A stretch of DNA of 64,000 bases from an uncultured bacterium (GTDB lineage Bacteria; Patescibacteriota; Patescibacteriia; UBA9570; XYC2-FULL-38-9): contig CALKUP010000016.1 in NCBI GenBank assembly GCA_937996685.1, forward strand, positions 18,284 through 82,283, read 5' to 3'. Each line of letters opens with the position of its first letter. The first letter of the stretch is position 1. This document shows, in pieces, positions 1 through 64,000 of this stretch. The notes beneath the pieces were generated by a model. That model was given only the letters and a program-made list of their open reading frames with translations, ran no database searches and was not told where the DNA came from. Made by a program: the position numbers and the translations under genes.

Positions 1-359
1 AGCGGAAAATGTTTGACGGCAAATCGCACTTTTGTGTCGTAATCTTTCATGACGCTTTCTAGCAGTGGGTGAAACTTTTTACAAAATGGGCATTCAAGAT
101 CGGTGTATTCAATGACAGTGATGTCGCCGCGCCCTTTTACATTTCGGAGTGAAGACAAATCGACGCTTGTTTTTTCGGTAACATTTACTGGCCCGCTATT
201 TGTGTTTGAAGATGGGTTGCCAATTTCTGTTGGAAGTTTTCCAGAGAGTAAAATGCTCAGCAAACCAATACATCCAATAATCAGAATAATGCCAGTGGCG
301 AGCATGAAGCCGAAGAAAAATGCTGCTTTTGATGGGAGAGATGAGAGGGTTTGTTTCAT
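1..359 (-). CDS. DsbA-like thiol:disulfide oxidoreductase (thioredoxin fold); 3-prime part lost at window edge
   Basis: Reverse-strand translation from the ATG at complement(357..359) gives MKQTLSSLPSKAAFFFGFMLATGIILIIGCIG..., a TM anchor followed by ...VIEYTDLECPFCKKFHPLLE..., a CPFC active site in a DsbA-like context. It runs off the window start, so it is missing from the ORF track. Confidence 0.65.
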   Translation of the reverse strand, partial: MKQTLSSLPSKAAFFFGFMLATGIILIIGCIGLLSILLSGKLPTEIGNPSSNTNSGPVNVTEKTSVDLSSLRNVKGRGDITVIEYTDLECPFCKKFHPLLESVMKDYDTKVRFAVKHFP

Positions 360-435
360 GAAAACAATGGTATCACACTGTGGACAAGCGTCAATTTGAC
401 AGTAATTGCAGATTGCCATACAGTGCAACTACTGT

Positions 436-565
436 TTTTTTACAAACTAACAAGGGAATACCGGTGTGAATCCGGAGCTGTGCCGCAACTGTAAGCTATG
501 ACTATCATAGTAAGCCAGATCTCTTGATTACCGTTTCGCGTTTCGAGCAAGACGCCGGTGTTTCA
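436..565 (+). promoter_or_regulatory. cobalamin (B12) riboswitch aptamer
   Basis: AAGGGAAUACCGGUGUGAAUCCGGAGCUGUGCCGCAACUGUAA (454-493) matches the conserved cobalamin-riboswitch core (GGGAA..CCGGUG..AAUCCGG..GCUG..CCGC.ACUGUAA). A partial B12-box-like AAGCCAGAUCUC follows at ~512. It sits directly upstream of a DUF4430-type gene. Confidence 0.6.
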
Positions 566-585
566 ATATTTTTTTGTGTTGTTTC

Positions 586-622
586 ATCGTCCGTGCTCGC
601 GGGCGTTTTTTATTTTTTCGTT
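586..622 (+). terminator. putative riboswitch expression-platform terminator (GC hairpin + T-tracts) just before the start codon
   Basis: cgtccgtgctcgcgggcg hairpin followed by ttttttatttttt; gene start at 625. Confidence 0.35.
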
Positions 623-624
623 CT

Positions 625-1374
625 ATGAAACAATTTTTTCAACGCTTTTCTTCTCGTCACTTCGCTGTGTTTTTGAGCGTCGTGTGCATGCTTTTTGCTG
701 CGGCCGCGGGCTTTGGGTATGTTGTTTTTGCCCAATTACAGACTGATTCAACAGTTGTGACAAGCAACACGAATGCTCCCGTGGCTGGATTCATCAATAC
801 GACAAATACTATTGTTTCTGAACAAGTAGATGAAGATGTTGATGCTGCGGTTGTTTCCAATGAATCTGTAGTAGAAACGACAGAAAATACGAAAAATACA
901 GACAGTGAGACACCAGCACCGGACCAAAAAACGACAGAAACAGCATCCGTGCCAGTCGTGAATACAACCACTGCGACTCCTGCAAGTGATGCAGCGAAAC
1001 AAGCGGAAACGACGATCGAAGCGCAAAAGGCTGCCACGCCAGAAAAAGCCGCTGTCGTTGCGCCAGAGCAGTATCGAGCAACGATCACTGTGCGCGGAGC
1101 GGGAGGTGGAGGCACGTATCAGTTTGATGTCGATGTCGGATCGACGGTTGAACAGGCGATGAAAAAAGCCACCGCGACAGGGTTTTCCTATAAAACAAAA
1201 CAGTTTGGAGGTCTCGGAACGTACGTGACGACGATCAACGGTCAGGCGGAAGACTCAAAAAACAACATGCGTTGGATTTTCTCCGTCAATAACAAAAAAG
1301 CGACAGCCGGAATTAGTACAGTGAAGCTTAAAAAAGGTGACACGATTCAGTGGTCGTATGAAAAAAGTTTTTAA
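625..1374 (+). CDS. membrane-anchored DUF4430-like (transcobalamin/intrinsic-factor beta-domain-like) putative cobalamin-binding protein
   Basis: In-frame ATG at 625 (MKQFFQRF...; the track start at 574 is a TTG). N-terminal TM, a T/A/V/E-rich linker, then a C-terminal ~100 aa domain (TYQFDVDVGSTVEQAMKKA...GLGTYVTTINGQAEDSKNNMRWIFSVNNKKA...GDTIQWSYE) resembling DUF4430. Sits downstream of a B12 riboswitch. Confidence 0.55.
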   Translation: MKQFFQRFSSRHFAVFLSVVCMLFAAAAGFGYVVFAQLQTDSTVVTSNTNAPVAGFINTTNTIVSEQVDEDVDAAVVSNESVVETTENTKNTDSETPAPDQKTTETASVPVVNTTTATPASDAAKQAETTIEAQKAATPEKAAVVAPEQYRATITVRGAGGGGTYQFDVDVGSTVEQAMKKATATGFSYKTKQFGGLGTYVTTINGQAEDSKNNMRWIFSVNNKKATAGISTVKLKKGDTIQWSYEKSF

Positions 1375-1394
1375 AAAATATTACATCTATATCT

Positions 1395-2969
1395 ATGAAT
1401 AATCGAATGACATATCTCACAACAACGGCAATGCTCGTCATCACTGCGGTGATGTGCGTAGCCGCTCCCGCGCAAGCTGCGAATTACACAACAGTTCCTG
1501 TGCGTGTTGAAGCGCCAGACAAAACAATTATGGATACAACGGTCTATGTATCTGACGCAGGTTGTATAGTGACGGATAGCGACGGTGTTGATCATGCGCT
1601 TACTGGTGATAATGCGCTGTGTGCATTAAAGACATTGAGTTTGAATGAAGGGATGAAATTTGTTGTGAAAGATTCTGCGTACGGTTTGTATTTAGACTCC
1701 ATTGAAACCTATCAAGGCAGTAGTCAATATTGGACGTATTATGTGAATGATGTTGAAGGTGCAGTTGGACTTGCGGATTATGACTTGCAAGAGAATGACC
1801 AATTGTTATTTGTGTATGGTGATTATGGTGCGACCGCGCCGTTGCGTGTGCGTGTCAGCGCGACACAACAGCTGACAAAAAAGGCGATTGAAGCAACGGT
1901 TGAATATAAATCTGGATCAACATATGTGCCGATGGAAAATGCAGTTGTGCATTTTGGAAAAACAGCTGTAACAACAAATGCAAAAGGAAAGGCCGTGTTT
2001 ACTCCAACAAAAGCAGGAACGGTATCAGTGTATGCAACTGCTGTAGGATATACAAAAACACCAGTCAAAAAAGTTGTTGTACATACAGCTGTGAAAAAAC
2101 GTCAATCAGTAAATTTTGAACAACGTCAAAAACAGTCACGTGACGGTGTGGCGTATATCAAAAAACAAATGAACGCACAAGGAATTGTGAATAATAGTCA
2201 GTCAGAAACAGAATGGTCCGCAATGGCACTTGCAACGATTGGGCAAAAAAATGACACACTTATCAAAGCAGTGCGTGCGTATAAACCAAAAACGTCTGAT
2301 GGCACTTCTGAAATTGCGCGTCACATCTTAGCGCTTGAAGCAATTGGTGACAATAGCAAGAAGTCTGGCTCAATTAATTTTATTGATCGTTTAGTTGCAA
2401 CAAAAAAGAACAATCAATATGGAGAGTCTCAATATTGTAATGATGATATTTTTGCCGGACTTGCGCTGCTATCAGCTGATGTGAAGGCGACAGATGATGA
2501 CGTGAAAGATGCAGTGAATGCATCCCTTGCGTGTCAAAATGCCGACGGTGGATTTGGGTATGCCGTTGATAGTGATTCAGAGGTCGACACAACAGCATCA
2601 TGGATTATGCTGGCGGCACAGGTACGAACAGAGAACAAATATTATAAAACACTGATCAACGAAAAATATAAAAAAGCAACTCGTTTCTTGCGAAGTGCGC
2701 AAAATCTTGACGGTGGATTTGGGTATGAGTTAGGAGCTGTGTCAAACACATCGTCAACTGCATGGGCAACAATGGCGTTCTCTGCGCAAGGTTTGGAAGC
2801 GGGGAGTGTGATGAAAAATTCTCAAAGTGGATTTACGTACTTGAAGAAAACCTATTCAAAATCAGGTGCGTATACATATGATGTGACACGATCAAATAGT
2901 GTTGAATCCTTGAATACGGCTTACGCAATTATTGCGCAAGCTCGAAAAGCTTTTCCGGTGAATCAATAA
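1395..2969 (+). CDS. secreted DUF4430-like domain + alpha/alpha-toroid (prenyltransferase/squalene-oxidase-type repeat) protein; transcobalamin-like putative B12 binder
   Basis: Signal peptide (...VAAPAQAANYT). N-terminal DUF4430-like block (DSAYGLYLDSIETYQGSSQYWTYYVNDVEGAVGLADYDLQENDQLLFVYG). C-terminal repeated QNADGGFGY / QNLDGGFGY motifs typical of alpha/alpha-toroid repeats. Co-transcribed with the riboswitch-controlled gene. Confidence 0.6.
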   Translation: MNNRMTYLTTTAMLVITAVMCVAAPAQAANYTTVPVRVEAPDKTIMDTTVYVSDAGCIVTDSDGVDHALTGDNALCALKTLSLNEGMKFVVKDSAYGLYLDSIETYQGSSQYWTYYVNDVEGAVGLADYDLQENDQLLFVYGDYGATAPLRVRVSATQQLTKKAIEATVEYKSGSTYVPMENAVVHFGKTAVTTNAKGKAVFTPTKAGTVSVYATAVGYTKTPVKKVVVHTAVKKRQSVNFEQRQKQSRDGVAYIKKQMNAQGIVNNSQSETEWSAMALATIGQKNDTLIKAVRAYKPKTSDGTSEIARHILALEAIGDNSKKSGSINFIDRLVATKKNNQYGESQYCNDDIFAGLALLSADVKATDDDVKDAVNASLACQNADGGFGYAVDSDSEVDTTASWIMLAAQVRTENKYYKTLINEKYKKATRFLRSAQNLDGGFGYELGAVSNTSSTAWATMAFSAQGLEAGSVMKNSQSGFTYLKKTYSKSGAYTYDVTRSNSVESLNTAYAIIAQARKAFPVNQ

Positions 2970-3069
2970 ATATTCCGCTAGCCGCTTGCGGTGAAGTGTC
3001 TCGGGAAAGACTCAACTGTCGCTCGTCAGTTTCCCGTAGACACATTCACCTCCGCGACTGAAGGTTTTA

Positions 3070-4149
3070 TTATCCTTCTTGTTGTAGATCGCTTTTGTAT
3101 TTAACTTCGTACATTTGAATGAGCGCGAAGAAGAAGGCCGCGATCATAGGGCCGATAACAACGCCAGAAATGCCGAACATGCCGATACCACCAATCGTTG
3201 CAAACAAAATCATCACTGGATGCATTTGCAAATCTTTGCCAACGAGTGGTCCACGCAGAACGTTATCGATAAGCCCAATAATAATCATGCCGAGGAGAAT
3301 CACACCGACTTTCCACCAGATGGCATTGATTGCGAAAAAAATTGCAACAGGAATTAGTACAAGCGCAGGGCCAACTGCTGGGATAATGCAGAGTAAAATC
3401 ATAATGAGTCCCCAGAAGGCGCTTGATGGCACACCGCAGATCAATAAAAAGATACCGCCGAGACTGCCTTGAATCACGCCGATTAAAAATGTGCCCTTGA
3501 GGGTTGCGCGCGCTGTGGAGACAAATTTTTTATAGAGAATGCGTTCGTTGTCGTCTCCAAATGGGAGGAGTTCCATAAATCGCTTGAGCCATTCTTCCCC
3601 GTCTTTCAAAAAGAAAAAGAGACAATAGAGCATGATGGCAAATGTGACGATGCCTTGTAGGGCGCTCATCGAACCTTGTCGTGCAATAGAGAGGCTGTTT
3701 TTTGCAACGCTGTTCACAATGCTGGCAGTGCGTTCTTTGACGTTGATTTGTGATCCGTATTTTTCAACGAGCGGTTGGTGAAGAATAGTGTCGATTTCAT
3801 TTTGCGCAACTTCGATGGTTGCAGGGTTTGTGGCATATTCGTATGTGCTGATTGATTGCCGAACAACCAATGTAATAATGCCGGCAGTTGGGAGAAGAAC
3901 GCCGATAAAAATAATCAACATTGTGAGGAGGCTACTGACTGCTTGCCGTTTTGTGACATGCAGAATCCGTGTGTACAGTGGGTGAAACAGTGCAGCAACA
4001 ACACCAGCCCAGAAGAGGCTCATGATATACGGCGCGGTCATGGTGTAGAGCGCCCAGCCGACAGCTGCTAGGACAATAAAAAAGCTGACGGTTTGCACGG
4101 TGCGAAATTCGTTTCGTATATTCATAAAAAAACAATAAAAATCAATCAA
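3070..4149 (-). CDS. AI-2E family transporter (UPF0118/PerM-like) membrane protein
   Basis: 359 aa, ~8 TM helices, overall similarity to PF01594-type permeases. Alternative start MNIRNEF at 4125. Confidence 0.55.
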   Translation of the reverse strand: MIDFYCFFMNIRNEFRTVQTVSFFIVLAAVGWALYTMTAPYIMSLFWAGVVAALFHPLYTRILHVTKRQAVSSLLTMLIIFIGVLLPTAGIITLVVRQSISTYEYATNPATIEVAQNEIDTILHQPLVEKYGSQINVKERTASIVNSVAKNSLSIARQGSMSALQGIVTFAIMLYCLFFFLKDGEEWLKRFMELLPFGDDNERILYKKFVSTARATLKGTFLIGVIQGSLGGIFLLICGVPSSAFWGLIMILLCIIPAVGPALVLIPVAIFFAINAIWWKVGVILLGMIIIGLIDNVLRGPLVGKDLQMHPVMILFATIGGIGMFGISGVVIGPMIAAFFFALIQMYEVKYKSDLQQEG

Positions 4150-4427
4150 TTGGCTCTTGTTCGTATGATACGCACGAATCAGTAATTATTCAAGGAAAGA
4201 AGGGGATGTACCCCTTGACATTTTACTGTTTTTCCTGTACGTTGCCGCCCGCAAACGCCCTAAAAAATAGGGATGTTGGGATAGATAGCTGCAAGCACTG
4301 TTTTTACAAGATGACCGTTGCAATTTGTAAAAAGAGTGCTCGTGGATAGGCCATTCCTCGGGTTGCTGTGCATTTGTAAAAAAGCGCGTGGCATCAACAG
4401 GCTCATTAACATGATAGAGGTTCGCCA

Positions 4428-5810
4428 ATGCGAAGCATTCTCAAATTGTTCGCGGTGGTCGCCGCTCTGGCCTTCGCGCTCGCCTGCAATGGCGGGAGCA
4501 CGAAGGACAGCGCTTTCGACACGTCGGTCGACACCGACACGCCTTACGTGGACGATGATGCTGATCAGTGGTCACCTGATCAAGGCGACTGCGATGACAG
4601 CAACGCGGCCATCAACCCCGCTTCTGATGAGGTGCGGGGCGACGGCATCGACAACGATTGTGATGGTGCTGACTTGCGCCTGAGCTACTCTGATCCGACC
4701 ACGTACGGCGGGTACAACGGCTGGCTGGTCGAGTCCGCGGCTGGTACCGCCTTTAGCTGCTTCGCCAATGTCACGGCGGGCGTCGGCGGCGTCGTGCGGT
4801 GCTTGCCGCTTGAAGACAGCGCCAACGTGTTGGATCCGAGCGATGCGGCGGTCACCTTCACCGGTGATGTCGACATGACGCTTGGAACCGGAGGCTCCGT
4901 CTTCTCGGATCAGTACTTCTGTCTCGGTGGAAGTGAATTCAACGCCGAGAGGGGTGTCATGGGTTGCTGGGGTCTTGGAATCCTGGATGTTCCGGGTGAC
5001 TACACCTTCGACGACGCGGTCTTCACCATCTCCGGTGTGAATCCCGGGGATTATGTTGACCGCCACTGGTGGGCGGACGTCACCGGAGACAACCGCATCG
5101 ACCTCGTCGTCAGCGGCGGCGCCCGCTACTGGGTCTTCGCAGACCTGATGTCCCTTTCTGGGGGTCTCACGCTCGACGACGCGGTCTTCTCGGTAGACAT
5201 CTGCCCGCAGGGAGGCTGCACCATCTTCGTGGGCGAGGAGGCTGCGTTTGCTTTTCCCGCGAATGCGCCGACCATGGTCTTCTCCGATTACCAGCAGGAG
5301 ACGGCGCCAACCGGCCAGGGCGTGCTCTACGCTATGGACCTTCCGCTCACCCCCGCTTCTCAGCCGGTTGAGATCGATCGCGCTCGGCCGGGTCATGTTC
5401 TTGGTTTTCGTGTCGCTACCCTCGAATTCGGGTCCGTGTATTACGTTACGACCGGCACCGGCTTCCGGGAGTACCTGTACGACGGCGCCTCCTGGACGGT
5501 TGAGGAACATGACCTTGGGTTCTCAACCTTGATTCCATACGACGTTGGCATGGACTGGTTCAGGTGCGAATCGGGCATGGCGCTGGCTGTTACCGAGGTT
5601 GAGTCTGGGCAAGGGCTCATCTTCCAAAATGGAGCCGTTCAGGCGACCATCCTCTTGGAGGTTGGCTGTGGCACGGTCGTGTACGGCGAAGAAAACGGTT
5701 CTCATATCCTGACGATGTGTCAGGATCTGGGTGATCGGAACCAGGGACGCGCGCCCTCCGGTGACGGCGGGAACGTGTACCAAGTGGAAACCTTGCATTC
5801 GCCTCTCTAG
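4428..5810 (+). CDS. GC-rich putative lipoprotein with MopE-like Cys/Asp metal-binding motif and FG-GAP/VCBS-like region
   Basis: Lipoprotein signal (LAFALAC). DQGDCDDSNAAINPASDEVRGDGIDNDCDGADL resembles the 'putative metal-binding motif' of MopE-type proteins. HWWADVTGDNRIDLVVSG is FG-GAP-like. Local GC is far above the flanks. Confidence 0.5.
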   Translation: MRSILKLFAVVAALAFALACNGGSTKDSAFDTSVDTDTPYVDDDADQWSPDQGDCDDSNAAINPASDEVRGDGIDNDCDGADLRLSYSDPTTYGGYNGWLVESAAGTAFSCFANVTAGVGGVVRCLPLEDSANVLDPSDAAVTFTGDVDMTLGTGGSVFSDQYFCLGGSEFNAERGVMGCWGLGILDVPGDYTFDDAVFTISGVNPGDYVDRHWWADVTGDNRIDLVVSGGARYWVFADLMSLSGGLTLDDAVFSVDICPQGGCTIFVGEEAAFAFPANAPTMVFSDYQQETAPTGQGVLYAMDLPLTPASQPVEIDRARPGHVLGFRVATLEFGSVYYVTTGTGFREYLYDGASWTVEEHDLGFSTLIPYDVGMDWFRCESGMALAVTEVESGQGLIFQNGAVQATILLEVGCGTVVYGEENGSHILTMCQDLGDRNQGRAPSGDGGNVYQVETLHSPL

Positions 5811-5905
5811 GAGGCGGCAAGAAGAGAGCAGTAGCTGTACAACGGCATTACGCTACACAGCACTGCTCTCGGCGTAGTAAGCGTTTATACAACATTACTA
5901 CGCCT

Positions 5906-5951
5906 CGTTATCAGAGTACAAAACAATACAGCGTTGTGTATTCTGATAACG
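5906..5951. repeat. 15-bp-arm inverted repeat (cgttatcagagtaca N16 tgtattctgataacg), candidate operator upstream of 5991 gene
   Basis: Near-perfect palindrome (1 mismatch) ending 40 nt before the ATG at 5991. It is preceded by two further perfect hairpins at 5824-5870 and 5871-5904. Confidence 0.4.
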
Positions 5952-5990
5952 TTACATCTCGTAATGTGTACATTCCATCTGGAGATTCTC

Positions 5991-6578
5991 ATGCGTTATA
6001 TGTCTATTGTATTGCTGGCTATGCCAGGGTGCTTTCATGGTCCTTCTTCACAGCCCCTTGTGCCGACTGTGACTGGCCTGACATTCACCCAAGGGTTTAT
6101 GGCTCGAAATATCGATATGGGAGATGATGGGCACATCACCGGCTTTATAGAAGAGCTAGAGCTGCAATTAGAAGTTCGCAATGGAGAGGTGATAGAGCCT
6201 GAGTCTTCAATGAAGCTGACACCAGGTCCTCATGGCATCAGCATAGTCGGCTTGTGGCTCGGCACAAAACAGTCGAAAAAACTGACTGGCCAGGCTGAGT
6301 GGCAACCGACGAAGTTTCAGCCTGACGACACGGGTAGCGTCGGCCCGGAAGAGTGCTTTACCATCACACTGGAATCGACAAATCCAGAGGTTGATCTCCT
6401 CGCACGGTTGTGGGGAGGTCTTCATCAACGTGAGGTGCTTATCGCGCTGAGTGTGCTCGGTGAGATTGAAGCAAGCGCGTGGCTTTCAGCAACTGAAGCC
6501 ACTCGTACAGATGATCGTTTCAATGGAGTTGAGCGACTGTGTCAGTCACCATTCCATGTTTTTCCTGGAGAGCAATAA
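5991..6578 (+). CDS. hypothetical lipoprotein (GC-rich island)
   Basis: ATG at 5991 with a GGAGA SD 5 nt upstream. MRYMSIVLLAMPGC lipobox-like signal. No recognisable domain. Confidence 0.45.
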   Translation: MRYMSIVLLAMPGCFHGPSSQPLVPTVTGLTFTQGFMARNIDMGDDGHITGFIEELELQLEVRNGEVIEPESSMKLTPGPHGISIVGLWLGTKQSKKLTGQAEWQPTKFQPDDTGSVGPEECFTITLESTNPEVDLLARLWGGLHQREVLIALSVLGEIEASAWLSATEATRTDDRFNGVERLCQSPFHVFPGEQ

Positions 6579-6636
6579 AGCTCAACAGGTCGATAACGGC
6601 ACTGCGTACAATGATAGATTGGGCAGTGTCATTTTT

Positions 6637-7509
6637 TTATTCAAGCTCAATTCTGGTTTCAATATCACTCAATCGCACGTGGGTGATATCTGGTCGAATT
6701 GCAATGAACACAAGCCAAATTAGGCAGCTGAGAAAGACGATGCCGAGAATACTCATAACAATGCCAAGGATACGCAAAATGACACGACCGCCATGGGTTG
6801 CCCAATATTCAATTTTTGAACCAAGACGTCGTCCGATGCGTTGCGCTTCTGTTGCAAATTCTTTGGCTCCGCGCTCAATATTTTTTTGCGTTTGCGCGAT
6901 CTGTTCTTGCGTGGCAAATTGCTGCGCACGACTTTTTAAATTCTCTAGCGTTACTTTCTCGCCACGCATTTCCATTTTTTCACTCACAGTTGTTGCAGGT
7001 GGAATCGCGATCCATAGTAAGATGTAAAAAAATAATGCAGTGCCGCCAGAAGCAAAAAACAATACAATAAAGATGATGCGAATAAAGACGGGGTCAGTTC
7101 CAAAATAATTCCCGATACCAGAACAGACGCCAGCAAGCACTGCGTTGTCCGCATCACGAAATAAGCGCCGAGGAGTGTTGTTGTCTGATTTTTCGTGTGA
7201 TCCAGCCGATGAATGAGATGACGGTGCTTCGTTGTCAGTCGTTCCGGCAAAATCAGCTGGCGTGCCCATTGCAGCAATCACTTGCGCAACATCATCAACC
7301 GAAATAGACGGGTGAGCAGTAGTGGTTTTTTCTGTGAGCAATTCCGCGATGCGATGTTCGATGTCACTGACAACTTCAGCAGCATCTTCTGTGTCCGCAA
7401 AATATGTTTCAACAGACTCTAAATAGGTGTGCAGTTTTTCATACGCATCTTCGTCGATGCGAATCAACGTTTGTGCGATATTGATAGTGATACTTTTTTT
7501 GATAGTCAT
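6637..7509 (-). CDS. PspC-domain membrane protein
   Basis: DNAVLAGVCSGIGNYFGTDPVFIRIIFIVLFFASGGTALFFYILLWIAIP matches the PspC domain. Downstream of padR on the same strand. Confidence 0.75.
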   Translation of the reverse strand: MTIKKSITINIAQTLIRIDEDAYEKLHTYLESVETYFADTEDAAEVVSDIEHRIAELLTEKTTTAHPSISVDDVAQVIAAMGTPADFAGTTDNEAPSSHSSAGSHEKSDNNTPRRLFRDADNAVLAGVCSGIGNYFGTDPVFIRIIFIVLFFASGGTALFFYILLWIAIPPATTVSEKMEMRGEKVTLENLKSRAQQFATQEQIAQTQKNIERGAKEFATEAQRIGRRLGSKIEYWATHGGRVILRILGIVMSILGIVFLSCLIWLVFIAIRPDITHVRLSDIETRIELE

Positions 7510-7532
7510 ACAGGTTGATTGTTATCGCCGAA

Positions 7533-7886
7533 TTATTGTTCTAAGAGATGAATTGTGTCGTTGAGGTTTTGCCATGTGTCAGTCAGCTGGTGTGACATTG
7601 CGCGACCGTCAGCGGTGAGTCGGTAATATTTGCGCGGCGGACCGGAAGATGATTCTTGCCATTCATACTCTAAGAGTCCCGAGCGACGCATCCGATTCAA
7701 AAGAGGGTAGAGCGTTCCTTCGACGACAATTAAATTGGCAGATTTCAGAGAACGCATGATGTCAGTCGTGTACATTGCACCGTCATGCAAAATCAGCATA
7801 ATGCAAAATTCCAAAAATCCTTTACGCATTTGCGATTGAATATTCTCAATATATTCTTCTTGTGGAGTGGGTGATGATGTTGTCAT
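7533..7886 (-). CDS. PadR family transcriptional regulator
   Basis: GFLEFCIMLILHDGAMYTTDIM...EGTLYPLLNRMRRSGLLEYEW...PPRKYYRLT is a PadR winged-helix signature. Confidence 0.8.
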   Translation of the reverse strand: MTTSSPTPQEEYIENIQSQMRKGFLEFCIMLILHDGAMYTTDIMRSLKSANLIVVEGTLYPLLNRMRRSGLLEYEWQESSSGPPRKYYRLTADGRAMSHQLTDTWQNLNDTIHLLEQ

Positions 7887-8011
7887 ATTCAGTACTTGGT
7901 ATTACACGGTACAGAGTATCACACACTAGAAAAACGTCAAGCGCGCTGCAGCGACGTTGTGTAAAAATCTATTTCCGCTATACTTTTTGTATTAGTGATT
8001 AAATAAAAAAT

Positions 8012-8770
8012 ATGAACAATCCCCTTTTTCAACGCATTGTCGTTGCAATTTCTATTGTTGCAATGATTGTGGTCAATGTATTGGCAAATATCATTCCATA
8101 TAATGGAAAACTAACAGGCGAAATCTCTGATTCATTTGCGATTTATTTTGTTCCGGCTGGATATGTATTTTCAATTTGGGGCCTGATTTATCTCTTACTT
8201 GGCGTCTATGCGGTGTATCAACTGATGCCAAAAACCTACACAAACCGAGCGCTCAATGGAGTGAGTTGGTGGGTTGTGCTGTCGAGTATCGCAAACGGTG
8301 CGTGGATTTTGCTGTGGCATTATCAATATTTTTATACGACGATTGTCGTGATGGCTGTGCTGCTTATTTCGTTGCTCATGATTTACACGCAATTAGCGCA
8401 CGGGCAGAAAAAGAAACAGAATGCACAATTTGCACGGTATGCGCGTTTGCCGTTTTCGGTGTACCTCGGTTGGATTAGTGTTGCGACGATTGCGAATGCA
8501 TCTGTGGTATTGACGCTCGCCAATTGGAATGGTTTTGGAATTGAGCCGATGTGGTGGTCTGCAATTATGATCGCGGTTGCGACAGTGCTTGGCTTGTTAA
8601 TGTTGGTTCGAGAAAAAGATATTGCCTATACATTAGTTCTTGTCTGGGCGTTTGTTGGCATTGGTATGAAATTTGCAGATGTGCCGGAGCTTGCGCAAGT
8701 GGCGTATTTTGCAGCAGCCTTGCTCACGCTCGTGTCGCTGGTTGTGTTTGTGCAAAAAAAGCGGAACTAA
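8012..8770 (+). CDS. TspO/MBR-like tryptophan-rich membrane protein (tentative)
   Basis: Multi-TM and Trp-rich. N-terminal NGKLTGEISDSFAIYFVPAGYVFSIWGLIYLLLG resembles TspO-like family proteins. Confidence 0.4.
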   Translation: MNNPLFQRIVVAISIVAMIVVNVLANIIPYNGKLTGEISDSFAIYFVPAGYVFSIWGLIYLLLGVYAVYQLMPKTYTNRALNGVSWWVVLSSIANGAWILLWHYQYFYTTIVVMAVLLISLLMIYTQLAHGQKKKQNAQFARYARLPFSVYLGWISVATIANASVVLTLANWNGFGIEPMWWSAIMIAVATVLGLLMLVREKDIAYTLVLVWAFVGIGMKFADVPELAQVAYFAAALLTLVSLVVFVQKKRN

Positions 8771-8808
8771 GACCCGCTTTGCGTTTTGTTTGTAACAGCA
8801 AGTGTGTA

Positions 8809-9786
8809 TTATTCCGCTTGCCGAGTTTTAATATTCCATTTTTTTACAACGCCCGCACGATGTTTTGTTGAGCATTCTTCGCTGCATGCACCGTTGCTAT
8901 CTTCAGCGCACGTATCACATAAAATCACCATTTTGTTACATTCTGCGTTTGAGCAGTTGTAATAGGTGTCACAGGCAGTGTCACAAAAGTCACAAGTGGA
9001 AATAATTGTGTGATGTTCGTCATCATTGAGTTGGACTTGGGTGCGATCATCAAATACATACAAACTGCCTTCCCATAAACCATCTGGAATTTCCGCAGTG
9101 TAATTCACAATGCCGTCTTGGAGTGAATAGACCTCTTCCGCTTCTTTGAGTGAGTCAACGTAGATCGATGATTTTTCACAACGAATATTTCCATTGCAAT
9201 ACATCAAGACTTTTTTGCCGCGGACCACGTCTTTGTGCTGATCCATCCATTCTGGAAAATCACGGAAGTGGTCAATATCTGGTGTGATCGCATTTTTGAA
9301 TCGACCAATGCGCGCTTCAAAGTTGTTTCGGGCATCGAGAATAACGACGTTATCTTCTTGCATCATGTCGTGAAATTCTTTCGGGCTCAGTTTTTGTGGG
9401 ACGATTGTTTCGTCATATTCTTTGGCTTTTCCAGATGCGACAATTTCTGAACGGACTTTGACGCGAATGCCAGGGAACGGATTTTTGTGATAATACTCTT
9501 TTTTGAAAAAAATATCAGAAAAGCGTGGGTCAGCATGCATGGTGCGGATATATTCTTCTGTGTCTGCATCCAGTCCAGCCAGGGTTCCGTTGATTCCTTC
9601 TGCACTAATCAGGGTTCGGCCCTTCAAATTGAGTTGCGCCATGAGTGTCTTTTGGGAGTCACGCAGCGCTTCAGGATCGGCAATATCGGTGTATTTATAA
9701 AACAACAGAATGGTGTATGGTCGGTCGGGTGTTTGGATGTCAGCTTTCATAGAAATAGAGTGTACTATGACTTGACATTTTGTCAA
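8809..9786 (-). CDS. UPF0176/TrhO-like rhodanese-domain protein (tRNA U34 hydroxylase family) with Cys-rich C-terminal extension
   Basis: N-terminal ILLFYKY...LKGRTLISAEGINGTL. Rhodanese core ...VLMYCNGNIRCEKSS. C-terminal tail with ~12 Cys (CDFCDTACDTYYNCSNAECNKMVILCDTCAEDSNGACSEECS). Alternative start MKADIQ at 9750. Confidence 0.65.
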   Translation of the reverse strand: MTKCQVIVHSISMKADIQTPDRPYTILLFYKYTDIADPEALRDSQKTLMAQLNLKGRTLISAEGINGTLAGLDADTEEYIRTMHADPRFSDIFFKKEYYHKNPFPGIRVKVRSEIVASGKAKEYDETIVPQKLSPKEFHDMMQEDNVVILDARNNFEARIGRFKNAITPDIDHFRDFPEWMDQHKDVVRGKKVLMYCNGNIRCEKSSIYVDSLKEAEEVYSLQDGIVNYTAEIPDGLWEGSLYVFDDRTQVQLNDDEHHTIISTCDFCDTACDTYYNCSNAECNKMVILCDTCAEDSNGACSEECSTKHRAGVVKKWNIKTRQAE

Positions 9787-9866
9787 AAATCAGCTACAGA
9801 AGCGATAGCTCACACCATGCACAGGCAATGATTGCTTGTTGTTTCCGTGGGTGTTCTGAGGATTTA

Positions 9867-10682
9867 ATGTCTGCTCCCTTCGTTGTCATCGAGGGTGCTC
9901 GGGTTACCCGTCAGCCGCAGTGGCTCGGGCTCATGGACGGGGCGTTGCTTCGTATCGGTGAGGAGGTTCACTTGGACGGGAATCGGCATACCGTCCCGAT
10001 CATCGGGCTGTCTGGACCCGAGGCCCGTGTTGGGCTTGATGCCGCCCATGTCACGTTCAGTCACTCCGGGCGATACGTCGCTTGGAGTGTGGGCATGACC
10101 TTGTTGGTCTTTGACCGAAATACCGGCGCGACTTTTGAAGTTCCGCTGTCTACGACGGAACGAAGCGTCACTGTACATGGGGTCAAGTGGATCGGTGAAA
10201 GCGAGATTCATGTGGACTGCACAGGATCGTGCGGACACCGGTGTCAGCAGTACCTTTTCTACAAGGGCCTGTCGTATAAAACATCCGCGCTTCCAGAAGC
10301 GGTTAAGCCGCTGGTGCTGGACGACCGGACTTCGCATGAGTTTCAGCAGACGACGCATGCGGCATTTAGTGCAAGGCTGAATGCCTTTGACGCTCGAACG
10401 GGGCTGATGGCCGCGGTCATCAAACCGGGCGAGTTGACTGTCTGGGACCTTGAGCGGTGGATCCGGCATCAGCTCGGAACCAACTTCAGCACCTACCAGT
10501 TGGGAGGTCTGGAGATGACCACCCCCAACTCGCACATCATCCACTCCCTTGAGTGGCTTCCGGGTAAGGTGCTCAGGGTCGCGGTCGCGCGGGTTGAGAG
10601 CAACCCGAATCCCGCGTTCGACGTGAGCTGCGTCTATAGCAACGGCGTATGGCACGCTGAGTTGTTGGAGCTTCGGTTCTAA
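9867..10682 (+). CDS. hypothetical protein (GC-rich island)
   Basis: In-frame ATG at 9867 with a GAGGA SD. Plus-strand composition is protein-like (W/F/Y/H-rich). The overlapping minus-strand ORF is the Arg-rich antisense. No recognisable domain. Confidence 0.45.
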   Translation: MSAPFVVIEGARVTRQPQWLGLMDGALLRIGEEVHLDGNRHTVPIIGLSGPEARVGLDAAHVTFSHSGRYVAWSVGMTLLVFDRNTGATFEVPLSTTERSVTVHGVKWIGESEIHVDCTGSCGHRCQQYLFYKGLSYKTSALPEAVKPLVLDDRTSHEFQQTTHAAFSARLNAFDARTGLMAAVIKPGELTVWDLERWIRHQLGTNFSTYQLGGLEMTTPNSHIIHSLEWLPGKVLRVAVARVESNPNPAFDVSCVYSNGVWHAELLELRF

Positions 10683-10932
10683 CAATAGGTGATGCCATGA
10701 CGTCTCCTGCTGACTCGCGTTTCCGAGCGAAACAGCAGACAACCACCACAACCGCGGACCAGAAACAGCAACAACTCGCAACTCGCGACGCTGCTTTCCT
10801 TGGTCCGCACGTTTTCAGAGCGCAGAATCAAAGCATTCTGCATTGTGAAAACTCACTACATCAAAACGCTCGCTACCATCACTGTTTTGTTGTATCCTTA
10901 TCGTATTAAAGGTAAGTCATAATAGAACAAAT

Positions 10933-11943
10933 ATGAAAATTCACATCACCCCAAAAAGTGCATTTTTGCATCTCTTTCTGATTGCAATGCTGTATGCATC
11001 AGTCATCGCAATCCTGACAGTGTTATTTCAATACGTGAATCTCGCGTATCCAGACACGCTCACTGGCGGATATTATTCACGGACCAATATTTTTGGATTG
11101 TTGAATTGGGGCAGTGCCGTGCTGGTGATTGCGTTTCCGGCACTTGTTGCAGTCTCGACTGTTTTGGAAAAAGAATTTTTAAAAGACGATACAAAGCGAC
11201 ACACACCAGAGCGAAAATGGCTGTTGTATCTCACGCAATTTATTACAGCGCTCACGATTGTTATTAGTTTAATGGCGCTGGTCTATAATTTTTATAATGG
11301 TGGCCTTACAATCCGTTTTGGATTGAAAGTGCTGGCAACACTCACTGTCGCGGCTGCAACGCTTGGATATTATCGTTGGGAATTAGTGCGGAGTGGAAAG
11401 CGCTCTCAGACTCCGCTGATTACAGCGGTGACATCAAGTGTCTGTGTTCTGATTGTGTTAGCAACAGCCTTTTTCATTGGCGCGTCTCCACAAAATCAAC
11501 GCGCAGAAAAATTTGATCAACAACGGATGGATCATTTGAGTAGCCTGCAATCGCAAGTGATTGGTTTTTGGCAAGCAAAAAAGACATTGCCAAATACGGT
11601 GGATGAAATGAATAACACGCTGCAAGGATACATCATTCCAAAAGATCCGGAGACATCAAAAGCGTATACCTATAAAAAAACAGGGGAATTGCAATTCGAA
11701 TTATGCGCAACGTTCGGCACACAGTCGTATAATTACGAAACAGAAAAGGCCGCGGGCAATGTGATTGATTCACGCGGAACAGCCGATGAAACAAAAGCGG
11801 CGAGCCTGTCTGTCGCGCCGTATGATCCATACCAAACTTGGCTGCATACGAAAGGTGAGTATTGTTTCACTCGAACAATCGATCCGGATTATTACAAAAC
11901 AGTTGAACCAGCTGCGGCTGCAACAACATCAGTTGTGCAATAG
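10933..11943 (+). CDS. membrane protein, C-terminal pseudopilin/GspG-like motif (possibly DUF5671-type)
   Basis: Four N-terminal TM helices. C-terminal ...LPNTVDEMNNTLQGYIIPKDPETSKAYTYKKTGELQFELCATFG resembles the conserved globular region of type II secretion/type IV pseudopilins. Confidence 0.45.
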   Translation: MKIHITPKSAFLHLFLIAMLYASVIAILTVLFQYVNLAYPDTLTGGYYSRTNIFGLLNWGSAVLVIAFPALVAVSTVLEKEFLKDDTKRHTPERKWLLYLTQFITALTIVISLMALVYNFYNGGLTIRFGLKVLATLTVAAATLGYYRWELVRSGKRSQTPLITAVTSSVCVLIVLATAFFIGASPQNQRAEKFDQQRMDHLSSLQSQVIGFWQAKKTLPNTVDEMNNTLQGYIIPKDPETSKAYTYKKTGELQFELCATFGTQSYNYETEKAAGNVIDSRGTADETKAASLSVAPYDPYQTWLHTKGEYCFTRTIDPDYYKTVEPAAAATTSVVQ

Positions 11944-12008
11944 CGATCCATTCTCATGTATATACAAAAAGAGCCCCGTCTATCGAGGCTCTTTTTTATG
12001 AGAAGTAT

Positions 12009-12818
12009 TTATGAGGTCAGTTTGTCAAAAAATGCCCACACGATTTCAAAAGCAATTAATATGATCACAACCCATTCAAGCGCATGTGATTGTCGGGTGT
12101 TTACTTCGTCGCGCAGTAGCTCTGTCATTTTATGGAGTGAGTCTAGTTTTTCTGACAGTACATTCCAGCGATCATCTAATTCTAAGTAGACAGCTGTTTT
12201 TGTGTAATATTGCGCAAGACGCGGCTCATCCCAAAACATATCTGGGCGATCTTCAGCAAGACCTGCAGTACTAACAGTGAATTGCAATTGAACGATAGAG
12301 CCAATTAATTTTTTAATCTGTTTAGCGCGTAATTTTGTGTGACCGGTTTCTGCCATTTCTGTTGGAAGATTCATCACGCGTTTTGAAACATCTGTTACTT
12401 GCTGTTCACTGTCTTCCATTTGAAGAGACTTCGCAACGGCGTATGAAATACTCATCAATGCTCGCATGTCATCATGCGGTACAACAAAAATATCTTCTAC
12501 AATGTCAAAATCACCATGATCAAGTTGGTAGCTGAATGTTTCGCTGACTGGTTTTTTTGAGAGGGGTTCAAAGATTTCTTCTTTTCGTTGTTCAATGAGC
12601 TCCAATACTGCTTCTGCGTTCCAGCTGACGACAGTTCCGTTTTTGAACAAAAAACAGACGCTGGCAGCATTCATGTCAGTGTGGAGCGAGGTAATTTGCA
12701 AGACCTCAGGTAGGCGAGTGATCGTATATTGATCAGTCATTGCTTCAAGAACGCGACCGAAATTGGCCCGAACACCGTATTTTACGGCTTTTGCGATTTG
12801 TGTGTTCATATGCGCCAA
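12009..12818 (-). CDS. DUF155 / RMD1 (YagE) family protein
   Basis: C-terminal WDEPRLAQYYTKTAVYLELDDRWNVLSEKLDSLHKMTELLRDEVNTRQSHALEWVVIILIAFEIVWAFF matches the DUF155 signature with its terminal TM helix. Confidence 0.75.
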   Translation of the reverse strand: MAHMNTQIAKAVKYGVRANFGRVLEAMTDQYTITRLPEVLQITSLHTDMNAASVCFLFKNGTVVSWNAEAVLELIEQRKEEIFEPLSKKPVSETFSYQLDHGDFDIVEDIFVVPHDDMRALMSISYAVAKSLQMEDSEQQVTDVSKRVMNLPTEMAETGHTKLRAKQIKKLIGSIVQLQFTVSTAGLAEDRPDMFWDEPRLAQYYTKTAVYLELDDRWNVLSEKLDSLHKMTELLRDEVNTRQSHALEWVVIILIAFEIVWAFFDKLTS

Positions 12819-12921
12819 TTATGCCAGACAATTAGTATTTTGTCAATATTGCGTCTTTTTTTCTCTTGTTTTATACTGTCTTTATTCCCGATAAGCGACT
12901 TATTCGTTACGGGATTTTTTT

Positions 12922-13941
12922 ATGCAAAAAAACACATCTACAATCAATTTAGACACTGAAATCGTTGAACATGCGCCGCTGCAGCGCCCAAATATCGGCT
13001 TTTTATACGTTCCGGACGATAAGCCAGTATTTGGGAATTCTCAGCAACTCGCTGCGTGGATGTCTGCTTTTTCTGAATTACACATGATTTGTGACGCTGA
13101 ATCATTATTTATTGCGGCGAGTCATCGTGATACGCCGGTTGCTGTGCTTGATCGCATTTGTGAAACGTTGGAAAAGCGATACGATGATTTTGATGGGTTC
13201 GTTGTTTTGTTGCCACGCCAAGACATCTTGTTTCAAGCGAGCAACTTATCTTTGCGCATTGCTCAAACAGGAAAGCCAATTGTCTGCACCAGTGATTTTG
13301 CAACAGGGTTGCAAACGCGTTTTCGAGATTATTATTCCGCAGCGTTCAAGTCAGAGATGATGTCCGCGTCGCATATTGCGTATGAAAATATTTCTGGTGT
13401 TGTTGCAATGGCAGGAATTGACGTCGTCGCTCCAGCGCACGCACGGATTGAATACACTGAGCAGCGTCCATATATCACCAGTACAGTCGCTGGGACGCTC
13501 GGCTTTATTGACTTTGGATTACACCTTGGTCGAAAAGCTGTGCGGCGCGCAAATACCAAGCCGTTGAAACTGGCGCGTTGGAAACACGTCGATGTACGGC
13601 GGATTGTGCTTGATGAAAAGCAAGCGCTCAATGTTCCGCGTCAATTATTACGAACGGAGAGAAAAACACGCGGCTTGATTGCGCAAGTATCTGGAGTTGC
13701 TCCGTTGTCTTTGTTGTCTGCGATTCCTCAGACGCTTCCAGTGTGTATCGTGTCTGCGTCAGGAGCGCAGATATCGTGGAACGGCGAGCATCGAACAGTG
13801 AGTAGTAGACATGCGAGTGCTGTTGCGGCGCAATTCACCGCCGTGCTTTCAACGCTCACACAAAAACAGTTAAAAAATCCACTGGCTATTGAACGGGCAA
13901 TGCAAAAAATCGTCTTTCCGTTTGTGAAATCAGCTGTATGA
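12922..13941 (+). CDS. hypothetical protein
   Basis: 339 aa, no confident family. Overlaps the next gene by 4 nt (ATGA), suggesting translational coupling. Confidence 0.5.
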   Translation: MQKNTSTINLDTEIVEHAPLQRPNIGFLYVPDDKPVFGNSQQLAAWMSAFSELHMICDAESLFIAASHRDTPVAVLDRICETLEKRYDDFDGFVVLLPRQDILFQASNLSLRIAQTGKPIVCTSDFATGLQTRFRDYYSAAFKSEMMSASHIAYENISGVVAMAGIDVVAPAHARIEYTEQRPYITSTVAGTLGFIDFGLHLGRKAVRRANTKPLKLARWKHVDVRRIVLDEKQALNVPRQLLRTERKTRGLIAQVSGVAPLSLLSAIPQTLPVCIVSASGAQISWNGEHRTVSSRHASAVAAQFTAVLSTLTQKQLKNPLAIERAMQKIVFPFVKSAV

Positions 13942-14510
13942 ACGTGTACATTTTTGATGAACGAACTGAGGGAGCGATTGTGGATATTTGCACTGCAAAT
14001 CGCGTGACCGTATTAACGCATCACGATGCGATGAAGCGCCGCAAACACCCGAGCCTTGGGTTGTCGTTTCTCGATCAAGTGGATGCATTAATTTTGGACA
14101 TCACACGCCCGTCTCAGGATGTGCAATTTATTTTGGCGCACGCGCTGTTGCTGCAAAAACCGACATTATGCGTCTATGCAAAAAATTATCCACCGCGCGA
14201 TGTGATTGCGTATATCAAAAAACAGCCAGCACCACGCTCGATTAAAACGTTTTCATATAGTAGTCAGTCACTTGCTGAAGGAATTCGACGGTTTGTATCA
14301 CAACATCATGTGGATCCAGAAGAGCGAGATGTTGTTCCGTCTATTAAATACACCTTGCGAATGACGCCACAAACAGACCGATATATTCAATGGTTATCAG
14401 AAAAGCAGCACAAAACAAAAGCGATTGTGTTGCGCGAATTGTTTGCAACAATGGCATTGACTGATGCGGATTATCAAGCGGAGCAACGCGCTCGAGAAAA
14501 CGAAGTATAG
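13938..14510 (+). CDS. hypothetical protein (flavodoxin/nucleoside-deoxyribosyltransferase-like N-terminal fold, tentative)
   Basis: MNVYIFDERTEGAIVD...VDALILDITRPSQDVQFILAHALLLQKPTLCVYAKN has a Rossmann-like pattern. C-terminal tail is charged and helical. Confidence 0.45.
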   Translation: MNVYIFDERTEGAIVDICTANRVTVLTHHDAMKRRKHPSLGLSFLDQVDALILDITRPSQDVQFILAHALLLQKPTLCVYAKNYPPRDVIAYIKKQPAPRSIKTFSYSSQSLAEGIRRFVSQHHVDPEERDVVPSIKYTLRMTPQTDRYIQWLSEKQHKTKAIVLRELFATMALTDADYQAEQRARENEV

Positions 14511-14619
14511 ATTCACTTCTTCCGTCTTTTTGCTGAATTTGCTATAGTATAAATAATACTATTTCCGCAAACATGTGCGAGATTTGCTCGTAATACGTTT
14601 GATTATTTTTATCATCACT

Positions 14620-17600
14620 ATGGGAAGAACAACAAAAGAAGGGCGTAGAGAAAAGGTGTCAGAACCAGAAGATCAAAGACTGGCTCGCTTGGAAAGACGG
14701 CGTGTAGTAGACAAAGCAAGGCGTGAGAAAGAGAAAGCTGCTAAAGCAGCGTCCTTAGAATCAAATACAGGGACAGTGGCTGAGACTCCGACTTCAGACC
14801 TTGTTATTTCTGCCGAGGTCCCTGAAGCTACTGAGCTGATAACGAGTCCTGCTGCTACTCCTTTAGGGCCTACTCCAGCAGACCCACAACCAGTAGCGCC
14901 AGTCGAGCCTCCTGAAAAGACTGATTCTAAAACAGGTTCAGGTAAAGGAAGGCGAGATGATGATCCTCGTGATCGAAATTTGCGAAAGTCAGAGCGATCT
15001 GAAGCCGTTGATTATTCAAAGCCAAAAAATAATCTTGGTCGGGTGTTATCTTTTTCCACGGTCATTCTTGATGAACCCACTAATACAGTGCTTGTTCCAG
15101 TTGCGGTAGAGGGAGCGGAAGTGATTGAAGTACAAATTATTTATCCAGAGTTTGATAAGTTTGATGTTAAAAATCATGCTGATGCACCATATCTTGGTCA
15201 GCAGAAGATTCGTATTGTTGGTGTTACAGAAGCGGCAGAATCAAAAGATGGAAAAGTGCATTATCGGGCTATTTTAGAGAAGTGGCGAGAGAATTTTGTT
15301 GCAGAGCAAGCGCGTGTAGAAGAAGAAAATGATCAATATCTTCCAGGTGATCGTATTCACAATGTGTCGCTGGTTCTGAATCCTTCAAGAAGAGCGCCAA
15401 GTCGGTTTTTTGTTGAGCGTGAACGCAATGACAAAAAAGAGCGATTGTATATTCAAGCTGGAGCGTCAAGTATTCCGGATCCTGCCGATCCTACAGCTCT
15501 GAGCGGTCAATATGATATTGAGGTTTTGTCTTGTGCTGGTACAAAAATTGAACAAGACGGTGTTCCTGTTACGCTGTATCAAGCAATGATTGTTGAAAAA
15601 ACTGACCCGACAAGCATTGAGACTAAATATGACGCTGAGACTCTGAAGCGAGAATTGCACACTAAAAAAGATGCCGATCGTGTAGATCAGATTAGAAAAT
15701 TGCCACGTAAAAAAAGTGATTTCCCCGCACCAGATAGAATTATCGCTGATAATAACATTTATTTTACTGTCAATATAGGCTCAAAAGACGATGAATTGAA
15801 TGGGTACTTTATCCATGAAGGAAATAACAAATTTCTCGCAGTGCGATCTTTGTTGAATCTTTTGGACTCTCAATCTGGGCAACGGTTGGAATTTTTTCCA
15901 TCAGCAGAAGTCGCTGTGCTTGGTGAGTTAGGGAAGAAAAGAGAAGGTCGGCCTGTTTTTGAAGGAGTATTTCAGCACGATGTTGAATTCATTGGATATG
16001 TCAGGTCTTATGAAGAGATACTTCGAAGTCATGAAGGTATCTTGCGTTACATTGATACACTGACACTTGATGAAGTGCCTGGCGATGCTCAAAAAACGCT
16101 CATACGCTCTATTCAAAAAAAGCGATCAAACATGATGCGTATTGTGTCTGAAATGGGCAAAGGGATGCGCGGTTCAAGAGTATTGCGAGAGTTTTTAGAC
16201 GATTTTCGCTCTAACAGTGTGGAGTTGAATATTGCTTTGAGTACTGCCGAGCAACAATTTGGCTCGAAAATCAACACGGTAGAACAAGCTGAGCACCATG
16301 AAGATGATCTGTTTTTATTTGAGTTGGGCGCGTATGAACGTCGTCACCCAAGTCCGTCTATTGAAGTGATGCATCAGCGTCGTTTGGATTTGTACAAACA
16401 ATTAATTGATAATGAAGTTCAACGGAAGCCTGGAACGCGTCTTGCGTATCAAGCATTACAAGCTGAAATTGCGCAACGTAATCATGAAAGTGACATGGGG
16501 CGACATGGACGGATTCGAGGCTTGCTTGCTTGGGCAAAAGCATATGCTGAGCGTTTTCCAAGAATGTTTGATGCTCAACCTGCAAGTGTTGATGCTGAAG
16601 CTGAGAAACCAGTAGCTGCTGCCGTGTCAAAAGCTGAGGCTGACAATTCAGCAGGCGTTGTTGAGGCACCGAAGGTCGAGGTTACTGCTCCAGCCCCAGG
16701 ACCTGCTCTCGCAGGAAGTGCAGTAGAAGCAGCGGAAGCAGTGTCGCCGCCTACCGTTGAAAAAGTAGAGACTCCAGCAACACCTACAGCACAAGCGTTG
16801 TTTACTGAAAAAGATTTTGACCCGGCAATTGATAACGGCTTTGAAGATGGAACAACCATTTTGGTCCAGATTCCAGGCTTTGGATATGAGCTTGACGGAC
16901 AAATGGTTCGTCCAGATTATTTGGTGATTACTTATTTTGACGACGCTTCAGGACAAATGCAAGCAACGCCGTATTTCAACGGAGTGCCAGCAGATCGGCC
17001 AATCGCATTTACGTATAGTAGTCTAGAAGCGTTTAGTCAGATTCGCGCTGTAACAGAAGCAGAAGTGCTGACTGTGAAAACAGTCGTGCCTGAGCCTGAG
17101 GCAGCGCCAGCTCCAGTTGCTGTGGAAGCTCCTTCGGTAGATTCCTTTGAGAGTGATGCATCTTTCGTTGCTCCAGAAGTAAAAGAGCGGTTACAAGATC
17201 AAATTAAAGAGCTTGCCGCACGATTATCACGTCTCGGTGTTTCGGTAACTGAGGATATATTGCTGCAAAGTGCGATACTGCGGAGATCTCCTTCTCTCGA
17301 AGGCGGTGATCATGTTTCATGTCGAATAACCTTTGATTCGCCACGCAATATCCCATTACCTGAAGCGCTTAAAGTTAAAGACGAATCTAATAGTGACATT
17401 TATGAGGGTCCGGTATTTATCAATTCCTTGGTGATGTATAATATAGATAACGTAAAAAGTATTGATGCATGGATTATTGGGTTGTCAGATGCAAATGGTG
17501 AACAGCGTGTAATGAGTGTGTCAATTGTTGAATTAGAAAAATTAATCAACGCTAAACAGTTGCCGGCAGAATATGATGCAAGTGGATTGCGGCTTGTTGA

Positions 17601-18684
17601 TTCAACTAGCAGAATTGCAACCGCATCTGAAGCTGATCGGAATGCTAAAAATTTTTGGGGTGATGATGATTCTTCAGAATCAGGTTGGTCAACAGCAGCT
17701 GATGCTGCAGAAGCGCCTGTTGATGTTAATGAGTCAGAAGTTTCAGAAGACAAAAAAGCTGAACTGCGAGCTAAAATGGAAGAGGTCTTTCAAAGACTTA
17801 AGGCCCTTGGCGTTGTTGTTGGTGATGTACAGTCTCTATTAGAAAACGCAATTTTTAGGACAAGTGGTGTGTATTCAGGTGGATATATCTATTTACATTC
17901 TCTGGGTAATCAAAATTTACAAATTAGCCTTCCGAGGGCTATTGAGCGACAAGCAGATGCATCTGCTGCCCACCGCTTTGAAGGTGTGCTGACTATTAAT
18001 AGCTTGTTTCTAGGGTCTGGGGAAGATGTTGCTGACTGTGAGATGCAGCTGGATTCAGATCAGTCATCGTGGGAATTTCGTCTTTCTGAATTAGAAGATT
18101 TGATTACTAATGGAAATATTTCAGAATCTCTAGAAAGGTGGGGTTTTCGCTTTGTTGAGTCAGATAGTGCTGCGCCTGCGGAAGTAGCGGCACCAGTAAA
18201 AACCGAAGCACCGAAAAAGCCGGACGCAGTAGCAGCGGTTCCATCGCTTGAATCTATTTTGCCGGCTGGAAAGACAATTGATCGGTATGTCGCTGAGCTG
18301 CGACCGCGTGCTGCTGAAATAAAGAAAATGATTACAGATACTCTTGGCATGTGGCAAATGATCAGATTAGCTGGACGAACAGGTGAATTACAAGCGCTTG
18401 TTCCAGAATTAACTGAATTACTTGATCGAGTGACGGTGGCAAAAAAAGCAATTCGTGATAAACGAAAAAGAACGGATTCAGATCCTGAGATTATTACAGC
18501 TCATACGGCTGAATTACAATTTGTTCAAGAGTTGTCACAGCTTTTTTCAGATCAAGGAATTCGTGGAATTGCAGCAAGTGCAGATACGGTTAACAATTTT
18601 ATTGATAAAAAGTTGCCTGTATTGAAGGGTAAGGCAAAGAAAATAGTAGAATCATACGATGCTATTACCCGCACCATGAAGTAA
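14620..18684 (+). CDS. giant (1355 aa) hypothetical cytoplasmic protein with P/A/E-rich linkers and an internal ~140-aa tandem duplication
   Basis: ATG at 14620 (MGRTTKEGRREK...). The track ORF starts at 14575. No signal peptide, basic N-terminus. Low-complexity linkers (PTPADPQPVAPVEPPE, APAPVAVEAPS, AAPAEVAAPVKTEAPKKP). Repeat 1 ~nt 17176-17600 and repeat 2 ~17749-18170 align (RL..LGV.V.....LL..AI.R.S ... EG...INSL...). Confidence 0.6.
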   Translation: MGRTTKEGRREKVSEPEDQRLARLERRRVVDKARREKEKAAKAASLESNTGTVAETPTSDLVISAEVPEATELITSPAATPLGPTPADPQPVAPVEPPEKTDSKTGSGKGRRDDDPRDRNLRKSERSEAVDYSKPKNNLGRVLSFSTVILDEPTNTVLVPVAVEGAEVIEVQIIYPEFDKFDVKNHADAPYLGQQKIRIVGVTEAAESKDGKVHYRAILEKWRENFVAEQARVEEENDQYLPGDRIHNVSLVLNPSRRAPSRFFVERERNDKKERLYIQAGASSIPDPADPTALSGQYDIEVLSCAGTKIEQDGVPVTLYQAMIVEKTDPTSIETKYDAETLKRELHTKKDADRVDQIRKLPRKKSDFPAPDRIIADNNIYFTVNIGSKDDELNGYFIHEGNNKFLAVRSLLNLLDSQSGQRLEFFPSAEVAVLGELGKKREGRPVFEGVFQHDVEFIGYVRSYEEILRSHEGILRYIDTLTLDEVPGDAQKTLIRSIQKKRSNMMRIVSEMGKGMRGSRVLREFLDDFRSNSVELNIALSTAEQQFGSKINTVEQAEHHEDDLFLFELGAYERRHPSPSIEVMHQRRLDLYKQLIDNEVQRKPGTRLAYQALQAEIAQRNHESDMGRHGRIRGLLAWAKAYAERFPRMFDAQPASVDAEAEKPVAAAVSKAEADNSAGVVEAPKVEVTAPAPGPALAGSAVEAAEAVSPPTVEKVETPATPTAQALFTEKDFDPAIDNGFEDGTTILVQIPGFGYELDGQMVRPDYLVITYFDDASGQMQATPYFNGVPADRPIAFTYSSLEAFSQIRAVTEAEVLTVKTVVPEPEAAPAPVAVEAPSVDSFESDASFVAPEVKERLQDQIKELAARLSRLGVSVTEDILLQSAILRRSPSLEGGDHVSCRITFDSPRNIPLPEALKVKDESNSDIYEGPVFINSLVMYNIDNVKSIDAWIIGLSDANGEQRVMSVSIVELEKLINAKQLPAEYDASGLRLVDSTSRIATASEADRNAKNFWGDDDSSESGWSTAADAAEAPVDVNESEVSEDKKAELRAKMEEVFQRLKALGVVVGDVQSLLENAIFRTSGVYSGGYIYLHSLGNQNLQISLPRAIERQADASAAHRFEGVLTINSLFLGSGEDVADCEMQLDSDQSSWEFRLSELEDLITNGNISESLERWGFRFVESDSAAPAEVAAPVKTEAPKKPDAVAAVPSLESILPAGKTIDRYVAELRPRAAEIKKMITDTLGMWQMIRLAGRTGELQALVPELTELLDRVTVAKKAIRDKRKRTDSDPEIITAHTAELQFVQELSQLFSDQGIRGIAASADTVNNFIDKKLPVLKGKAKKIVESYDAITRTMK

Positions 18685-18693
18685 AACGAGTAA

Positions 18694-18726
18694 ACAAAAA
18701 ACCGCTCGATTTGAGCGGTTTTTTTA
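18694..18726. terminator. bidirectional intrinsic terminator between convergent genes
   Basis: aaaaaaACCGCTCGATTTGAGCGGTttttttt. Confidence 0.6.
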
Positions 18727-18738
18727 ATCAGCGGAAAG

Positions 18739-19164
18739 TTATTCCTTAGCCGCGGCTTTTTTTGCTGGAGTCTTTTTTTCTTTCACGACTTTTTCAGCAA
18801 CTGGTTTGAGTTCCAAATCTTTTTTGACAGAGTCTAAGATTTTTACAAACAATTCTGGATAGTCTTCTGCAATCAATCCGAGGATTTTGCGATCAACTTC
18901 GATATCGTTTTTCTTCAGCGCACCAATGAATTTACTATAAGAAGTTCCATTGAGCTTTGCAGCTGCAGAAATTTTGATCTGCCAACCAGCGCGACGTGTG
19001 CGCTTTTTCTGTTTGCGATGATCAAATGCGCGTTGACCAGCTTTTTTAATAGCAGTCTTTGCTTCACGTGTTAAATTTTTACGACCTTGTGAAAACCCTT
19101 TGGCTTTCTTTAAAATCGCTTTTCGTTTTTTGGTGCGGACTGCACCTCGTTTGACTCGTGCCAT
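18739..19164 (-). CDS. rplT: 50S ribosomal protein L20 (with K/A-rich C-terminal extension)
   Basis: MARVKRGAVRTKKRKAILKKAKGF...RKQKKRTRRAGWQ. infC-rpmI-rplT order conserved. Confidence 0.9.
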   Translation of the reverse strand: MARVKRGAVRTKKRKAILKKAKGFSQGRKNLTREAKTAIKKAGQRAFDHRKQKKRTRRAGWQIKISAAAKLNGTSYSKFIGALKKNDIEVDRKILGLIAEDYPELFVKILDSVKKDLELKPVAEKVVKEKKTPAKKAAAKE

Positions 19165-19193
19165 ACAATAATGATGTTACAGTGTTTAGGATC

Positions 19194-19409
19194 TTACGCT
19201 TGCCCCAGGGCTCGTTTAACGTTTCGTGTAATAGTCTTTGAAACCGGAGTATCACTGCGTTTATTGCGCTTTGTCTTTCCGCTTTCTCGGCTGTTGAAAT
19301 GATCTTGACCAGCTTTTCGGGTCATGAGTTTTCCTCCTTTTTTGGCGTTGCCACCTTTGGTGACAGTCACGCGCTTGCTGATGACTTTTCGAGTTTTGAG
19401 TTTAGGCAT
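19194..19409 (-). CDS. rpmI: 50S ribosomal protein L35
   Basis: MPKLKTRKVISKRVTVTKGGN... Confidence 0.85.
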   Translation of the reverse strand: MPKLKTRKVISKRVTVTKGGNAKKGGKLMTRKAGQDHFNSRESGKTKRNKRSDTPVSKTITRNVKRALGQA

Positions 19410-19418
19410 AGGTATAGC

Positions 19419-19988
19419 TTATTTTTTCTTCATTGCAATCGTTGTTGAGAACTTGCCGCCCATGCGACCAATTGGCTGTTCCACAACAACCTCTCTCTCA
19501 AGAAGCTCAATATAGCGGTCAATCACTTTTTTGGCAAGTTCTGGGTGGGCTTTTTCACGACCACGGAGCAAAAGCTCAATTCGGACTTTGTCACCCTTAT
19601 CAAGGAATTTTTGACCAGCGTTGACGCGAACGAGCATATCATGTTCGCCAATTTTGACGGATAAACGAATGCCTTTTGTTTCGCCAGTGGTCTTTTTCGC
19701 ACTTGAACGGTTTTTTCGTTCTTGTTTTTCCTTTTGATACTGCAATTTGCCAAAATCAACGATTTTCGCAACTGGAGGAGTGCCTTTTGGGCCAACTTCG
19801 ACTAAATCAAGGCCGCTTTCTTGTGCTTTTGCGATCGCGTCAGCAGTTGGAGTCGGTCCAATTTGTTCTCCATCAACACCGATCAGAAATACTTCTGGAA
19901 CGTTGATTTCTTGATTTTTACGAAAAGCCTTTCCAAGGTCCGGCTTTTTGAAGTCTTGGCGGCGACGTGGCCGAAAATGTCGTGAAAT
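19419..19988 (-). CDS. infC: translation initiation factor IF-3, probable AUU start
   Basis: The track ORF (19419..19745) covers only the C-terminal domain. The frame is open upstream to a TAA and has no ATG/GTG/TTG. An ATT at complement(19986..19988) gives ISRHFRPRRRQDFKKPDLGKAFRKNQEINVPEVFLIGVDGEQIGPTPTADAIAKAQESGLDLVEVGPKGTPPVAKIVDFGKLQYQKEK..., a canonical IF3 N-domain. Confidence 0.75.
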   Translation of the reverse strand: MSRHFRPRRRQDFKKPDLGKAFRKNQEINVPEVFLIGVDGEQIGPTPTADAIAKAQESGLDLVEVGPKGTPPVAKIVDFGKLQYQKEKQERKNRSSAKKTTGETKGIRLSVKIGEHDMLVRVNAGQKFLDKGDKVRIELLLRGREKAHPELAKKVIDRYIELLEREVVVEQPIGRMGGKFSTTIAMKKK

Positions 19989-20011
19989 AGTAGTAAAACT
20001 TAATTCTTAAT

Positions 20012-20402
20012 TGGTGGAAATGACGGGACTCACACCCGTGTCTCGCTCGTGAAACATATATCATCTCCATGCTCAGATCGTTTGGTAATTTCGATAATGA
20101 AAACAAAAACGAACAAATGGTTCAGTATCTATCTTTGAGAAATGTCCATTACGCGCCAAAGAATCACGGAATGTAAGTCGCGGTTAAAGTGATACCGCAG
20201 GCAGTCGTAGCGACGTCAGACTGCGGCGATAGTTGCAGAATTTAGGCTGCAACAGGAGCCAATTCAAAAGACGCAAGCTTTGCAGCGGCAGTCTTCAAAC
20301 GGCTAGTGAAGTTTGCACTTCGAATAGTGAGATGTTTTACGAGAACCTCAACTCGACATGCAGATATATGTTGTCAATGAACGGTCAACGATAAACATCC
20401 CC
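20012..20402 (-). ncRNA. ssrA: tmRNA (SsrA), 391 nt
   Basis: Minus-strand RNA. 5-prime GGGGAUG pairs with 3-prime CAUUUCC-A-CCA (G3:U70 wobble as in tRNA-Ala). T-arm ACGGG-UGUGAGU-CCCGU. Internal tag frame GCA AAC UUC ... GCU CCU GUU GCA GCC UAA encodes ...FELAPVAA*. Sits immediately downstream of smpB. Confidence 0.8.
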
Positions 20403-20452
20403 ATATAACCTTGTATACCGAAAAATCAGGATACAAGGCTAAATGCAACGGT

Positions 20453-20893
20453 TTATGATTGTTTCATTAAGCGAGCAAGATCTCGTTTAACGTCTCTTTG
20501 TTTGATTTTTTCACGTTTGTCGTGTTTTTTAAGACCCTTTGCGAGCTGCAACCGAACCTTAATCAAACCGGACTTACTATACACAATTTCAGGGACAATT
20601 GTCAACCCTTTTTCTTGTAATTTCCCAATAATTCGCTTGATTTCAGATTTGCGAAGCAAGAGCTTGCGGTCGTGCTCTGGAGTGTAGCCGACTTGGTTCT
20701 TGATTTGGTAGGCAGCAATGTGTGAATTGACTAGCCAAATCTCGTTATCACGCAGACTGACATAGGTTCCTTTGAGGTTCATGCGGCCATTTTTGACGGA
20801 TTTCACTTCAGCGCCAGATAGCACAATACCAGCTTCAAAAGCTTCGAGAAATTCGTAATTGTGACGTGCGTCTTTATTAATAATCCGTTCCAT
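20453..20893 (-). CDS. smpB: SsrA-binding protein SmpB
   Basis: MERIINKDARHNYEFLEAFEAGIVLSGAEVKSVKNGRMNLKGTYV... Confidence 0.9.
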   Translation of the reverse strand: MERIINKDARHNYEFLEAFEAGIVLSGAEVKSVKNGRMNLKGTYVSLRDNEIWLVNSHIAAYQIKNQVGYTPEHDRKLLLRKSEIKRIIGKLQEKGLTIVPEIVYSKSGLIKVRLQLAKGLKKHDKREKIKQRDVKRDLARLMKQS

Positions 20894-21158
20894 TGTGGCA
20901 GTATACGCGAGAGAGTGCGAAAAATCAACGATTTTCTGTTTATTTTCATGAATCTCTTTTTTGGCGGTATATCCATTGACAAAACAGGTGAAAAAGTGTT
21001 AGGTTCTTTTGATTTGCAATCAAGCAAATTGTTCGTTTTATTTATAGAGCAGGTGTATTTCTGTGGGCGCGCTGTGTGGCTGATTATGAAGTGATTCAGC
21101 AATAGAGCGCACTCACAGAAGCACGAATAACCGTGTGGTGACATGCAAGGAGGTATGC

Positions 21159-21641
21159 ATGTATCTTCGGCTTTGGAATTGCGAGAACCCCTTCGGACTC
21201 TCTTTTACGGACCTGTGCGTCCGTCTCGCCGAGAGAGACGATCCATACACGCTGTCGCTCACTGATCCCTCCGGTGCCGTCGTCAGGCTCAATGAGCGAC
21301 AGCTCAGGGATGGGCGGCCCTTCACCTTCTGCGAAGAAGGGGTCGGAATGACCCTGAGCCTCCTCTCTCATGAGGTGGGTCTTGGTTATTTTGATTTGAG
21401 CACGAGTGAGGATCAGCCGCTCCTGCCGGATCAGATCGCGCGAATTGCCGCACGTTGGTACATTGATGGAGTGGATGAATTGATTCTTCAGGTCGAGTCG
21501 AGCAAGGACCAGTCGCGAATCAGCTCCAAAGAAAGGAAAGAGGTGATCGACGCCTTTATCCGGCTCTGGTCAAGTGATCGCCGTCTTCCTCTGCTTGCCA
21601 TCGACGGCGAGGACGTGAATTGGGAACTCGTCACGCGGTAG
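21159..21641 (+). CDS. hypothetical protein (GC-rich island), paralog of 21878..22450
   Basis: ATG at 21159 with an AAGGAGG SD. C-terminal ...KERKEVIDAFIRLWSSDRRLP resembles ...EKRRAIVRAFIELWPQLARGKP in the next gene. Confidence 0.5.
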   Translation: MYLRLWNCENPFGLSFTDLCVRLAERDDPYTLSLTDPSGAVVRLNERQLRDGRPFTFCEEGVGMTLSLLSHEVGLGYFDLSTSEDQPLLPDQIARIAARWYIDGVDELILQVESSKDQSRISSKERKEVIDAFIRLWSSDRRLPLLAIDGEDVNWELVTR

Positions 21642-21877
21642 TTTTTATTGTGCGGGCTACTTAAAACATAGCCCGCACCAGAACTACCGCAGCACCTGCT
21701 CATTTTTTCTCAGTAAATCTCACGCAGATTTTTTGAGAAAAGATTGAATTATATTCGATCTGTTCATTTTTAATTTAGAGCAGACACGCTTTGTGGGTGA
21801 GATTTTGCATTGATGTGTATTATATTGATGCTGGATTTCACTCACAGAGCACGTTCGTCGTGCAAAGGAGAGATGCG

Positions 21878-22450
21878 ATGTTTGTTTACATCGGTCACGC
21901 CATCACTTGGGCTCAATTGTGTCGTCGATACCGCAGTCCGCATGGTGGAGACCCGTACGGTCTTCATCTTCCTGTTGATCGATTGGATTGGAAGCTGACT
22001 CGTAAGCAGCGGTCGAGCGTCGTAGACGGCATCTACGTGGTGAGTGAGCATCAGGCTCGAACCTGGGCAGAGTTCACCATCAACGATGGCGCAGGAGGTT
22101 TGTTCTTCAGTTGTGAGGAGAGCGCAGGAGGCTTTTTCGAGCTTGTTGGTTCTGACGACCGGCAAGGGGCTAAGGATGGCGCTGAGTTCACTCCTGAGTT
22201 TATTGTCGGGGTTTGCGCGGATTTCACGGAGATCGGTGGTCCTGCGCTTGAGGTCGACGTTGAAGACTTCTACGGCCATTCGCCTGACGATGAAGATTGG
22301 ACTTTCAAAGACGATCCTGAGAAGCGCCGCGCGATCGTGCGCGCCTTCATCGAGCTGTGGCCGCAGCTCGCTCGGGGCAAGCCCATGCCCAAGCTCAAGA
22401 TCTGCGGGAAGCGGATCCGCTACGGCGCGTACCCTAAGCACCCCTGGTAG
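21878..22450 (+). CDS. hypothetical protein (GC-rich island), paralog of 21159..21641
   Basis: ATG at 21878 preceded by AAAGGAGAGA. Acidic and W/F/Y-containing, protein-like. The antisense ORF 21842..22510 is judged spurious. Confidence 0.5.
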   Translation: MFVYIGHAITWAQLCRRYRSPHGGDPYGLHLPVDRLDWKLTRKQRSSVVDGIYVVSEHQARTWAEFTINDGAGGLFFSCEESAGGFFELVGSDDRQGAKDGAEFTPEFIVGVCADFTEIGGPALEVDVEDFYGHSPDDEDWTFKDDPEKRRAIVRAFIELWPQLARGKPMPKLKICGKRIRYGAYPKHPW

Positions 22451-22653
22451 CGTTCCTTCGGACGAATGAACGATTGACGAACTTTGAGGACTTGCGCAAC
22501 GCACCCTCAAAACCGTCAGTGCCTGCTCATCGTCTCTGAGTACGTCTCATGTAGATGTGTTGAGAGACGATTACAATGAAAAATAAAGAACTTACTAGAG
22601 TTTCGTGGTCTTTTTTGGTATACTCGAAAGAGTTATTATTGATTGATTTTATT

Positions 22654-23613
22654 ATGCTCGTCCCAGGAAAATTATTACTCGATCACGCGTTTGCAAATCA
22701 GTATGCTGTTGGAGCGTTCAACGCAAACAACATGGAGCAAGTGCAAGCGATTATTGACGCGGCAGCTGCCACGAACTCGCCAGTCTTTATTCAGGTGTCA
22801 CGTGGTGCGCTCGAATATTCTCGGATGACGTATTTGCGAAATATTATTCTTGCGGCGGTTGAAGAACATCCGGAAATTCCTGTTGCGATGCATCTTGATC
22901 ACGGCAGCGATCTTGAAATTGTGAAACGCGCGATTGAACTTGGGTTTACATCAGTGATGATTGACGGGTCGCTTGATCCGACAGGCAAGCGTGCTTTGTC
23001 GTTTGAAGAAAACCTTGCAGTGACACAATCCGTATTGGAGTATGCACGTCCGCTGGGAGTGACGGTTGAAGCAGAGCTTGGAACGATTGGCGGCGTTGAA
23101 GATGAAGCTGGGGTTAACGCGATTCATTACACCGATCCCGCCCAAGCTGAATTATTTATGAAAGAAGCGCCAGTGGATTCATTGGCGGTTGCGATTGGAA
23201 CTGCGCACGGGGCAGTGAAGTTTGAAGGTGAATGTATTTTGCGCCATGATTTATTGCAAGAAATTCACAAACGATTGCCGAATACACCGCTTGTGATGCA
23301 TGGTAGCTCGTCAGTGCCAGAAGAGTTAGTTGCGCAAGTAAACAAATACGGCGGACACATGCCGAATGCGAAAGGTGTCGACATTGAACAGTTGCAGCAA
23401 ACAACACAATTTGGTGTTTCGAAAATCAATGTTGATACAGATGGTCGCATTGCTGTGACAGCTGCAATTCGAAAAATATTTGCAGAAAAGCCAGAAGAGT
23501 TCGATCCGCGAAAATATCTTGGACCTGCTCGCGATGCGCTGACAGAAGTTGTGAAAGCGCGGATGATTGCATTTGGTGCGGCAGGACATGCATCAAAGAT
23601 TTCTCAGTCATAA
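22654..23613 (+). CDS. fba: fructose-bisphosphate aldolase, class II
   Basis: MLVPGKLLLDHAFANQYAVGAFNANNMEQVQAIIDAA...MHLDHGS... Start moved to the in-frame ATG that aligns with the class II FBA N-terminus (the track ATG at 22576 adds 26 aa). Confidence 0.8.
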   Translation: MLVPGKLLLDHAFANQYAVGAFNANNMEQVQAIIDAAAATNSPVFIQVSRGALEYSRMTYLRNIILAAVEEHPEIPVAMHLDHGSDLEIVKRAIELGFTSVMIDGSLDPTGKRALSFEENLAVTQSVLEYARPLGVTVEAELGTIGGVEDEAGVNAIHYTDPAQAELFMKEAPVDSLAVAIGTAHGAVKFEGECILRHDLLQEIHKRLPNTPLVMHGSSSVPEELVAQVNKYGGHMPNAKGVDIEQLQQTTQFGVSKINVDTDGRIAVTAAIRKIFAEKPEEFDPRKYLGPARDALTEVVKARMIAFGAAGHASKISQS

Positions 23614-23677
23614 AGACCATTTGGCAGAAAACCAAAAATCAACTATGATACATAGGTAATAAAAAATAATAGATTGT

Positions 23678-24370
23678 ATGAGTCAAAAAACAGCAAAAGA
23701 ACAACGCAAAGCAAACGCAGGCAACGCACAACGCAGCGCCGCGCTTAAAAAATATGGAATCGCCGTTGTCGTGGTATTGGCAGTAGTTGGTTTAATTGCT
23801 GCCATTGTGATGACACGAGAAACCGCCGGTTCTATTTCTGATAAAACACCAGACCCAACAGCTGGCAAGGCTGATGCGGCAGTTGTTGTTCGTGTATATG
23901 AAGATTTTCAATGTCCAGCATGTGCTGGCGTGCAACCAGTGGTTGAAGATTTGATTAAAGAATATGGCGATCGTGTGAAATTTATCTTTAATGATTTCCC
24001 ATTGCCGCAACACAAAAATGCAACGACCGCAGCTGTTGCAGCGCAATGTGTGTTTGATCAAGGAAAATACGTTGAATATGCTGGCGTGTTGTTTTCAAAA
24101 CAGGCAGAATGGGAGTTGTTGTCAACAGAAAAAGCCCAAGATAAATTACGTGGCTATGCACAAGATCTCGGAGTTGATGTGAATAAATTTAATGAATGTG
24201 TGGCAGATTCCGCAACAGCTGACCGTGTGACAGAAGACTTGGAAGAAGGTCGGACGCTTGGTGTGAATTCGACACCATCATTTTTCGTCGGAGATAAAAA
24301 AGTTACCGAAACGCCATTCTCCGCTTCATTGAAAAATGAAATTGACGCAGCGTTAAAAGCCGCGCAATAA
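23678..24370 (+). CDS. DsbA-like thiol:disulfide oxidoreductase, membrane-anchored
   Basis: TM anchor, then ...VVRVYEDFQCPACAGVQPVVEDL... (CPAC active site, thioredoxin fold). Confidence 0.7.
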   Translation: MSQKTAKEQRKANAGNAQRSAALKKYGIAVVVVLAVVGLIAAIVMTRETAGSISDKTPDPTAGKADAAVVVRVYEDFQCPACAGVQPVVEDLIKEYGDRVKFIFNDFPLPQHKNATTAAVAAQCVFDQGKYVEYAGVLFSKQAEWELLSTEKAQDKLRGYAQDLGVDVNKFNECVADSATADRVTEDLEEGRTLGVNSTPSFFVGDKKVTETPFSASLKNEIDAALKAAQ

Positions 24371-24374
24371 ATTC

Positions 24375-24896
24375 ATGACACATTTCGCGCGCTTATTGTT
24401 TGATAATCCATGGACATTGTTCCTGATTCGCGTACTCAACGGCGGCATCTTTTTCTTGTTCGGTCTTGGAAAAGCCGTGCAGCCGCATCAGCAGTTTTAT
24501 GAAGTGATGAAGGTTTATGATATTTTGCCGCAGCAATTTATTCCACCCGTTGGCAGCACGTTGATTTATGTTGATGTGATTATCGGGATATTTTTATTCC
24601 TTGGTTTGTTTACGCGCTTTTCTGCGTGGGTAGTTTCAGGGCTTCTGGTGTTTTATATGGTGATTATTTCTCAGGCTGTTTTGCGTGGTATTCCGCTTGA
24701 AAATTGTGGGTGTTCCGGCGGATACATCGAGCTTGGAACAACACCAGCGCAAGTGCTGACCCGCGACCTGATCATGCTTGCGTCGATGCTGTGGTTCTTA
24801 TTTGCAAAGAGTCGTTCTGCACTTCGGCTTGATGCGTGGGTTGCTGGAAGTGACGAAGATGTGCTAGAAATCACAGCAACAGAAGACGAAGAATAA
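24375..24896 (+). CDS. DoxX/MauE-like small membrane protein with CGCSGG motif
   Basis: Four TM helices and a C-terminal ...IPLENCGCSGGYIELG. Sits between the dsbA-like gene and trxB. Confidence 0.5.
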   Translation: MTHFARLLFDNPWTLFLIRVLNGGIFFLFGLGKAVQPHQQFYEVMKVYDILPQQFIPPVGSTLIYVDVIIGIFLFLGLFTRFSAWVVSGLLVFYMVIISQAVLRGIPLENCGCSGGYIELGTTPAQVLTRDLIMLASMLWFLFAKSRSALRLDAWVAGSDEDVLEITATEDEE

Positions 24897-24922
24897 TATT
24901 TTACATACATTACTTTTTCTAT

Positions 24923-25849
24923 ATGACATACGATTTGATTATTATCGGCGGTTCAGCAGCAGGAGCATCAGCGGCAATTTATGGGGCTCGTCGCAAACTC
25001 AACTTGCTTCTTATTTCTGAAGATTTTGGCGGGGAAGTCGCGCGGTCTGGTGAAGTGGCGAACTATCCGGGTTTTGTGAATATTCAAGGGATTGATTTAG
25101 CGGAAGAGTTCAAAAAACACGTTGAAGCGAATGGTGTTGCGCCAGAATTGAATGTGCGTGTGACGTCAATGAAAAAAGACGGAGATGAATTTGTGATTAC
25201 AGCAACCAAAAATGGTGAAGAAATAACCTATCGTGCGTATGCAGTGATTGTGGCAACCGGTGTGCATCCGCGATATTTGGGAGTACCAGGAGAAGAAGAA
25301 TTTACTGGCAAAGGCGTGACATGGTGCACAACGTGTGACGGTCCATTATTCCGTAATAAAAAGGTGGTGACAATTGGCGGCGGCAACAGCGCACTTGAGT
25401 CCGCATTGATGCTTGCGGAAATTGCGACGCACGTGACATTGATTAACAAAAATGCGACGTTTAAGGGTGAGCAAGTGTTGATTGATAAAGCGACAGCGCA
25501 CGACAATATCGACATTATCTACAATGCAAAGACAGAAAAAATTACTGGTGAGTTAGTAGTGAACGGAGTAGATTATATTGATAGTGAAGGCAGCGCGCAG
25601 CACATTGACGCACAAGGAGTGTTTATTCACATTGGCTTAATTCCAAATAGTGGAATGGTTGGTGAGGATGTTGTGAAAAACCCAATGAAAGAAATTGAAG
25701 TCAATCAAAAATGTGAAACGAATATCGAAGGCTTGTTTGCGGCTGGAGATGTGACAACTGTTCCATATAAACAAATCGCCATTGCGACAGGGCAAGGCGT
25801 GATCGCGTCTTTGTCTGCGATTGAATATCTGAACCGCCGCGGCGCGTAA
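24923..25849 (+). CDS. trxB: thioredoxin-disulfide reductase
   Basis: DLIIIGGSAAGASAAIYGAR (FAD), CTTCDG redox-active disulfide, GGGNSA (NADPH). Confidence 0.85.
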   Translation: MTYDLIIIGGSAAGASAAIYGARRKLNLLLISEDFGGEVARSGEVANYPGFVNIQGIDLAEEFKKHVEANGVAPELNVRVTSMKKDGDEFVITATKNGEEITYRAYAVIVATGVHPRYLGVPGEEEFTGKGVTWCTTCDGPLFRNKKVVTIGGGNSALESALMLAEIATHVTLINKNATFKGEQVLIDKATAHDNIDIIYNAKTEKITGELVVNGVDYIDSEGSAQHIDAQGVFIHIGLIPNSGMVGEDVVKNPMKEIEVNQKCETNIEGLFAAGDVTTVPYKQIAIATGQGVIASLSAIEYLNRRGA

Positions 25850-25876
25850 GTAAGATTTACCCCCGTAAGTATTGAT

Positions 25877-25917
25877 AAAATAGCCTCTGTATGTTATAAT
25901 GCGAGGCTATTTTTTAT
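25877..25917 (+). terminator. intrinsic terminator after trxB
   Basis: aaaaTAGCCTCtgtatgttataatgcGAGGCTAtttttt. Confidence 0.55.
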
Positions 25918-26011
25918 TGAAAAAATAGTTGATCTTTGTCAAAAAATGGGCATCAAAAGCCCGTTCAGAGAAGCAAAAAAAATCCAACCCTTGAATAAAG
26001 AGAGGTTTGCC

Positions 26012-27292
26012 ATGAGCAAATTCGTTTTCGTGCCCCACGAGTCGACCGAGGCTGCTCCCCGGGTGATTCCCGAGGGTTGCTCGCCCGCTTTGGCGCGGTC
26101 GGTTGCTGTCATGAATGAGCTGAGTCTCCAAAGCATCACCTCGCAGGCGCGATTTACGGCCGCCGGTGCTGAGGTCGGCAAAATCCAGATCCGAGCGGTC
26201 TGGGTGCTGGTCGCCGTAACGGTGGTCAGCACACTCATGTCTGCGGGTGCTGGCGGGCTTGGTATTCACCTTCAGGCGGAAGGTTTGGAGTCAGCGTTTT
26301 CGTTTCTCGCGCCGAGCGCTTGCGGCGCAGCGCTCTCGGCGCTGCTCTGGCACCGTGCGGAGCACCGGGCGAAGGCTTTGGGTGCGCCAGAGCTCGGAGA
26401 GCAGTGGCGCAACTATTGCGCCGCGCGGGAGGCGCTGCGCAAAGCGATTTTTCTGTACCGAGCCGGAGTGATTGATGCACGAAGACTGAGCATGGTTTTG
26501 CGGCAAGTGTGCCTACAGGTTTGGGCGGCATCCCCACCTACCGACGAGGAGCTCTTCGCTCGTTGGCAAAGCGAGCAAGACCGATACCTCTTCGAGGATG
26601 GTGACGATGGGTTTTCGAAATTGGAGCTGGATCATTACGTCCAGCTCCGGACTGAAGGCCAGAAAGTCTGGATGGACGGAAGGCTAAAAGGCAAGCTCGC
26701 GAAGCTGCGTGAGGTGCACATCGCCCGTTTGCGCCAGATTCAGCTCTGGCAGGCGAGTGTCCGGTGGCTGCCATTTATTGGCGAAGCGGTTAGTGCACTC
26801 ATTGGTCGCCTGAGTTTGATTGAGGATCAGCGCTATGAGTGGCTGGCGGTCGAGAAGACCATTGCCGGCTACACTGAGGTCATCGAACAGATGGCCACGC
26901 CGCTGACTGCCTACCAAGAGTTTCTCATGCACTGTGCGGAAGCGCTGTGTGAGAAACTTGCAGAAGGCGATGCTGACAAGGCTCTGTATATTCACGGGAC
27001 CCTTGAGGGATTCGTCGGCCTGCCTCAGTTGACGCGTAAGATTGCTGAAGCGTTTGTTGCAGAGCGTTTCCCTGGCTCAGAGGAAGCGTTTACTGCCTGG
27101 AAGGAAGCGGAGCGTAAGTTCCTCCCCGAGCTGGCAAAGGTCACCGAGAACATTCTCGGTGCCGAGCACGCCGATTGGCTGCGCTTTCGCGTTACCGCAA
27201 CCAATAGCCTCGAGCAAGCGCTTTCGAGTATCTTCCTCCGCGGCGTCGCGGAAGGTGCTCCAAGCGGCGAAGGCGCAGAAGTCCCCGCATAG
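26012..27292 (+). CDS. hypothetical protein (GC-rich island)
   Basis: ATG at 26012 with an AGAGAGG SD. 426 aa and helical. The 3-prime end (…GEGAEVPA*) lies inside the first copy of a 133-bp repeat. Confidence 0.5.
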   Translation: MSKFVFVPHESTEAAPRVIPEGCSPALARSVAVMNELSLQSITSQARFTAAGAEVGKIQIRAVWVLVAVTVVSTLMSAGAGGLGIHLQAEGLESAFSFLAPSACGAALSALLWHRAEHRAKALGAPELGEQWRNYCAAREALRKAIFLYRAGVIDARRLSMVLRQVCLQVWAASPPTDEELFARWQSEQDRYLFEDGDDGFSKLELDHYVQLRTEGQKVWMDGRLKGKLAKLREVHIARLRQIQLWQASVRWLPFIGEAVSALIGRLSLIEDQRYEWLAVEKTIAGYTEVIEQMATPLTAYQEFLMHCAEALCEKLAEGDADKALYIHGTLEGFVGLPQLTRKIAEAFVAERFPGSEEAFTAWKEAERKFLPELAKVTENILGAEHADWLRFRVTATNSLEQALSSIFLRGVAEGAPSGEGAEVPA

Positions 27293-27399
27293 ATACGCAG
27301 GGCGATTCGCTGGAGATACCAGTTCTTCAGCGAATGACAACCGCCAGTTCCCGTCGACGCAGGTCAACGGAGAATTTCGGCGGTTTTTTCTTATAGAAA
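27266..27399 (+). repeat. direct repeat copy 1 (~133 bp) containing inverted repeat + hairpin/T-tract terminator
   Basis: ggcgaaggcgcagaagtcccCgcAtag...gcgattcgctggaga...cagcgaatgacaaccgccagttcccgtcgacgcaggtcaacggAgaatttcggcggttttttcttatagaaa. About 90% identical to 28296..28428. Confidence 0.8.
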
Positions 27400-27679
27400 A
27401 GAAGGAGGGATACATCTTGACAAATGAGGTTTATATACGTATGGTATTGAGTCTATTTTCTCTATAGAAAATAGCTGGTCTTTGAACCAAATAGTGAGCG
27501 TTTTAGTATCGTTTGCAGTACACAGTCAAGGAATCAAACATCTTCGTTATCAAGAAGGTTGTTGATTCTCTATTGTGTGCTGTGAACGATCGCGTGAGTC
27601 TAACCCGAAAATCACTTCAGGTACGACACACTCGAGCTTGCTCAGCATCACTGCGGTTTGTCCGCATGTGGAAGTACTC

Positions 27680-28276
27680 ATGGCTCGCTCTAATAGAAAT
27701 TCCCAGGCATTGGATACCTTGCTCACCGCCCTCCGCAATGCCGGAGGTGAAGTGCTTAAGGAGGAGCGGTTGTTGCATCTGCTCTGTGATCCTGCAATAG
27801 CCAGTAGGTTGGCGCAGGACTTGGTGTGTACGCACCTGCAGCGTCAGAAATCCCTCCCTCGGGTGGAGGACCTGGTCATCAGCAACACGATCATTACGGT
27901 CTACTACCGGGCTGATGGTTCCGAAGAAGGTCATTACGACCACCTCTTTCCCTTTCAGTACTTCCCTAAGAAGGTGCGTGTTCGTTGGGTAGAACTGCCT
28001 TACGGATTTGGAGCTACTACGTCCGATGTTGCAAATCATCTCCGTGCAAGAGGACTTGATGCCCCCGTTGACGTGGCGGTGGTGAAGGCCCTTCTTCTTC
28101 ATGTGAAACGAATGAACTTTATGGTCTTGTTGCGAGACAAGGCCTATATCTGGGATCCGAGCGTTCCGAACAAGGTGGTGAGCCGGTTCAATCGAGACAC
28201 TGAGCTGAATCAGGAAGCGCTCAATGGGTCCGCGACCTTCATTGGCATCGTCGATGTCGAGGTGCTCGACAAATAG
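27680..28276 (+). CDS. hypothetical protein (GC-rich island)
   Basis: In-frame ATG at 27680 (MARSNRNSQALDTLLTALRNAGG...). No recognisable domain. Bracketed by the two repeat copies. Confidence 0.45.
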   Translation: MARSNRNSQALDTLLTALRNAGGEVLKEERLLHLLCDPAIASRLAQDLVCTHLQRQKSLPRVEDLVISNTIITVYYRADGSEEGHYDHLFPFQYFPKKVRVRWVELPYGFGATTSDVANHLRARGLDAPVDVAVVKALLLHVKRMNFMVLLRDKAYIWDPSVPNKVVSRFNRDTELNQEALNGSATFIGIVDVEVLDK

Positions 28277-28295
28277 CCCTCGGTGTTCCTCAGGC

Positions 28296-28428
28296 GGCGA
28301 AGGCGCAGAAGTCCCTGCGTAGACAGCGGGGCGATTCGCTGGAGACACTAGCTCTTTAGCGAATGACAACCGCCAGTTCCCGTCGACGCAGGTCAACGGG
28401 GAATTTCGGCGGTTTTTTCTTATAGAAA
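28296..28428 (+). repeat. direct repeat copy 2 (~133 bp) with hairpin/T-tract terminator
   Basis: Begins 20 nt after the stop of 27680..28276. The 3-prime half is near-identical to copy 1, including ...tttcggcggttttttcttatagaaa. Confidence 0.8.
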
Positions 28429-28465
28429 TTTTCTCTCAACAGAAAAATAGTGTAGAATACAGGGC

Positions 28466-29293
28466 ATGGATGAAGAAATCGTGTCACAAAACCCTGTCCC
28501 TGCAGAGCCGCTTGTTGCTCCAACACCTCCCCCAATTCCGGAGGAGTCATTTTGGTCTCGTTGGAAAGGGATTATTCTGTTAATCGCTGCGATGTGCGCA
28601 ATCGGCTTGTTTGGGTTGTTGATTTATCGAACCACAGTCTATGTGGGGAAAATTCAACGCGGCGAAGTGATTGATGTCAGTGCGTTCAGTAATAACACAA
28701 GTGCATCACAGTTGTCGGATACGGGTATTCAAAAAATTGAAACAGTGAATAATGAAGCGGTGAATAATTTTGCGGATGATCCGAGCATTGGCCCAGAAAA
28801 TGCAGCAGTCACGCTTGTGATGTTTGAAGATTTTGAGTGCCCGTATTGCGAGCAATTATTTCCAGTGATCGTTGCAGCGCGTAAGCAATATGCGAATGAT
28901 ATTCGCTTTGTGTACCGCGATTTTCCACTGACGGATATTCACCCAAATGCGCAGAAAGCAGCGGAGGCCGGAAATTGTGCGAATGCCCAAGGAGCGTTTT
29001 GGACATATCATGATCTGTTATTTCGAAATCAAGATAAGCTGACTGTTCCGGACTTAAAAAAATATGCTCAAACAACGGGATTGGATACAGAGAAATTCAA
29101 CACCTGTTTAGATTCTGGGGAATACGCAGATGAAGTGCAACAAGATTTTGAAGATGGTGTTCGAGCTGGTGTTTCTGGAACTCCGACACTCTTTTTCAAC
29201 GGCAATCCAGTCAAAGGCGCGATTACGCAAAGTGGCTTTGATCAAGTAATGTCGTTGCTATTGCAATCAACGAATCAATCCACAAATCAATAA
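28466..29293 (+). CDS. DsbA-like thiol:disulfide oxidoreductase, membrane-anchored
   Basis: TM anchor, then ...VTLVMFEDFECPYCEQLFPV... (CPYC active site). Confidence 0.7.
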   Translation: MDEEIVSQNPVPAEPLVAPTPPPIPEESFWSRWKGIILLIAAMCAIGLFGLLIYRTTVYVGKIQRGEVIDVSAFSNNTSASQLSDTGIQKIETVNNEAVNNFADDPSIGPENAAVTLVMFEDFECPYCEQLFPVIVAARKQYANDIRFVYRDFPLTDIHPNAQKAAEAGNCANAQGAFWTYHDLLFRNQDKLTVPDLKKYAQTTGLDTEKFNTCLDSGEYADEVQQDFEDGVRAGVSGTPTLFFNGNPVKGAITQSGFDQVMSLLLQSTNQSTNQ

Positions 29294-29294
29294 T

Positions 29295-29753
29295 ATGCAT
29301 ATTATCATCGGATCAGACCACGCCGCATTTGAAGTGAAAGCTTCAATTATTGAGCAACTACAAGCCAAAGGACATACCGTTGAAGATGTTGGGACACACT
29401 CTGTCGAGAGTTGTGATTATCCGGATGTTGCATTTACTGCAGGAGCAGCTTTGCAAAAAGCGATTGCGACTGATCCGGGTAGTCGCGGAATTTTATTGTG
29501 TGGTTCAGGTATTGGCATGAGCATCGCGGCAAATAAAATTCCAGGTATTTACGCAGCGCTTGCAACGGATGTCTACATGGCAGCGCAAGGTGTGGAGCAC
29601 GACAATGCAAATGTGTTGGTTTTGGCAGCGCGCGTGAGCTCTGAGCCGGATATGCATGCAATGGTTGATGCATTTTTGAACGCATCATTTTTGAATGAAG
29701 AAAAATATGTCCGCCGCTTCAAAAAAGTGGTAGACTATGAACAGTCTGTCTAG
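29295..29753 (+). CDS. rpiB: ribose-5-phosphate isomerase B
   Basis: MHIIIGSDHAAFEVKASIIEQL...ILLCGSGIGMSIAANK is an RpiB/LacA signature. Confidence 0.85.
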   Translation: MHIIIGSDHAAFEVKASIIEQLQAKGHTVEDVGTHSVESCDYPDVAFTAGAALQKAIATDPGSRGILLCGSGIGMSIAANKIPGIYAALATDVYMAAQGVEHDNANVLVLAARVSSEPDMHAMVDAFLNASFLNEEKYVRRFKKVVDYEQSV

Positions 29754-29777
29754 AGTAATTATATAATATTGAACATC

Positions 29778-30440
29778 ATGTCAGAATTACATCCATCTAT
29801 TACGGTTATTCCTGCGATTTTAGAAAAGTCGCTCGACGCTATCCAGGCGAAAGTAGCTGTTGCAAAAACCTTTTCAGATATCGCGCAACTTGATGTGATG
29901 GATGGCGTATTTGTTCCAAATACCACCTTCGCTGATCCGCAAGCCATTGCAGCGATTGACTATCAATTCGAAGTGCATCTCATGATCACAAAACCGGAGC
30001 TCTATGCTGCAATGTGGAATATCCCGAATGTGAAACGGATTATTGTGCATTATGAAGCAGTGAGTAATGTGCAACACATGATCGATCAGTTGAAAAAAAT
30101 GGAAAAGGAAGTTGGGATTGCGCTCAATCCAGGAACGCCAAGTCACGTGTTATCTGATGTGATTGATCAATTAGACATGGTGCTGGTCATGGGTGTTGAT
30201 CCAGGTTTTTCTGGGCAAAAATTTCAACATGACGCGATTGAAAAAATCAAAGAACTCAAAGGCATGCGATCAGATCTTGTGGTTGCGGTTGATGGAGGCG
30301 TGAATATGTATAACCGAGCTCGAATTATCGACGCAGGTGCAACAGTGCTCGATGCTGCGAGCGCTATTTGGAGTCAAAAAGATCCTGCGGCGGCATATAC
30401 AGCATTAGTCACTGGCGTTACAGCGCCCCAAGCTGAATAA
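29778..30440 (+). CDS. rpe: ribulose-phosphate 3-epimerase
   Basis: ...DVMDGVFVPNTTF...VHLMI...MGVDPGFSGQKF... ATG at 29778 (the track start at 29769 is a TTG). Confidence 0.8.
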   Translation: MSELHPSITVIPAILEKSLDAIQAKVAVAKTFSDIAQLDVMDGVFVPNTTFADPQAIAAIDYQFEVHLMITKPELYAAMWNIPNVKRIIVHYEAVSNVQHMIDQLKKMEKEVGIALNPGTPSHVLSDVIDQLDMVLVMGVDPGFSGQKFQHDAIEKIKELKGMRSDLVVAVDGGVNMYNRARIIDAGATVLDAASAIWSQKDPAAAYTALVTGVTAPQAE

Positions 30441-30449
30441 TTATTTTTT

Positions 30450-31319
30450 ATGAAACCGACATTTCCAATTGAGGACACAAAAGACTTGGCATTGATGGCG
30501 AATACAATTCGTCAAGATTTATTGAAGGCGATTCATGCCGCGGGTTCTGGTCATCCAGGTGGATCACTTGGGATGGCAGATATTTTTACAATCTTGTATT
30601 TTCATGCGCTGCAGCACGATCCAAAAAAACCGTTATGGACAAAACGCGATCGTTTGGTGCTCAGCAACGGACATATTTGCCCGGTGTTATATGCGACAAT
30701 GGCGCATGCTGGATATTTGTCGATTGATGAGGTGATGACATTACGCAAAATGGGGAGTCGCGTTCAAGGACATCCGCATCGTGAAGAAATTGCAGGATTG
30801 GAAACCAGCTCCGGCCCATTGGGCTCTGGTTTGTCACAAGCTGCTGGAATGGCAATTGCCGCAAAGATGGATGACGCGGGCCATACAGTATTTGCATTAA
30901 CATCAGACGGTGAGCATCAAGAAGGGAATACTTGGGAAGGTGTGATGCTGGCTGGAAAATATCAACTCGATAATCTCGTGCAGATTATGGATCGCAACTA
31001 TATTCAAATTGACGGGAACACGGAAGATGTGATGCCGCTCGATCCAGTGCGTGAAAAATATGAAGCGTTTGGCTGGTGGGTCACAGAAGTTGATGCGCAT
31101 AATTACAAACAAGTGATGAATGCGATTGATCAAGCGAAAAATGTGAAACATAAACCAGCGTTGATTGTTGCGTATACGGTTCCTGGAAAAGGTGTGTCAT
31201 ATATGGAAGATCAATATGGCTGGCACGGAAAAGCGCCGAGTGACGCGGAATTAGAACAGGCTCTTGCTGAGCTGCAAGACATTCGCGCGCAGATCGAAAG
31301 TGGTACCTATGAATATTAA
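30450..31319 (+). CDS. transketolase, N-terminal (TPP-binding) subunit
   Basis: GSGHPGGSLGMADIFTILYFHAL...SNGHICPVLYA...GPLGSGLSQAAGMA. Split two-subunit arrangement. Confidence 0.85.
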   Translation: MKPTFPIEDTKDLALMANTIRQDLLKAIHAAGSGHPGGSLGMADIFTILYFHALQHDPKKPLWTKRDRLVLSNGHICPVLYATMAHAGYLSIDEVMTLRKMGSRVQGHPHREEIAGLETSSGPLGSGLSQAAGMAIAAKMDDAGHTVFALTSDGEHQEGNTWEGVMLAGKYQLDNLVQIMDRNYIQIDGNTEDVMPLDPVREKYEAFGWWVTEVDAHNYKQVMNAIDQAKNVKHKPALIVAYTVPGKGVSYMEDQYGWHGKAPSDAELEQALAELQDIRAQIESGTYEY

Positions 31320-31322
31320 TTG

Positions 31323-32318
31323 ATGTATATGCCTATTAATCCTCTTGTAAAATTATCAAAACATTGGAATACACCAGACGCGTTGGAAAAGCTTGGGACA
31401 CGCGACGGCTTTGGGAAAGGTTTGGTTGAAGCGGCGAAAAAGCACGCAGATATCGTGGGCCTGACAGCAGACCTTGGTGAGTCGACACGGATGCATTTAT
31501 TTGCAGAAGCGTTTCCAAATCGCTTTATTCAAGTTGGTGTTGCCGAACAAAATCTTGTGACTGTCGCAAGTGGTCTCGCAGCAGGTGGAAAAATTCCATT
31601 TGCCAGTGGCTTTGGCGCGTTTACGCCAGGTCGCAATTGGGAGCAAATTCGAACAACGATTTGTTACAACAATCAGCCAGTGCAAGTTGTCGGGACTCAC
31701 ACTGGTATTACTGTTGGTGAAGACGGCGCAACACATCAAGTGTTAGAAGATATTGGATTGATGCGGATGTTGCCAAATATGCGTGTCATTGTTCCAGCAG
31801 ATGCTGAGCAGGCGCGAAAAGCGACATTGGCAATGGCAAAAAATCCAAAGCCGACCTATTTGCGTTTAGGTCGTGAAAAGTTTCCGACGTTCACAACAAA
31901 AAGTACACCGTTTGAAATTGGAAAAGCGGACGTCTATTATCGTGGTTCAGATGTGACGATTATCGCGGCCGGCCCGCAGGTGTACGACGCGTTAATGGTC
32001 GCAGTCGCGTTGAAAGGCACAGTTGCGGTTGAGGTGATTAACATGCACACCATTAAACCATTTGATCTTGAAACAGTATTGAAGTCAGTCAAAAAAACCG
32101 GCGCAGTTGTGACAGTGGAAGATCATCAAATTGCTGGCGGTCTTGGCGGTGCGGTCGCAGAGCAGCTCGCACTGCATTTGCCAGCTCCAATGGAATTCAT
32201 CGGTGTTCATGATGCATTTGGTGAATCCGGAACAGCAAAAGAATTGCTTGAACATTTTCACATTACACAAAAAGATATCATCAAAGCGATTCATTGTGTT
32301 CTTGCTCGGAAAAAATAA
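31323..32318 (+). CDS. transketolase, C-terminal (pyrimidine-binding/C-terminal domain) subunit
   Basis: ...RDGFGKGLVEAAK...GVAEQNLVTVASGLAAGGKIPFASGFGAF... Confidence 0.85.
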   Translation: MYMPINPLVKLSKHWNTPDALEKLGTRDGFGKGLVEAAKKHADIVGLTADLGESTRMHLFAEAFPNRFIQVGVAEQNLVTVASGLAAGGKIPFASGFGAFTPGRNWEQIRTTICYNNQPVQVVGTHTGITVGEDGATHQVLEDIGLMRMLPNMRVIVPADAEQARKATLAMAKNPKPTYLRLGREKFPTFTTKSTPFEIGKADVYYRGSDVTIIAAGPQVYDALMVAVALKGTVAVEVINMHTIKPFDLETVLKSVKKTGAVVTVEDHQIAGGLGGAVAEQLALHLPAPMEFIGVHDAFGESGTAKELLEHFHITQKDIIKAIHCVLARKK

Positions 32319-32342
32319 CAACATAGTGCTTAGTCGCTTTCT

Positions 32343-33476
32343 ATGAAATTCCAGATTCACTTCCCAAAAAAAATCACTGTTGCAGTTGCCTTGCTTGCGC
32401 TCATGGCAATTGTTGTAGTCGTATTGCGTATTCGTTTATTGGTAACAGGGGAGGCGAATACACCAAAAAAACAAGTAACAGTTGATGAGTTGATGAAGCA
32501 AGTGATTCCCAGTGACGATCAACTGAAAAAGATTTTTTTACAATCCCTTGGGACGGATAGTCTGCAGAGTGTATCAAAGCGTTTGTTAACAGCAGATTCA
32601 ACCGTCTTGAATGGATATGTCAGTAAGCCAGAAGGTGCTGGTCCATTTCCGTTTATTATTTTGTTACACGACATGCCGTCTTCAACAAAGATGGCGACAA
32701 CCGTGAGTGAAAATCTTGGTGAAGATTTAGCAAATACAGCACAAAGCGTTGTTGTGAGTCTTGATTATCGCGATGTTCGATCGCCGAGTGATTTAACGCC
32801 AGATATCGCAGCGGCAATTCAGTTTCGTGACCAGTTTCGAGAAACGATTGATCAACCCATTTTTATTGTGAGTGCTGGAGCGGGGAGTGTGGCTGTGCTT
32901 GCTGCTGCAACTGACGAGTCTATCGCTCCATCAATTTCAGGTATTGTATTTGTGAATGGATACCGATCTCCGGCAAAGGCATTTACACAATTACAAGCAA
33001 CAAACGAAGCAGAATCGCGCTTCTTTTCTCAATATTTTGATTGCGGATCACCTATCGGAGGCGCTGATACGGCGGTCTCTGAAGAAGGGCGTCAAGTCAT
33101 TGATCGTTGTTTAATCGAGTTTGAACAAGATAAAAAAGTATCACAAGATATTCCAGTCTTGTCATTGCGTACGACTAATTTTCAAGCGACTACAGATGCG
33201 ATGAATGCTGATTTTGCAACACTGATCCCGAAAGAGTCTCTCACAGAATCACGCATTGAAACTGCTGATGTGACCGGTGCAATTTTTGTGAATGCGACAA
33301 GCCCAGAATTTTTACGTGCGCGCACAACAATAACTGATTGGATTCGGTCAGTTGCCGACGCTCCTGCCGCAGACACGCAAATCAATGAGGAGTCAACGCA
33401 AAGCAATACGAATAGTGTGACGAATACAAATAGCAATGCAAACAGCGCGGTGACACAACCAATTATTGTTGAATAA
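32343..33476 (+). CDS. membrane-anchored alpha/beta hydrolase, dienelactone-hydrolase-like (tentative)
   Basis: N-terminal TM. GYVSKPEGAGPFPFIILLHD resembles the DLH-family N-terminal motif. Confidence 0.45.
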   Translation: MKFQIHFPKKITVAVALLALMAIVVVVLRIRLLVTGEANTPKKQVTVDELMKQVIPSDDQLKKIFLQSLGTDSLQSVSKRLLTADSTVLNGYVSKPEGAGPFPFIILLHDMPSSTKMATTVSENLGEDLANTAQSVVVSLDYRDVRSPSDLTPDIAAAIQFRDQFRETIDQPIFIVSAGAGSVAVLAAATDESIAPSISGIVFVNGYRSPAKAFTQLQATNEAESRFFSQYFDCGSPIGGADTAVSEEGRQVIDRCLIEFEQDKKVSQDIPVLSLRTTNFQATTDAMNADFATLIPKESLTESRIETADVTGAIFVNATSPEFLRARTTITDWIRSVADAPAADTQINEESTQSNTNSVTNTNSNANSAVTQPIIVE

Positions 33477-33477
33477 T

Positions 33478-34263
33478 ATGATTCCGTATTTTCAATGGAC
33501 AGCTGTTACGATTGGTCCGGTGCATCTCTATGTCTGGGGAACATTTGTGGCAATTGGTATTATTGTTGCGACGTGGTGCGCGATGCGGATTGCAGAACAA
33601 CAAGGTCATTCTGCTGAATATGTTTTTGACCAAGCCGTGTGGGTTGTCTTGTGGGGGCTGATCGGCGCGCGTGTATTATATTGTGTGTCTGAGTTCGCGT
33701 TTTTTGCCGCACATCCGTTTCAGGTATTTGCGTTGTGGAATGGAGGGATGTCGATTACCGGTGGTATTCTTGGTGGTGTATTCTATTTGGTGTGGTCTTA
33801 TCGAAATAATCGACTCGCTGGATTGCAATACTTGGAGCTCGTTGCGCTCGTGTGTCCGATTGGGATGTGTATCGGTCGTGTCGGCTGTTTTTGTATTTAC
33901 GATCATCCAGGTTCTGCGACGACGTTGCCGTGGGGTCAGGAGTATAGCGATGGTGTTGTGCGGCATAATCATGGACTGTATTTATCATTGCACGCTGGTC
34001 TCATTGCAGTGCTTTTTTGGTTCTTGTATCGCCGGAATCCACATCGACCCGCTGGCACATATATCGCGTTATTTGCCGTGCTCTATGGCGCGCCGCGTTT
34101 TTTCTTGGATTTTTTACGAGCAACGGATATTCCCGGCAGTGACCCTCGTTATGCAGGTCTCACAATTGCGCAATATGTCAGTCTTTTTATGATTGTCGCT
34201 GGACTTTTCTTGTGGTACACTGTCTATTATGGAAAAGCATCCAAAAAAGCACCAACGTCATAA
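33478..34263 (+). CDS. lgt: prolipoprotein diacylglyceryl transferase
   Basis: IGPVHLYVWG...GARVLYCV...ALWNGGMSITGGILGG...IGRVGCF... are Lgt signature blocks. ATG at 33478 (the track start is a TTG). Confidence 0.7.
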   Translation: MIPYFQWTAVTIGPVHLYVWGTFVAIGIIVATWCAMRIAEQQGHSAEYVFDQAVWVVLWGLIGARVLYCVSEFAFFAAHPFQVFALWNGGMSITGGILGGVFYLVWSYRNNRLAGLQYLELVALVCPIGMCIGRVGCFCIYDHPGSATTLPWGQEYSDGVVRHNHGLYLSLHAGLIAVLFWFLYRRNPHRPAGTYIALFAVLYGAPRFFLDFLRATDIPGSDPRYAGLTIAQYVSLFMIVAGLFLWYTVYYGKASKKAPTS

Positions 34264-36115
34264 AGTTGCGAAAAAAACAGCACGCTCGAGCACAAAAAAA
34301 GCAGCCTCTATTGTTGATACTGAAGATGTAGCAGTTGTGTCAGATCAAGTTGAAGAAACTGAGGCATTTACTGACACGCCGGAACATCGCAAACAAGCAA
34401 AGGCAGTTGCTGATCTGTCAGGTATTTATCATCTTGAAGAAGATGATGATATTGATATGACAAAAATGGACCAAGAAGAAAATAAGCGACGTTGGCGTTT
34501 ATTTGTCGGGCTCGCATTTTTTGGTGTGCTTGCGATTGCGGCATTGGTGTATGTGATGTGGTTTCGGCCGGTTCCAAGTAGCGGCGATGTGACATTAACA
34601 ATGACGACTGATTCAAAAGTTGCGAGTGGTGACGCTGTGACAATTGAGGTGCAATATCGAAACAATAAAAATGTGCCAATTTCAACCGGCACAGTTGAAT
34701 TATTTTATCCGTCTGGCTTTACCCCGCAGTCAACATCAATAGAACCGGATGCAGATTCAGATAATAAGCGATTTACTATTGCAAATGTAGCAGCTGGTGG
34801 GAGCGGAAAAATTCGCATTATCGGGCAACTTGTTGGGAGTCCAAAAGATGAAAAAGAATTTTCGGCGCAATTGACATATCGACCAGAAAATTTTTCACAA
34901 GATTTTCAGGTGTCCGGAAAAACAACAACAACAATTACATCTTCAACAATTTCCGCGCTCTTAACTGTGCCAGAGCAAGTGCAAACGAATACAGAATTTG
35001 AATATACTGTTGTTGTGAAAAATAATGGTAAGACTGATTTGCAACGTGTGCAATTAGTGATGACAACGCCTGATGGCTACACATTTGTATCTTCCGACCC
35101 GAAGACATTTAGCGAGCAAGACACCTGGATGTTTGATGAGTTTCCGGCAGGTGAGGAAAAAAAGGTGACGATCAAGGCAAAGCTTGATGGAAAGTCAGGA
35201 GATACTGCTGATTTGAAAGCGGAGATTGGACTCGCTGAGCTCGACAATTCATTTAATGTGCAAACAGAAAATACGAAGACGATCTTATTGCTTGATCCAA
35301 ATTTTGACATGTCAGTCGGCTTTCCAGAAAAACTGTATCCAGGAGATGCTGTGACGTTGACTGCAACGATTAAAAATACAACTGGAAGTACTGTTAAAAA
35401 TGTCACGCCAACATTGGAATTATCAGGGTCTCTGTGGGCTGAAAAAACACATGCGTTTGATACAGTTGCTTCATGGGAAAACGGAGAAGAAAAAACGTTT
35501 GAGTATAAAACGACAGTAAAAAAATCAGAAAAAGCAGAGTCTGTTGAACTTGGGGCAAAGCTTGTGATCCCTGCGGTGACAATTTCTGGCACAGAAGTGA
35601 AGATTGATAAGTCGGTTGAAAAAAAACAAAAAGTACAAAGTCGTGCAACAGTCAGTGCGGTGGGGCGGTATTTTGACGCGAGTCTGAAAAAAATTGGTGA
35701 AGGCCCACTGCCGCCAGCGGTTGGAAAAACAACCGTGTACGCAATTGATCTGACAATGAAAGCGGGGCAAAATCCATTGCAAAAAGCAACGATTACAGCA
35801 ACTTTGCCTGAGACAGTGACGTGGGTGAAGGCAGTTGAGACAAGCGGCGGATATCCGGTTGTGTATGATACAAAAAAACGGACTGTGACATTCACAGCAA
35901 CTGAGGTTGCAGCGAGTTCTACAGTGACTGGTCGGTTTTTCGTGAGCGTGACGCCAGTTGTTGATCAAAAGGCGAGTCTGTTGGTATTGTTAGGCGAGCC
36001 CGTGTTTACAGCAACGGATGCGTTTACAAATGAGTCGTTGTCGCAAAATCTTGATCGTATTACAACTGATCTTGTTGCTGATGATGGCGCAAAAGGCAAA
36101 GGTATTGTTGAATAG
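34229..36115 (+). CDS. cell-surface protein with DUF11-type (CARDB-like) repeats
   Basis: ATG at 34229 (MEKHPKKHQRHK...). TM anchor, then repeated ~100-aa beta-rich units (...TIEVQYRNNKNVPISTGTVELFYPSGF..., ...EYTVVVKNNGKTDLQRVQLVMTTPDGY..., ...VTLTATIKNTTGSTVKNVTPTLELS...). Confidence 0.6.
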   Translation: MEKHPKKHQRHKVAKKTARSSTKKAASIVDTEDVAVVSDQVEETEAFTDTPEHRKQAKAVADLSGIYHLEEDDDIDMTKMDQEENKRRWRLFVGLAFFGVLAIAALVYVMWFRPVPSSGDVTLTMTTDSKVASGDAVTIEVQYRNNKNVPISTGTVELFYPSGFTPQSTSIEPDADSDNKRFTIANVAAGGSGKIRIIGQLVGSPKDEKEFSAQLTYRPENFSQDFQVSGKTTTTITSSTISALLTVPEQVQTNTEFEYTVVVKNNGKTDLQRVQLVMTTPDGYTFVSSDPKTFSEQDTWMFDEFPAGEEKKVTIKAKLDGKSGDTADLKAEIGLAELDNSFNVQTENTKTILLLDPNFDMSVGFPEKLYPGDAVTLTATIKNTTGSTVKNVTPTLELSGSLWAEKTHAFDTVASWENGEEKTFEYKTTVKKSEKAESVELGAKLVIPAVTISGTEVKIDKSVEKKQKVQSRATVSAVGRYFDASLKKIGEGPLPPAVGKTTVYAIDLTMKAGQNPLQKATITATLPETVTWVKAVETSGGYPVVYDTKKRTVTFTATEVAASSTVTGRFFVSVTPVVDQKASLLVLLGEPVFTATDAFTNESLSQNLDRITTDLVADDGAKGKGIVE

Positions 36116-36145
36116 TGGATACGCGCGTTATTATTTATAGAAGAT

Positions 36146-37312
36146 ATGTTTGTACTCAAAAAATCAATCAACGGATCAACGAGCGCGCGACGTGGAGAAC
36201 TCAAAACAGCGCACGGTGTATTGCAAACACCGTTTTTTATGCCGATTGCAACGAAAGGGACAGTGAAAGCGTTGAGTTCGTTTGATTTATGGGAGCTGCA
36301 ACAACGGGTTGATGCGGCAACAACGCCAATTGTGTTGAGTAATACCTATCATTTATTATTGCGTCCTGGAAAAGAAGCGCTGGAGCGAGTCGGTGGCTTG
36401 CGAGATTGGATGCGATGGAAAGGAGCGATGCTGACAGATTCTGGTGGATTTCAAGTATTTTCATTGGCGAATTTACGCACCGTGTCTGATAGTGGTGTGA
36501 CATTCCAATCGCATATTGATGGATCAAGTTATACTATGACTCCAGAGTCTTCGATGGAAATGCAGCAGGCGATTGGTGCTGATATTTGGATGATGTTTGA
36601 TTTGTTTCCTGGGTATCCAGCAACCCGCACGCAAGCAGAGCATTCAGTGCAAGTGACAACAGATTGGGCAAAGCGGTGTGTTGCGCGAGTGGCGCAGATG
36701 CGAGCCGAGCAGTCTGATTTTTCAAATCAATTATTTGCAATTGTTCAAGGCAGTAGTTTTCCAGACTTGCGAGAACGGAGCGCGCGTGAGCTGACTGAGC
36801 TTGATGTGAACGGGTTTGCGATTGGCGGTCTTGCGGTTGGTGAGCCAGCGGAGGTGATGTATGACATGATCGCCGCGACAACACCATTTTTACCAGAGGA
36901 CAAGCCGCGATATCTTATGGGCGTTGGAATGCCAGAGCAAATTTTAGAAGCCGTCAAACGCGGAGTTGATATGTTTGATTGTGTGTTGCCGACTCGCAAC
37001 GCGCGTCATGGTCAAGTGTTTGTGCGGAATCCGGAAGCAGAGTCACTGGTCGCGCCTGACTTGTCCGCAGTGCATTATCATAAAATGCAAATCAGTGGAG
37101 CGGCGTACGTGAATGACGATACAGTGATTGACCCACGATGTTGTTGTCGAGCATGCGCCGGCAGCGGAGATATGCCAGGGTATACGCGCTCGTATATTCG
37201 TCACCTGTTCAAAAATGATGAGCCGCTTGCAGCACAGCTACTGACAGAGCATAACGTGACATTTTATTTAGAATTAATGCGAGATATTCGCAACACTATT
37301 GATGCTGTATGA
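36146..37312 (+). CDS. tgt: queuine tRNA-ribosyltransferase
   Basis: ...LQTPFFMPIATKGTVKAL...LSNTYHLLLRPG...GFAIGGLAVGE... and a Zn site CCCRAC...H. Confidence 0.85.
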   Translation: MFVLKKSINGSTSARRGELKTAHGVLQTPFFMPIATKGTVKALSSFDLWELQQRVDAATTPIVLSNTYHLLLRPGKEALERVGGLRDWMRWKGAMLTDSGGFQVFSLANLRTVSDSGVTFQSHIDGSSYTMTPESSMEMQQAIGADIWMMFDLFPGYPATRTQAEHSVQVTTDWAKRCVARVAQMRAEQSDFSNQLFAIVQGSSFPDLRERSARELTELDVNGFAIGGLAVGEPAEVMYDMIAATTPFLPEDKPRYLMGVGMPEQILEAVKRGVDMFDCVLPTRNARHGQVFVRNPEAESLVAPDLSAVHYHKMQISGAAYVNDDTVIDPRCCCRACAGSGDMPGYTRSYIRHLFKNDEPLAAQLLTEHNVTFYLELMRDIRNTIDAV

Positions 37313-38508
37313 TTATTGGAATTGACGCTCGATTTTACGGCGGCGCACTCGCAAAAGGCTTGGGGCGTTACACAGAAGAGTTGATTGATCACTTGCTCGA
37401 TGCTGATACAACGAATCGCTATGTCTTTTTCATGCAACCAGAAGGCGTTGCATTGTGGAATACGAAAATTGCGCAGCGTCCAGATGTTGCGCAGCGTGTT
37501 GAGATTGTCCTTGCTCCGTATCGCTGGTACACACTGAAAGAACAAATCGAAATGCCAAAGTTGTTTCGAAAACATGCCGTTGATTTGATGCATTTCCCGC
37601 ATTTTAATGTTCCATTATTCTATCGACGTCCTTTTGTTGTCACGATTCATGATTTGATTATTTTGCATTTCCCAACAAAGCGCGCTTCAACGCTCGGTCC
37701 ATTGGTGTATGCCGTGAAGCAGTTTATGGCCAAACGAGTATTATCGCATGCAGCAAAAAACGCGGAGCATGTGATTACTGTGTCTGAGTTTTCGAAAAAA
37801 GATATTTGTCAGTATTTTCATATCCCGGAATCTCGCGTCTCTGTGACATATGAATCAGCGCATGAGTATTCTTTTGCAGGTGTTGATGTTGTTGAAACAG
37901 AAGAAGAGCAGCGCGCGCAAGATATTGCAGTGGCGCAACGATATGGGATTTCCGGATCATATGTGTTGTATGTCGGAAACGCCTACCCACATAAAAATGT
38001 CGAGCAGTTGATTACCGTTGCGCATATTGCAAAAGAACAGGCAAGAGACGATGTGCAATTTGTGCTGGTTGGAAAGAAGGATTATTTTTATGAGCGGATT
38101 GAAAAAATGATTCAAGAATATGGCGTTGAAGATTCTGTTCATATGGTTGGATATGTGCCGGATGAAGACTTGGGCGCGTTGTATCGGTGTGCGGCCGCGT
38201 ATATTTTTCCGTCGCTGTATGAAGGGTTTGGTTTACCTCCATTGGAAGCAATGCAATATGGAACGCCGGTGATTTGTTCAACGAGTTCATGCTTGCCGGA
38301 AATTGTCGGAGATGCGGCGTATCCTATTGATCCGAGCTCTCCATCTGGTATACTACAAGCGATTGAGGAGGTGTGTCATCGCGAAGATGTGCGTGATCAG
38401 TTGATTGCGAAAGGCTACGCGCGTTTGAAGCAATTTTCATGGAAACGGATGGCAATACAAACGCTTGATATTTACAATCAGTATGGACCAAAAACCAAAA
38501 AAAATTGA
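37309..38508 (+). CDS. glycosyltransferase family 4 (GT-B)
   Basis: ...FPSLYEGFGLPPLEAMQYGTPVICS... ATGA overlap with tgt. Confidence 0.8.
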   Translation: MIIGIDARFYGGALAKGLGRYTEELIDHLLDADTTNRYVFFMQPEGVALWNTKIAQRPDVAQRVEIVLAPYRWYTLKEQIEMPKLFRKHAVDLMHFPHFNVPLFYRRPFVVTIHDLIILHFPTKRASTLGPLVYAVKQFMAKRVLSHAAKNAEHVITVSEFSKKDICQYFHIPESRVSVTYESAHEYSFAGVDVVETEEEQRAQDIAVAQRYGISGSYVLYVGNAYPHKNVEQLITVAHIAKEQARDDVQFVLVGKKDYFYERIEKMIQEYGVEDSVHMVGYVPDEDLGALYRCAAAYIFPSLYEGFGLPPLEAMQYGTPVICSTSSCLPEIVGDAAYPIDPSSPSGILQAIEEVCHREDVRDQLIAKGYARLKQFSWKRMAIQTLDIYNQYGPKTKKN

Positions 38509-41026
38509 TTACATTCCAATAAAAAAACGCGGTTCGTATCAACAGCGCATCGAGTCTGTTTCTGAGCAACAATCATCTCGTGTTGTTGATTTGCGGAGTA
38601 TTCTCGCGAAAAAAGAAGCGCAGAAAAAACAAGAACAACGTGATTGGGAGGAAGCAAAAATTTCTAAAGAAACAACAACAGAGCGGATTGTTCGAGATGT
38701 GACGCAAGAGCCGAATATTATTGATTCATCGAGTCGCTTGTTTGTGAACACACGATCCGCAATGCGTGATGCACGTGCGCGATTGAGCGTTCGTGCGCAA
38801 AAGTTGCGTGCTCGAGTGCCAAAACGCACACCAAAGAACATGTCAAAAGAAGCGGAGGAATTAGAAGTGTCTGCTGTCGAGCCTGCTGATACAACGCAAC
38901 CGCAGTCGCCACGACAAAAAAAGCAGCGTGTCCTCGCAGTGCTTGCTATTGTGCGTCGTTTCCGAGCCGCAACATATGATCGATTATTATTGTTTGTAAA
39001 AAACCTAACGCAACCAGTGTCTCGTGCACTGAAAAATCATCTTGCGTCGCTCACTGAAGAGCAATACGCAACGGCAAAATCAATTGGTTCATTTCTTGGA
39101 GTGTTGTGTCTGGTGATGATTCCGTTGACCCTGGCATTGGTGTGGGGACAAGTGAATGCCAAGCAAGGGCAATTGACAGCGCAGTCTGAAGAGGCATTTT
39201 CTCATATTATCGCTGGTCAAAAAACAATGCAGTCTCTTGATTTTGAAAGTGCATCTAAAGAGTTTGGTCGCGGGAAAGCTGTTCTCGGATCTGTTGATGC
39301 GGAGCTCTCTGGAGTGAATCGTGTGTTGCTGTGGATTGGGCAGTGGATCCCAGGAAAAGGGCAGCAGGCCTATGCAGCGAGTCGCTTGGTGCGCGCGGGT
39401 GAGTTACTTGCAGGTTCCGCTGAGCAAGTATCTGCGCAAGCACAGTTAATTCAAACGATTCAACAACAAAGTCCTGATGAGTTATTGCCGACAATTAAAA
39501 CAGCTGCGGCTGATTTACAACCAGCGGCTGTCGATGTGCATGCGGCTCGAGAAATCATTGACTCGATTGATCCAAAAGATGTTCCAGAAGAAAAGCGTGA
39601 TCAATTTGCAACGATTCAACAACTGTTGCCAGTCGCAGACGATGTGTTCACACAAGGAATTCAAGTGACAGATGCCGTATTGAATTTATTAGGAGCGAGC
39701 GGTGAGCGGCGATATATTATCGTCTTTCAAAATAATCGTGAACTGAGACCAACGGGTGGTTTCATCGGCAGTCTCGCGATTGTAAAAGTGCAAGACGGGG
39801 TTATTACAGAATTCACAGCCCCTGGCGGTGGAGTGTATGACATTGCTGGTCAATTATCAGAATCAGTTATTTCACCGACACCTTTACATTTGGTGAACGC
39901 ATCATGGAATCTGCAAGATGCGAATTGGTTTCAATCATTTCCGGATAGTGCGAAAAAAGTACAATGGTTTTATGAACGCAGTAACGGCGCGACAGTGGAT
40001 GGCGTGATTGCAATTACACCAGATCTTCTTGAAAGTGTTATGACTGTCGTTGGCGAACTGTCAGTTGTTGATGATGATAAAACAGTCACGGTTGATGCGG
40101 ACAATATTTATTCTGTGTTACAGGCTCGTGACGACAGTGATACAAAAGAAGGTGCGAAGCCGAAAAAAATTATTGGAGAAATTACTCCACTCATTATGAA
40201 TCGGATGATTGCAGCAGTGCAAAATCCGTCTGATGCTGGAAAGTTGTTGCAAATTTTACAAAATGCGTTAAAGCAAAAAGATATCCTTTTGTCTGTAAAT
40301 GATGAGCAGGTGCAGCGCATTTTGTCAGCACAGAAATGGACCGGTGAAGTCTTGTCTGCGCCAAAAGATTACATGTATGTCAATCATGCAAATGTCGCTG
40401 GGGGAAAAACCGATCAAGTCATTGATGAGACAATTGAGCACACAGCAGATATTCAATCAGATGGCAGTATTATTGATACAGTAAAAATTACTCGATTTCA
40501 TTCTGGTGATCCTGCCAGTCCTTTGACGTCAGTAAAAAACAATAGTTACACACGTATTTCTGTGCCAAAGGGTAGTACAATTCTATCAGCAGTCGGATTT
40601 GATGCGCCAATTGCAAGTAGCTTTTTAACGCCAGCGCAAGACGCAAAACCTGACGAAGATCTCGAGCGGATTTCAGGAGAGACGTTGTTGAACGAACAAT
40701 TGCGTATTTCAACGAATGAAGAATATGACAAGTTAGTGATTGGCGGTTGGATGATTACCGGAGTTGGCGAGAGTTCAACGGTGACGTTGCAATATCGTTT
40801 GCCGTTCAAAATTTCTGGTGGAACCTGGCTCCATCCAACGGATCAGTATCAATTGCTTGTGCAAAAACAACCAGGGTTGCGTGATCCATATTTTGTGAGT
40901 ACAGTGCGGGCGTCTGATGCATTTCAAGTGGACTCGCTGCATGACAGCATTGGTGGTTCTGGTGAAAAATCAACCGTCGTGTTATCAACTGACTTCTCGC
41001 GAGATCTTGTTCTCCATAAAAAATAA
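38483..41026 (+). CDS. DUF4012-like large membrane-anchored extracytoplasmic protein
   Basis: N-terminal TM after a basic segment. Conserved ...IIVFQNNRELRPTGGFIGSLAIVKVQDG... motif characteristic of DUF4012. ATG at 38483 (the track start is a TTG). Confidence 0.6.
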   Translation: MDQKPKKIDYIPIKKRGSYQQRIESVSEQQSSRVVDLRSILAKKEAQKKQEQRDWEEAKISKETTTERIVRDVTQEPNIIDSSSRLFVNTRSAMRDARARLSVRAQKLRARVPKRTPKNMSKEAEELEVSAVEPADTTQPQSPRQKKQRVLAVLAIVRRFRAATYDRLLLFVKNLTQPVSRALKNHLASLTEEQYATAKSIGSFLGVLCLVMIPLTLALVWGQVNAKQGQLTAQSEEAFSHIIAGQKTMQSLDFESASKEFGRGKAVLGSVDAELSGVNRVLLWIGQWIPGKGQQAYAASRLVRAGELLAGSAEQVSAQAQLIQTIQQQSPDELLPTIKTAAADLQPAAVDVHAAREIIDSIDPKDVPEEKRDQFATIQQLLPVADDVFTQGIQVTDAVLNLLGASGERRYIIVFQNNRELRPTGGFIGSLAIVKVQDGVITEFTAPGGGVYDIAGQLSESVISPTPLHLVNASWNLQDANWFQSFPDSAKKVQWFYERSNGATVDGVIAITPDLLESVMTVVGELSVVDDDKTVTVDADNIYSVLQARDDSDTKEGAKPKKIIGEITPLIMNRMIAAVQNPSDAGKLLQILQNALKQKDILLSVNDEQVQRILSAQKWTGEVLSAPKDYMYVNHANVAGGKTDQVIDETIEHTADIQSDGSIIDTVKITRFHSGDPASPLTSVKNNSYTRISVPKGSTILSAVGFDAPIASSFLTPAQDAKPDEDLERISGETLLNEQLRISTNEEYDKLVIGGWMITGVGESSTVTLQYRLPFKISGGTWLHPTDQYQLLVQKQPGLRDPYFVSTVRASDAFQVDSLHDSIGGSGEKSTVVLSTDFSRDLVLHKK

Positions 41027-41028
41027 GT

Positions 41029-42636
41029 ATGAATATTCGGATTCGAAATTGGATTGCGCAGTTTGAGCGCACGGTTGCCGGTGGTGCGGTTATCCTCGGC
41101 GCGGCTTCGTTCGTGAGTCGTGTCTTGGGTTTGTTGCGTGATCGTCTGTTGTCCGCAAAATATGGTGTCAGTCCAATTTTAGATGCCTATTTTCATGCGT
41201 TTAAAATACCAGATTTTTTGTTTAACATTCTTGTGCTTGGAGTAATGTCAGCGGCATTTGTTCCGGTTATTATTGAAGCACGTGAAAAAAAAGGCCAAGC
41301 AGAAGTGAACAGGGTCGCAAGTAGTGTTTTGACTATTTTGCTCATCGTGTTGTCCGCGCTCGCGGCTCTATGTATTGTTTTTGCGCCGCAGATTGCGCGG
41401 TTGATTGCAAGTGGGGATACAGTTGAAAATACGCAGTTAATGGTATCGTTCATGCGGCCGATGTTGTTGGCTGTTATCTTTTTTTCTGTGAGTAATGTGA
41501 TGGCAGGGTTATTGCACGCGCAAAAACATTTCGTTGTGTATGCGCTCGCGCCGTTGTTGTATAATATTGGTATTATCGTTGGCATTGTGTGGCTTGTGCC
41601 GATATTTGGAAATGTTGGTTTAGGATACGGCGTGTTGCTTGGAGCGTCGTTGCACGCGCTTGTGCAAATCCCAACAGCCTTACGGTATGGGTTTCGCTAT
41701 CGCTTACAACTTGGGTTATCAAATCCATTTGTCCGTTCTATTTTTGCGCAAGCTCCGTCTCGCGCTTTTGCGCTCGGCATGACACAGTTAAATATTTTAA
41801 TTCTATTTAGTATTGCAGCGCGCGCAGGCCATGATGCACGTTCAACATTTCAGTTTGCTGACAATATCCAACATTTTCCAATTAATATTTTCGGGGTGTC
41901 ACTCGCACTTGCGGCCTTCCCAGTTTTTTCGGAAGCATTTGCGTCTGGGAATGTGAAGAAATTCAAAGAAGCGTTTTCTAATAGTGTTCGGCGCATTATT
42001 TTTTTCTTAATTCCAATTTCAATCGCGACAATTTTATTGCGTGCGCAAATCGTTCGCATTGTCTATGGTTCCGGCGCGTTTGATTGGGTAGCAACAATTG
42101 CAGTCGCGCAGCTGCTTGGAATTTTTGCGTTGTCACTGACTGCTCAAGCGCTCATTCCGATTTTGGCACGCAGTTATTTTGCAAAACAAGATACTCGCAC
42201 ACCTGTGGTGATTACTGTGTTTTGCGTCGGGTTGAATGCGGCAACGGCGTGGTTTTTGGCGCCTCTCTGGGGAATTTACGGTATCGGTATCGCGTATTCA
42301 TTTTCCGCGATTGTTCAGATGGCTCTGTTGTTCCTCGGGTTGCGGATGCGCTTTGGTGATTTGGATGACCGACATATTGCTGTTTCAACTGGAAAGATTA
42401 TTGTTGCGTCACTCGGAATGGGGCTGGTTGTGCAAGGTTTAAAATATGCGGTATTTCCATATGTTGATATGCAAACATTTGTTGGGGTATTTACGCAAAC
42501 AGCTGCGGCCTCACTTGGCGGCGCGTTTGTCTATCTCCAAATTGCTCGATGGTTCGCCTTTGATGAAGCAATGCATATTCATCGAAAAATGCGAGAAACA
42601 CATAAAGCCGTGAAGCGGATTGTTGTTGGAAAATAG
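41029..42636 (+). CDS. murJ: lipid II flippase MurJ (MviN)
   Basis: ...LGLLRDRLLSAKYGVSPILDAYFHAFKIPDFLFNIL..., ~14 TM. Confidence 0.85.
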   Translation: MNIRIRNWIAQFERTVAGGAVILGAASFVSRVLGLLRDRLLSAKYGVSPILDAYFHAFKIPDFLFNILVLGVMSAAFVPVIIEAREKKGQAEVNRVASSVLTILLIVLSALAALCIVFAPQIARLIASGDTVENTQLMVSFMRPMLLAVIFFSVSNVMAGLLHAQKHFVVYALAPLLYNIGIIVGIVWLVPIFGNVGLGYGVLLGASLHALVQIPTALRYGFRYRLQLGLSNPFVRSIFAQAPSRAFALGMTQLNILILFSIAARAGHDARSTFQFADNIQHFPINIFGVSLALAAFPVFSEAFASGNVKKFKEAFSNSVRRIIFFLIPISIATILLRAQIVRIVYGSGAFDWVATIAVAQLLGIFALSLTAQALIPILARSYFAKQDTRTPVVITVFCVGLNAATAWFLAPLWGIYGIGIAYSFSAIVQMALLFLGLRMRFGDLDDRHIAVSTGKIIVASLGMGLVVQGLKYAVFPYVDMQTFVGVFTQTAAASLGGAFVYLQIARWFAFDEAMHIHRKMRETHKAVKRIVVGK

Positions 42637-42679
42637 TGCTTCTTGCGTGAAGCACAAACTTTCTGTAGGATAGCTGAAC

Positions 42680-44479
42680 ATGACACCACAAGAAAAAATT
42701 CGAAATTTCTGCATTATTGCACATATTGACCACGGTAAATCAACCCTCGCTGATCGTATTTTGGAATTGACGCATGCTGTCCAGCAACGTGATATGCAAG
42801 CCCAGCTATTAGATTCGATGGATCTTGAGCGTGAACGGGGAATCACCATCAAGTTGCAACCGGTTCGGATGAACTACACAAAAGATGGCACAGACTACGT
42901 GATTAACTTGATTGATACTCCGGGGCACGTTGATTTTACCTATGAAGTATCGCGTTCGTTGCAGGCGTGTGAAGGTGCGATTTTGGTGGTTGACGCATCA
43001 CAAGGCATTCAAGCGCAAACGCTCGCAAATTTGTATTTGGCGATGGAGCAAGATTTAGAGATTATTCCGGTGATTAATAAAATTGATTTACCAGCTGCTG
43101 ATGTTCCGCGCGTAACGCAAGAAATTGTAAATTTAATTGGTTGTACACCAGAAGACATTATTCCGGTATCCGCAAAAACAGGGCACAACGTACTTGCGAT
43201 TTTAGATGCGATTGTTGATCACGTCCCAGCTCCAAGTGGTGATGCTTCTGCAAATCCACGCGCGCTGATTTTTGATTCCGTGTTTGATGATTATCGTGGT
43301 GTGATTACCTATATCCGCGTTATTGATGGTTCAATCAAAAAAGGGGATGAAATTCATTTAATGGGAAAGAAAACCGAATCACTTGCACTTGAAGTTGGGT
43401 ATTTTCGTCCAAAATTCGAAGAAGCGCCGCAGCTGAATGCTGGTGAGATTGGATATATTGTCACAGGTTTTAAGGGGGTTGAAGATGCGCGGGTTGGTGA
43501 TACTATCACGCTGAAAAAAACAAAAGCCGCAGAAGCATTGCCAGGATACAAAGAAGTGCGCCCGATGGTGTACGCAGGTGTGTATGCGAAAGATTCCAGT
43601 AAATATCCGCTGCTTCGTGAAGCTATGGGCAAGCTGAAATTAAATGATGCTGCACTGGTGTATGAGCCAGAAAATTCCGTCGCTCTTGGGTTTGGTTTCC
43701 GTTGCGGTTTTTTGGGTATGTTGCATTTGGATATTATTAGCGAACGCTTGCATCGTGAATTTGATTTGGACTTAATTGTGACAACGCCGTCAGTTGCGTA
43801 CAAGGTTTTCACAACCCAAAACGAAGAAATTATTGTCAGCTCACCGCTTGATTTACCGGATCCAACACATATTGAACATATTGAAGAACCTGTCATGGCG
43901 GTGGACATCATCACTCCTTCAGAATATATTGGTGCCATTATGCAATTGGTGATGGAAAAACGCGGAAAACCAACAGCACAAGAACTTGAATATCTTGATC
44001 AAGAGCGTGTGATGCTGCATTACTACATCCCACTTGCTGGTATTGTTGTGGACTTTTACGATAAATTAAAAACAGTCAGTTCTGGATATGCGACGCTCAA
44101 TTACGAGTTCCATCATTATGAAGCAGCGCAGATTGTCCGAATGGATATTTTGGTTGCAGAAGAGCCGGTTGGACCACTTGCATCAATGGTTTATCAAGAT
44201 GATGCACAGCGGGTTGGTCGATTAGTTGTGAAATCGCTGAAGGATGTCTTGCCTCGCCAAATGTTCGACGTCAAAATTCAAGCGGCAATTGGTGTAAAAG
44301 TCATCGCGAGTGAAAAAATTCCTGCAATGCGAAAAGATGTGACCGCAAAATTATATGGTGGTGATGTTTCCCGAAAGCGGAAGTTGTTGGAAAAACAGAA
44401 AAAAGGTAAAAAACGAATGAAGTCAATTGGAAAAGTGGATATCCCACAAGATGCATTTTTGGCTATTTTAAAGCGATAA
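42680..44479 (+). CDS. lepA: elongation factor 4 (LepA)
   Basis: IRNFCIIAHIDHGKSTLADRIL... Confidence 0.9.
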   Translation: MTPQEKIRNFCIIAHIDHGKSTLADRILELTHAVQQRDMQAQLLDSMDLERERGITIKLQPVRMNYTKDGTDYVINLIDTPGHVDFTYEVSRSLQACEGAILVVDASQGIQAQTLANLYLAMEQDLEIIPVINKIDLPAADVPRVTQEIVNLIGCTPEDIIPVSAKTGHNVLAILDAIVDHVPAPSGDASANPRALIFDSVFDDYRGVITYIRVIDGSIKKGDEIHLMGKKTESLALEVGYFRPKFEEAPQLNAGEIGYIVTGFKGVEDARVGDTITLKKTKAAEALPGYKEVRPMVYAGVYAKDSSKYPLLREAMGKLKLNDAALVYEPENSVALGFGFRCGFLGMLHLDIISERLHREFDLDLIVTTPSVAYKVFTTQNEEIIVSSPLDLPDPTHIEHIEEPVMAVDIITPSEYIGAIMQLVMEKRGKPTAQELEYLDQERVMLHYYIPLAGIVVDFYDKLKTVSSGYATLNYEFHHYEAAQIVRMDILVAEEPVGPLASMVYQDDAQRVGRLVVKSLKDVLPRQMFDVKIQAAIGVKVIASEKIPAMRKDVTAKLYGGDVSRKRKLLEKQKKGKKRMKSIGKVDIPQDAFLAILKR

Positions 44480-44583
44480 ATACAGCTATCCACACCTGAC
44501 CTTGACGGGAAAAATGAATAAGAGTACTCTGTCACCGCTTTCAAGAGCGATTTTCGAATATTAGCGAAATTCTTGAAGACAGA

Positions 44584-44643
44584 AAGGCAATCTCGATGGT
44601 TTGCGACTCCTCCTCAGCATTCCATCTCGAGGTTGCCTTTTTG
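44584..44643 (+). terminator. intrinsic terminator after lepA
   Basis: AAGGCAATCTCGATGG...CCATCTCGAGGTTGCCTTTTTG. A TTATAATA -10-like box follows, before ftsW. Confidence 0.6.
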
Positions 44644-44659
44644 TGTTATAATAAACGCT

Positions 44660-45955
44660 ATGCGAACCCCAAAAGATCAAGACAACGAATTGCCAATGAA
44701 AGGCAAAAATCGTGTACTACGAAAAGGTTTTTCTGATGCAGAGCCGGTACGTCGTGGTAGTGTACTTAAAAATCCAAAATTGTCTGCAACAACAGATTCT
44801 TTATGGAGTCGTTTTTCTGGTCGGGTGTTTGATTTAATGAAGGGGGATTCAGAGCCTGGACATGCAGATTCAACGCTGCTCGCAATTTTGATTTTCTTGA
44901 TATTGTTTGGTTTGGTGGTCTTAGCGTCTGCCGGGTCTGTGAAGTCATACAATGATTTTGATGATCCGTACTATTTGATTAAGCATCAAGTATTGAATGG
45001 ATTACTGATCGGCGGTGTGGCGTTTTATATCATGAGTCACATTGATTACCACTATTGGAGAAAATATGCGTTTCCAATCGCGGTATTTACATTGATTTTG
45101 TTGTTCGCGGTATTTATTCCAGGTCTGGGAGAAGCGCGACTTGGTGCGAAGCGATGGATTGCGATTGGTGGATTTGATTTTCAGCCATCAGAAATCGTAA
45201 AGATGACCTTTTTGATTTATTTGGCCGCGTGGCTTGAGAAACACGGCAAACGGATTCATGATCCAGCCTATGGATTAATGTCTTTTGTCGTGATGATGCT
45301 CTCTCTTGTGCTGTTGATTGCGGTTGGACAAAAAGATTTAGGAACCATGATTGTCATCGGTGTGATTGCAGTCGTCGTGTATTTTGTTGGTGGTGCTCCA
45401 GTGAAAGATTTATTGATGATCGGCGGCGGCTCTATTGTTGGCTTTTTGTTTTTAGTGCTCATTCCAGCATTTCGATATCGCCTTGATCGTATCTTGGTAT
45501 TTTTTAATCATGACTCTGTTGATAAGCTTGGAACTGGTTTACACGTTCACCAAGCCTTGATCGCAATCGGTTCTGGTGGCTTTTTTGGCTTAGGATATGG
45601 TCACTCGTTGCAAAAATACAACTACTTGCCAGAAGTGCATACGGATTCTATTTTCGCAATTATTAGCGAAGAGCTTGGTTTCTTTTTTGCGTTTGGGATT
45701 GTCGTGCTCTTTACATTGTTTACAGTTCGGGCGCTTAAGATTGCAAAAAACGCTCCAGACGAATTTGGGAAACTGCTTGCTGTCGGGATTGCAACATGGA
45801 TTGGATTTCAAGCAGTGGTGAATATCGGCGCAATGTTGTCGCTCTTGCCATTGACCGGCATCCCGCTTCCATTTATTAGTTATGGTAGTTCTGCGATGAT
45901 TACATTACTTGCTGCGGTTGGTGTGTTAGTCAATATTTCAAGACAAACGAAATAA
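44660..45955 (+). CDS. ftsW: SEDS-family peptidoglycan glycosyltransferase FtsW/RodA
   Basis: ATG at 44660 downstream of the lepA terminator (the track start at 44573 lies inside the terminator). Multi-TM with ...GAKRWI.IGGFDFQPSE..K... Confidence 0.75.
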   Translation: MRTPKDQDNELPMKGKNRVLRKGFSDAEPVRRGSVLKNPKLSATTDSLWSRFSGRVFDLMKGDSEPGHADSTLLAILIFLILFGLVVLASAGSVKSYNDFDDPYYLIKHQVLNGLLIGGVAFYIMSHIDYHYWRKYAFPIAVFTLILLFAVFIPGLGEARLGAKRWIAIGGFDFQPSEIVKMTFLIYLAAWLEKHGKRIHDPAYGLMSFVVMMLSLVLLIAVGQKDLGTMIVIGVIAVVVYFVGGAPVKDLLMIGGGSIVGFLFLVLIPAFRYRLDRILVFFNHDSVDKLGTGLHVHQALIAIGSGGFFGLGYGHSLQKYNYLPEVHTDSIFAIISEELGFFFAFGIVVLFTLFTVRALKIAKNAPDEFGKLLAVGIATWIGFQAVVNIGAMLSLLPLTGIPLPFISYGSSAMITLLAAVGVLVNISRQTK

Positions 45956-45957
45956 TT

Positions 45958-47013
45958 ATGAAGATACTTTTTGCTGCCGGAGGAACAATGGGTTCAGTGA
46001 CGCCGCTCCTGGCTGTGACGCCTGAGTTGCAACAGCGCGGTCACAATATTCTGTTTGTCGGAACAACGTTTGGTCCAGAACAAGCCGTGATTGAAAAGGC
46101 AGGCTTGTCATTTATTGCAATTCCATCAACAAAGCTCCGTCGGTATATGACATGGCGGCATCTATTAGTTCCATTTGAGTTTGCGTTTGCGCTGTCGAAA
46201 TCATTGCAGGTGTTGCGAGCGGAGAAACCAGATGTGATTGTGAGTGCAGGAAGTTTTGTGGCAGTCCCATTGATCTGGGTGGCGCGTTTGCGTGGTATTC
46301 CGGTATTGCTGCATCAACAAGATGTTGTGCCAACCTTGAGTAATGTGTTGTGTGCTCGTGGGGCGCGTCAGATCACGACGGTTTTTGAAGAATCTGTGAA
46401 AGACTTTGCGCGATATCAATCTGCTGAGCGCTCTGTTACTTGGATTGGAAATCCGGTTCGTGATTTGTCTGTAACAACAGACACAATCCGTCCATTGCTT
46501 GATCCACAGATTCCGACAGTCTTTATCGTCGGAGGCGGAACGGGAGCTACTGGCTTAAATGCATTGGTCTCAGAGCGTTTGTGTGATATCGCAAACGTGA
46601 TTCACATGACCGGAAAAAATAAAACAGGTCCAGCAATGCAGCATGCGCGATATCATGCGTTTGAATTTTTGGTTGATGAATATATGGAATGTCTTGCGTT
46701 GGCGGACGTTGTTGTGTCTCGTGCAGGCATCGGAAGTATCACTGAGCTGGCTGCGTGTGGTAAAGCGACTGTCCTTGTTCCGATGCCGCATTCACACCAA
46801 GAGCAAAATGCCGCGTTGGTAGCGCGCCACAAGGCAGCTCTTGTGTTGAAGCAAGCTGATTTGACTCCAGACAGTTTTGCCGGCACACTACAGAATCTCA
46901 TCGCGGATGAGGCTGCTCGGCAAGCGTTATCAGATGCAATGCGTCGTTTATTACCGACGAATGCAAATGCTGCCTTTATTGATAGTATTGAATCATATGA
47001 CAACAATCAGTAG
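45958..47013 (+). CDS. murG: UDP-N-acetylglucosamine--N-acetylmuramyl-(pentapeptide) pyrophosphoryl-undecaprenol GlcNAc transferase
   Basis: MKILFAAGGTMGSVTPLLAV... GT28 fold. Confidence 0.85.
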   Translation: MKILFAAGGTMGSVTPLLAVTPELQQRGHNILFVGTTFGPEQAVIEKAGLSFIAIPSTKLRRYMTWRHLLVPFEFAFALSKSLQVLRAEKPDVIVSAGSFVAVPLIWVARLRGIPVLLHQQDVVPTLSNVLCARGARQITTVFEESVKDFARYQSAERSVTWIGNPVRDLSVTTDTIRPLLDPQIPTVFIVGGGTGATGLNALVSERLCDIANVIHMTGKNKTGPAMQHARYHAFEFLVDEYMECLALADVVVSRAGIGSITELAACGKATVLVPMPHSHQEQNAALVARHKAALVLKQADLTPDSFAGTLQNLIADEAARQALSDAMRRLLPTNANAAFIDSIESYDNNQ

Positions 47014-48370
47014 CGCAAAAAAAATCTATATTGTTGGGATTGGTGGTATTGGAACATCTGCTTTGGCGCAATTGCTTGCTGCTGACGGTGCGCGTGTGGT
47101 CGGCGAAGATATTGCTCAGAGTCCTGTCACAGAGATGTTAACATCGCACGGCATTGATGTGTGGTTTGAAACAAATCCATTAGCTATTGCCGAGGTTGAT
47201 GTTTTGATACACAGCAGCGCAGTGCCGCATGATCATCCGTCTCGGGCATTTGCGCGTGAAAATGGGATTCCGGAGTATACTTACTTTGAAGCTCTTGGGC
47301 AGTACGCACGTCAGTTTGAACATGTGATTGCAGTGTCCGGAACACACGGAAAAACAACAACGACAGCCTTGATTGCAAATCTCCTTGTTGATGCCGGTCT
47401 GAATCCAACAGCGGTGGTTGGCAGTATTGTGAAAGAATTTGGCAATCAAAATAGTCGTCATGGAAGCGCTGATAAAAAATATTTTGTTGTGGAAGCCTGT
47501 GAGCATGAAGCGCATTTCTTATTGTTGCGTCCGACAATGGCGGTGATTACGAATATTGAAGCAGATCATTTAGATTATTATCGTGACCTTGATCACATTG
47601 TGGAAACCTTTCAGACATTTGTGAATGCGTTGCCTGAAAACGATGCAGCGCGTTTGATTGTGAATGCTGATGATTCACGAGCGCGATCTTTGACAACCCA
47701 TGCTCGGCGGGTGACATACGGCATTGAACAAGTGGCGGATATTCAGGCGCTTGATGTTGGAAACGAAGCTGGTCGGCAGTTTTTCACGGTTGCAAATCAT
47801 GCCTATACATTGCATGTGCCGGGCGCGTTTAATGTTAGTAATAGTCTCGCTGCAATTGCCCTTGGCACAGAGCTTGGGATTGCATATGAGGTTATGGAAC
47901 GGAGCTTGTCAGCATTTCACGGAACCTGGCGGCGGTTTGAGCGAGTTGGTGAGTTTCATGATGCTGTAGTTATTTCGGATTACGCTCATCATCCAACCGC
48001 AGTACGGGCAACAATTCGAGCGGCAAAAGAATTTTTCCCAGGCAAACGTATTGTGGCGGTGTTTCAGCCACACCAACGAGCTCGAACAAAAGAGTTGTTC
48101 ACTGAATTCACGCAGTCTTTTATTGAGGCGGACGTTGTGATTATTCAAGAGGTCTATGATGTTGCAGGACGCGAAGAGTCGCAATACGCGGATATCTCAT
48201 CGCAGCATATGATTGACGCATTAAAAGACGCAGAAGGGCAGGTTGCATTGTTTACAAAAACAGCCGCAGACACAAAGCAGGAGCTTGAAAACATTGTTGA
48301 TTCGAATGATATTGTGTTAGTAATGGGAGCTGGTGATATTTATACACTCGCAACAACGCTCGTAAAATAA
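46997..48370 (+). CDS. murC: UDP-N-acetylmuramate--L-alanine ligase
   Basis: In-frame ATG at 46997 (MTTISSAKKIYIVGIGGIGTSALAQLL...) overlapping the murG end. ...VSGTHGKTTTTALIAN... Confidence 0.85.
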   Translation: MTTISSAKKIYIVGIGGIGTSALAQLLAADGARVVGEDIAQSPVTEMLTSHGIDVWFETNPLAIAEVDVLIHSSAVPHDHPSRAFARENGIPEYTYFEALGQYARQFEHVIAVSGTHGKTTTTALIANLLVDAGLNPTAVVGSIVKEFGNQNSRHGSADKKYFVVEACEHEAHFLLLRPTMAVITNIEADHLDYYRDLDHIVETFQTFVNALPENDAARLIVNADDSRARSLTTHARRVTYGIEQVADIQALDVGNEAGRQFFTVANHAYTLHVPGAFNVSNSLAAIALGTELGIAYEVMERSLSAFHGTWRRFERVGEFHDAVVISDYAHHPTAVRATIRAAKEFFPGKRIVAVFQPHQRARTKELFTEFTQSFIEADVVIIQEVYDVAGREESQYADISSQHMIDALKDAEGQVALFTKTAADTKQELENIVDSNDIVLVMGAGDIYTLATTLVK

Positions 48371-48377
48371 TATCCAT

Positions 48378-49253
48378 ATGATTACCATTCAAGAACATGT
48401 GACACTCGCGCCATACACGACGTTTAAAATCGGCGGACCAGCACGATATTTTGTTGTTGTAAAAAACGCTGAAGAAATGCAAGAAGCCTTGTCATTTGCG
48501 ACAGAGAAACAATTGCCGTGGTTTGTGTTAGGTGGTGGATCTGATTTACTGGTTGCGGATAGTGGCTTTGCTGGACTTGTCATAAAATCGGAGTTGCGTG
48601 ATATTGAGATGAATACAGAAACTGGCGTTGTGACCGTCGGCAGTGGCGTTTTGCTATCAATGCTTATTCCAAAAACCATGCAAGCAGGCTTGGCTGGGCT
48701 TGAATACGCAATCGGTGTTCCAGCAACAGTCGGCGGCGCGATTTGGGCAAACCTTGGTGCACGTGGATCTGACATTGCAGAGTGGTTGCAGAGTGCGACA
48801 GTGGTATCAGAAGATGGTGTTATGCAAACGCTGTCAGCACAAGATTGCGCCTTTGCGTATCGCGACAGTATTTTTAAACATAAAAAATACAGCATTATCG
48901 ACGCGACGTTTCAATTGCGCGTTCAAGATAAGGTGACGACATTTGCCAAAATGAAAGAGCTGGCTGATATGCGCAAAGAAACGCAAGATGTTGGCGCGCA
49001 GTGTGCAGGATGTGTATTTCAAAATCCAAAAGATCAAACAGATGTTCCAGCGGCAAAATTGATTGATGATTTAGGATTGAAGGGAAAAACAATTGGTGGC
49101 GCGACTATTTCAACAATTCATGCAAACTTCATTATTAATACAGGGGACGCAACAGCGGATGATGTGGTGCAACTTATTTCTTATGTGAAGCAACAAGTGC
49201 GCGATCAACTTGGAATACAGTTACACGAAGAAATTGAATACCTCGGGTTTTAA
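48378..49253 (+). CDS. murB: UDP-N-acetylenolpyruvoylglucosamine reductase
   Basis: ...TTFKIGGPARYFVVVKNAEEMQEA...VLGGGSDLLV... Confidence 0.85.
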   Translation: MITIQEHVTLAPYTTFKIGGPARYFVVVKNAEEMQEALSFATEKQLPWFVLGGGSDLLVADSGFAGLVIKSELRDIEMNTETGVVTVGSGVLLSMLIPKTMQAGLAGLEYAIGVPATVGGAIWANLGARGSDIAEWLQSATVVSEDGVMQTLSAQDCAFAYRDSIFKHKKYSIIDATFQLRVQDKVTTFAKMKELADMRKETQDVGAQCAGCVFQNPKDQTDVPAAKLIDDLGLKGKTIGGATISTIHANFIINTGDATADDVVQLISYVKQQVRDQLGIQLHEEIEYLGF

Positions 49254-49312
49254 ATATTTTTCTCTATGAGATGTGGTATACTATCTATATAAAATAGTAA
49301 TGTGTTATTGCG

Positions 49313-50347
49313 ATGTCTCATGCACAAAAAGTGACGCTTTCGGCTGCAGATTGTGATCGCGTGAAAGTTGAATTGGTTTCTGCATTAACTGGTGTTGATT
49401 TGTATCCAGATGCTGCAGTATTGCCGGCGGCAAACCAACTGATTCGAACAAACGTACATCCAGACGTCTATGCAACTGTTGGTCGGCTGCAGCGGTATTT
49501 GCAAGGCGATGCAAAGCGTTTGCGTCTTGTGGCAGAACAACTTGGATATGGCGATGCATTTCCTGCGACGTTGCGATCGATTGTTTCTCCAGTTGTTGAA
49601 GTGTACGAACACAGTCATGAGTATCTGTTTATTGATGGTGATATCACGCGCCATGATGTTGCAGAAACGTATATTGAATGTGTGTCTATTGCGGCGTTAT
49701 ATAATGAAGTGCTGTTGCGGCAATTTGCCGCGGCTGTTTTTTCTGTATTGACTCATGAATACGTCCATTACAATACACGCGCATTTCACTCGCATCATGA
49801 TGCGCATACACGAACGACCGATCATGTACGGCAAGCGCTTGATACACTGCAACGCCATGATGCTCGCATGCGATATGCGCCGACATTGAATGAATCAACA
49901 GGGCAGTTGATTGAACCGATCCACGCGCACGTGCATCACAACAATGCATTGCAGGCACTGCGCATCCCGCTGGCGCTCAGCGTTGAAGATCCGCTTACTG
50001 ACGCGTACACGATTACATATTCAGATCCGCACCCGGTTGATCGTCATGAAATGCGCAGTCGTGTCTCTATCCCACAAAACACGATACATGGTTCTGGCAT
50101 CGGTTTGCATCTCACGTTTCATACCCAGCCGCTGCAGTTTTTTCTGAGTCCGGCAGTATTAGAATCTATTGCAAGCAATGGTTCGGCTGTTGGTGCGGTG
50201 ATTGGGGCTCACGGAGATGTGCGACTGCATCCGGAATATCTTGGAGAGCATGCAACCATTGATCCAATTGCACGAATTCGTGTCAATCACGCCGTTGTTG
50301 AGGTACAAAAATTACACCCTCATACCAATTTGACGCTTTTCGTGTAA
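49313..50347 (+). CDS. hypothetical His-rich protein embedded in the cell-wall/division cluster
   Basis: 344 aa, no family recognised. His-rich stretches (HEYVHYNTRAFHSHHDAHTRTTDH, HAHVHHNN). Confidence 0.5.
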   Translation: MSHAQKVTLSAADCDRVKVELVSALTGVDLYPDAAVLPAANQLIRTNVHPDVYATVGRLQRYLQGDAKRLRLVAEQLGYGDAFPATLRSIVSPVVEVYEHSHEYLFIDGDITRHDVAETYIECVSIAALYNEVLLRQFAAAVFSVLTHEYVHYNTRAFHSHHDAHTRTTDHVRQALDTLQRHDARMRYAPTLNESTGQLIEPIHAHVHHNNALQALRIPLALSVEDPLTDAYTITYSDPHPVDRHEMRSRVSIPQNTIHGSGIGLHLTFHTQPLQFFLSPAVLESIASNGSAVGAVIGAHGDVRLHPEYLGEHATIDPIARIRVNHAVVEVQKLHPHTNLTLFV

Positions 50348-50367
50348 AAACATACAGTGTACGGACT

Positions 50368-53163
50368 ATGACATCATTTCTCGAAACCCTTTTTGGTGAC
50401 TCAAACAAACGAACAACAAAACGATATCAATCTGTTATTAATGAAATCAATGCGCTCGAAGAGTCGATACAGGCATTGTCTGATGCTGAATTGCAAGCAA
50501 AAACAGCCTCGTTTCGTAGTCGATTAGCAGCTGGCGAAACACTTGAAGATGTAAAAGTCGAGGCGTTTGCTGTTGTGCGTGAAGCAGCTCGTCGCACACT
50601 CGGACAGCGGCATTATGACGTTCAATTAATTGGTGGTCTTGTGTTGCATTCTGGCGCTGTATCACAGCAGGGAACTGGTGAAGGAAAAACCTTGACCGCA
50701 ACAACGGCTGCGTATCTCAATACACTTACGGGAAATTCTGTGCATTTGGTCACGACTAATGATTACTTGGCGCGCCGTGATGCAGATTGGATGGGTCAAA
50801 TATACGGATTTTTAGGGCTGACAGTATCTTGTATCCAAGCAAATAATAATGCCTTTTTGTATGACGCTGATATTGAAGCGGTGCGTCGTCACAAAGAAGA
50901 ACGCGAGCAAGCAGCTGATGCGGCCGCAGAAAACAGTACTGAAGGAGCGGGGTACGAAGCGTTGATTGTTGCGGATATGGATCATTTGCGTGTCGTGTCT
51001 CGTCGTGAAGCCTATCAGGCAGATATTATTTTTGGAACGAACAACGAATTTGGTTTTGATTATTTGCGCGATAACATGGTGTTGAAGTCAGAAGATCGTG
51101 TGCAAGGTACACTTGGCTTTGCCATTATCGATGAAGTTGATTCGATTTTAATTGATGAAGCACGAACACCTCTCATTATTTCAGCACCAGCCGCTGACGC
51201 AACACAGCAATATTATGAATTTGCACAGCTCGTTGCTGGATTGACACCAGAAGTAGATTTTACAGTCAATGAAAAAGAACGTGCTGCAACATTGACTGAA
51301 GAAGGTGTGACAAAAGTTGAAAAAATGCTTGGTGTTGAAAATTTGTATGTCCAGGCCGGGATTCGCACAGTGCATCATATTGAACAAGCTTTGAAAGCTC
51401 GAGCGCTGTTTATTAAAGATAAGGAATACGTGATTCAAGATGGTCAAGTGATTATCGTTGACGAATTTACCGGTCGGATGATGCATGGCCGTAGATATTC
51501 TGAAGGACTTCACCAAGCGATTGAAGCGAAAGAAGGTCTTGCAATTCAACAAGAATCACAAACCCTCGCGACAATTACATTACAAAATTATTTCCGTTTA
51601 TATGGCAAATTGTCTGGGATGACCGGAACAGCCATGACGGAAAAGGAAGAATTTTTCAAAATTTACGGGTTAGATGTCGTTGGTGTTCCAACAAATCGTG
51701 AGAATATTCGTATCGATGTTGCGGATCGAGTATATAAAGACTTGAATGCAAAATACACAGCTGTTATTGAGCGCGTCAAAGACTTGCATGAAGCAGGTCG
51801 ACCAGTGTTGTTGGGAACAGCATCAATTGATCAAAATGAATTGCTTGATGAGTTGCTGACAAAAGCTGGCGTTCCGCATGAAACCTTGAATGCAAAAAAT
51901 CATGAACGCGAAGCGGAAATTATTGCGCAGGCCGGAAAACTTGGAGCAGTGACTGTCGCAACGAATATGGCGGGTCGTGGTGTCGATATTTTGCTTGGTG
52001 GGAATCCTGTTGATATTGATGAACAGCGCAAGGTTCGAGAGCTTGGCGGTCTCGCGGTGATTGGGACAGAGCGACATGAGTCACGACGTATTGATAATCA
52101 GTTGCGTGGTCGAGCTGGGCGTCAAGGAGATCCAGGCTCTAGTCAATTTTACGTCAGTATGGACGATAGTTTGATGCGTATTTTTGGCAGTGAACGCATG
52201 CAAGGTTTAATGGAGCGCATGGGTGTTCCGGATGATATGCCGATTGAAAACAAGATGGTTTCTCGATCAATTGAAACAGCACAGAAAAAAGTCGAGTCTC
52301 GGAACTTTGATATTCGTAAACATTTGGTGGAATATGATGATGTGGTGAATAAACAGCGTACAACGATTTATCGTCGTCGGAATGATTTATTAGATGCGAA
52401 GCCAGCAGATGTGATTACAATGGTACGTGAGCTTTTGAGTTCAGAAATGGAGCATGTTGTTTCGGTGCATACGAATCGAGAAGATGTCGACAGTAGTGGT
52501 TGGGACATTGATCAAATGGCGGCAGATGCAGCGAGTGTGATTCAAGTTGATAGCGCGACATTTACTGCAGAGTTGCAAGCGCTCCGTGAGCAATCTGGTG
52601 ATAAGCTTGGTGATGCAAAATTACGAACAGCGTTTATTGAATATCTTGAAACAGCAGTGCATAGCGCACTTGATTCAGCGGCTGGTGTTGTTGATCCGTC
52701 AGTGCTTGGAGACGCGCTCAAACAAATGTATGTTCGTGTCATTGATGTGTTGTGGATTCAGCATTTAGATGAAATTGAATTTTTGCGTGATTCCATTAAT
52801 TTGCGCGGCTATGGTCAACGTGATCCATTGGTTGAATATAAACGAGAATCATTCGAGTTATTTCAAAATTTATTGGCGAGCATTCAACGACAAGTTGTCA
52901 GTCAATGTTTCCCAGTAGCAGCACAAGCGCAGCATTTTGTTGATGCACATATGCATGAAGAAACCGAGTTGCCAGAAAATGCGCAATATTCTGCGCCAGA
53001 CAAAGAAATGCAATCAAGTGGTGAGCGTGAAGCAGAAGCGCCAAAAGGGAAAACAGTCGTATCACACGAACCAACAAATGATGATGGTGATAAAATTGGT
53101 CGCAACGATCCGTGTTTTTGTGGGTCAGGCAAGAAATATAAAAAGTGCCACGGCGCAGCGTAA
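50368..53163 (+). CDS. secA: preprotein translocase ATPase SecA
   Basis: ...GEGKTLTATTAAYLN... DEAD-like motor. C-terminal Zn finger CFCGSGKKYKKCHG. Confidence 0.9.
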   Translation: MTSFLETLFGDSNKRTTKRYQSVINEINALEESIQALSDAELQAKTASFRSRLAAGETLEDVKVEAFAVVREAARRTLGQRHYDVQLIGGLVLHSGAVSQQGTGEGKTLTATTAAYLNTLTGNSVHLVTTNDYLARRDADWMGQIYGFLGLTVSCIQANNNAFLYDADIEAVRRHKEEREQAADAAAENSTEGAGYEALIVADMDHLRVVSRREAYQADIIFGTNNEFGFDYLRDNMVLKSEDRVQGTLGFAIIDEVDSILIDEARTPLIISAPAADATQQYYEFAQLVAGLTPEVDFTVNEKERAATLTEEGVTKVEKMLGVENLYVQAGIRTVHHIEQALKARALFIKDKEYVIQDGQVIIVDEFTGRMMHGRRYSEGLHQAIEAKEGLAIQQESQTLATITLQNYFRLYGKLSGMTGTAMTEKEEFFKIYGLDVVGVPTNRENIRIDVADRVYKDLNAKYTAVIERVKDLHEAGRPVLLGTASIDQNELLDELLTKAGVPHETLNAKNHEREAEIIAQAGKLGAVTVATNMAGRGVDILLGGNPVDIDEQRKVRELGGLAVIGTERHESRRIDNQLRGRAGRQGDPGSSQFYVSMDDSLMRIFGSERMQGLMERMGVPDDMPIENKMVSRSIETAQKKVESRNFDIRKHLVEYDDVVNKQRTTIYRRRNDLLDAKPADVITMVRELLSSEMEHVVSVHTNREDVDSSGWDIDQMAADAASVIQVDSATFTAELQALREQSGDKLGDAKLRTAFIEYLETAVHSALDSAAGVVDPSVLGDALKQMYVRVIDVLWIQHLDEIEFLRDSINLRGYGQRDPLVEYKRESFELFQNLLASIQRQVVSQCFPVAAQAQHFVDAHMHEETELPENAQYSAPDKEMQSSGEREAEAPKGKTVVSHEPTNDDGDKIGRNDPCFCGSGKKYKKCHGAA

Positions 53164-53178
53164 TACTTAACGAAGAAA

Positions 53179-53216
53179 GCAGCGGTGTAAGTTGTCCACA
53201 GCCGCTGTTTTTTTGT
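53179..53216 (+). terminator. intrinsic terminator after secA
   Basis: AGCAGCGGTGTaagttgtccACAGCCGCTGttttttt. Confidence 0.6.
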
Positions 53217-53290
53217 ATGTACAAAAAATATAGATCCTGTATACCTGTCTTGCAAACAACACTGGCACAATATGTGCCAAGGAGGAAGTC

Positions 53291-53407
53291 GTGTTTCGTA
53301 TGATCCTTGCCGATATTGAGATTTTCTTTGAGAGGGGCCATGGTCCCTACGTCTTGATAGGAATCATCGCCATCATCTTGGGAGCTGTACCAGCCTTGTA
53401 CAGCTGA
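53291..53407 (+). CDS. putative 38-aa hydrophobic small protein (GTG start)
   Basis: AAGGAGG SD 5 nt before the GTG. VFRMILADIEIFFERGHGPYVLIGIIAIILGAVPALYS*. Followed by a G/C-rich hairpin + T-tract (cccccggacgagtaattgtgtcgggggtttcttttttt). Confidence 0.4.
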   Translation: MFRMILADIEIFFERGHGPYVLIGIIAIILGAVPALYS

Positions 53408-53473
53408 CACCCCCCCGTCGGCACCGCGCCGACCGCACCCCCGGACGAGTAATTGTGTCGGGGGTTTCTTTTT

Positions 53474-54415
53474 TTATACTAATGAAATACGGCCTTTTTT
53501 TATAATAACAAAACCGTCTTTTTCGAGTGTCGTAATCACATTACGGAGCCAAGGTAGGCGAGTGGAATCAAAATCTTCTTGAATAGCTTTTCCGACTTGG
53601 TTCAGTGTCGCGCCATTCGGCTGGGTATGCAAAAATTTCAAAATCTTGCCACGCCAAATCCGACGTGGCTGTCCAAAGTACTGTGTTTCAACGGCTGCTT
53701 TTTTATAACGCAGCGCTTCTTTTGGGGCTGTTTGAATATCTGGAAATGATGTGCAAATTTTTTGCATCGGGCAGGTTCCGCATTTCGGTTTACTGGCGGT
53801 GCACATCAGCGCGCCAAATTCCATAATCGCTTGATTAAAAATCCAGATCCGATCTTTGCGCGGCAATAACGCTGTCATTAAATCCCAGAATTCTTTTTGG
53901 GTCGTGTCCGGCAATTCGCGAAACCCTAAAAAAATGCGACCAATCACGCGCTCAACATTTGTGTCGACCAGCGGCGTTTTCAGTTCAAACGCAAAACTCG
54001 CAATCGCGCCCGCAGTGTATGGCCCGATTCCTGGAAGTTGTTGCAAGCCTTCAATTGTGTGTGGAAATTCACCGCCAAGTTCATTCGTCACGACCTGGCA
54101 GGCTTTTTGCAGATACAGCGCGCGACGGTTATATCCCAAGCCTTGCCAGAGTGCAACAACGTCGGCTTGTTTTGCTGTCGCCAAATCAGCAGCTGTCGGA
54201 AAGCGTTTCAAAAATGCATGATATTTTGGAATGACTCGATCAACTTGCGTTTGCTGCAGCATCATTTCTGAAACGAGAATCGCGTATGGATCACGCGTTT
54301 GTCGCCACGGCAAATCACGCGAGGCTGATTGAAACCAGCGAATAAGTTGCCGTTGAAATAATTGACGATCAGTGTGAGAGGGTGACTTCATAAGTATTGA
54401 GAATAATGCTATCAT
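53474..54415 (-). CDS. mutY: A/G-specific adenine DNA glycosylase, MutY family (HhH-GPD + 4Fe-4S loop)
   Basis: ...LPWRQTRDPYAILVSEMMLQQTQV...LWQGLGYNRRA...LPGIGPYTAGAI...CTASKPKCGTCPMQKIC. The C-terminal domain is short/atypical. Confidence 0.7.
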   Translation of the reverse strand: MIALFSILMKSPSHTDRQLFQRQLIRWFQSASRDLPWRQTRDPYAILVSEMMLQQTQVDRVIPKYHAFLKRFPTAADLATAKQADVVALWQGLGYNRRALYLQKACQVVTNELGGEFPHTIEGLQQLPGIGPYTAGAIASFAFELKTPLVDTNVERVIGRIFLGFRELPDTTQKEFWDLMTALLPRKDRIWIFNQAIMEFGALMCTASKPKCGTCPMQKICTSFPDIQTAPKEALRYKKAAVETQYFGQPRRIWRGKILKFLHTQPNGATLNQVGKAIQEDFDSTRLPWLRNVITTLEKDGFVIIKKGRISLV

Positions 54416-54445
54416 ACAGATAATAGAATAAATAACAAATGCCCT

Positions 54446-55411
54446 ATGTCATCAATTCCAATGCAACATAAAAAACGCTGGTACAAACGACCAAGCGTCA
54501 TCATGCTGATCCTTTTACTTGTCGTCGTTCTTGGTGGCGGAGGATTGTACGCTTCTGGTGCGTTCAAGCCGTCTCTCGCACAATACGACTATCTCAAAGA
54601 AACAGTGAAGGTTGAAAAACGAACCGTGAGTAAAACCATCACAACCAGCGGCACAATTGTTCCAGATTATTCTGAAAAAATCCTCGCAACCGGAACAGTG
54701 GAAGATCTTCCAGTGAGTGTTGGTGACGATGTGAACACAGATGACACATTGCTCGAAACAAACGCACAGACAGTGAAGGCACCGTTTGATGGTCGTGTGA
54801 CTGCGATTAATACAGCAGAAGGTGCAACAGTCTCAGCGGTTGCTCCAGCGATGGAATTTTCTTATCGTGCGAATCACATTGAATTTTTCGCTTCAGAAAA
54901 CGAAGTGATTGATTTGAAAAAAGATCAAAAAGTCACATTCACAATCCCTTCATATAATAACGGGAAAGATGAATTTGAAGGCGCGGTATCATTTGTTGAT
55001 ATCAAAAAACAAGAAGCCGCAGCAGCAAGTGTTGGTGGTTCAGCGGAAACAGGATATTTGGTGAAGGTTTCAATGAATGAGCTGCCGGAAGCGTTGCGCA
55101 AAGTTGTTGGATTGACAGTTGATATGACAATTAAAGTTGGAAGTGTTGATAACGTTGCGGCAGTGGAAGCTGGTGCGATTCAATACACAGAAGACAATAA
55201 AGCGTTTGTCTATCTTGCGCCAACAATTGATGATGCATTTGCAGCGTCAGCGAAAGCCGCGTCAGACATCACAACTCTGTTGAAAAAACAAACAGTGACT
55301 GTTGGTTTCCGTGGAGATAGCTATGTCGAAATTACTGATGGATTAGATATCGGTGACAGTGCGTTGTTGTATGTCCCGCAAGTAAAAAGCAGTTCACCAT
55401 TTGGCAACTAG
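54446..55411 (+). CDS. efflux periplasmic adaptor (HlyD/MacA-like membrane fusion protein)
   Basis: N-terminal TM, beta-rich lipoyl-like segments. Immediately upstream of the MacB-type ATPase + FtsX permease. Confidence 0.55.
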   Translation: MSSIPMQHKKRWYKRPSVIMLILLLVVVLGGGGLYASGAFKPSLAQYDYLKETVKVEKRTVSKTITTSGTIVPDYSEKILATGTVEDLPVSVGDDVNTDDTLLETNAQTVKAPFDGRVTAINTAEGATVSAVAPAMEFSYRANHIEFFASENEVIDLKKDQKVTFTIPSYNNGKDEFEGAVSFVDIKKQEAAAASVGGSAETGYLVKVSMNELPEALRKVVGLTVDMTIKVGSVDNVAAVEAGAIQYTEDNKAFVYLAPTIDDAFAASAKAASDITTLLKKQTVTVGFRGDSYVEITDGLDIGDSALLYVPQVKSSSPFGN

Positions 55412-55417
55412 ACGACC

Positions 55418-56143
55418 ATGGCAAAAAAAATAATGCATCGCGGAAAAGCGCACAAAGAGCGCGTTTCTGAAGCCTCAGTGCCAATTATTGAGGTGCGAAA
55501 TTTAAAAAAAACCTATTGGAACGGCAATGTAGAAATCCCGGCTGTTCGGAGTGTTGATTTAACAGTGGAAAAAGGAGACTTTCTTGCAATCATGGGTCAT
55601 TCCGGTTCTGGAAAATCCACGCTCATGAATCTTCTTGCGTTTTTAGATGTGCCAACGTCTGGGACGTATAAATTCGGCGGCGAGAGTATTGAAAATTTTG
55701 ATGACGATTATTTAGCTGATTTGCGAAATGCAACGATTGGATTTGTCTTCCAACAATTTCATTTATTGCCTCGCACCTCTGCACTCGACAACGTTCGTTT
55801 ACCATTGCAATACGCCGGCGTGTCAAAGCAAGAGCAAATTGAGCGCGCAGTCGAAGCGTTGAAGGTTGTAGGTCTCGCTGACCGAATGGATCACAAGCCG
55901 AATGAATTGTCTGGTGGGCAACAACAACGCGTGTCTATTGCGCGCGCGTTGGTGAACAATCCGATGCTGATTTTTTGTGATGAACCAACGGGCAATTTAG
56001 ATTCAACAACGTCGCATGAAATCATGGAGATGCTGACAGCGCTGCATGATGAAGGCAAGACGATTATTATGGTGACGCATGAAGATGATGTTGCGGCATA
56101 CGCGCAAAAAATAATTCGCATGAAAGACGGGGTAATGGTATGA
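55418..56143 (+). CDS. ABC transporter ATP-binding protein (MacB/LolD-type)
   Basis: GHSGSGKSTLMN (Walker A), LSGGQQQRVSIARAL (signature), IFCDEPTGNLD (Walker B). Confidence 0.9.
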   Translation: MAKKIMHRGKAHKERVSEASVPIIEVRNLKKTYWNGNVEIPAVRSVDLTVEKGDFLAIMGHSGSGKSTLMNLLAFLDVPTSGTYKFGGESIENFDDDYLADLRNATIGFVFQQFHLLPRTSALDNVRLPLQYAGVSKQEQIERAVEALKVVGLADRMDHKPNELSGGQQQRVSIARALVNNPMLIFCDEPTGNLDSTTSHEIMEMLTALHDEGKTIIMVTHEDDVAAYAQKIIRMKDGVMV

Positions 56144-57390
56144 CAATGATTTTCGTATACATTCAAACAGCGCTCAAGCAGTTGCTGAAAAATAAAGGTC
56201 GCTCAGTGTTGACCATGCTTGGAATTATTATCGGTATTGGTTCCGTCATTTTTATTTTGACAATCGGACAAGCTGCGAAAGGATTTTTGCTCGGACAAAT
56301 TACAAAATTTGGTACAAATGTGATTGAAGTAGCGCCGGCTGGAAGTTTCGGACCATTTGGTGGTTCTGATGAAGCGCAGCTCACTGAAGCGGATGTGAAA
56401 GCGGTTCAAGAATCTTCGCTGCTTCCAGAAATTACAGGTATCTCAGCTGGTGATTCAAGTGTGAGTCGGACATTGGCGTATCAAGATCAAACTGTTCAAG
56501 TATCCATTTTTGCAGATCGTCCAGAAGTCTTCTCGGTCAACAATTATAAAAATAAAGGCGGTCGATTTTTTAATAACTCAGACATGCAAAACAATGCGCG
56601 TGTTATCGTTATTGGAGAGGGGCTCGCAAAAGATTTGTTTGATACAACAGACAATGCGATTGGCAAAGAAGTAAAATTGGGAGATTCATTATTCACAGTG
56701 ATTGGTATTTCTGAAGATTCCAGTCTTGGGCCGAATAGTTTTGGGTCTGAATTGGTCTATGCACCACTGTCGACAATCCGACAATTATTTATCGATCAAG
56801 ACAAGCAAAAAGATGTGACGTTCATGTTAGTGCAATTTGAACAAGGCACAAACGTTGATTCATTCAAAAACCGCTTGAGTTATGTGATCACAGAAAATCA
56901 TGCCTATTTCAAAGAAAACCCAGATCAATTAACAGTTGTGTCGCGTGAGCAGGCGCTCAGTATTTTCACAGCCATTCTTGTTGGTATTCAAGCGTTTATT
57001 TCCGCAGTTGCTGCGATTTCTTTGATGGTGGGCGGTATTGGGATTATGAATATCATGCTCGTGACAGTGAAAGAGCGCACCAAAGAAATTGGATTGCGGA
57101 AAGCCATTGGCGCGAAAAATGCGTCAATCCTCATTCAGTTTTTAGTGGAAAGTGTTGTGCTGACAACAATCGGTGGATTGATTGGTGTAGCACTTGGGTT
57201 GTCATTGTCTGGTCTTGCGGTGCTTACGGCAAATATTTTGCAGCCAGATTGGGGAGTGCAGTTTGTCGTTGTGCCAAGTGCAATTCTACTAGCGTGTGGG
57301 ACAGCAGCGATTGTTGGCTTGATTTTCGGAATTTACCCAGCGTATAAAGCGAGTAGACTCCATCCAATTGAAGCACTTCGATATGAGTAA
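56140..57390 (+). CDS. ABC transporter permease, FtsX/MacB-type
   Basis: N-terminal TM, large periplasmic domain, C-terminal 3-TM FtsX domain (…IGLRKAIGAKN…). ATGA overlap with the ATPase. Confidence 0.8.
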   Translation: MTMIFVYIQTALKQLLKNKGRSVLTMLGIIIGIGSVIFILTIGQAAKGFLLGQITKFGTNVIEVAPAGSFGPFGGSDEAQLTEADVKAVQESSLLPEITGISAGDSSVSRTLAYQDQTVQVSIFADRPEVFSVNNYKNKGGRFFNNSDMQNNARVIVIGEGLAKDLFDTTDNAIGKEVKLGDSLFTVIGISEDSSLGPNSFGSELVYAPLSTIRQLFIDQDKQKDVTFMLVQFEQGTNVDSFKNRLSYVITENHAYFKENPDQLTVVSREQALSIFTAILVGIQAFISAVAAISLMVGGIGIMNIMLVTVKERTKEIGLRKAIGAKNASILIQFLVESVVLTTIGGLIGVALGLSLSGLAVLTANILQPDWGVQFVVVPSAILLACGTAAIVGLIFGIYPAYKASRLHPIEALRYE

Positions 57391-57463
57391 AACAATCTTG
57401 AGCCGCTTGCGAGAAAGCATCTCACAAAAACCCGACGCTCGCAAAGCTCGCTTACGGGAAGCT

Positions 57464-58372
57464 ATGAGCTTCTTATTGTTTTTGAGTAGATGCATTTCTC
57501 GCCGCGGCATCAGTGTATTTTTCGCTCTCCTGTTACTTATCGTTCCGATCGTCACGCAGGCAGCGACAGTTGCGAAGCCGATAAAGAAGGATTCATATGC
57601 AGCGTTTACTCAAGCGCTCTATTCACCGTCTGCAGCAGTGCAAGATGTCAAAAGTGGTGCATTTTTATATCAAAAAGATGCAAATACACAACGACCAATC
57701 GCATCAATTTCAAAGGTGATGACAGCGACAGTCTTTTTGGAGACAAAACCAAAGCTCTATAACCAAATATTTTACACAAATAGCAGCGACCGGATTGGTG
57801 CGACAGTGCCGTTGCGTTCTGGTGAGCTTATTACATTAAAGCAGGTGCTGATGGGAACGCTGATTCCGTCTGCGAATAACATGGCAGTGACGTTATCAAA
57901 ATCAACTCGGTTGTCTGAAAAGCAGTTTATTGCGCAAATGAATACACGCGCAAAAGAGCTTGGTTTGAAAAAAACCCAGTTCGTTGAACCGACGGGTTTG
58001 AGTGCGCAAAATATGTCGACGGCAAATGAGATTTCAAAACTCGGACGATATGCGTTTCAAGCGCACCGCAAATATTTTCGAGAAGCTGAAATGCATCGTG
58101 TTTATTCATACAAAACAAAAAATTCCGGTCGGGTGATGAATTTATATTCGACAAACAAATTTAATGGCCACGGGACGCTTGAGCTCATTGCATTTAAGAC
58201 CGGTTATTTGCCAGGAACCGCGAATCGTACATTGGTTGCGCAAATTCAGCAAAAATCAACAAAGAAACAAGTAATCGTGACATTGCTTGGAAATCCTCAG
58301 TACGGAACAATATTTGATGAAGCAGAGCGTCTTGCGAATTGGTCGTTTGCGAATTACAATTTTCCAAAATAA
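57464..58372 (+). CDS. D-alanyl-D-alanine carboxypeptidase (S11 serine peptidase)
   Basis: Signal peptide MSFLLFLSRC...VTQA (in-frame ATG; the track start at 57368 adds a hydrophilic leader). SxxK (ASISKVMT), SxN (PSANN), KTG (FKTG) motifs. Confidence 0.75.
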   Translation: MSFLLFLSRCISRRGISVFFALLLLIVPIVTQAATVAKPIKKDSYAAFTQALYSPSAAVQDVKSGAFLYQKDANTQRPIASISKVMTATVFLETKPKLYNQIFYTNSSDRIGATVPLRSGELITLKQVLMGTLIPSANNMAVTLSKSTRLSEKQFIAQMNTRAKELGLKKTQFVEPTGLSAQNMSTANEISKLGRYAFQAHRKYFREAEMHRVYSYKTKNSGRVMNLYSTNKFNGHGTLELIAFKTGYLPGTANRTLVAQIQQKSTKKQVIVTLLGNPQYGTIFDEAERLANWSFANYNFPK

Positions 58373-58824
58373 TGAAACAAGTCGTCGTTCTACTGCCAAA
58401 TATCCATTCAACCCATAATGTCGGGTCATTTTTTCGGACAGCCGATGGAGCAGGTGTGTCGAAAATTGTCTTGTCGGGTTTTACTGCGCGGCCAGACCAA
58501 AATGATAAAATCGGGAAAGTAGCCCTTGGAGCAGAAGAAGTTGTCCCGTGGGAATACATGGAGGATCCGCTGGATGCGATTGCGCACTATCGCTCTGAAG
58601 GTTTTCAGATTGTAGCAGTAGAGCAAACAGCAAACAGTGTTGATTATCGAGAAGCCGACTATGCCGAAAAAGTGTTGCTCATTTTTGGGAACGAGCGAAC
58701 TGGTGTACCAAAAGAAGAGTCCGAGGTAGCGGACCTGGCGGTGCATATTCCAATGCACGGTCAAAAAGAATCGCTCAATGTCAGTATTGCTGGTGGCGTG
58801 ATGTTGTATCACGTGTGCAATTAG
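58372..58824 (+). CDS. TrmH/SpoU-family RNA 2'-O-methyltransferase
   Basis: ATG at 58372 (MKQVVVLLPNIHSTHNVGSFFRTADGAGV...). ...LIFGNERTGV...ESLNVSIAGGVMLY. Confidence 0.75.
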   Translation: MKQVVVLLPNIHSTHNVGSFFRTADGAGVSKIVLSGFTARPDQNDKIGKVALGAEEVVPWEYMEDPLDAIAHYRSEGFQIVAVEQTANSVDYREADYAEKVLLIFGNERTGVPKEESEVADLAVHIPMHGQKESLNVSIAGGVMLYHVCN

Positions 58825-58831
58825 GTATTTT

Positions 58832-61800
58832 TTGATATATTGTATATATATGACATCTTTTGATAGATTTCCCCGCGAAAAAAAATCAGACCCAACTGAA
58901 AGAGTTCTTGATGCTTCTGAGCAATCATATTTGAATGCAACTGCTGATATTGCTGAACAGCGATATGCAGCAGATTATGGATTTTATCCAGAAAGTCACT
59001 CGGTTACGCATTATTTGCAAGACTTGCTCGATCGATCGATTCCTGAAGATGAGCGAGGTCATTATACAATAAAAGTAACGCAAGGGTGGGAAGAATTCAA
59101 TGCAGGTGCGTTGCCAAATGGTACGATTTTGATATCTGATAGAATGTTGACCTATTGTCAGTATGAAGAAGAGCTGCAGTTTGTGTTGCGGCATGAATAT
59201 ATGCATATTGCGCGACAGCATCATGCGCTTTCTTATCGGAAGCATAAAAGAGTTGATGGAGGTAGTGTCATTGATGCCTTGTATCAAGATATGGGTCAAA
59301 TGCGATTGCATGAGTATGAGGCAGATTTGCGTGCAGGAGTCGATGATAAAGATTTGCCATATAATCTATATGGGGGTATTCGTTTTTTGGAGCGTTTAGT
59401 AGAAACAGAGCGAGCAACAAAGCAAGCAAGTGGCATTGTGCACGGTGATACAATGGATCGATTATTAAACCTCCATTTTGTAACTCGCATGGTTGATAGC
59501 GCAGCGCTCAATCGTGACCTTACTAAAATTTCTCCTGAAATTATTGCAGAACTTGAATCGAAGCGCTCTTTGAAGTCCATTGTTTTTGAGCGGCCATTAG
59601 GGAAGGGTCATATAACTCCTGAGTCTATTGCAGAAACAGCAAAAGCAGCACTGCGGGTTGCGACACCTGACCAGCTGCAAATTATTATCCCTGAATTATA
59701 TAACTATATTTCAGAGCTTGAGGTTGGTGCTCGTAGTGGACGTAGTTCTACCTCAAGGACATATGATTTAGATGTGCGCACTGAATTGCTGCAGGTTGCA
59801 ATAGAGCGCATGGCAACTGTTTTGCAAGAAGAATTAAAAACCGTGCCAGCTGCAAATCGTCCAGCATTGCGAGGTTTGTATGCGGGGCTTGTGTACGGGA
59901 TCTCGCCTGATTCAGTAGAGGATACAAATATATTTAACGGCATGTTCGACTTCTTTGAAGATGTAGAAGATTTTTTACAATTACCGGCATTGCTCGACAG
60001 TATTGCAGAGAGGGGTGTGTATCCAAATCAAGCACCAGAAATACTACTCCGTTCAATTATACGAGAAGCAGGGGCTGCCTCTGTATTTGTTGATGAGGAC
60101 GATCTATTTAGTGAGCAAAAATTTACTGACTATTGCCGTGATGTTGTTGCTGCAGTTGATCGATTGTACCAATATAAGTCAGACTACAAAAAAACAACAC
60201 TGATCGCTGCCTTTATCGCAGAAGCTTTACTCGATCTTTCGTCGGATGAGCAAAGTGATTTTGTGGTAGTTGCTGCAAAAAATTTATCGATAAAAGTAGA
60301 GGATGTTATTTTATATGCAGAGAAGTATTTGCATATTTCTCTGAAGGTTTTGCCCAATGCAGATGTAAGTGTGCCTGAAACAGAGGAGTCTATTTTTTGG
60401 AATCGCATCTATGCTGTGTGTCGTGAAATCAAGTACATGGACTCAGCACCTTCTAAGGCTCCAGTAGTGCGTGCTTCTCTTGAAAAAACGAAATCTCGCC
60501 GAGAACTATTCAATGAATTAGAAGATATGTGTTCTCAATTGCCTTGGAATACAATGCAAGAGTGTGTGGATGGATTTTCCCGTCTTGTTGAGGGCGAATT
60601 GTCTGCTGAGCAAGAAGTATTTCTTGAGGTTGTTTCTACGTACCCATCTGTACTTCTTAGTCCAGAGCGTTTCACTGGTGTGTCTACTGCTAGAATGTTA
60701 AAGCATGTGCTAGAGCTGCAAAATAACCCATATATGAATCCTGGTGAAGGCGCAGTCTGCCTTGTCGATATTATGACAGGAGCGTATAACAACCGTCTTT
60801 TTGACCCAAGTTTATTAGAATGGGGCATTACAGAGCATGATCTTACCGTTGAGCAAGTACACGCTGCAATGTTTGCGGAAGATCCAGATTCAGCTATTGG
60901 TACGCATTACGATACGAGTGTATCTAGCTTTGACGCATTATACAGGAGTTATTTTTTTACCGTAGCGACGCACGAACTACGTCATTTATCACGCGCGGAA
61001 TTTTTTCAAAAATTACGTGAACGAGCTTCTATAAAACCGAAAGAAGGTAATATTTCTCAAGCATTGATTTTTGTGAACGAGGTGTTTGATGCATATTCAT
61101 TTTCATTAACAGACAAATCATCATTGGATGAATTATTAACGTTGAGCGTGTATGTCCCTGACTTTGAATTGTCAAATCGTTTACAGGAAGGTGTTATGGC
61201 GGCATTATTTCAATATTCAGATACAGCTGAATTAGAAGAAGTATTATTTCGAGATGAGCGAACTCGATATTTGCTTTTAGCAAATGCACGGCATCAATTT
61301 ATTGACGAACGATTAAATACACCAGCGGCTTTAGATCGTACGCTTGATATGGTGCGTCGTGATCGCCTGATTGAAGATCAAGTATTACAAGAGCGGGTGA
61401 GTGACGCGATTCTTGCAGAGGAATCCTTGAGTCGATTATTGCGTAATCCGAGAATGTTTATAGAAATTGGATTGAGCACACAGTCTTCAGATTACAATTT
61501 AAAAAAAGAATTACTTACCGCAAGTCTTTATGCATCTACTCATTCTGAAACAATTAATGACTCGTCCGATCTTGACCGGTTGCAGAATCTAGATTTAATC
61601 ATACGTCGTTTATATGAAATGGATAAATCGACAAAACATGCTGTTATTCGAAAGTTGTTTGTTGGCGAGCACGGCTTATTAAACGATTCAAAGGAGTTGC
61701 AAAAATTTATTACAACGATGTGCAGTGAGCACATCATTGAGCCTCGAGATGATTCTGAGGCCGCTTTGCTTTCAGGTGTAAAAGATGCTCTTATTGCTGT

Positions 61801-63205
61801 TGTCAAAAACGCTGATCCGTCAACGATATATTTTATGCTTGCCCCATTTTTATTTGAACATATGTTCAAAGTCCCGGCTCAACAAGCCGCATGGAGTGAT
61901 ATTATTGACGATGTTATTGGGTCGCATGATAGATATCATTTTGGTGATATTACCCCTGACCTGAAAAAAGAAATGGCGCTTGCTGTTAGTGGTAAGAAGA
62001 TTAATGGACAAGAGGCGGATTACTCAGAGATAGATGAAGGACGATTACGTTTAATGGCTTTTGTGGATGAATATGCGCCATTACCAGAAAAACAGCCAAC
62101 TCCTGAAAAATTAGGGATTATTGAATTTACTAAAACTATTATTGGGCAATTAGGGGCTCCGGGGGTCCGGTTGATGCAAGTTATTGGGCAATATGTGCAA
62201 ATGACTCCAGAATTAGAGCGAGCATTTTCTGATGTATACGACTCGGTTCCAGGTCAGACAAAGTTATCAGCATTTCACACAGTGAAACGTGAGTGGTCTT
62301 CGGTTGCGTCTGAGCTTGAAGAATGGGAGGCATCTGTTGGTGGAGGTTCGCTTGCGACTGTGTGGAAAGCAAAGACAAGTAATGGTGCAGAAGCATTGAA
62401 AGTATTAAATCCAAATGTCGATTTTTTTGTTGATTCTATTTGCGATATTTTAGAAAAAGCATTTTCTTCAATGGAAGGGAAATATGGAAGAAAGGCAAAA
62501 CTTGCGGAACTTGCAATTCGTGATATTCGTGCATGGTTACACGCAGATATTCAGTACGATCATTTTCTAGAACGTGATGCTGTATTTTTTCGGGACCATA
62601 ATAATTTTTCAATTGATGATTCAGGGTATGTTATTCGTGTTCCAAAAACATACGGAGCAGAATCTCGTCACTATAAGCGCGAAGAATGGATTGAAGGAAA
62701 AAATTTAACAAAAACAGAAGAATTGCAAGCATCAAGGCACGATGTAAAAAAAATTATACGTTTGTTAATTGCAAGTACGTTTCATCAGATAACACTTGGG
62801 CAAGTGCATTCTGATATACATCCAGGAAATATCCGCATTACCCAAAATAATGAAGTTGCTTTATTAGATAGAAATTTTTATATTGAGTTAAATGCAGCAG
62901 AACAAGAGGTGATAGTAAGTATTATAGCAAGTGATGATGTGGCTCGTAAGCAAGTATTTATTGACTATCTATTAAGCCTTTCTGAAAATAACAGTGTTCA
63001 GCGTAGAACATTAACGGAGGCATTTGACCGTGTTGGAGGCAAGACGCCTGAAGCAGATCGAGTGGCTGAATATATTAGTATTGCGAAAGAACTTGAGGTC
63101 TACGTTCCATTAAAAGTAACAATTCTTGTGAAGAATTTTCTCGCATTGAATAAATTAGCAGTGAGTGGTGGTTTCCAGGGCATCAATGAAGCGCTATTTA
63201 CTTGA
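58832..63205 (+). CDS. giant (1457 aa) fusion protein: N-terminal M48-like HExxH metalloprotease motif + C-terminal UbiB/ABC1-like atypical kinase domain
   Basis: N-terminus: ...FVLRHEYMHIARQHH... with downstream ...LHEYEADLRAG (HExxH...E..AD as in M48/HtpX). C-terminus: ...ASVGGGSLATVWKAKTSNGAEALKVLNPNV... and ...HSDIHPGNIRI...LLDRNFY resemble ABC1/UbiB kinase motifs. Long helical middle region with no known domain. Alternative start M7 at 58850. Confidence 0.6.
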   Translation: MIYCIYMTSFDRFPREKKSDPTERVLDASEQSYLNATADIAEQRYAADYGFYPESHSVTHYLQDLLDRSIPEDERGHYTIKVTQGWEEFNAGALPNGTILISDRMLTYCQYEEELQFVLRHEYMHIARQHHALSYRKHKRVDGGSVIDALYQDMGQMRLHEYEADLRAGVDDKDLPYNLYGGIRFLERLVETERATKQASGIVHGDTMDRLLNLHFVTRMVDSAALNRDLTKISPEIIAELESKRSLKSIVFERPLGKGHITPESIAETAKAALRVATPDQLQIIIPELYNYISELEVGARSGRSSTSRTYDLDVRTELLQVAIERMATVLQEELKTVPAANRPALRGLYAGLVYGISPDSVEDTNIFNGMFDFFEDVEDFLQLPALLDSIAERGVYPNQAPEILLRSIIREAGAASVFVDEDDLFSEQKFTDYCRDVVAAVDRLYQYKSDYKKTTLIAAFIAEALLDLSSDEQSDFVVVAAKNLSIKVEDVILYAEKYLHISLKVLPNADVSVPETEESIFWNRIYAVCREIKYMDSAPSKAPVVRASLEKTKSRRELFNELEDMCSQLPWNTMQECVDGFSRLVEGELSAEQEVFLEVVSTYPSVLLSPERFTGVSTARMLKHVLELQNNPYMNPGEGAVCLVDIMTGAYNNRLFDPSLLEWGITEHDLTVEQVHAAMFAEDPDSAIGTHYDTSVSSFDALYRSYFFTVATHELRHLSRAEFFQKLRERASIKPKEGNISQALIFVNEVFDAYSFSLTDKSSLDELLTLSVYVPDFELSNRLQEGVMAALFQYSDTAELEEVLFRDERTRYLLLANARHQFIDERLNTPAALDRTLDMVRRDRLIEDQVLQERVSDAILAEESLSRLLRNPRMFIEIGLSTQSSDYNLKKELLTASLYASTHSETINDSSDLDRLQNLDLIIRRLYEMDKSTKHAVIRKLFVGEHGLLNDSKELQKFITTMCSEHIIEPRDDSEAALLSGVKDALIAVVKNADPSTIYFMLAPFLFEHMFKVPAQQAAWSDIIDDVIGSHDRYHFGDITPDLKKEMALAVSGKKINGQEADYSEIDEGRLRLMAFVDEYAPLPEKQPTPEKLGIIEFTKTIIGQLGAPGVRLMQVIGQYVQMTPELERAFSDVYDSVPGQTKLSAFHTVKREWSSVASELEEWEASVGGGSLATVWKAKTSNGAEALKVLNPNVDFFVDSICDILEKAFSSMEGKYGRKAKLAELAIRDIRAWLHADIQYDHFLERDAVFFRDHNNFSIDDSGYVIRVPKTYGAESRHYKREEWIEGKNLTKTEELQASRHDVKKIIRLLIASTFHQITLGQVHSDIHPGNIRITQNNEVALLDRNFYIELNAAEQEVIVSIIASDDVARKQVFIDYLLSLSENNSVQRRTLTEAFDRVGGKTPEADRVAEYISIAKELEVYVPLKVTILVKNFLALNKLAVSGGFQGINEALFT

Positions 63206-63225
63206 TTTTGTGGTATACTATTTTT

Positions 63226-64000
63226 ATGAATTGGCTTGTCGCAGTTATTATCGGACACTTATTAAACGCGCTTGGTTTTGTGCTCAACAAAGCCGCGCTC
63301 ACGGTGTCGATTAAAAACCCAAAAACGTTTACATTTTATATCGGTTTACTCGGAAGTGTCTCTGCATTCTTTTTATTTTTGGCGCCAGGAATGCCGCCGG
63401 CAGATATTTGGCCGCAGCTGATTTTGGGTGGTGGATTTTTCATGGTCGCGCTCTACAGTTTTTTGGTCGCGCTGTCTGGGTCTGATACATCGCGTGTTGC
63501 GCCGTTTATTGGCGCGCTGGTTCCAATTTTTACATTTATTTTTGAATATTTCTGGATTGGAAATACATTGTCTCGCGATTTATTGATCGCATTTGTTGTT
63601 CTTATTATTGGGACGATTATTGTCACAATTGATATTGATGCAGAAAAAAATCACTCGAAGAAAAATAAGGTCAACATTCAAGCGTGGGTGTACGGAACCA
63701 TCGCTGCGGCATCGTTTGGTGTCTCATTTGTTGCAAGTAAATTAGTGTATGATGCTGTCCCATTTTGGAATGGCTTTGCGTGGATGCGAATTGTTGCGTT
63801 TGTGACGGTTCTCGGATTTTTATTTGTTCCAGGAATTGCGAAAGATGTCTGGGGAGTGCGGAAGATTTTTACTTCAAAAGCCGGCGGCGTCTATCTGGGT
63901 TCACAAGCAGTGGGCGCAGTGTCATTTATCTTTATTAACTATGCGATTTCAAAAGCCTCGGTGTCACTGGTGAATGCGATGCAAGGAATTCAGTATGCAT
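63226..64000 (+). CDS. EamA/DMT-family transporter (5-prime part; continues beyond window)
   Basis: ATG at 63226 (MNWLVAVIIGHLLNALGFVLNKAALT...). Repeated 4-5 TM EamA-like units. Open to the window end, so absent from the ORF track. Confidence 0.6.
   Translation, partial: MNWLVAVIIGHLLNALGFVLNKAALTVSIKNPKTFTFYIGLLGSVSAFFLFLAPGMPPADIWPQLILGGGFFMVALYSFLVALSGSDTSRVAPFIGALVPIFTFIFEYFWIGNTLSRDLLIAFVVLIIGTIIVTIDIDAEKNHSKKNKVNIQAWVYGTIAAASFGVSFVASKLVYDAVPFWNGFAWMRIVAFVTVLGFLFVPGIAKDVWGVRKIFTSKAGGVYLGSQAVGAVSFIFINYAISKASVSLVNAMQGIQYA

Follow-up and report, generated by a model that had tools for sequence, protein, structure and literature searches.

A conserved two-gene module of predicted surface lipoproteins, GC-rich in one gene and probably acquired by horizontal transfer, in a Patescibacteria genome

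The window analysed here is a 64-kb stretch of a 155-kb contig from a metagenome assembly. It belongs to a low-GC CPR bacterium, as indicated by a LepA 61-68% identical to those of named Patescibacteria genomes and by DUF5671 and DUF4012 proteins. Patescibacteria are mostly uncultured episymbionts, and their hosts and attachment molecules are largely unknown. Two genes on the forward strand are the subject of this report. Gene 1 (4428-5810) is an ORF encoding a predicted lipoprotein of 460 aa, a full-length homolog of protein P0051 (28% identity). Gene 2 (5991-6578) encodes a probable lipoprotein of 195 aa, judging from the ORF and a family alignment. The divergent neighbour of gene 1 is an AI-2E transporter gene (3070-4149, reverse strand). 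An earlier note on this DNA credited both genes with good Shine-Dalgarno sequences. By reading, these are AGAGG (4416-4420, forward strand), 7 nt before the ATG of gene 1 at 4428, and GGAG (5981-5984, forward strand), 6 nt before the ATG of gene 2 at 5991, a start preferred over a TTG at 5934.

The N-terminus of gene 1 (MRSILKLFAVVAALAFALAC, followed by NGGS) has a lipoprotein signal pattern by reading, with the signal peptide and lipobox (FALAC, Cys20) encoded at 4428-4487 on the forward strand. The lipobox criterion was [LVI][ASTVI][GAS]C or PROSITE PS51257. FALAC and the LMTGC of P0051 suit the pattern by reading and Cys20 is kept in P0051, in agreement with the lipobox described earlier. 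A weak NCBIfam lipoprotein match to the N-terminus (E=0.0045) falls under the cut-off. The mature protein is acidic (pI 4.05, 68 D+E against 15 K+R) and contains 11 Cys. DsbA-like oxidoreductases are encoded in the window, which is consistent with disulfides in an exported product of this kind. Neither Lgt nor LspA was found among the scanned window proteins. An AlphaFold2 model from the single sequence was unusable (pLDDT 34). An antisense ORF of 312 aa (4572-5510) lies within gene 1.

The MopE-type 'putative metal-binding motif' claimed for gene 1 (DCDDSNAAINPASDEVRGDGIDNDCDGADL, aa 54-83, 4587-4676 on the forward strand) is recognised by Pfam. PF11617 matches aa 54-81 over HMM positions 1-27 of 30 with 32.5 bits (E=1e-7), against a cut-off of 27 bits. 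Proteins with PF11617 are related to MopE and abundant in Myxococcota and Desulfuromonadota. Like them, gene 1 has an above-threshold Asp/Cys motif and a predicted extracytoplasmic location. Unlike the arrays of this motif, which reach 13 copies in locus L072, gene 1 has a single imperfect copy with an Arg where the consensus has its middle Cys. Over its other 375 residues no relationship to any of the PF11617 proteins was found, and none of the 41 sequence matches to gene 1 reaches beyond the motif. Gene 1 has no MYXO-CTERM tag; a relative carries such a tag on a protein with MopE repeats, encoded in another island, and this is the sole taxonomic hint of a donor. P0051 keeps only the second half of the motif (DxDCDG), and this half-degenerate state suggests that metal binding by the motif may not be the core function of the family.

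These features raise the question of a MopE-like copper-acquisition protein, with the module as a metal-uptake system. Apart from the PF11617 match, the idea draws on a PDB sequence search in which gene 1 marginally matched the MopE N-terminus (2VOV, E=0.039, aa 41-85 to chain residues 5-48) and on a predicted surface-anchored, acidic and Cys-rich protein. Gene 1 shares with the MopE/MopE* of Methylococcus capsulatus a surface association, predicted for gene 1, and a short N-terminal motif. The likeness is, however, restricted to aa 41-85, and the same search found no homology to the MopE* copper-binding domain or the rest of MopE outside this segment. The copper site of MopE is in the C-terminal domain, outside the PF11617 motif. 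Considering also the missing middle Cys, the half lost in P0051 and the fact that PF11617 is mostly a repeat in large surface proteins with no assigned role, we give copper acquisition a slim chance.

The FG-GAP-like repeats proposed earlier were not recovered. Neither gene 1 nor P0051 has an FG-GAP or VCBS Pfam match at E<=10, and neither internal repeats nor a ~55-60 aa periodicity in gene 1 is significant (self-alignment 43 against 35.8 +/- 5.9 for shuffles, maximum 58). The sole DNA repeat found is one of 22 nt at 165-nt spacing. What is present is one FG-GAP-like or Ca-loop-like segment (ADVTGDNRIDLVVSGGARYWVF, aa 216-237, 5073-5138 on the forward strand; ADLTGDGEADFFTSSLGRLYVF in the P0051 alignment), the best conserved block between the two proteins. 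Its DxTGDxxxD-hydrophobic pattern resembles the Ca2+ loop of FG-GAP/integrin-alpha beta-propellers (PF01839, PF13517), from which gene 1 otherwise differs in the lack of Pfam matches and significant repeats. A library-wide search also gave a weak match to a region of the FG-GAP protein P0053 (E=2e-4).

Gene 2 was originally described as an unrelated small lipoprotein. Its sequence is indeed unrelated to that of gene 1, but the two genes are linked as conserved partners and the lipobox of gene 2 (LAMPGC) is atypical, with Pro at -2. Cys14 is invariant in all three members of the gene 2 family, and Pro or His occupies -2 in two of them. C122 and C184 are also invariant. Gene 2 is under purifying selection relative to its counterpart in locus L074 (dN/dS = 0.22). 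An AlphaFold2 model from the 3-sequence alignment was unusable (pLDDT 33), and a marginal PDB match to a TCR V-domain (E=0.02) was taken as noise.

The partnership of the two genes is apparent from their homologs. The alignment of P0051 with gene 1 runs from signal peptide to tail and takes in several Cys (E=1.1e-7 in a search of 1.84 billion proteins and 3e-17 in the pairwise comparison). Directly 3' of P0051 in L076, L077 and L078 is a 201-aa gene whose product shares 42% identity with that of gene 2. The pair thus forms a conserved two-gene module, adjacent and in the same order in the distantly related L076, whose organism has an FtsW only 33% identical to that of the window organism. The contexts differ: AI-2E, module, PspC-PadR in the window and PrfA-NTP_transferase, module, PrmC-DUF3048-L25 in L076. 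The module is extremely rare. A search of 5.8 billion protein clusters with gene 1 returned itself and motif-only matches, and the gene 2 profile has three members. Only three lineages among these clusters have the module. A scan of 185,579 GTDB species representatives with gene 1 did not find it. The gene 2 family was absent from IMG/VR, and PHROGs and NCBIfam gave nothing over cut-off for all seven island proteins.

The best matches had been expected in high-GC taxa, and this expectation failed. The sole homologs beyond the motif are in the L076-type genome of ~0.53-0.55 GC, in which the module is GC-richer than the genome and hence atypical too. No high-GC donor of the module was found. P0002 and P0004, the best MopE-motif matches, were considered as donors and rejected, as they match in the motif only and come from compositionally uniform genomes of 0.43 and 0.56 GC.

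Gene 1 ends in a 43-codon tail (5678-5810, forward strand) that is common to L074 and homologous to the C-terminus of P0051. In place of the gene 1 body, L074 has a GC-rich, truncated response-regulator receiver fragment fused to a gene 1-type tail. The fusion point is a 15-nt identical stretch (5678-5692), known from one junction, where a 1-kb contig ends. The tails are 86% identical in nucleotides with a dN/dS of 0.16. The homologous tail of P0051 led us to reject the idea that the tail is what remains of a receiver domain.

The replacement implies that gene 1 is dispensable in L074 and bears on whether gene 1 is a functional gene at all. It might instead be captured DNA from DNA scavenging, left open because GC-rich sequence has few stop codons. 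Such DNA does yield long spurious ORFs, of which the antisense ORF in gene 1 is an example, and gene 1 has no family or structure matches. Against this stand the full-length homology to P0051, extending over the signal peptide, lipobox Cys, several other Cys and the tail, as well as the conservation of the partner gene 2 and the low dN/dS of the tail. The proper Shine-Dalgarno sequence, the start at the exact GC boundary and the in-frame order GC3 > GC1 > GC2 also speak for a real gene. A functionless gene 1 is very unlikely in our judgement.

The divergent intergenic region (4150-4427, GC 0.44) between the AI-2E transporter gene and gene 1 is the presumed promoter and contains an inverted repeat (4294-4309/4325-4340). 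A sigma-70 scan of this region gave nothing on the + strand, so that the module promoter is placed there by presumption. The spacer between gene 1 and gene 2 (5811-5990) contains three tandem hairpins (5824-5870, 5871-5904 and 5906-5951) with a folding energy of -72.6 kcal/mol (z=-7.2), and both strands fold equally well. The spacer is 96-98% identical to that of L074, above the flanking CDSs (82-93%), and L074 keeps the same hairpin architecture. It is missing in L076, where the two module genes overlap by 4 bp. No Rfam 15 match at E<=1 was found in 4000-7000, and no second three-hairpin spacer was found elsewhere in the window or in any locus. Gene 2 and the PspC gene converge on a hairpin (GGCACUGC…GCAGUGUC, then a T-run, 6598-6638) that is possibly a bidirectional terminator. 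Its folding is weakly distinguished from chance (-15 kcal/mol, z=-1.9, equalled by 9 of 200 shuffles), and it was missed by the terminator scan because its loop exceeds 8 nt.

The estimate in the earlier note of ~60% local GC against ~44% in the flanks was accurate: 400-nt windows give 0.61-0.64 over 4400-5600 and 0.42-0.46 in the flanks. The accompanying picture of a GC-rich island of two genes holds for gene 1 and fails for gene 2 and the spacer. The gene 1 CDS has a GC of 0.608 and a GC3 of 0.729, which is z=+7.7 relative to the core-gene GC3 of 0.391 (sd 0.044, n=40 neighbouring genes). Gene 2 has a GC of 0.51 and a GC3 of 0.47 (z=+1.9), so its synonymous sites are not GC-rich, and the 180-nt spacer has a GC of 0.44. 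The suggested comparison of codon usage with core genes divides the pair in the same way, with gene 1 anticorrelated (RSCU r=-0.24) and gene 2 host-like (r=+0.49). Gene 1 correlates with the other GC-rich ORFs of the window (r=+0.47 to +0.63) and with island genes of L076 and L072 (r=+0.67 to +0.74). The amino acids of both proteins are of the high-GC type (GARP/FYMINK is 1.68 in gene 1, 1.43 in gene 2 and 0.99 +/- 0.20 in the core).

The GC boundaries match start and stop codons. The GC excess is found only within CDSs, and the gene 2-associated spacer and all intra-island spacers are host-like (GC 0.38-0.44). With spacers and gene 2 host-like in GC, one GC-rich island is too simple a picture. 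The GC3 change-point falls at the gene 1/gene 2 border, which led us to reject the L074 breakpoint (5678) as its position. The unameliorated GC3 of gene 1 beside a host-like gene 2 and host-like spacers cannot result from a single transfer of both genes with neutral amelioration afterwards.

A different explanation is that the GC-rich genes are native or anciently acquired and that coding GC is maintained by mRNA or codon selection, or by biased repair or conversion, on certain CDSs. This would fit the confinement of the excess to CDSs and the host-like composition of spacers, including those within two-gene blocks. It would also fit the age of the island, which was already there before the window/L074 split (dS 0.3-0.47) and yet has a gene 1 tail with a GC3 of 0.65, and the GC3 of the gene 1 homolog in L076 (0.747), which is nearly equal though the host GC differs. 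However, the proteins have a high-GC amino-acid make-up, the genes are orphans missing from relatives, the module occurs in differing neighbourhoods, and gene 2 did drift to host codon usage within the same operon. We know of no CDS-specific mechanism that maintains GC in CPR bacteria. Maintained GC is in our view unlikely.

The surroundings of the module provide a further line of evidence. Synteny with L071 and L072 (small DUF4430, large DUF4430, AI-2E) stops exactly at the island edge. At least four further GC-rich CDS blocks of orphan genes (g3, g4/g5, g6 and g7) are present in the window, making at least five with gene 1. They are single genes or pairs of 0.5-2 kb. The g4/g5 block (~1.7 kb) stands in place of 78 bp in the congener L075 and is an insertion; for this sister block there is presence/absence polymorphism, and for the target island the synteny break against L072. 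The g7 block is flanked by a 146-nt direct repeat of 92% identity, and the g6/g7 duplication contains the g6 coding sequence. Codon usage, amino-acid make-up, patchy distribution and the synteny break favour horizontal acquisition, and with the precedent of the g4/g5 insertion they uphold the earlier view of surface proteins of foreign origin.

An assembly chimera or contamination, with high-GC reads joined into a CPR contig, would imitate such a pattern. The source is a metagenome assembly, and none of the independent contigs crosses from island into host sequence: L074 runs as far as the stop codon of gene 2, and L073 begins at 6911. Exact-protein look-up of gene 1 and P0001 among contig records also gave no match. 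Yet NCBI, ENA and Logan all have records of the same gene 1 protein, and the host-like gene 2 and spacer are joined to the gene 1 tail in the independent assembly of L074. Five separate GC-rich blocks on one contig, each flanked by CPR genes on both sides and with GC boundaries that coincide with start and stop codons, also speak against misassembly. An artefact is extremely unlikely.

Horizontal acquisition of this kind has a context. Genomic islands of up to 13% of the genome, and DNA-uptake genes, have been reported in Patescibacteria (PMC12455944, mSystems 2025). The window blocks share with those islands the atypical lineage-specific DNA in a streamlined CPR genome and the membrane or surface products; the donors there were often unidentified and uptake by competence was proposed. 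They differ in their small size (0.5-2 kb), in having no integrase, tRNA or phage genes and in a GC excess that ends at CDS borders. Orphan genes without a detectable donor would escape methods that look for donors, such as MetaCHIP. As a general phenomenon, HGT islets are already documented for CPR genomes. The genomic islet is an ordinary kind of feature, here carrying a new protein family.

The fit to other known systems is partial. As in a classical integrative genomic island the composition is atypical, but a tRNA/tmRNA site, integrase, transposase and flanking direct repeats are absent. The neighbours of the target island are the AI-2E transporter and PspC/PadR, with no integrase, transposase or phage-family match; the 64 kb contain no tRNA gene, and no significant flanking repeats were found in 3900-7000. 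Integron cassettes, each ending 3' in an attC-like imperfect palindrome and accompanied by an IntI integrase, differ in that the 3' hairpin spacer of gene 1 is not repeated, a boundary motif is not shared and an integrase was not found. The search for a common cassette-boundary motif among the GC-rich blocks yielded none apart from the 146-nt g6/g7 duplication.

A closer likeness is to homology-facilitated illegitimate recombination after natural transformation, which is described in Acinetobacter and Streptococcus pneumoniae. As in that process, the L074 locus has a foreign GC-rich segment joined at 15 nt to homologous sequence that serves as an anchor (the tail, spacer and gene 2), and mobile-element genes are absent. 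To our knowledge no experiment has yet observed the process in CPR bacteria. A search of the window found no genes for competence or pili.

From these observations we propose that the locus is a two-gene lipoprotein operon, horizontally acquired from a higher-GC source, whose products may form a Ca2+-stabilised surface complex; we assign this account as a whole a probability of roughly 60%. The operon would be self-contained, consisting of the promoter region, gene 1, structured spacer, gene 2 and the terminator-like hairpin, and would encode a conserved pair of extracytoplasmic lipoproteins. The gene 1 product would be an acidic, Cys-rich and mainly beta protein with one MopE/thrombospondin-type Asp/Cys motif and the DxTGDxxxD loop, and the gene 2 product its small lipoprotein partner, in which one pair of Cys is conserved. 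Both genes would have arrived as part of a broader influx of GC-rich orphan genes, seen in the 64 kb as at least five blocks. The likely route is uptake of foreign DNA and then recombination that requires little homology or none, in preference to integrase-driven insertion of an island, as suggested by the microhomology junction of L074 and the direct-repeat footprint of g7. Lipidated, disulfide-bonded and bound to Ca2+, the putative complex would probably sit on the outer face of the membrane and contact a host cell or substrate, with adhesion as a conceivable role. Such a pair of horizontally acquired surface lipoproteins, with purifying selection acting on gene 2 and on the tail of gene 1, can reasonably be considered as a candidate factor for host contact.

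A bolder conjecture, which we think quite improbable, is that the GC-rich orphan blocks (gene 1, g3, g4/g5, g6 and g7) record captures from one high-GC partner. This partner might be Myxococcota-like, a guess prompted by the MopE motif and the MYXO-CTERM tag in the island of a relative. The captures would have occurred by DNA uptake and microhomology- or short-homology-mediated recombination into host-like, expression-ready intergenic slots. If so, block composition and protein signatures could identify the host of this CPR lineage, and the gene 1/gene 2 pair would be a host-derived or host-mimicking attachment module. The orphan cluster offers a compositional fingerprint that could be matched with high-GC organisms found alongside this lineage. 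Rare sequence-level hints of how foreign DNA enters without mobile-element machinery come from the junction in L074 and from the direct repeats around g7. In L072, an island of GC 0.63-0.66 with the 13-repeat MopE protein is situated one gene from AI-2E.

Gene 1 (4428-5810, plus strand, 460 aa), the downstream gene 2 (5991-6578, plus strand) and the spacer between them (5811-5990) almost certainly form a horizontally acquired islet in a CPR genome, one of several in the window. The LepA of the host is 61-68% identical to that of genomes named Patescibacteria, Falkowbacteria or Uhrbacteria. The gene content of the window is typical of the CPR and includes DUF5671, DUF4012, a split transketolase, TGT, a MurJ/FtsW/MurG/MurC cluster, SecA and DsbA-like proteins. 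The source contig (155 kb) is on record in NCBI, ENA and Logan. Genomic islands and horizontal transfer have been described in Patescibacteria (PMC12455944), and the islet is of the same general kind. The type of feature is already known; what is new is the particular gene family, the restriction of the GC excess to CDSs, and the footprints at the junctions.

In 400-nt windows the GC content is 0.61-0.64 from about 4400 to 5600 and 0.42-0.46 in both flanks, and elsewhere it is likewise about 0.42-0.46. Gene 1 has a GC content of 0.608 (GC1, GC2 and GC3 of 0.63, 0.47 and 0.73). The GC3 of 40 ordinary neighbouring genes (the core) is 0.391 ± 0.044 with a range of 0.29-0.49, which places gene 1 at z = +7.7. 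The jump reported in the earlier note is real and large, but the GC-rich island drawn there holds for gene 1 and not for the spacer (GC 0.44) or gene 2 (GC3 0.47). The likelihood change-point of GC3 is the border between the two genes. The comparison of codon usage with the core likewise sets gene 1 apart (RSCU r = -0.24), whereas gene 2 is host-like (r = +0.49). The GARP/FYMINK ratio is 1.68 in gene 1 and 1.43 in gene 2, compared with 0.99 ± 0.20 in the core.

Four other blocks of GC-rich CDSs are present in the window, with GC3 of 0.60-0.67 (z of +4.8 to +6.4 against the core value of 0.39). These are g3 (9780-10682), the distant paralogs g4 and g5 (21135-21641 and 21791-22450; blastp E=5e-5), g6 (25946-27292) and g7 (27575-28276), all orphans with no family match in Pfam, PHROGs or NCBIfam. 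The GC excess ends at the CDS borders: GC is 0.44 upstream of gene 1 and in the 180-nt spacer after it, 0.38 between g4 and g5, and 0.41 between g6 and g7. Antisense ORFs of 222-312 aa overlap the GC-rich genes (4572-5510, 9864-10781, 21842-22510 and 27617-28396, all minus strand) and are most likely artefacts of scarce stop codons in GC-rich DNA rather than genes.

In this conserved operon gene 1 shows no amelioration, while gene 2 has moved about three-quarters of the way toward host GC3. One acquisition of both genes together with neutral decay afterwards cannot account for this pattern. The uneven GC may mean that gene 1 was swapped later for a fresh xenolog, or that gene 2 and the spacers adapted faster than gene 1. 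Alternatively, some process may keep certain CDSs GC-rich.

The Shine-Dalgarno sequence AGAGG lies 7 nt 5' of the gene 1 ATG, and the best start of gene 2 (ATG 5991) is preceded by GGAG, in agreement with the good sites claimed earlier. By reading, the N-terminus of gene 1 (MRSILKLFAVVAALAFALAC followed by NGGS) fits a lipoprotein signal, as had been proposed. The MopE-type motif is recovered by Pfam (PF11617 "MopE", aa 54-81) at 32.5 bits against a gathering score of 27. The suggested FG-GAP-like repeats did not hold up: gene 1 has no FG-GAP-type Pfam match even at E ≤ 10, its internal repeats are non-significant, and a single FG-GAP-like loop is found (aa 216-237). The mature product is very acidic (pI 4.05) and has 11 Cys.

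A word-indexed search with gene 1 returned gene 1 itself and 40 proteins matching the ~30-aa MopE motif alone (coverage 6-21%). When 1.84 billion representatives were searched exhaustively by HMMER with aa 85-460, the one true relative to emerge was P0051 (450 aa, E = 1.1e-7), which is present on three Logan contigs (L076-L078). The two proteins are 28% identical from the lipoprotein signal through the Gly-rich C-terminal tail (pairwise E = 3e-17). They share the lipobox Cys, the second half alone of the MopE motif (DxDCDG), the loop AD-x-TGD-x3-D…R..VF, D-x-C-P-x3-C, LPLTP and the C-terminal tail.

Gene 2 had been described as an unrelated small lipoprotein, but it is the conserved partner of gene 1. 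The gene downstream of P0051, which overlaps it by 4 bp, encodes 201 aa with 42% identity to gene 2, and the gene 2 profile defines a family of three proteins in 5.8 billion clusters. The members are the window protein, P0049 on contig L074 (87% identical) and the L076 protein, which shares the N-terminal Cys with gene 2 as well as two other invariant Cys. Both genes are real: relative to L074, gene 2 has a dN/dS of 0.22, and the final 43 codons of gene 1 have one of 0.16. The pair is a new and extremely rare family of two predicted lipoproteins.

The spacer folds into three tandem hairpins (5824-5870, 5871-5904 and 5906-5951) with a ΔG of -72.6 kcal/mol (z = -7.2), and both strands fold equally well (z of -7 to -9). 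It is 96-98% identical in L074, compared with 82-93% for the flanking coding DNA, and the hairpin architecture is kept. It is missing from L076 and has no Rfam match, and neither the window nor the other loci compared contain a second copy. It may stabilise the mRNA or serve as a processing site between the cistrons, or it may act as a palindrome at the DNA level.

The module is known from three lineages only and was not found in any GTDB species representative or in IMG/VR. In L076 the pair lies between PrfA/NTP-transferase and PrmC/DUF3048/L25 genes, in an organism whose FtsW is 33% identical to that of the window, and the pair again exceeds its host in GC (GC3 of 0.75 and 0.70 against ~0.55). 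In the relatives L071 and L072, whose AI-2E transporter is 52% identical, the small DUF4430, large DUF4430 and AI-2E genes are colinear with those of the window, and colinearity stops exactly at the AI-2E 5′ end. Beyond AI-2E, L072 has a PGI-like gene, followed by a separate island no shorter than 4 kb (L072 1-4100; JGI Ga0066640_10006536; GC 0.63-0.66) that codes for a MopE protein with 13 repeats and 794 aa or more. The C-terminus of this protein is a borderline match to the MYXO-CTERM sorting tag (22.9 bits isolated, 18.9 in the whole protein; cut-off 20). The L072 island also encodes a 510-aa orphan with a C-terminus that, by eye alone, resembles an outer-membrane beta-barrel ending. The 7-kb L072 contig, from a distant relative, could be a chimera.

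Codon usage, amino-acid make-up, distribution, context and the synteny break favour the horizontal origin put forward in the earlier note; homology searches found no donor. Best hits in high-GC taxa had been predicted, but the top motif matches, P0002 and P0004, come from compositionally uniform genomes with GC of 0.43 and 0.56. Searches at the island for a tRNA gene, an integrase and flanking repeats found none.

Junctions offer hints of mechanism. L074 (NCBI JAHZTO011257416.1) is an independent assembly contig of 1,006 bp with 89.6% identity to 5678-6577. In place of the gene 1 body, its positions 1-238 hold a GC-rich fragment of a response-regulator receiver domain (PF00072 positions 43-83, E = 1e-6), joined in frame to the 43-codon tail of gene 1; the switch occurs at a 15-nt identity, GTGTACGGCGAAGAA. 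Because P0051 bears a homologous tail, the window has the intact form of the family and L074 a replacement. Being at one end of a contig of 1 kb, the junction is provisional and may be a real recombination or a contig-end artefact. One homologous anchor and a microhomology junction match what homology-facilitated illegitimate recombination would leave after uptake of DNA, and foreign DNA may have entered by this route. Competence and pilus genes are reported to be prevalent in Patescibacteria (PMC12455944); none was found within the window.

In the congener contig L075 (CAZWCN010000028.1, ~75% nt identity) SmpB directly adjoins the aldolase gene. The 1.7-kb g4/g5 block (20905-22603) is an insertion relative to L075, since 78 bp (L075 5024-5102) stand in its place as a clean insertion/deletion polymorphism. 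The orphan g7 lies between the copies of a 146-nt direct repeat (27254-27400 and 28282-28429; 92% identity, 1029-nt spacing) that consists of the last ~13 codons of g6 and a terminator-like hairpin with a T-run. This repeat is the footprint of a single-crossover integration or of a duplication plus insertion.

Asp-rich motifs of the MopE/thrombospondin type and DxTGDxxxD loops are of kinds that bind Ca2+ in other surface proteins. A single Cys pair is invariant in gene 2, and DsbA-like oxidoreductases are encoded nearby. A Ca2+-stabilised, disulfide-bonded surface lipoprotein complex for contact with a host or substrate is the best guess at the function, though of fairly low confidence. A copper-acquisition role for gene 1 is unsupported because the match to MopE (PDB 2VOV, E = 0.04) stops at the motif, with no likeness beyond it. 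AlphaFold pLDDT values of 34 and 33 for genes 1 and 2 are too low for fold-based inference, which goes no further than "mostly β".

On the two sides of the g6/g7 block (23678-24896 and 28466-29293) are genes for two DsbA-like proteins with a thioredoxin fold and for a membrane protein of the DoxX/MauE type. This set looks like an extracytoplasmic disulfide-forming system, which would bear on exported proteins rich in Cys, gene 1 among them. The lowest GC3 in the window (0.29) belongs to ORFs of 1369 aa (14575-18684), without a Pfam or NCBIfam match, and 1457 aa (58832-63205), with a weak UbiB/ABC1-kinase-like region alone (aa 1126-1366). L063 (CAZBLE010000005.1), a GTDB representative tagged 'uncultured Gammaproteobacteria', is almost certainly a mislabelled Patescibacteria MAG because it is colinear with 33.4-53.7 kb of the window at 68-83% nt identity; in another comparison this syntenic relative gave 70-78%.

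Follow-up and report, generated by a model that had tools for sequence, protein, structure and literature searches.

The GC-rich open reading frames scattered through this stretch of DNA are probably (at a rough probability of 0.6) real protein-coding accessory genes of foreign origin, which form small islets of different ages in the genome of a Kerfeldbacteria-like Patescibacterium. The window, that is the whole 64-kb stretch analysed, contains seven such ORFs (orphans O1 to O7) in four islands. The nearest reference genome is a Candidatus Kerfeldbacteria MAG (L001), whose FBA is 75% identical and whose synteny extends from fba to beyond transketolase; the guess in a preliminary description that the organism is a Patescibacterium is borne out by this relationship. 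The features are as follows:

4150 to 6636: island 1, the whole stretch from the AI-2E transporter start to the pspC stop
4428 to 5810, + strand: O1, 460 aa, an acidic, Cys-rich predicted lipoprotein; GC 0.608, GC3 0.729 (z 8.8 and 7.6)
5811 to 5945, + strand: three consecutive hairpins 3′ of O1; MFE -53.4 kcal/mol, z = -6.0 versus shuffles
5991 to 6578, + strand: O2, an ORF of 195 aa whose short N-terminus resembles that of a lipoprotein (MRYMSIVLLAMPGC); GC 0.509, GC3 0.474 (z 3.5 and 1.9)
9867 to 10682, + strand: O3 (island 2), a beta-rich cytoplasmic protein of 271 aa, or 284 aa if the start is at 9828; GC 0.578, GC3 0.681 (z 7.2 and 6.5)
21159 to 21641, + strand: O4 (island 3), a 160-aa cytoplasmic protein with a perfect AAGGAGGT upstream; GC 0.559, GC3 0.652
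21878 to 22450, + strand: O5 (island 3), 190 aa, an apparent tandem paralogue of O4 with the SD AAGGAG; GC 0.569, GC3 0.634
25850 to 28465: island 4, the whole stretch from the trxB stop to the start of the dsbA-like gene
26012 to 27292, + strand: O6, 426 aa, all-helical, with at least one transmembrane segment (residues ~57-85); GC 0.594, GC3 0.656
27261 to 27416, + strand: R1, the upstream copy of a direct repeat, which folds into two stable hairpins and ends in a U-run
27417 to 27445, + strand: promoter-like site upstream of O7, TTGACA-17-TATGGT, 10/12 consensus positions
27680 to 28276, + strand: O7, a 198-aa cytoplasmic protein between R1 and R2; GC 0.531, GC3 0.613 (z 4.7 and 5.0)
28291 to 28436, + strand: R2, second copy of the direct repeat; z = -3.7

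A GC scan in 1-kb windows gave maxima of 0.62 (4.5-5.5 kb), 0.54 (10-11 kb), 0.52 (21.5-22.5 kb) and 0.59 (26-27 kb), with values of approximately 0.40-0.47 elsewhere and no further GC island between 29 and 64 kb. The peaks fall on the four segments (4428-6578, 9867-10682, 21159-22450 and 26012-28276) for which elevated GC had been claimed. Native ORFs (n = 44) show a GC of 0.442 (sd 0.019, maximum 0.480) and a GC3 of 0.391 (sd 0.044, maximum 0.489). Against these, six of the orphans (O1 and O3 to O7) reach GC 0.53-0.61 and GC3 0.61-0.73, at z = 5-9 (per gene, 4.7-8.8 for GC and 5.0-7.6 for GC3). O2 is only marginally atypical in composition, and its foreign status is uncertain. The excess does not extend beyond the coding sequences and the hairpin elements 3′ of them, and the spacers within the islands are native-like (GC 0.35-0.44). 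Because the excess ends at the CDS boundaries, the pattern is unlike that of a co-transferred block of GC-rich DNA, an observation that counts against import.

The orphans also differ from native genes in how translation starts and stops. A Shine-Dalgarno motif (at least a 4-mer of AAGGAGGT upstream) precedes 6/7 orphans versus 1/37 natives (Fisher p = 6.8e-6). The match is the full 8-mer in O4, a 6-mer in O5 and a 5-mer in both O1 and O6, and a GGAG 4-mer lies upstream of O2. The motif is also missing from the native genes of the sister contig L082 and from most of those of L001. A survey found an anti-SD motif in just 48% of Parcubacteria 16S rRNAs (PMC9297842), so a host which does without SD is plausible. 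The strong SDs recorded in the preliminary description were thus correctly seen, and the contrast carries more weight than was realised there. TAG stops terminate 5/7 orphans and 7/45 natives (p = 0.005); TGA is used by none of the seven. Foreign origin of the GC-rich ORFs is therefore supported by three independent differences of style, namely GC/GC3, SD and TAG stops. That these are real genes is indicated by the dN/dS of O3 (0.27-0.58), the paralogy of O4 and O5, the ORF lengths (160-460 codons) and the distribution of GC over codon positions (GC3 > GC1 > GC2 in O1, O3 and O4; GC3 ~ GC1 in the others). The earlier statement that the orphans lack recognisable domains is correct for Pfam, NCBIfam, PHROGs and PADLOC with a single exception, a MopE-type motif in O1 that scores above the Pfam cut-off.

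Presence or absence was compared at syntenic loci, with L082 for islands 1 and 2 and with L001 for island 4; the synteny with L001 breaks off at island 3. Such a comparison had been proposed as a check, and its outcome is divided: island 1 is missing from L082 and island 4 from L001, whereas L082 does carry O3. Only 63 nt separate the AI-2E gene (584-1657) of L082 from its pspC (1721-2917), and the genes flanking island 1 show 55-95% identity to those in the window. The L082 PspC possesses approximately 130 additional C-terminal residues, of which no remnant was found in the window; insertion of island 1 was apparently at the expense of the 3′ end of pspC.

O1 is predicted to be a lipid-anchored lipoprotein, from its signal peptide, its lipobox Cys and the presence of lgt in the genome (33466-34263 in the window). 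The protein has a net charge of -51 and 12 Cys; its hydrophobic N-terminus, MRSILKLFAVVAALAFALAC, matches the lipobox pattern (...FALAC) when read by eye and gives a weak lipoprotein N-terminal match (E = 0.0045). Residues 54-81 contain one MopE-type motif (PF11617; 32.5 bits against a gathering cut-off of 27), which makes O1 the carrier of a putative metal-binding motif. Apart from itself, O1 matched only through this 30-residue motif (6-21% of the query), with BLASTP identities of 50-70% to repeats in two proteins (P0002 and P0014). The named matches belong to Desulfuromonas, Geopsychrobacteraceae, Myxococcota, Sandaracinus, Flavobacteriales and Pseudomonadota. No homologue was found for residues 90-460. 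In comparison with MopE of Methylococcus (PDB 2vov) and other proteins of this type, residues 41-86 of O1 match the Cys/Asp-rich motif, and many such proteins are secreted or lipid-anchored, as is predicted here; O1 differs in having a single copy of the motif and 370 remaining residues without a relative, and the PDB match has an E of only 0.039. The hairpins 3′ of O1 have no Rfam match.

The only homologues of O3 form one cluster (P0046; 46% identity, 100% coverage), which is confined to the sister lineage. Gene order around O3 is identical in L082 and in GCA_041443065.1, and the L082 copy has a GC of 0.592 and a GC3 of 0.686. Since locus and GC are shared, O3 must have been inherited and is not a new acquisition; for this one island the outcome is the one that the preliminary description had named as refuting its proposal, if only at the shallow depth of the L082 lineage. 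Identity to the orthologue is 63% in the N-terminal part, 25% in the centre, with a 22-aa indel, and 71% in the C-terminal part, where dN/dS is 0.43, 0.58 and 0.27, respectively. GC3 lies between 0.65 and 0.84 across the three parts of both copies. From these alignments O3 appears to be an old, fast-evolving gene rather than a recent import. Its centre is saturated (dS 1.6) and retains a GC3 of 0.65-0.67 in both lineages, which resembles maintained GC and not a decaying import. The contrast between this centre and its neighbours arises in part because the adjoining PadR-TrhO block is unusually conserved: its genes are 86-95% identical and other nearby natives 43-73%, and dS is 0.5-0.6 over PadR, TrhO and the N-terminal part of O3, compared with 1.3 to saturated in adjacent genes. 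O3 resembles mosaic, diversifying surface or conflict genes in its conserved ends and variable centre, but has neither a signal peptide nor a known domain, and its alleles come from two lineages. As a target of a diversity-generating retroelement it was rejected: the window holds no reverse transcriptase and no template-like repeat of O3, and the variable part comprises ~110 central residues plus the indel, not a short C-terminal region.

O4 and O5 (24% identity over 130 aa, E = 1e-4, BLASTP) are, judged by this alignment, distant tandem paralogues. An antisense ORF of equal length overlaps O5, and it is the paralogy that decides for the + frame. A strong hairpin lies 3′ of O4 (21637-21688; z = -6.4), and the 3′ end of the tmRNA points away from island 3.

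At the site of island 4, trxB (11820-12767) and the dsbA-like gene (12804-13547) of L001 are separated by 36 nt. An exhaustive HMMER search of 1.84e9 representative proteins returned only O6 itself, and in clustering at 90% O6 likewise stands alone. Its transmembrane segment is a hydrophobic stretch, and its AF2 model, though helical, has low confidence (pLDDT 42). The 90% cluster of O7 consists of its own two start variants. Direct repeats were found around O7 only. R1 and R2 are 92-94% identical over a repeat length of 140-156 nt and lie 1029-1030 nt apart. The first 30 nt of R1 are the last 10 codons of O6, and it folds with an MFE of -47.8 kcal/mol (z = -5.7); R2 begins 15 nt past the stop codon of O7, with 29 nt left between its end and the dsbA-like gene. 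The promoter-like site of O7 begins exactly where R1 stops, and another (TTGATA-17-TATAAT, 25872-25900) lies upstream of O6; both are consensus matches only, and the region shows no excess of such sites relative to shuffles. Neither an integrase, a transposase or a recombinase nor a tRNA target occurs within the 64-kb window, which sits uneasily with import.

O2, O4, O5 and O7 were searched against profile libraries, phages, plasmids and IMG/VR, and no donor homologue was found for any of them; O2 matched no family, no phage and nothing in L082, O5 no phage or plasmid, and O7 no plasmid, phage or IMG/VR entry. As no donor homologue is available for the orphans, we infer transfer from their style alone. 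Genes from a donor would have entered intergenic sites of an SD-less, ~44% GC Patescibacterium related to Kerfeldbacteria, one or two at a time, and would retain the style of an alien genome: a GC3 of 0.6-0.7, starts led by an SD, TAG as the stop codon and long hairpins at the 3′ end. Given the lack of a recombinase in the window, the likely route would be DNA uptake followed by illegitimate or short-homology recombination. O3 would already have occupied its present site in the ancestor shared with the L082 lineage and have diverged quickly since, mostly in the centre; islands 1 (O1, O2) and 4 (O6, O7) would be gains in this lineage or losses in relatives. Such rapid divergence after transfer, visible in O3, would account for the missing donor homologues. 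The recurrent acquisition proposed earlier fits loosely, in that the distribution among relatives varies from island to island.

It is rather unlikely that the orphans are instead fast-evolving genes native to the lineage, their coding GC being actively maintained, whether through selection acting on coding sequence or through GC-biased repair tied to frequent allelic recombination. The shared locus and GC of O3 and its saturated yet GC3-rich centre would suit such genes, as would a GC excess confined to coding sequence among native-like spacers and the absence of a donor homologue for O1 (motif aside), O3 and O6; the low dS of the PadR-TrhO-O3 N-terminal block even hints at recombination between lineages there. 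This explanation leaves the SD motifs and TAG stops of these genes alone unaccounted for, does not sit well with L20, FBA and IF3, which are expected to be highly expressed and are not GC3-rich, and is at odds with the absence of islands 1 and 4 from relatives. The GC3 shift of +0.25 to +0.35 also far exceeds reported effects of biased conversion in bacteria. More doubtful in itself is the idea that the orphans constitute a dedicated, self-maintaining, hypervariable gene pool of the CPR lineage and not random imports, to which their one shared alien style, the native-like AT-rich spacers and the retention of that style by at least one orphan through saturating divergence might point. The pool may, for example, consist of transcript-sized units, from SD to terminator, that the lineage takes from a partner organism or element and that repeated replacement keeps distinct, or its genes may be translated via an initiation route other than that of the SD-less core genome; if true, episymbionts would have an accessory genome compartmentalised in a new way. 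That foreign reads were joined into a Patescibacteria contig during assembly or binning is scarcely credible: an independent low-coverage ENA contig (L083) does stop at 21120, just 5′ of O4, and the Logan contig with O7 is only 1059 nt long, but these contigs are short because of 1.9x coverage and the R repeat, two other assemblies have the O3 island at the identical position, and native sequence flanks each island on both sides within one 155-kb contig.

Two more specific versions of import were also considered. It is improbable that the orphans travel as cassettes of a site-specific system, either integron-like or served by another recombinase encoded elsewhere in the genome, for which R would be the recombination site. 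All seven lie on the + strand, direct repeats of two hairpins each enclose O7 together with a promoter-like site of its own, R1 overlaps the 3′ end of O6, and strong hairpins follow O1 and O4 too. The order O6-R1-O7-R2 recalls integron cassette arrays and CALINs: the ORFs share one orientation, and behind each stands a structured ~150-nt repeat whose copies are ~92% identical, as is the case for chromosomal integron repeats. It differs from them in having just two repeats, both of them within island 4 (the other islands, the retrieved loci, metagenome_contigs and viral_contigs contain no copy), no pair of RYYYAAC / GTTRRRY core sites in either strand of R as read by eye, no integrase in the window and no attI seen, a promoter-like site belonging to O7, and an end in a U-run like that of an ordinary terminator. 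An origin specifically from the actinobacterial host of an epibiont, as the preliminary description had suggested, is highly improbable. Raised GC and strong SDs are compatible with Actinobacteria, and host-to-epibiont transfer has been discussed for Saccharibacteria; to our knowledge, however, no host of Kerfeldbacteria has been described. Despite heavy sampling of Actinobacteria, the searches with O1, O3 and O6 matched nothing there. Typical actinobacterial values exceed the GC of 0.53-0.61 seen here, and the complete lack of TGA stops in seven genes is unusual for a typical high-GC actinobacterial source. The taxonomy of best matches, another check proposed earlier, yielded no lineage for O6, the sister lineage for O3, and for the O1 motif Desulfuromonadota, Myxococcota and similar groups. 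The donor cannot be named, and nothing points to Actinobacteria; among ~130 transfers inferred in 125 Patescibacteria, one had an Actinomycetota source (PMC12455944).

Under the preferred reading, that of foreign accessory genes, O1 would act as a lipoprotein at the cell surface and O6 in the membrane, and O3, O4/O5 and O7 would be small proteins of the cytoplasm; as a conjecture, strain-specific roles at the surface or in conflict are the most likely for these products. The import is of an ordinary kind, HGT islands having been documented previously in Patescibacteria (PMC12455944). The islands and single-gene transfers of those 125 aquifer genomes are likewise compositionally atypical accessory genes set between conserved genes of a streamlined CPR genome, variable in presence among relatives and mostly hypothetical or membrane-associated in product. 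Most donors in that survey were other Patescibacteria, whereas the islets described here have no identifiable donor, comprise one or two genes and carry no mobility genes. The imports proposed here also differ from their surroundings in translation initiation (SD versus none) and in stop-codon usage.

The four GC peaks noted in the preliminary description are real. Against a native background of 44 ORFs (GC 0.442 ± 0.019, maximum 0.480; GC3 0.391 ± 0.044, maximum 0.489), six of the seven orphan ORFs possess a GC content of 0.53-0.61 and a GC3 of 0.61-0.73 (z = 4.7-8.8). The orphans, which lie in four islands, are:

4428-5810, + strand: O1, GC-rich (island 1)
5991-6578: O2, marginal composition (island 1)
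9867-10682, + strand: O3, GC-rich (island 2)
21159-21641, + frame: O4, GC-rich (island 3)
21878-22450, + frame: O5, GC-rich (island 3)
26012-27292, + strand: O6, GC-rich (island 4)
27680-28276, + strand: O7, GC-rich (island 4)

The excess GC is limited to each orphan CDS and a structured element directly 3′ of it; upstream regions and within-island spacers exhibit a GC content of 0.35-0.44, compared to 0.41 for native intergenic DNA. The hairpins found 3′ of O1, O4, O6, and O7 are exceptionally stable (z = -3.7 to -6.4).

Of the new points, the most useful is the clean split that Shine-Dalgarno (SD) motifs make between the orphans and the native genes, which bears out the strong SDs previously ascribed to the former. 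Scored as a 4-mer or longer part of AAGGAGGT within 20 nt upstream, such a motif precedes six of the seven orphans and one of 37 native genes (Fisher p = 6.8e-6). O4 possesses the complete AAGGAGGT, O5 has AAGGAG, and O1 and O6 have 5-mers. The near absence of the motif from native genes points to SD-independent initiation in this lineage, in line with the low reported detection of the anti-SD motif, found in only 48% of Parcubacteria 16S rRNAs (PMC9297842), a figure that makes an SD-less host plausible. The motif precedes none of nine native genes in L082, a contig from a sister lineage, and three of 12, all weak cases, in L001, a Candidatus Kerfeldbacteria MAG; GGAG precedes the conserved ATG of the L082 orthologue of O3. 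Stop codon usage also differs: the orphans end in TAG (5) or TAA (2) and never in TGA, whereas native genes use TAA (33), TAG (7), and TGA (5; p = 0.005 for TAG). SD motifs and stop codons are two additional signs of foreign origin.

The orphan ORFs are real genes. Comparison of O3 with its orthologue reveals purifying selection, with dN/dS values of 0.43 (N-terminus), 0.58 (centre), and 0.27 (C-terminus). In the + frame, O4 and O5 form a tandem pair of distant paralogues (24-27% identity, E = 1e-4), which settles the strand of both despite antisense ORFs of equal length; public gene callers likewise place O1, O3, O6, and O7 on the + strand. O1 has a predicted signal peptide of the lipoprotein type as well as a motif significant in Pfam, and Lgt is encoded in the genome.

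The orphans do lack recognizable domains, as had been noted: searches of Pfam, NCBIfam, PHROGs, and PADLOC were empty but for a MopE-type motif in O1. The O1 matches are O1 itself and proteins sharing this common 30-residue motif (6-21% of the query), those named deriving from Desulfuromonas, Geopsychrobacteraceae, Myxococcota, Sandaracinus, and others. Searched exhaustively with HMMER against 1.84 billion representatives, O6 recovered only itself, and O3 has a single homologue cluster, restricted to the sister lineage. Neither O2, O4, O5, and O7 against phages and plasmids (tblastn) nor O6 and O7 against IMG/VR gave any match, and nothing significant was found for O1, O3, and O4/O5 among PDB sequences. 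AF2 models were of low confidence (O3, pLDDT 45 from a three-sequence alignment; O6, pLDDT 42 from a single sequence). Rfam revealed only tmRNA, islands 1 and 4 being empty save for a chance miRNA match (E = 0.29). Two candidate identities were rejected. The O6 N-terminus, considered as SLATT/DUF4231-like on account of its two-TM-plus-W..Y..R..E pattern, had no Pfam match at E ≤ 1. Residues 104-152 of O4 resemble the AVAST accessory protein Avs3b (E = 0.0012, PADLOC; 0.012, NCBIfam), with scores so far under the family cut-off of 200 bits that this identity was discarded; the likeness is probably due to chance.

The window, with an overall GC content of 45%, carries genes typical of CPR/Patescibacteria, including those for DUF5671, PspC, SmpB with tmRNA, class II FBA, DsbA/MauE/TrxB, the pentose-phosphate genes, a mur/ftsW cluster, and SecA. 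The nearest species-representative genome is L001 (FBA identity 75%), which shares its gene order from fba to past transketolase. L082 (GCA_044233365.1; 10.3 kb, 45% GC), found through its O3 homologue, is a nearer relative and follows the window's order from the AI-2E transporter through genes beyond DUF155. The PadR, 252-aa, and TrhO proteins are 91-96% identical between the two (dS 0.5-0.6), and the DUF5671 gene, the DUF155 gene, and others 43-87% (dS at least 1.6); overall, the genomes are not very close. The DUF155 query found a single relative in metagenome_contigs, at 37% identity. The block comprising PadR, the 252-aa protein, TrhO, and the O3 N-terminus (window 7248-10115; L082 2656-5499) shows 86% DNA identity with dS of 0.5-0.6, its flanking genes being saturated (dS 1.3 to above 2.5), and may represent recent inter-lineage recombination.

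O3 is an inherited, fast-evolving gene. Its L082 orthologue occupies the same site, between trhO and the DUF5671 gene, and is GC-rich (GC 0.592, GC3 0.686) in a 45% GC contig. The preliminary description had regarded the same genes at the same loci with the same GC across a broad clade as evidence against acquisition; this pattern was found for the O3 island alone, and across two lineages only. The ends of the orthologues share 63% and 71% amino acid identity and about 80% DNA identity, while the centre shows 25% identity and a 22-residue indel. In both lineages GC3 is 0.65-0.67 in the N-terminus and centre and 0.83-0.84 in the C-terminus. Since synonymous sites of the centre are saturated (dS 1.6), its GC is more than a decaying remnant: either recombination has exchanged the centre for that of another GC-rich allele, or the GC is being maintained. 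Divergence along L082 is uneven, so part of the contrast between O3 and its neighbours comes from a block of unusually strong conservation. What puzzles most is that a gene both inherited and hypervariable has stayed so GC-rich. The O3 stop is followed by a GC-rich tail, some 120 nt long, that might contain a small ORF (10697-10930, +); because the L082 sequence is shortened there by two deletions (22 and 24 nt), the tail is probably non-coding.

In island 1, the AI-2E transporter gene and pspC are separated by 63 nt in L082 and by 2.5 kb, containing O1 and O2, in the window. The C-terminal membrane domain (~130 residues) of L082 PspC is missing from the window protein, and tblastn with L082 PspC against the window found no remnant of it. 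Island 1 is therefore either an insertion with replacement in the window lineage or a deletion in that of L082. The same search disposed of O2 as an antisense remnant of this domain. The PspC-domain protein is 290 aa long in the window (6637-7509, -) and 398 aa in L082 (1721-2917), the extra part being a LiaF-like membrane domain; the truncation point is the edge of island 1.

At island 4, trxB and the dsbA-like gene lie 36 nt apart in L001 and 2.6 kb apart, with O6 and O7, in the window. O7 is bracketed by a direct repeat, R (R1, 27261-27416; R2, 28291-28436; 92-94% identical, spaced 1029-1030 nt), each copy of which folds as two hairpins followed by a U-run. R1 starts 30 nt before the O6 stop codon, R2 follows the O7 stop, and a promoter-like TTGACA-17-TATGGT begins right where R1 ends. 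This layout suggests either that O7 and its promoter were joined behind O6 through recombination within R, or that O6-R-O7-R was acquired as a single piece from a genome in which R is a recurring element of terminator type. A 30-mer taken from the R core is absent from metagenome_contigs and viral_contigs.

Island 3 is located where synteny with L001 breaks. A look-up with SmpB retrieved a 1052-nt contig of the same population, ending just before O4. The tmRNA (Rfam, 86 bits; 20012-20402, -) lies directly downstream of smpB (20453-20893, -); island 3 is on the opposite, promoter side of smpB and hence away from the 3′ end of ssrA, where integration usually occurs.

We consider it probable (roughly 0.6) that the orphans form small islets which an SD-less Patescibacterium gained horizontally at different times. 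They would have entered by DNA uptake and illegitimate recombination and then persisted as accessory genes that evolve fast and are specific to the strain or genus. The predicted products are a surface lipoprotein, a membrane protein, and several small cytoplasmic proteins, which may serve surface or conflict functions. The main rival, that these are native, rapidly evolving genes with maintained coding GC, accounts for O3 and for the native-like spacers, but fails on the SD and TAG signatures and on the absences in relatives, and we regard it as unlikely. A cassette system based on R is improbable, as no integron-type core sites were found in R, no copies beyond R1 and R2, and no recombinase within the window. 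The actinobacterial host once proposed as a possible donor is very doubtful: none of the named O1 matches is actinobacterial and no orphan has a traceable donor. An assembly artefact is hardly credible; a second assembly (GCA_041443065.1) has the identical O3 arrangement.

High-GC orphans in an epibiont are not on their own evidence of transfer from an actinobacterial host, and this popular idea is tempered here by one orphan being inherited and fast-evolving and none having a traceable donor. Given the tiny genomes of CPR/Patescibacteria and their supposed dependence on hosts, the few strain-specific genes that they retain are prime candidates for host interaction or defence. The window offers a clean small-scale case of imports recognizable by composition and translation signals, and across whole genomes of SD-less lineages the SD marker could serve to pick out foreign genes, GC-ameliorated ones included. 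Islands of horizontal transfer are already documented in Patescibacteria, where a survey of 125 genomes found them to make up as much as 13% of genome length, with donors mostly other Patescibacteria (PMC12455944).

Two very large + strand ORFs (14575-18684, 1369 aa; 58832-63205, 1457 aa) are of native composition (GC3 0.29); for the 1369-aa protein, neither Pfam nor NCBIfam gave a domain and genome_contigs gave no relative. The infC frame (19419-19990, -) continues open 5′ of the 108-aa ORF as listed; this part encodes the IF3 N-terminal domain, with no ATG, GTG, or TTG start, and the gene probably begins at a non-canonical codon, as is common for infC. Transketolase is split over two adjoining genes (30450-32318, +): its N-terminal half is encoded by one, its pyrimidine-binding and C-terminal half by the other, an arrangement also found in L001.

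What the first reader, a model, noticed from the sequence alone, without database searches (positions are those of the whole stretch)
12009..18684. Giant 1355-aa orphan protein with internal tandem duplication, downstream of two overlapping orphan genes
The ORF from 14620 to 18684 has no signal peptide and no recognisable catalytic motif. It has long P/A/E-rich linkers and two ~140-aa repeats (~17176-17600 and ~17749-18170) that align convincingly. It follows two translationally coupled unknown genes (12922-13941 and 13938-14510; ATGA overlap) and a divergently oriented DUF155 gene. A multi-domain cytoplasmic scaffold of this size in a small genome is a strong candidate for an undescribed function.
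Basis: seen in the sequence. Interest (0 to 1): 0.6.

Follow-up and report, generated by a model that had tools for sequence, protein, structure and literature searches.

The report
Fast-evolving giant modular protein cassette
A real 1354-residue cytoplasmic protein with no known relatives outside one rare bacterial lineage; with two inactivated-enzyme-like neighbours it forms a hypervariable three-gene island in an otherwise conserved chromosome, and its function is still unknown.

Summary
The ORF 14620-18684 is intact (1354 aa). Its two ~140-aa repeats align at 28% identity (E 2e-11). The two upstream genes overlap by ATGA, and a DUF155 gene lies divergently upstream.

The giant protein matches no Pfam, NCBIfam, PHROG, PADLOC or PDB entry. 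An exhaustive HMMER scan of 1.84 billion representatives found only three relatives, and these share only its N-terminal ~550 aa.

The locus is syntenic in seven related uncultured genomes. It is a hypervariable island (12862-18695). Flanking proteins are 76-96% identical to one such relative (L005), against 42% and 60% for the two upstream proteins and 29% over 147 aa for the giant.

The upstream "orphans" are not orphans:
- One has a type-I asparaginase fold but lacks the catalytic threonines.
- The other is a DNPH1/Rcl-like domain lacking the catalytic glutamate, fused to a probable ribbon-helix-helix domain.

Best reading (inferred, not shown): a non-enzymatic modular scaffold in a rapidly diversifying regulatory or conflict-type cassette.

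The parts
12009..12818 (-). DUF155 (RMND1/Sif2 family) gene, divergent from the cassette. It belongs to the conserved backbone and marks the left edge of the island.
   Evidence: Pfam PF02582 E 4.7e-33. It is 73-82% identical to the relatives. The backbone DNA block ends at 12861.
12862..18695 (.). Hypervariable island that interrupts a collinear backbone of 77-86% DNA identity.
   Evidence: blastn of the window against L005 finds blocks 10707-12861 and 18696-20905. Between them only two short patches align.
12886..12921 (+). Conserved leader hairpin (UCCCG...CGGGA) followed by U7, directly 5' of the ATG of the first cassette gene. A TATACT box lies upstream. It is a possible attenuator or 5' element.
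   Evidence: Conserved in the window and four of the five relatives aligned there (the fifth sequence was cut short). Fold energy -11.1 kcal/mol, z -2.76. No Rfam match.
12922..13941 (+). 339-aa protein with a type-I L-asparaginase fold that lacks the catalytic threonines, so a predicted pseudoenzyme.
   Evidence: PF00710 scores 22.9 bits against a cutoff of 22.5. The family profile matches E. coli AnsA at E 2.5e-6, with HGTDT aligned to LPRDR. The GGT motif is absent.
13938..14510 (+). 190-aa protein. The N-terminal domain is DNPH1/Rcl-like (nucleoside 2-deoxyribosyltransferase fold) with the catalytic Glu replaced by Ile. The C-terminal ~55 aa are ribbon-helix-helix-like. It overlaps the previous gene by ATGA.
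   Evidence: The profile matches 2klh/4fyh at E 6e-6, and 'GVGYELG' aligns to 'DVQFILA'. DUF6290 matches 6 of 7 orthologs, best E 1.8e-4, below threshold. ATGA overlap seen.
14511..14619 (+). Intergenic region upstream of the giant gene. It is a diverged version of a promoter-like element with an inverted repeat that is almost invariant in the relatives.
   Evidence: Alignment A7. No Rfam match.
14620..18684 (+). Giant ORF, 1354 aa, acidic (pI 5.0, net charge -53), with a beads-on-a-string layout.
14620..15030 (+). N-terminal disordered region (aa 1-137): a basic K/R/E segment, then a P/A/T-rich segment, then a second basic segment. An MG(R/K)xxK-type start is shared with relatives.
   Evidence: Composition. 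N-termini of relatives.
15031..16578 (+). Family-defining N-module (aa 138-653): three small beta domains followed by a helical bundle.
   Evidence: It is 36% identical to P0006 and 30% to P0007; aa 431-651 are 29% identical to P0008. AF2 model pLDDT 66.6, pTM 0.53. Foldseek best hits are HIN-200 tandem OB folds, E 3e-4 with low TM-scores.
16792..17064 (+). Domain X (aa 725-815), homologous to the N-terminal domain of the gene that lies downstream of the giant in relatives.
   Evidence: hhalign probability 84%, E 7e-6, 66 columns. BLAST hints.
17170..17604 (+). Repeat 1 (aa 851-995), an alpha+beta domain.
17749..18165 (+). Repeat 2 (aa 1044-1182).
   Evidence: It has no homolog in any relative's locus.
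18199..18681 (+). C-terminal block (aa 1194-1354): the motif KTEAPKK..VPSLESILPxGK followed by a basic helical region. It is homologous to the C-terminus of the PP2C-containing downstream gene of relative L004.
   Evidence: 47% identity over 93 aa, E 4e-16.
18696..18725 (.). Bidirectional intrinsic terminator (A6-CCGCTC-GATTT-GAGCGG-T7) between the giant gene's stop and the rplT stop. It marks the right edge of the island.
   Evidence: Read directly from the sequence. The backbone DNA block resumes at 18696.

Best explanation
What is shown:
- The ORF encodes a real, lineage-restricted, very fast-evolving modular protein with a beads-on-a-string layout.
- In order it contains a basic disordered N-terminus, a ~520-aa N-module that defines the family (three small beta domains plus a helical bundle), then three exchangeable modules joined by acidic P/A/E-rich linkers: domain X, a tandem-duplicated alpha+beta domain, and a C-terminal helical block.
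- It arose by fusion of two adjacent genes. In relative L004, gene 1 carries the N-module and gene 2 carries domain X, a PP2C phosphatase and the C-block. In the window the two are one ORF, and the duplicated domain sits where the PP2C is.
- The giant, an asparaginase-fold protein without its catalytic threonines, and a DNPH1-fold protein without its catalytic glutamate fused to an RHH-like tail together form a three-gene cassette. This cassette diverges far faster than the surrounding chromosome.

What is inferred:
- The giant is a non-enzymatic scaffold or adaptor. The conserved N-module would bind a constant partner, and the swapped C-terminal modules would bind or act on variable partners. 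In relatives that action would be Ser/Thr dephosphorylation.
- The two pseudoenzymes act as ligand or partner sensors.
- The RHH protein controls transcription of the giant gene through the inverted repeat that flanks the -10 box.
- The pattern of diversification points to an arms-race role (defence, competition or host interaction) rather than housekeeping.
For: - The ORF and the repeat are real.
- An exhaustive search found only three relatives, all limited to the N-module.
- Gene order DUF155(-)/asp-like/NDT-RHH/giant/(gene 2)/rplT is kept wherever the short contigs reach: all three upstream genes precede a giant gene (full-length or its start) in L001, L003, L004, L005 and L007, L002 lacks only a recorded DUF155 call, and the P0007 contig shows only giant/rplT.
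- Fusion: the C-block matches the C-terminus of L004 gene 2 at E 4e-16. Domain X matches the N-termini of gene 2 at hhalign E 7e-6. L004 gene 2 scores 30.1 bits for PP2C_2 against a cutoff of 24. P0008 carries a PP2C-like stretch (sub-threshold Pfam hit) fused inside the giant.
- Hypervariability: backbone DNA is 77-86% identical and flanking proteins 76-96%. The asp-like protein is 42% identical, NDT-RHH 60%, and the giant 29% over 147 aa. The order DUF155 > RHH > asp-like holds against every locus; the giant, comparable only in the window, L001 and L004, is the most diverged there.
- Lost catalytic residues.
- RHH-like tail.
- A promoter-like element with a 7-bp inverted repeat and one compensatory change lies upstream of the giant gene in relatives.
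- No catalytic family was detected in the window protein.
Against: - Nothing here shows binding, localisation or expression.
- The folded domains are mostly acidic, which argues against nucleic-acid binding by the beta domains.
- No PADLOC match and no viral relative.
- The locus was found, at the same position, on every related contig recovered. Classical defence islands usually show presence/absence variation instead.
- The window's own upstream region has diverged from the conserved promoter/inverted-repeat element, so the RHH-operator idea is untested for this genome.
- The fast divergence could reflect relaxed constraint on a disorder-rich protein rather than positive selection.
Confidence: 0.35

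Rival explanations
1. Anti-phage or other conflict system of a new type. The giant would act as sensor plus effector scaffold. The two pseudoenzymes would sense nucleotide or amino-acid-derived signals, and the RHH domain would keep the cassette repressed until attack.
For: - The island is hypervariable inside a conserved backbone.
- Modules are shuffled between genomes.
- NDT/DNPH1-fold and RHH domains are common in conflict systems (own knowledge).
- The ATGA-coupled gene pair resembles toxin-antitoxin operon layouts.
Against: - No PADLOC or PHROG match.
- No nuclease, NTPase, TIR, protease or pore-forming effector domain was detected.
- The cassette was found in every related genome examined, at the same site, which is not the usual patchy distribution.
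- The predicted catalytic residues are lost in both small proteins.
Confidence: 0.2
2. Cytoskeletal or attachment-structure protein of a small-genome, host-dependent bacterium. It would be analogous to the large cytoplasmic Mycoplasma terminal-organelle proteins with acidic proline-rich domains, whose stability is controlled by a Ser/Thr kinase and a PP2C phosphatase.
For: - Long acidic P/A/E-rich linkers, no signal peptide, large size.
- PP2C in relatives.
- Fast evolution fits host-interface machinery.
- The window's gene content looks like Patescibacteria/CPR: DUF5671, DUF4012, split transketolase.
Against: - The analogy comes from memory only. No sequence or fold similarity to those proteins was tested or found.
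- The taxonomic labels of related MAGs conflict ('Gammaproteobacteria', 'Bdellovibrionales').
- Lifestyle is unknown.
Confidence: 0.15
3. Nucleic-acid-binding protein, either nucleoid- or ribosome-associated. It would use tandem OB-like barrels and basic disordered tails, with a link to translation suggested by the neighbouring DUF155 and infC-rpmI-rplT genes.
For: - Foldseek hits are all OB-fold nucleic-acid binders: HIN-200, LEF-3, the LysRS N-domain, CST.
- The N-terminus and the C-block are basic.
- rplT and infC lie directly downstream on the opposite strand.
Against: - Match statistics are weak and the model is of medium confidence.
- Beta domains D1 and D3 are acidic, and the whole protein has pI 5.0.
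- The neighbouring translation genes belong to the conserved backbone and are convergently transcribed, so adjacency is not evidence of linkage.
- Housekeeping nucleic-acid binders do not diverge to 29% identity between genomes whose IF3 is 96% identical.
Confidence: 0.1
4. Decaying or functionless sequence: a long ORF kept by chance or under relaxed constraint after gene fusion and loss of the PP2C domain.
For: - Extreme divergence, loss of the only enzymatic domain, and about 24% low-complexity linker.
Against: - A 4-kb open frame at 44% GC is not expected by chance.
- The N-module keeps 30-38% identity with conserved motifs across genomes.
- The duplicated domain gives a confident fold prediction from only two sequences.
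- Regulatory elements and a terminator are intact.
Confidence: 0.05

Closest known systems
PP2C/SpoIIE-type multi-domain Ser/Thr phosphatases (Pfam PF13672 PP2C_2)
   Same: Relatives of this locus carry a PP2C domain joined to the same modules as in the window protein: domain X, the C-block and the N-module.
   Different: The window protein has no PP2C domain, and none is found in the 64-kb window. The duplicated alpha+beta domain occupies that position.
HIN-200 / tandem OB-fold proteins (p204, IFI16, AIM2)
   Same: The predicted beta domains of the N-module give their best Foldseek matches to tandem OB folds.
Type I L-asparaginase (AnsA; PF00710), compared with the 339-aa neighbour
   Same: The fold-level sequence match spans the 'DGFVV...GKPIV' core.
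   Different: Both catalytic threonine motifs (GGT and HGTDT) are replaced in all orthologs. It is predicted not to be an amidohydrolase.
DNPH1/Rcl 2'-deoxynucleoside 5'-phosphate N-hydrolase (nucleoside 2-deoxyribosyltransferase fold), compared with the 190-aa neighbour
   Same: The profile matches rat Rcl over about 90 residues, including the 'ADVVVAEVT...GVGYELG...KPILCLF' core.
   Different: The catalytic Glu is Ile in all orthologs. The domain is fused to an RHH-like DNA-binding tail that DNPH1 lacks.
Mycoplasma terminal-organelle proteins with acidic proline-rich domains (HMW1, P65, P200)
   Same: They are large cytoplasmic proteins of small-genome bacteria, with acidic proline-rich linkers and regulation by a PP2C phosphatase. 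This comparison is from own knowledge, not tested here.
   Different: No homology was tested or detected. The organism and its lifestyle are unknown.
RHH-regulated toxin-antitoxin or defence cassettes
   Same: The upstream gene pair is translationally coupled, one member has an RHH-like domain, and the locus evolves fast and is strain-variable.
   Different: No known toxin or effector domain is present. There is no PADLOC match, and the proteins are much larger than classical TA pairs.

Membership tests
Any curated protein family, for the giant protein (Pfam, NCBIfam, PHROGs, PADLOC, PDB sequences) | A profile match at or above the curated threshold | tested here: not met
   The best hits are DUF2203 at 15.2 bits (cutoff 24) and CT392 at 12.8 bits (cutoff 160). 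PHROGs, PADLOC and PDB gave nothing.
PP2C phosphatase | A PP2C_2 or SpoIIE profile match in the window protein | tested here: not met
   No Pfam hit. tblastn of relatives' PP2C domains against the whole window finds nothing better than E 0.46. L004 gene 2 does meet the cutoff (30.1 bits against 24); P0008's hit is below it (17.6 bits).
OB-fold / HIN-like nucleic-acid-binding domains | A five-stranded beta-barrel fold confirmed by a significant structural match | tested here: inconclusive
L-asparaginase type I (339-aa neighbour) | Sequence or fold similarity to PF00710 | tested here: met
   22.9 bits against a cutoff of 22.5. An ortholog-only profile matches AnsA at E 2.5e-6.
L-asparaginase type I (339-aa neighbour) | Catalytic threonines in the GGT(I) and HGTDT motifs | tested here: not met
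   The motif positions read 'LYVPDD' and 'LPRQD/LPRDR' in all orthologs.
DNPH1/Rcl / nucleoside 2-deoxyribosyltransferase (190-aa neighbour) | Sequence similarity to the family core | tested here: met
   The profile matches 2klh and 4fyh at E 6e-6. The window protein alone has no Pfam hit.
DNPH1/Rcl / nucleoside 2-deoxyribosyltransferase (190-aa neighbour) | The catalytic glutamate of the 'GYELG' motif | tested here: not met
   It aligns to Ile in 'DVQFILA', which is invariant in the orthologs.
Ribbon-helix-helix DNA-binding domain (DUF6290-like) in the 190-aa neighbour | A profile match above threshold, or the beta-alpha-alpha pattern | tested here: inconclusive
   DUF6290 matches 6 of 7 orthologs, best E 1.8e-4, below the 27-bit cutoff. 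The window copy has no hit. The beta-alpha-alpha pattern is visible by eye in A12.
Known anti-phage defence systems (PADLOC-DB v2) | Any component model matched | tested here: not met
   None of the three cassette proteins has a hit at E <= 0.1.
DUF155 (RMND1/Sif2), flanking gene | A PF02582 match above the cutoff | tested here: met
   115.2 bits against a cutoff of 27.
Known RNA families, for the two conserved non-coding elements | An Rfam covariance-model match | tested here: not met
   Only chance-level matches. At gathering scores the window and L005 each give only tmRNA and L007 gives nothing.

The most novel reading that the evidence does not exclude
The cassette would be a previously undescribed kind of rapidly diversifying conflict or host-interaction module in a rare uncultured lineage with CPR-like gene content. 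Two ex-enzymes would have been recruited as small-molecule or partner sensors: an asparaginase fold without its threonines, and a DNPH1 fold without its glutamate fused to an RHH domain. These would control a giant scaffold. The scaffold's constant N-module would anchor interchangeable output modules: a PP2C phosphatase in some genomes and a newly duplicated domain of novel fold in this one. Genes would fuse and split as the modules are exchanged.
Probability: 0.15. Interest if true: 0.75.

Novelty: categorically new. Interest (0 to 1): 0.55.

Why it matters
- If the giant protein and its two pseudoenzyme partners work together, they define a protein family and a cassette architecture that no curated library covers.
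- The cassette shows unusually clear evolutionary signals. It diverges to 29-60% identity between genomes whose flanking proteins are 76-96% identical to each other.
- Its modules are swapped and genes are fused, and non-coding control elements in the relatives are better conserved than the proteins they control.
- Such signatures usually mark arms-race biology: defence, competition or host contact. This is poorly understood in uncultured small-genome bacteria.
- The locus also offers two natural examples of enzyme folds repurposed after losing their catalytic residues, and a domain with no fold match in the PDB.
- Weighing against this: the lineage is rare, only a handful of contigs exist in public data, and there is no functional evidence.

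Tried and rejected
1. Word-indexed homology searches with the whole giant and with the N-module alignment returned nothing. This is a search artefact. These nulls are therefore not evidence of orphan status. The exhaustive HMMER scan is the valid test.
2. A genome-contig scan with the giant found nothing. Scans with the 190-aa protein alignment found 2 loci in genome contigs and 1 in metagenome contigs. Viral contigs gave none.
3. I tested whether the window's repeats are homologous to the 'SPLER...GPFRL' module shared by relatives. hhalign probability was 0.6%, so this is rejected.
4. I tested whether the three beta domains of the N-module are repeats of each other. hhalign probabilities were <= 1.3%, so this is not supported.
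6. I looked for a paralog of the giant, or a PP2C, elsewhere in the window. None was found.
7. I compared the GC-rich ORFs 4428-5810 and 25946-27292 as possible paralogs. They are not related.
10. Literature searches for bacterial DUF155 function and for hypervariable large proteins in Patescibacteria found nothing relevant.
11. A eukaryote-type N-myristoylation reading of the 'MG' start is rejected by eye, because Arg at position 3 violates the consensus.
Full report
OBSERVATION

The ORF is real. It is open from 14575 (GTG) or 14620 (ATG) to 18684 on the + strand, giving 1354 aa from the ATG. Two things support the ATG start. The exact 1354-aa product is on record from NCBI, ENA and Logan, while the GTG-extended form is not. 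The 'ATGGG' start also aligns across all related loci.

The internal duplication is real. Residues 853-993 and 1044-1184 align at 28% identity over 145 columns, E 2e-11. The two upstream genes (12922-13941 and 13938-14510) overlap by ATGA. The divergent gene 12009-12818 matches DUF155 at E 4.7e-33.

The protein is acidic (pI 5.0, net charge -53). About a quarter of it is P/A/E/T/S/V-rich linker. A bidirectional intrinsic terminator (18696-25) separates it from the convergent rplT-rpmI-infC genes.

HOW ORPHAN IS IT?

Pfam, NCBIfam, PHROGs, PADLOC and PDB sequences gave nothing for the giant. Two word-indexed searches also gave nothing, but these nulls are artefacts.

The valid test is the exhaustive HMMER scan of 1.84 billion cluster representatives. 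It found three relatives:
- P0006, 1219 aa, 36-38% identity.
- P0007, 1140 aa, 30-32% identity.
- P0008, 1511 aa, 29% identity over ~220 aa.

All three match only giant residues ~126-686. The giant therefore belongs to a very small family defined by an N-terminal module. The C-terminal half has no full-length counterpart.

GENOMIC CONTEXT

The 339-aa neighbour has three homologs at 42-44% identity. Their contigs, and those of P0006-P0008, show the same gene order wherever the contigs reach: DUF155(-), the 339-aa homolog, the ~190-aa homolog, a giant gene, sometimes one more gene, then rplT. A scan of GTDB species representatives with the 190-aa protein alignment found only two loci, and a metagenome scan found one more. 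The lineage is therefore rare in public data. Viral contigs have no relative.

The related MAGs carry conflicting labels: 'uncultured Gammaproteobacteria' and 'Bdellovibrionales'. The window's gene content looks like a Patescibacteria/CPR-type bacterium, with DUF5671, DUF4012, split transketolase, a minimal pentose-phosphate set and strong strand bias. That assignment is an inference, and 'small genome' was not verifiable.

A HYPERVARIABLE ISLAND

I compared the window with the best-covered relative, L005, which comes from a 143-kb contig. The chromosome is collinear at 77-86% DNA identity in blocks 3065-4194, 6637-9798, 10707-12861 and 18696-20905.

Protein identities to L005:

| Protein | Identity |
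|---|---|
| IF3 | 96% |
| AI-2E transporter | 95% |
| Rhodanese | 95% |
| L20 | 93% |
| DUF5671 | 91% |
| 252-aa ORF | 91% |
| DUF155 | 82% |
| PspC | 81% |
| SmpB | 76% |
| 190-aa protein | 60% |
| 339-aa protein | 42% |
| Giant | 29% over 147 residues only |

The order DUF155 > 190-aa > 339-aa holds against every locus; the giant, comparable only in the window, L001 and L004, is the most diverged there. The finding's three genes therefore sit exactly in a variable island, 12862-18695. Its edges are the DUF155 intergenic region and the terminator.

THE GIANT IS A FUSION WITH MODULE REPLACEMENT

In L004, the giant's ortholog P0006 is followed by a second gene, which is interrupted by an assembly gap of Ns. 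Three results connect that second gene to the window's C-terminal half:
- Its C-terminus matches window residues 1194-1282 at 47% identity, E 4e-16. The match includes a nearly identical motif, KTEAPKK..VPSLESILPxGK.
- Its N-terminal domain, and that of the corresponding L005 gene, match window residues 740-805 ('domain X'). hhalign gives probability 84%, E 7e-6.
- Between those two ends it carries a PP2C phosphatase (PP2C_2, 30.1 bits against a cutoff of 24).

In P0008 and L001 a PP2C-like stretch (sub-threshold in Pfam for P0008, by sequence motifs in L001) lies inside the giant itself. The window protein has no PP2C, and none is found elsewhere in the window. The two repeats sit where the PP2C is in L004 gene 2.

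The repeats have no homolog in any related locus. They are not related to the 'SPLER...GPFRL' module that the relatives share.

STRUCTURE

THE TWO UPSTREAM 'ORPHANS'

The 339-aa protein has the type-I asparaginase fold. PF00710 scores just above its cutoff. A profile built only from its orthologs matches E. coli AnsA at E 2.5e-6. The two threonine motifs that define asparaginase catalysis are replaced in all orthologs: GGT reads 'VPDD' and HGTDT reads 'LPRQD/LPRDR'. That these motifs are catalytic is established knowledge of the family.

The N-terminal ~130 residues of the 190-aa protein match DNPH1/Rcl at profile E 6e-6. The glutamate of 'GVGYELG', which is the Rcl nucleophile by established knowledge, aligns to an invariant Ile. 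Its C-terminal ~55 residues show a ribbon-helix-helix pattern. They hit the RHH-type family DUF6290 in 6 of 7 orthologs, below threshold.

Both proteins thus look like enzyme folds kept for binding rather than catalysis. The second also has a DNA-binding tail.

NON-CODING ELEMENTS

Two elements stand out:
- A hairpin (UCCCG...CGGGA) plus U7 lies directly 5' of the 339-aa gene's ATG, preceded by a TATACT box. It is conserved in the window and in four of the five relatives aligned there; the fifth sequence was cut short. In some relatives its 3' arm can pair instead with a downstream segment, as in attenuators.
- Upstream of the giant gene, the relatives share an almost invariant ~60-nt element. 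It reads as TTGACT-N17(TGn)-TATTTT with a 7-bp inverted repeat, GCGGAAA/TTTCCGC, flanking the -10 box. L005 carries a compensatory GCGAAAA/TTTTCGC change.

The window's version of the second element has diverged. Neither element matches Rfam. The second element could be the operator of the RHH protein, but that is inference.

INTERPRETATION

Shown:
- The ORF and the duplication are real.
- The family is small and the synteny is conserved.
- The window protein is a fusion with module replacement.
- The cassette is hypervariable relative to its flanks.
- Both neighbours have lost their catalytic residues.
- Relatives carry PP2C.

Inferred: the giant is a non-enzymatic scaffold. Its conserved N-module would bind a constant partner, and its exchangeable C-terminal modules would engage variable partners. 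Expression would be under the control of the RHH protein and the leader hairpin. The whole cassette would evolve under arms-race-like pressure. I put this at about 0.35.

Rivals:
- A genuinely new defence or conflict system (0.2).
- A cytoskeletal or attachment protein analogous to Mycoplasma acidic-proline-rich organelle proteins (0.15; the analogy is from memory only).
- A nucleic-acid or ribosome-associated OB-fold protein (0.1).
- A decaying ORF (0.05).

These readings overlap in part.

NOVELTY AND SCORE

The giant protein cannot be filed in any known family. Its duplicated domain has no fold match, and the cassette architecture is undescribed as far as the libraries and literature searched here show.

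Large unannotated proteins are common in uncultured small-genome bacteria, however, and there is no functional evidence. The extra findings raise the interest above a plain 'big hypothetical protein', but not to the top range. These are the hypervariable island, the fusion with PP2C replacement, the two pseudoenzymes and the conserved control elements.

Noticed in passing
L001:3203-3302, L002:2489-2620, L003:2932-3060, L004:3324-3423, L005:9918-10021, L007:9931-10040; window 14511-14619: A ~60-nt element upstream of the giant gene is almost invariant among relatives whose giant proteins are only ~25-50% identical. It consists of TTGACT, N17 with TGn, TATTTT, and a 7-bp inverted repeat GCGGAAA/TTTCCGC. 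L005 carries a compensatory change. The window copy has diverged. It could be an RHH operator or a 5'-UTR hairpin, and it is not in Rfam.
   Followed up: partly
window 12886-12921 (also L002, L003, L005, L007): A conserved hairpin plus U7 lies directly 5' of the start codon of the first cassette gene. In relatives an alternative pairing is possible with a downstream segment, as in an attenuator. No Rfam match.
   Followed up: partly
window 4195-6636: A second variable island relative to L005. It holds a 460-aa ORF (4428-5810) with a MopE-type Cu-binding motif and a 214-aa ORF. GC content is 55.7% against ~44% in the rest of the window, which suggests acquired DNA.
   Followed up: partly
window 9799-10706: A third variable island. 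Two fully overlapping antisense ORFs lie here (9780-10682 on +, 300 aa; 9864-10781 on -, 305 aa), neither with a family match. L005 has an unrelated 483-aa gene at this position, with a weak FG-GAP hit.
   Followed up: no
window 25946-27292: A 448-aa ORF with no Pfam match lies in a second GC-rich patch (55.5%). It is not related to the ORF at 4428-5810.
   Followed up: partly
window 58832-63205: Another very large ORF (1457 aa) combines an M48 peptidase motif near the N-terminus with an ABC1/UbiB-type atypical kinase domain near the C-terminus.
   Followed up: no
protein collection (P0009-P0013): The giant protein is filed in a 90%-identity cluster whose representative is an unrelated 55-aa protein. 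This clustering artefact hides it from the representative-based searches.
   Followed up: yes
L001 giant aa ~1038, L004 downstream gene aa ~41, L005 downstream gene aa ~129: A short conserved linear motif, 'DPxLLAIPxxEExRVP', lies in disordered regions in L001, L004 and L005; in L001 and L004 it precedes the PP2C domain. It is absent from the window protein.
   Followed up: no
L006 (CAZBLE010000001.1), L007 (JBIIKE010000019.1): Related MAGs are labelled 'uncultured Gammaproteobacteria' and 'Bdellovibrionales'. The gene content of the window (DUF5671, DUF4012, split transketolase, strong strand bias) looks like Patescibacteria/CPR. The labels may be wrong, or the lineage is unplaced.
   Followed up: no
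window 20012-20402 (-) and 20453-20893 (-): A standard one-piece tmRNA (86 bits) lies next to smpB. ARAGORN did not report it, although Rfam did.
   Followed up: no
window 30450-32318: Transketolase is split into separate N-terminal and C-terminal genes, next to ribulose-phosphate 3-epimerase.
   Followed up: no
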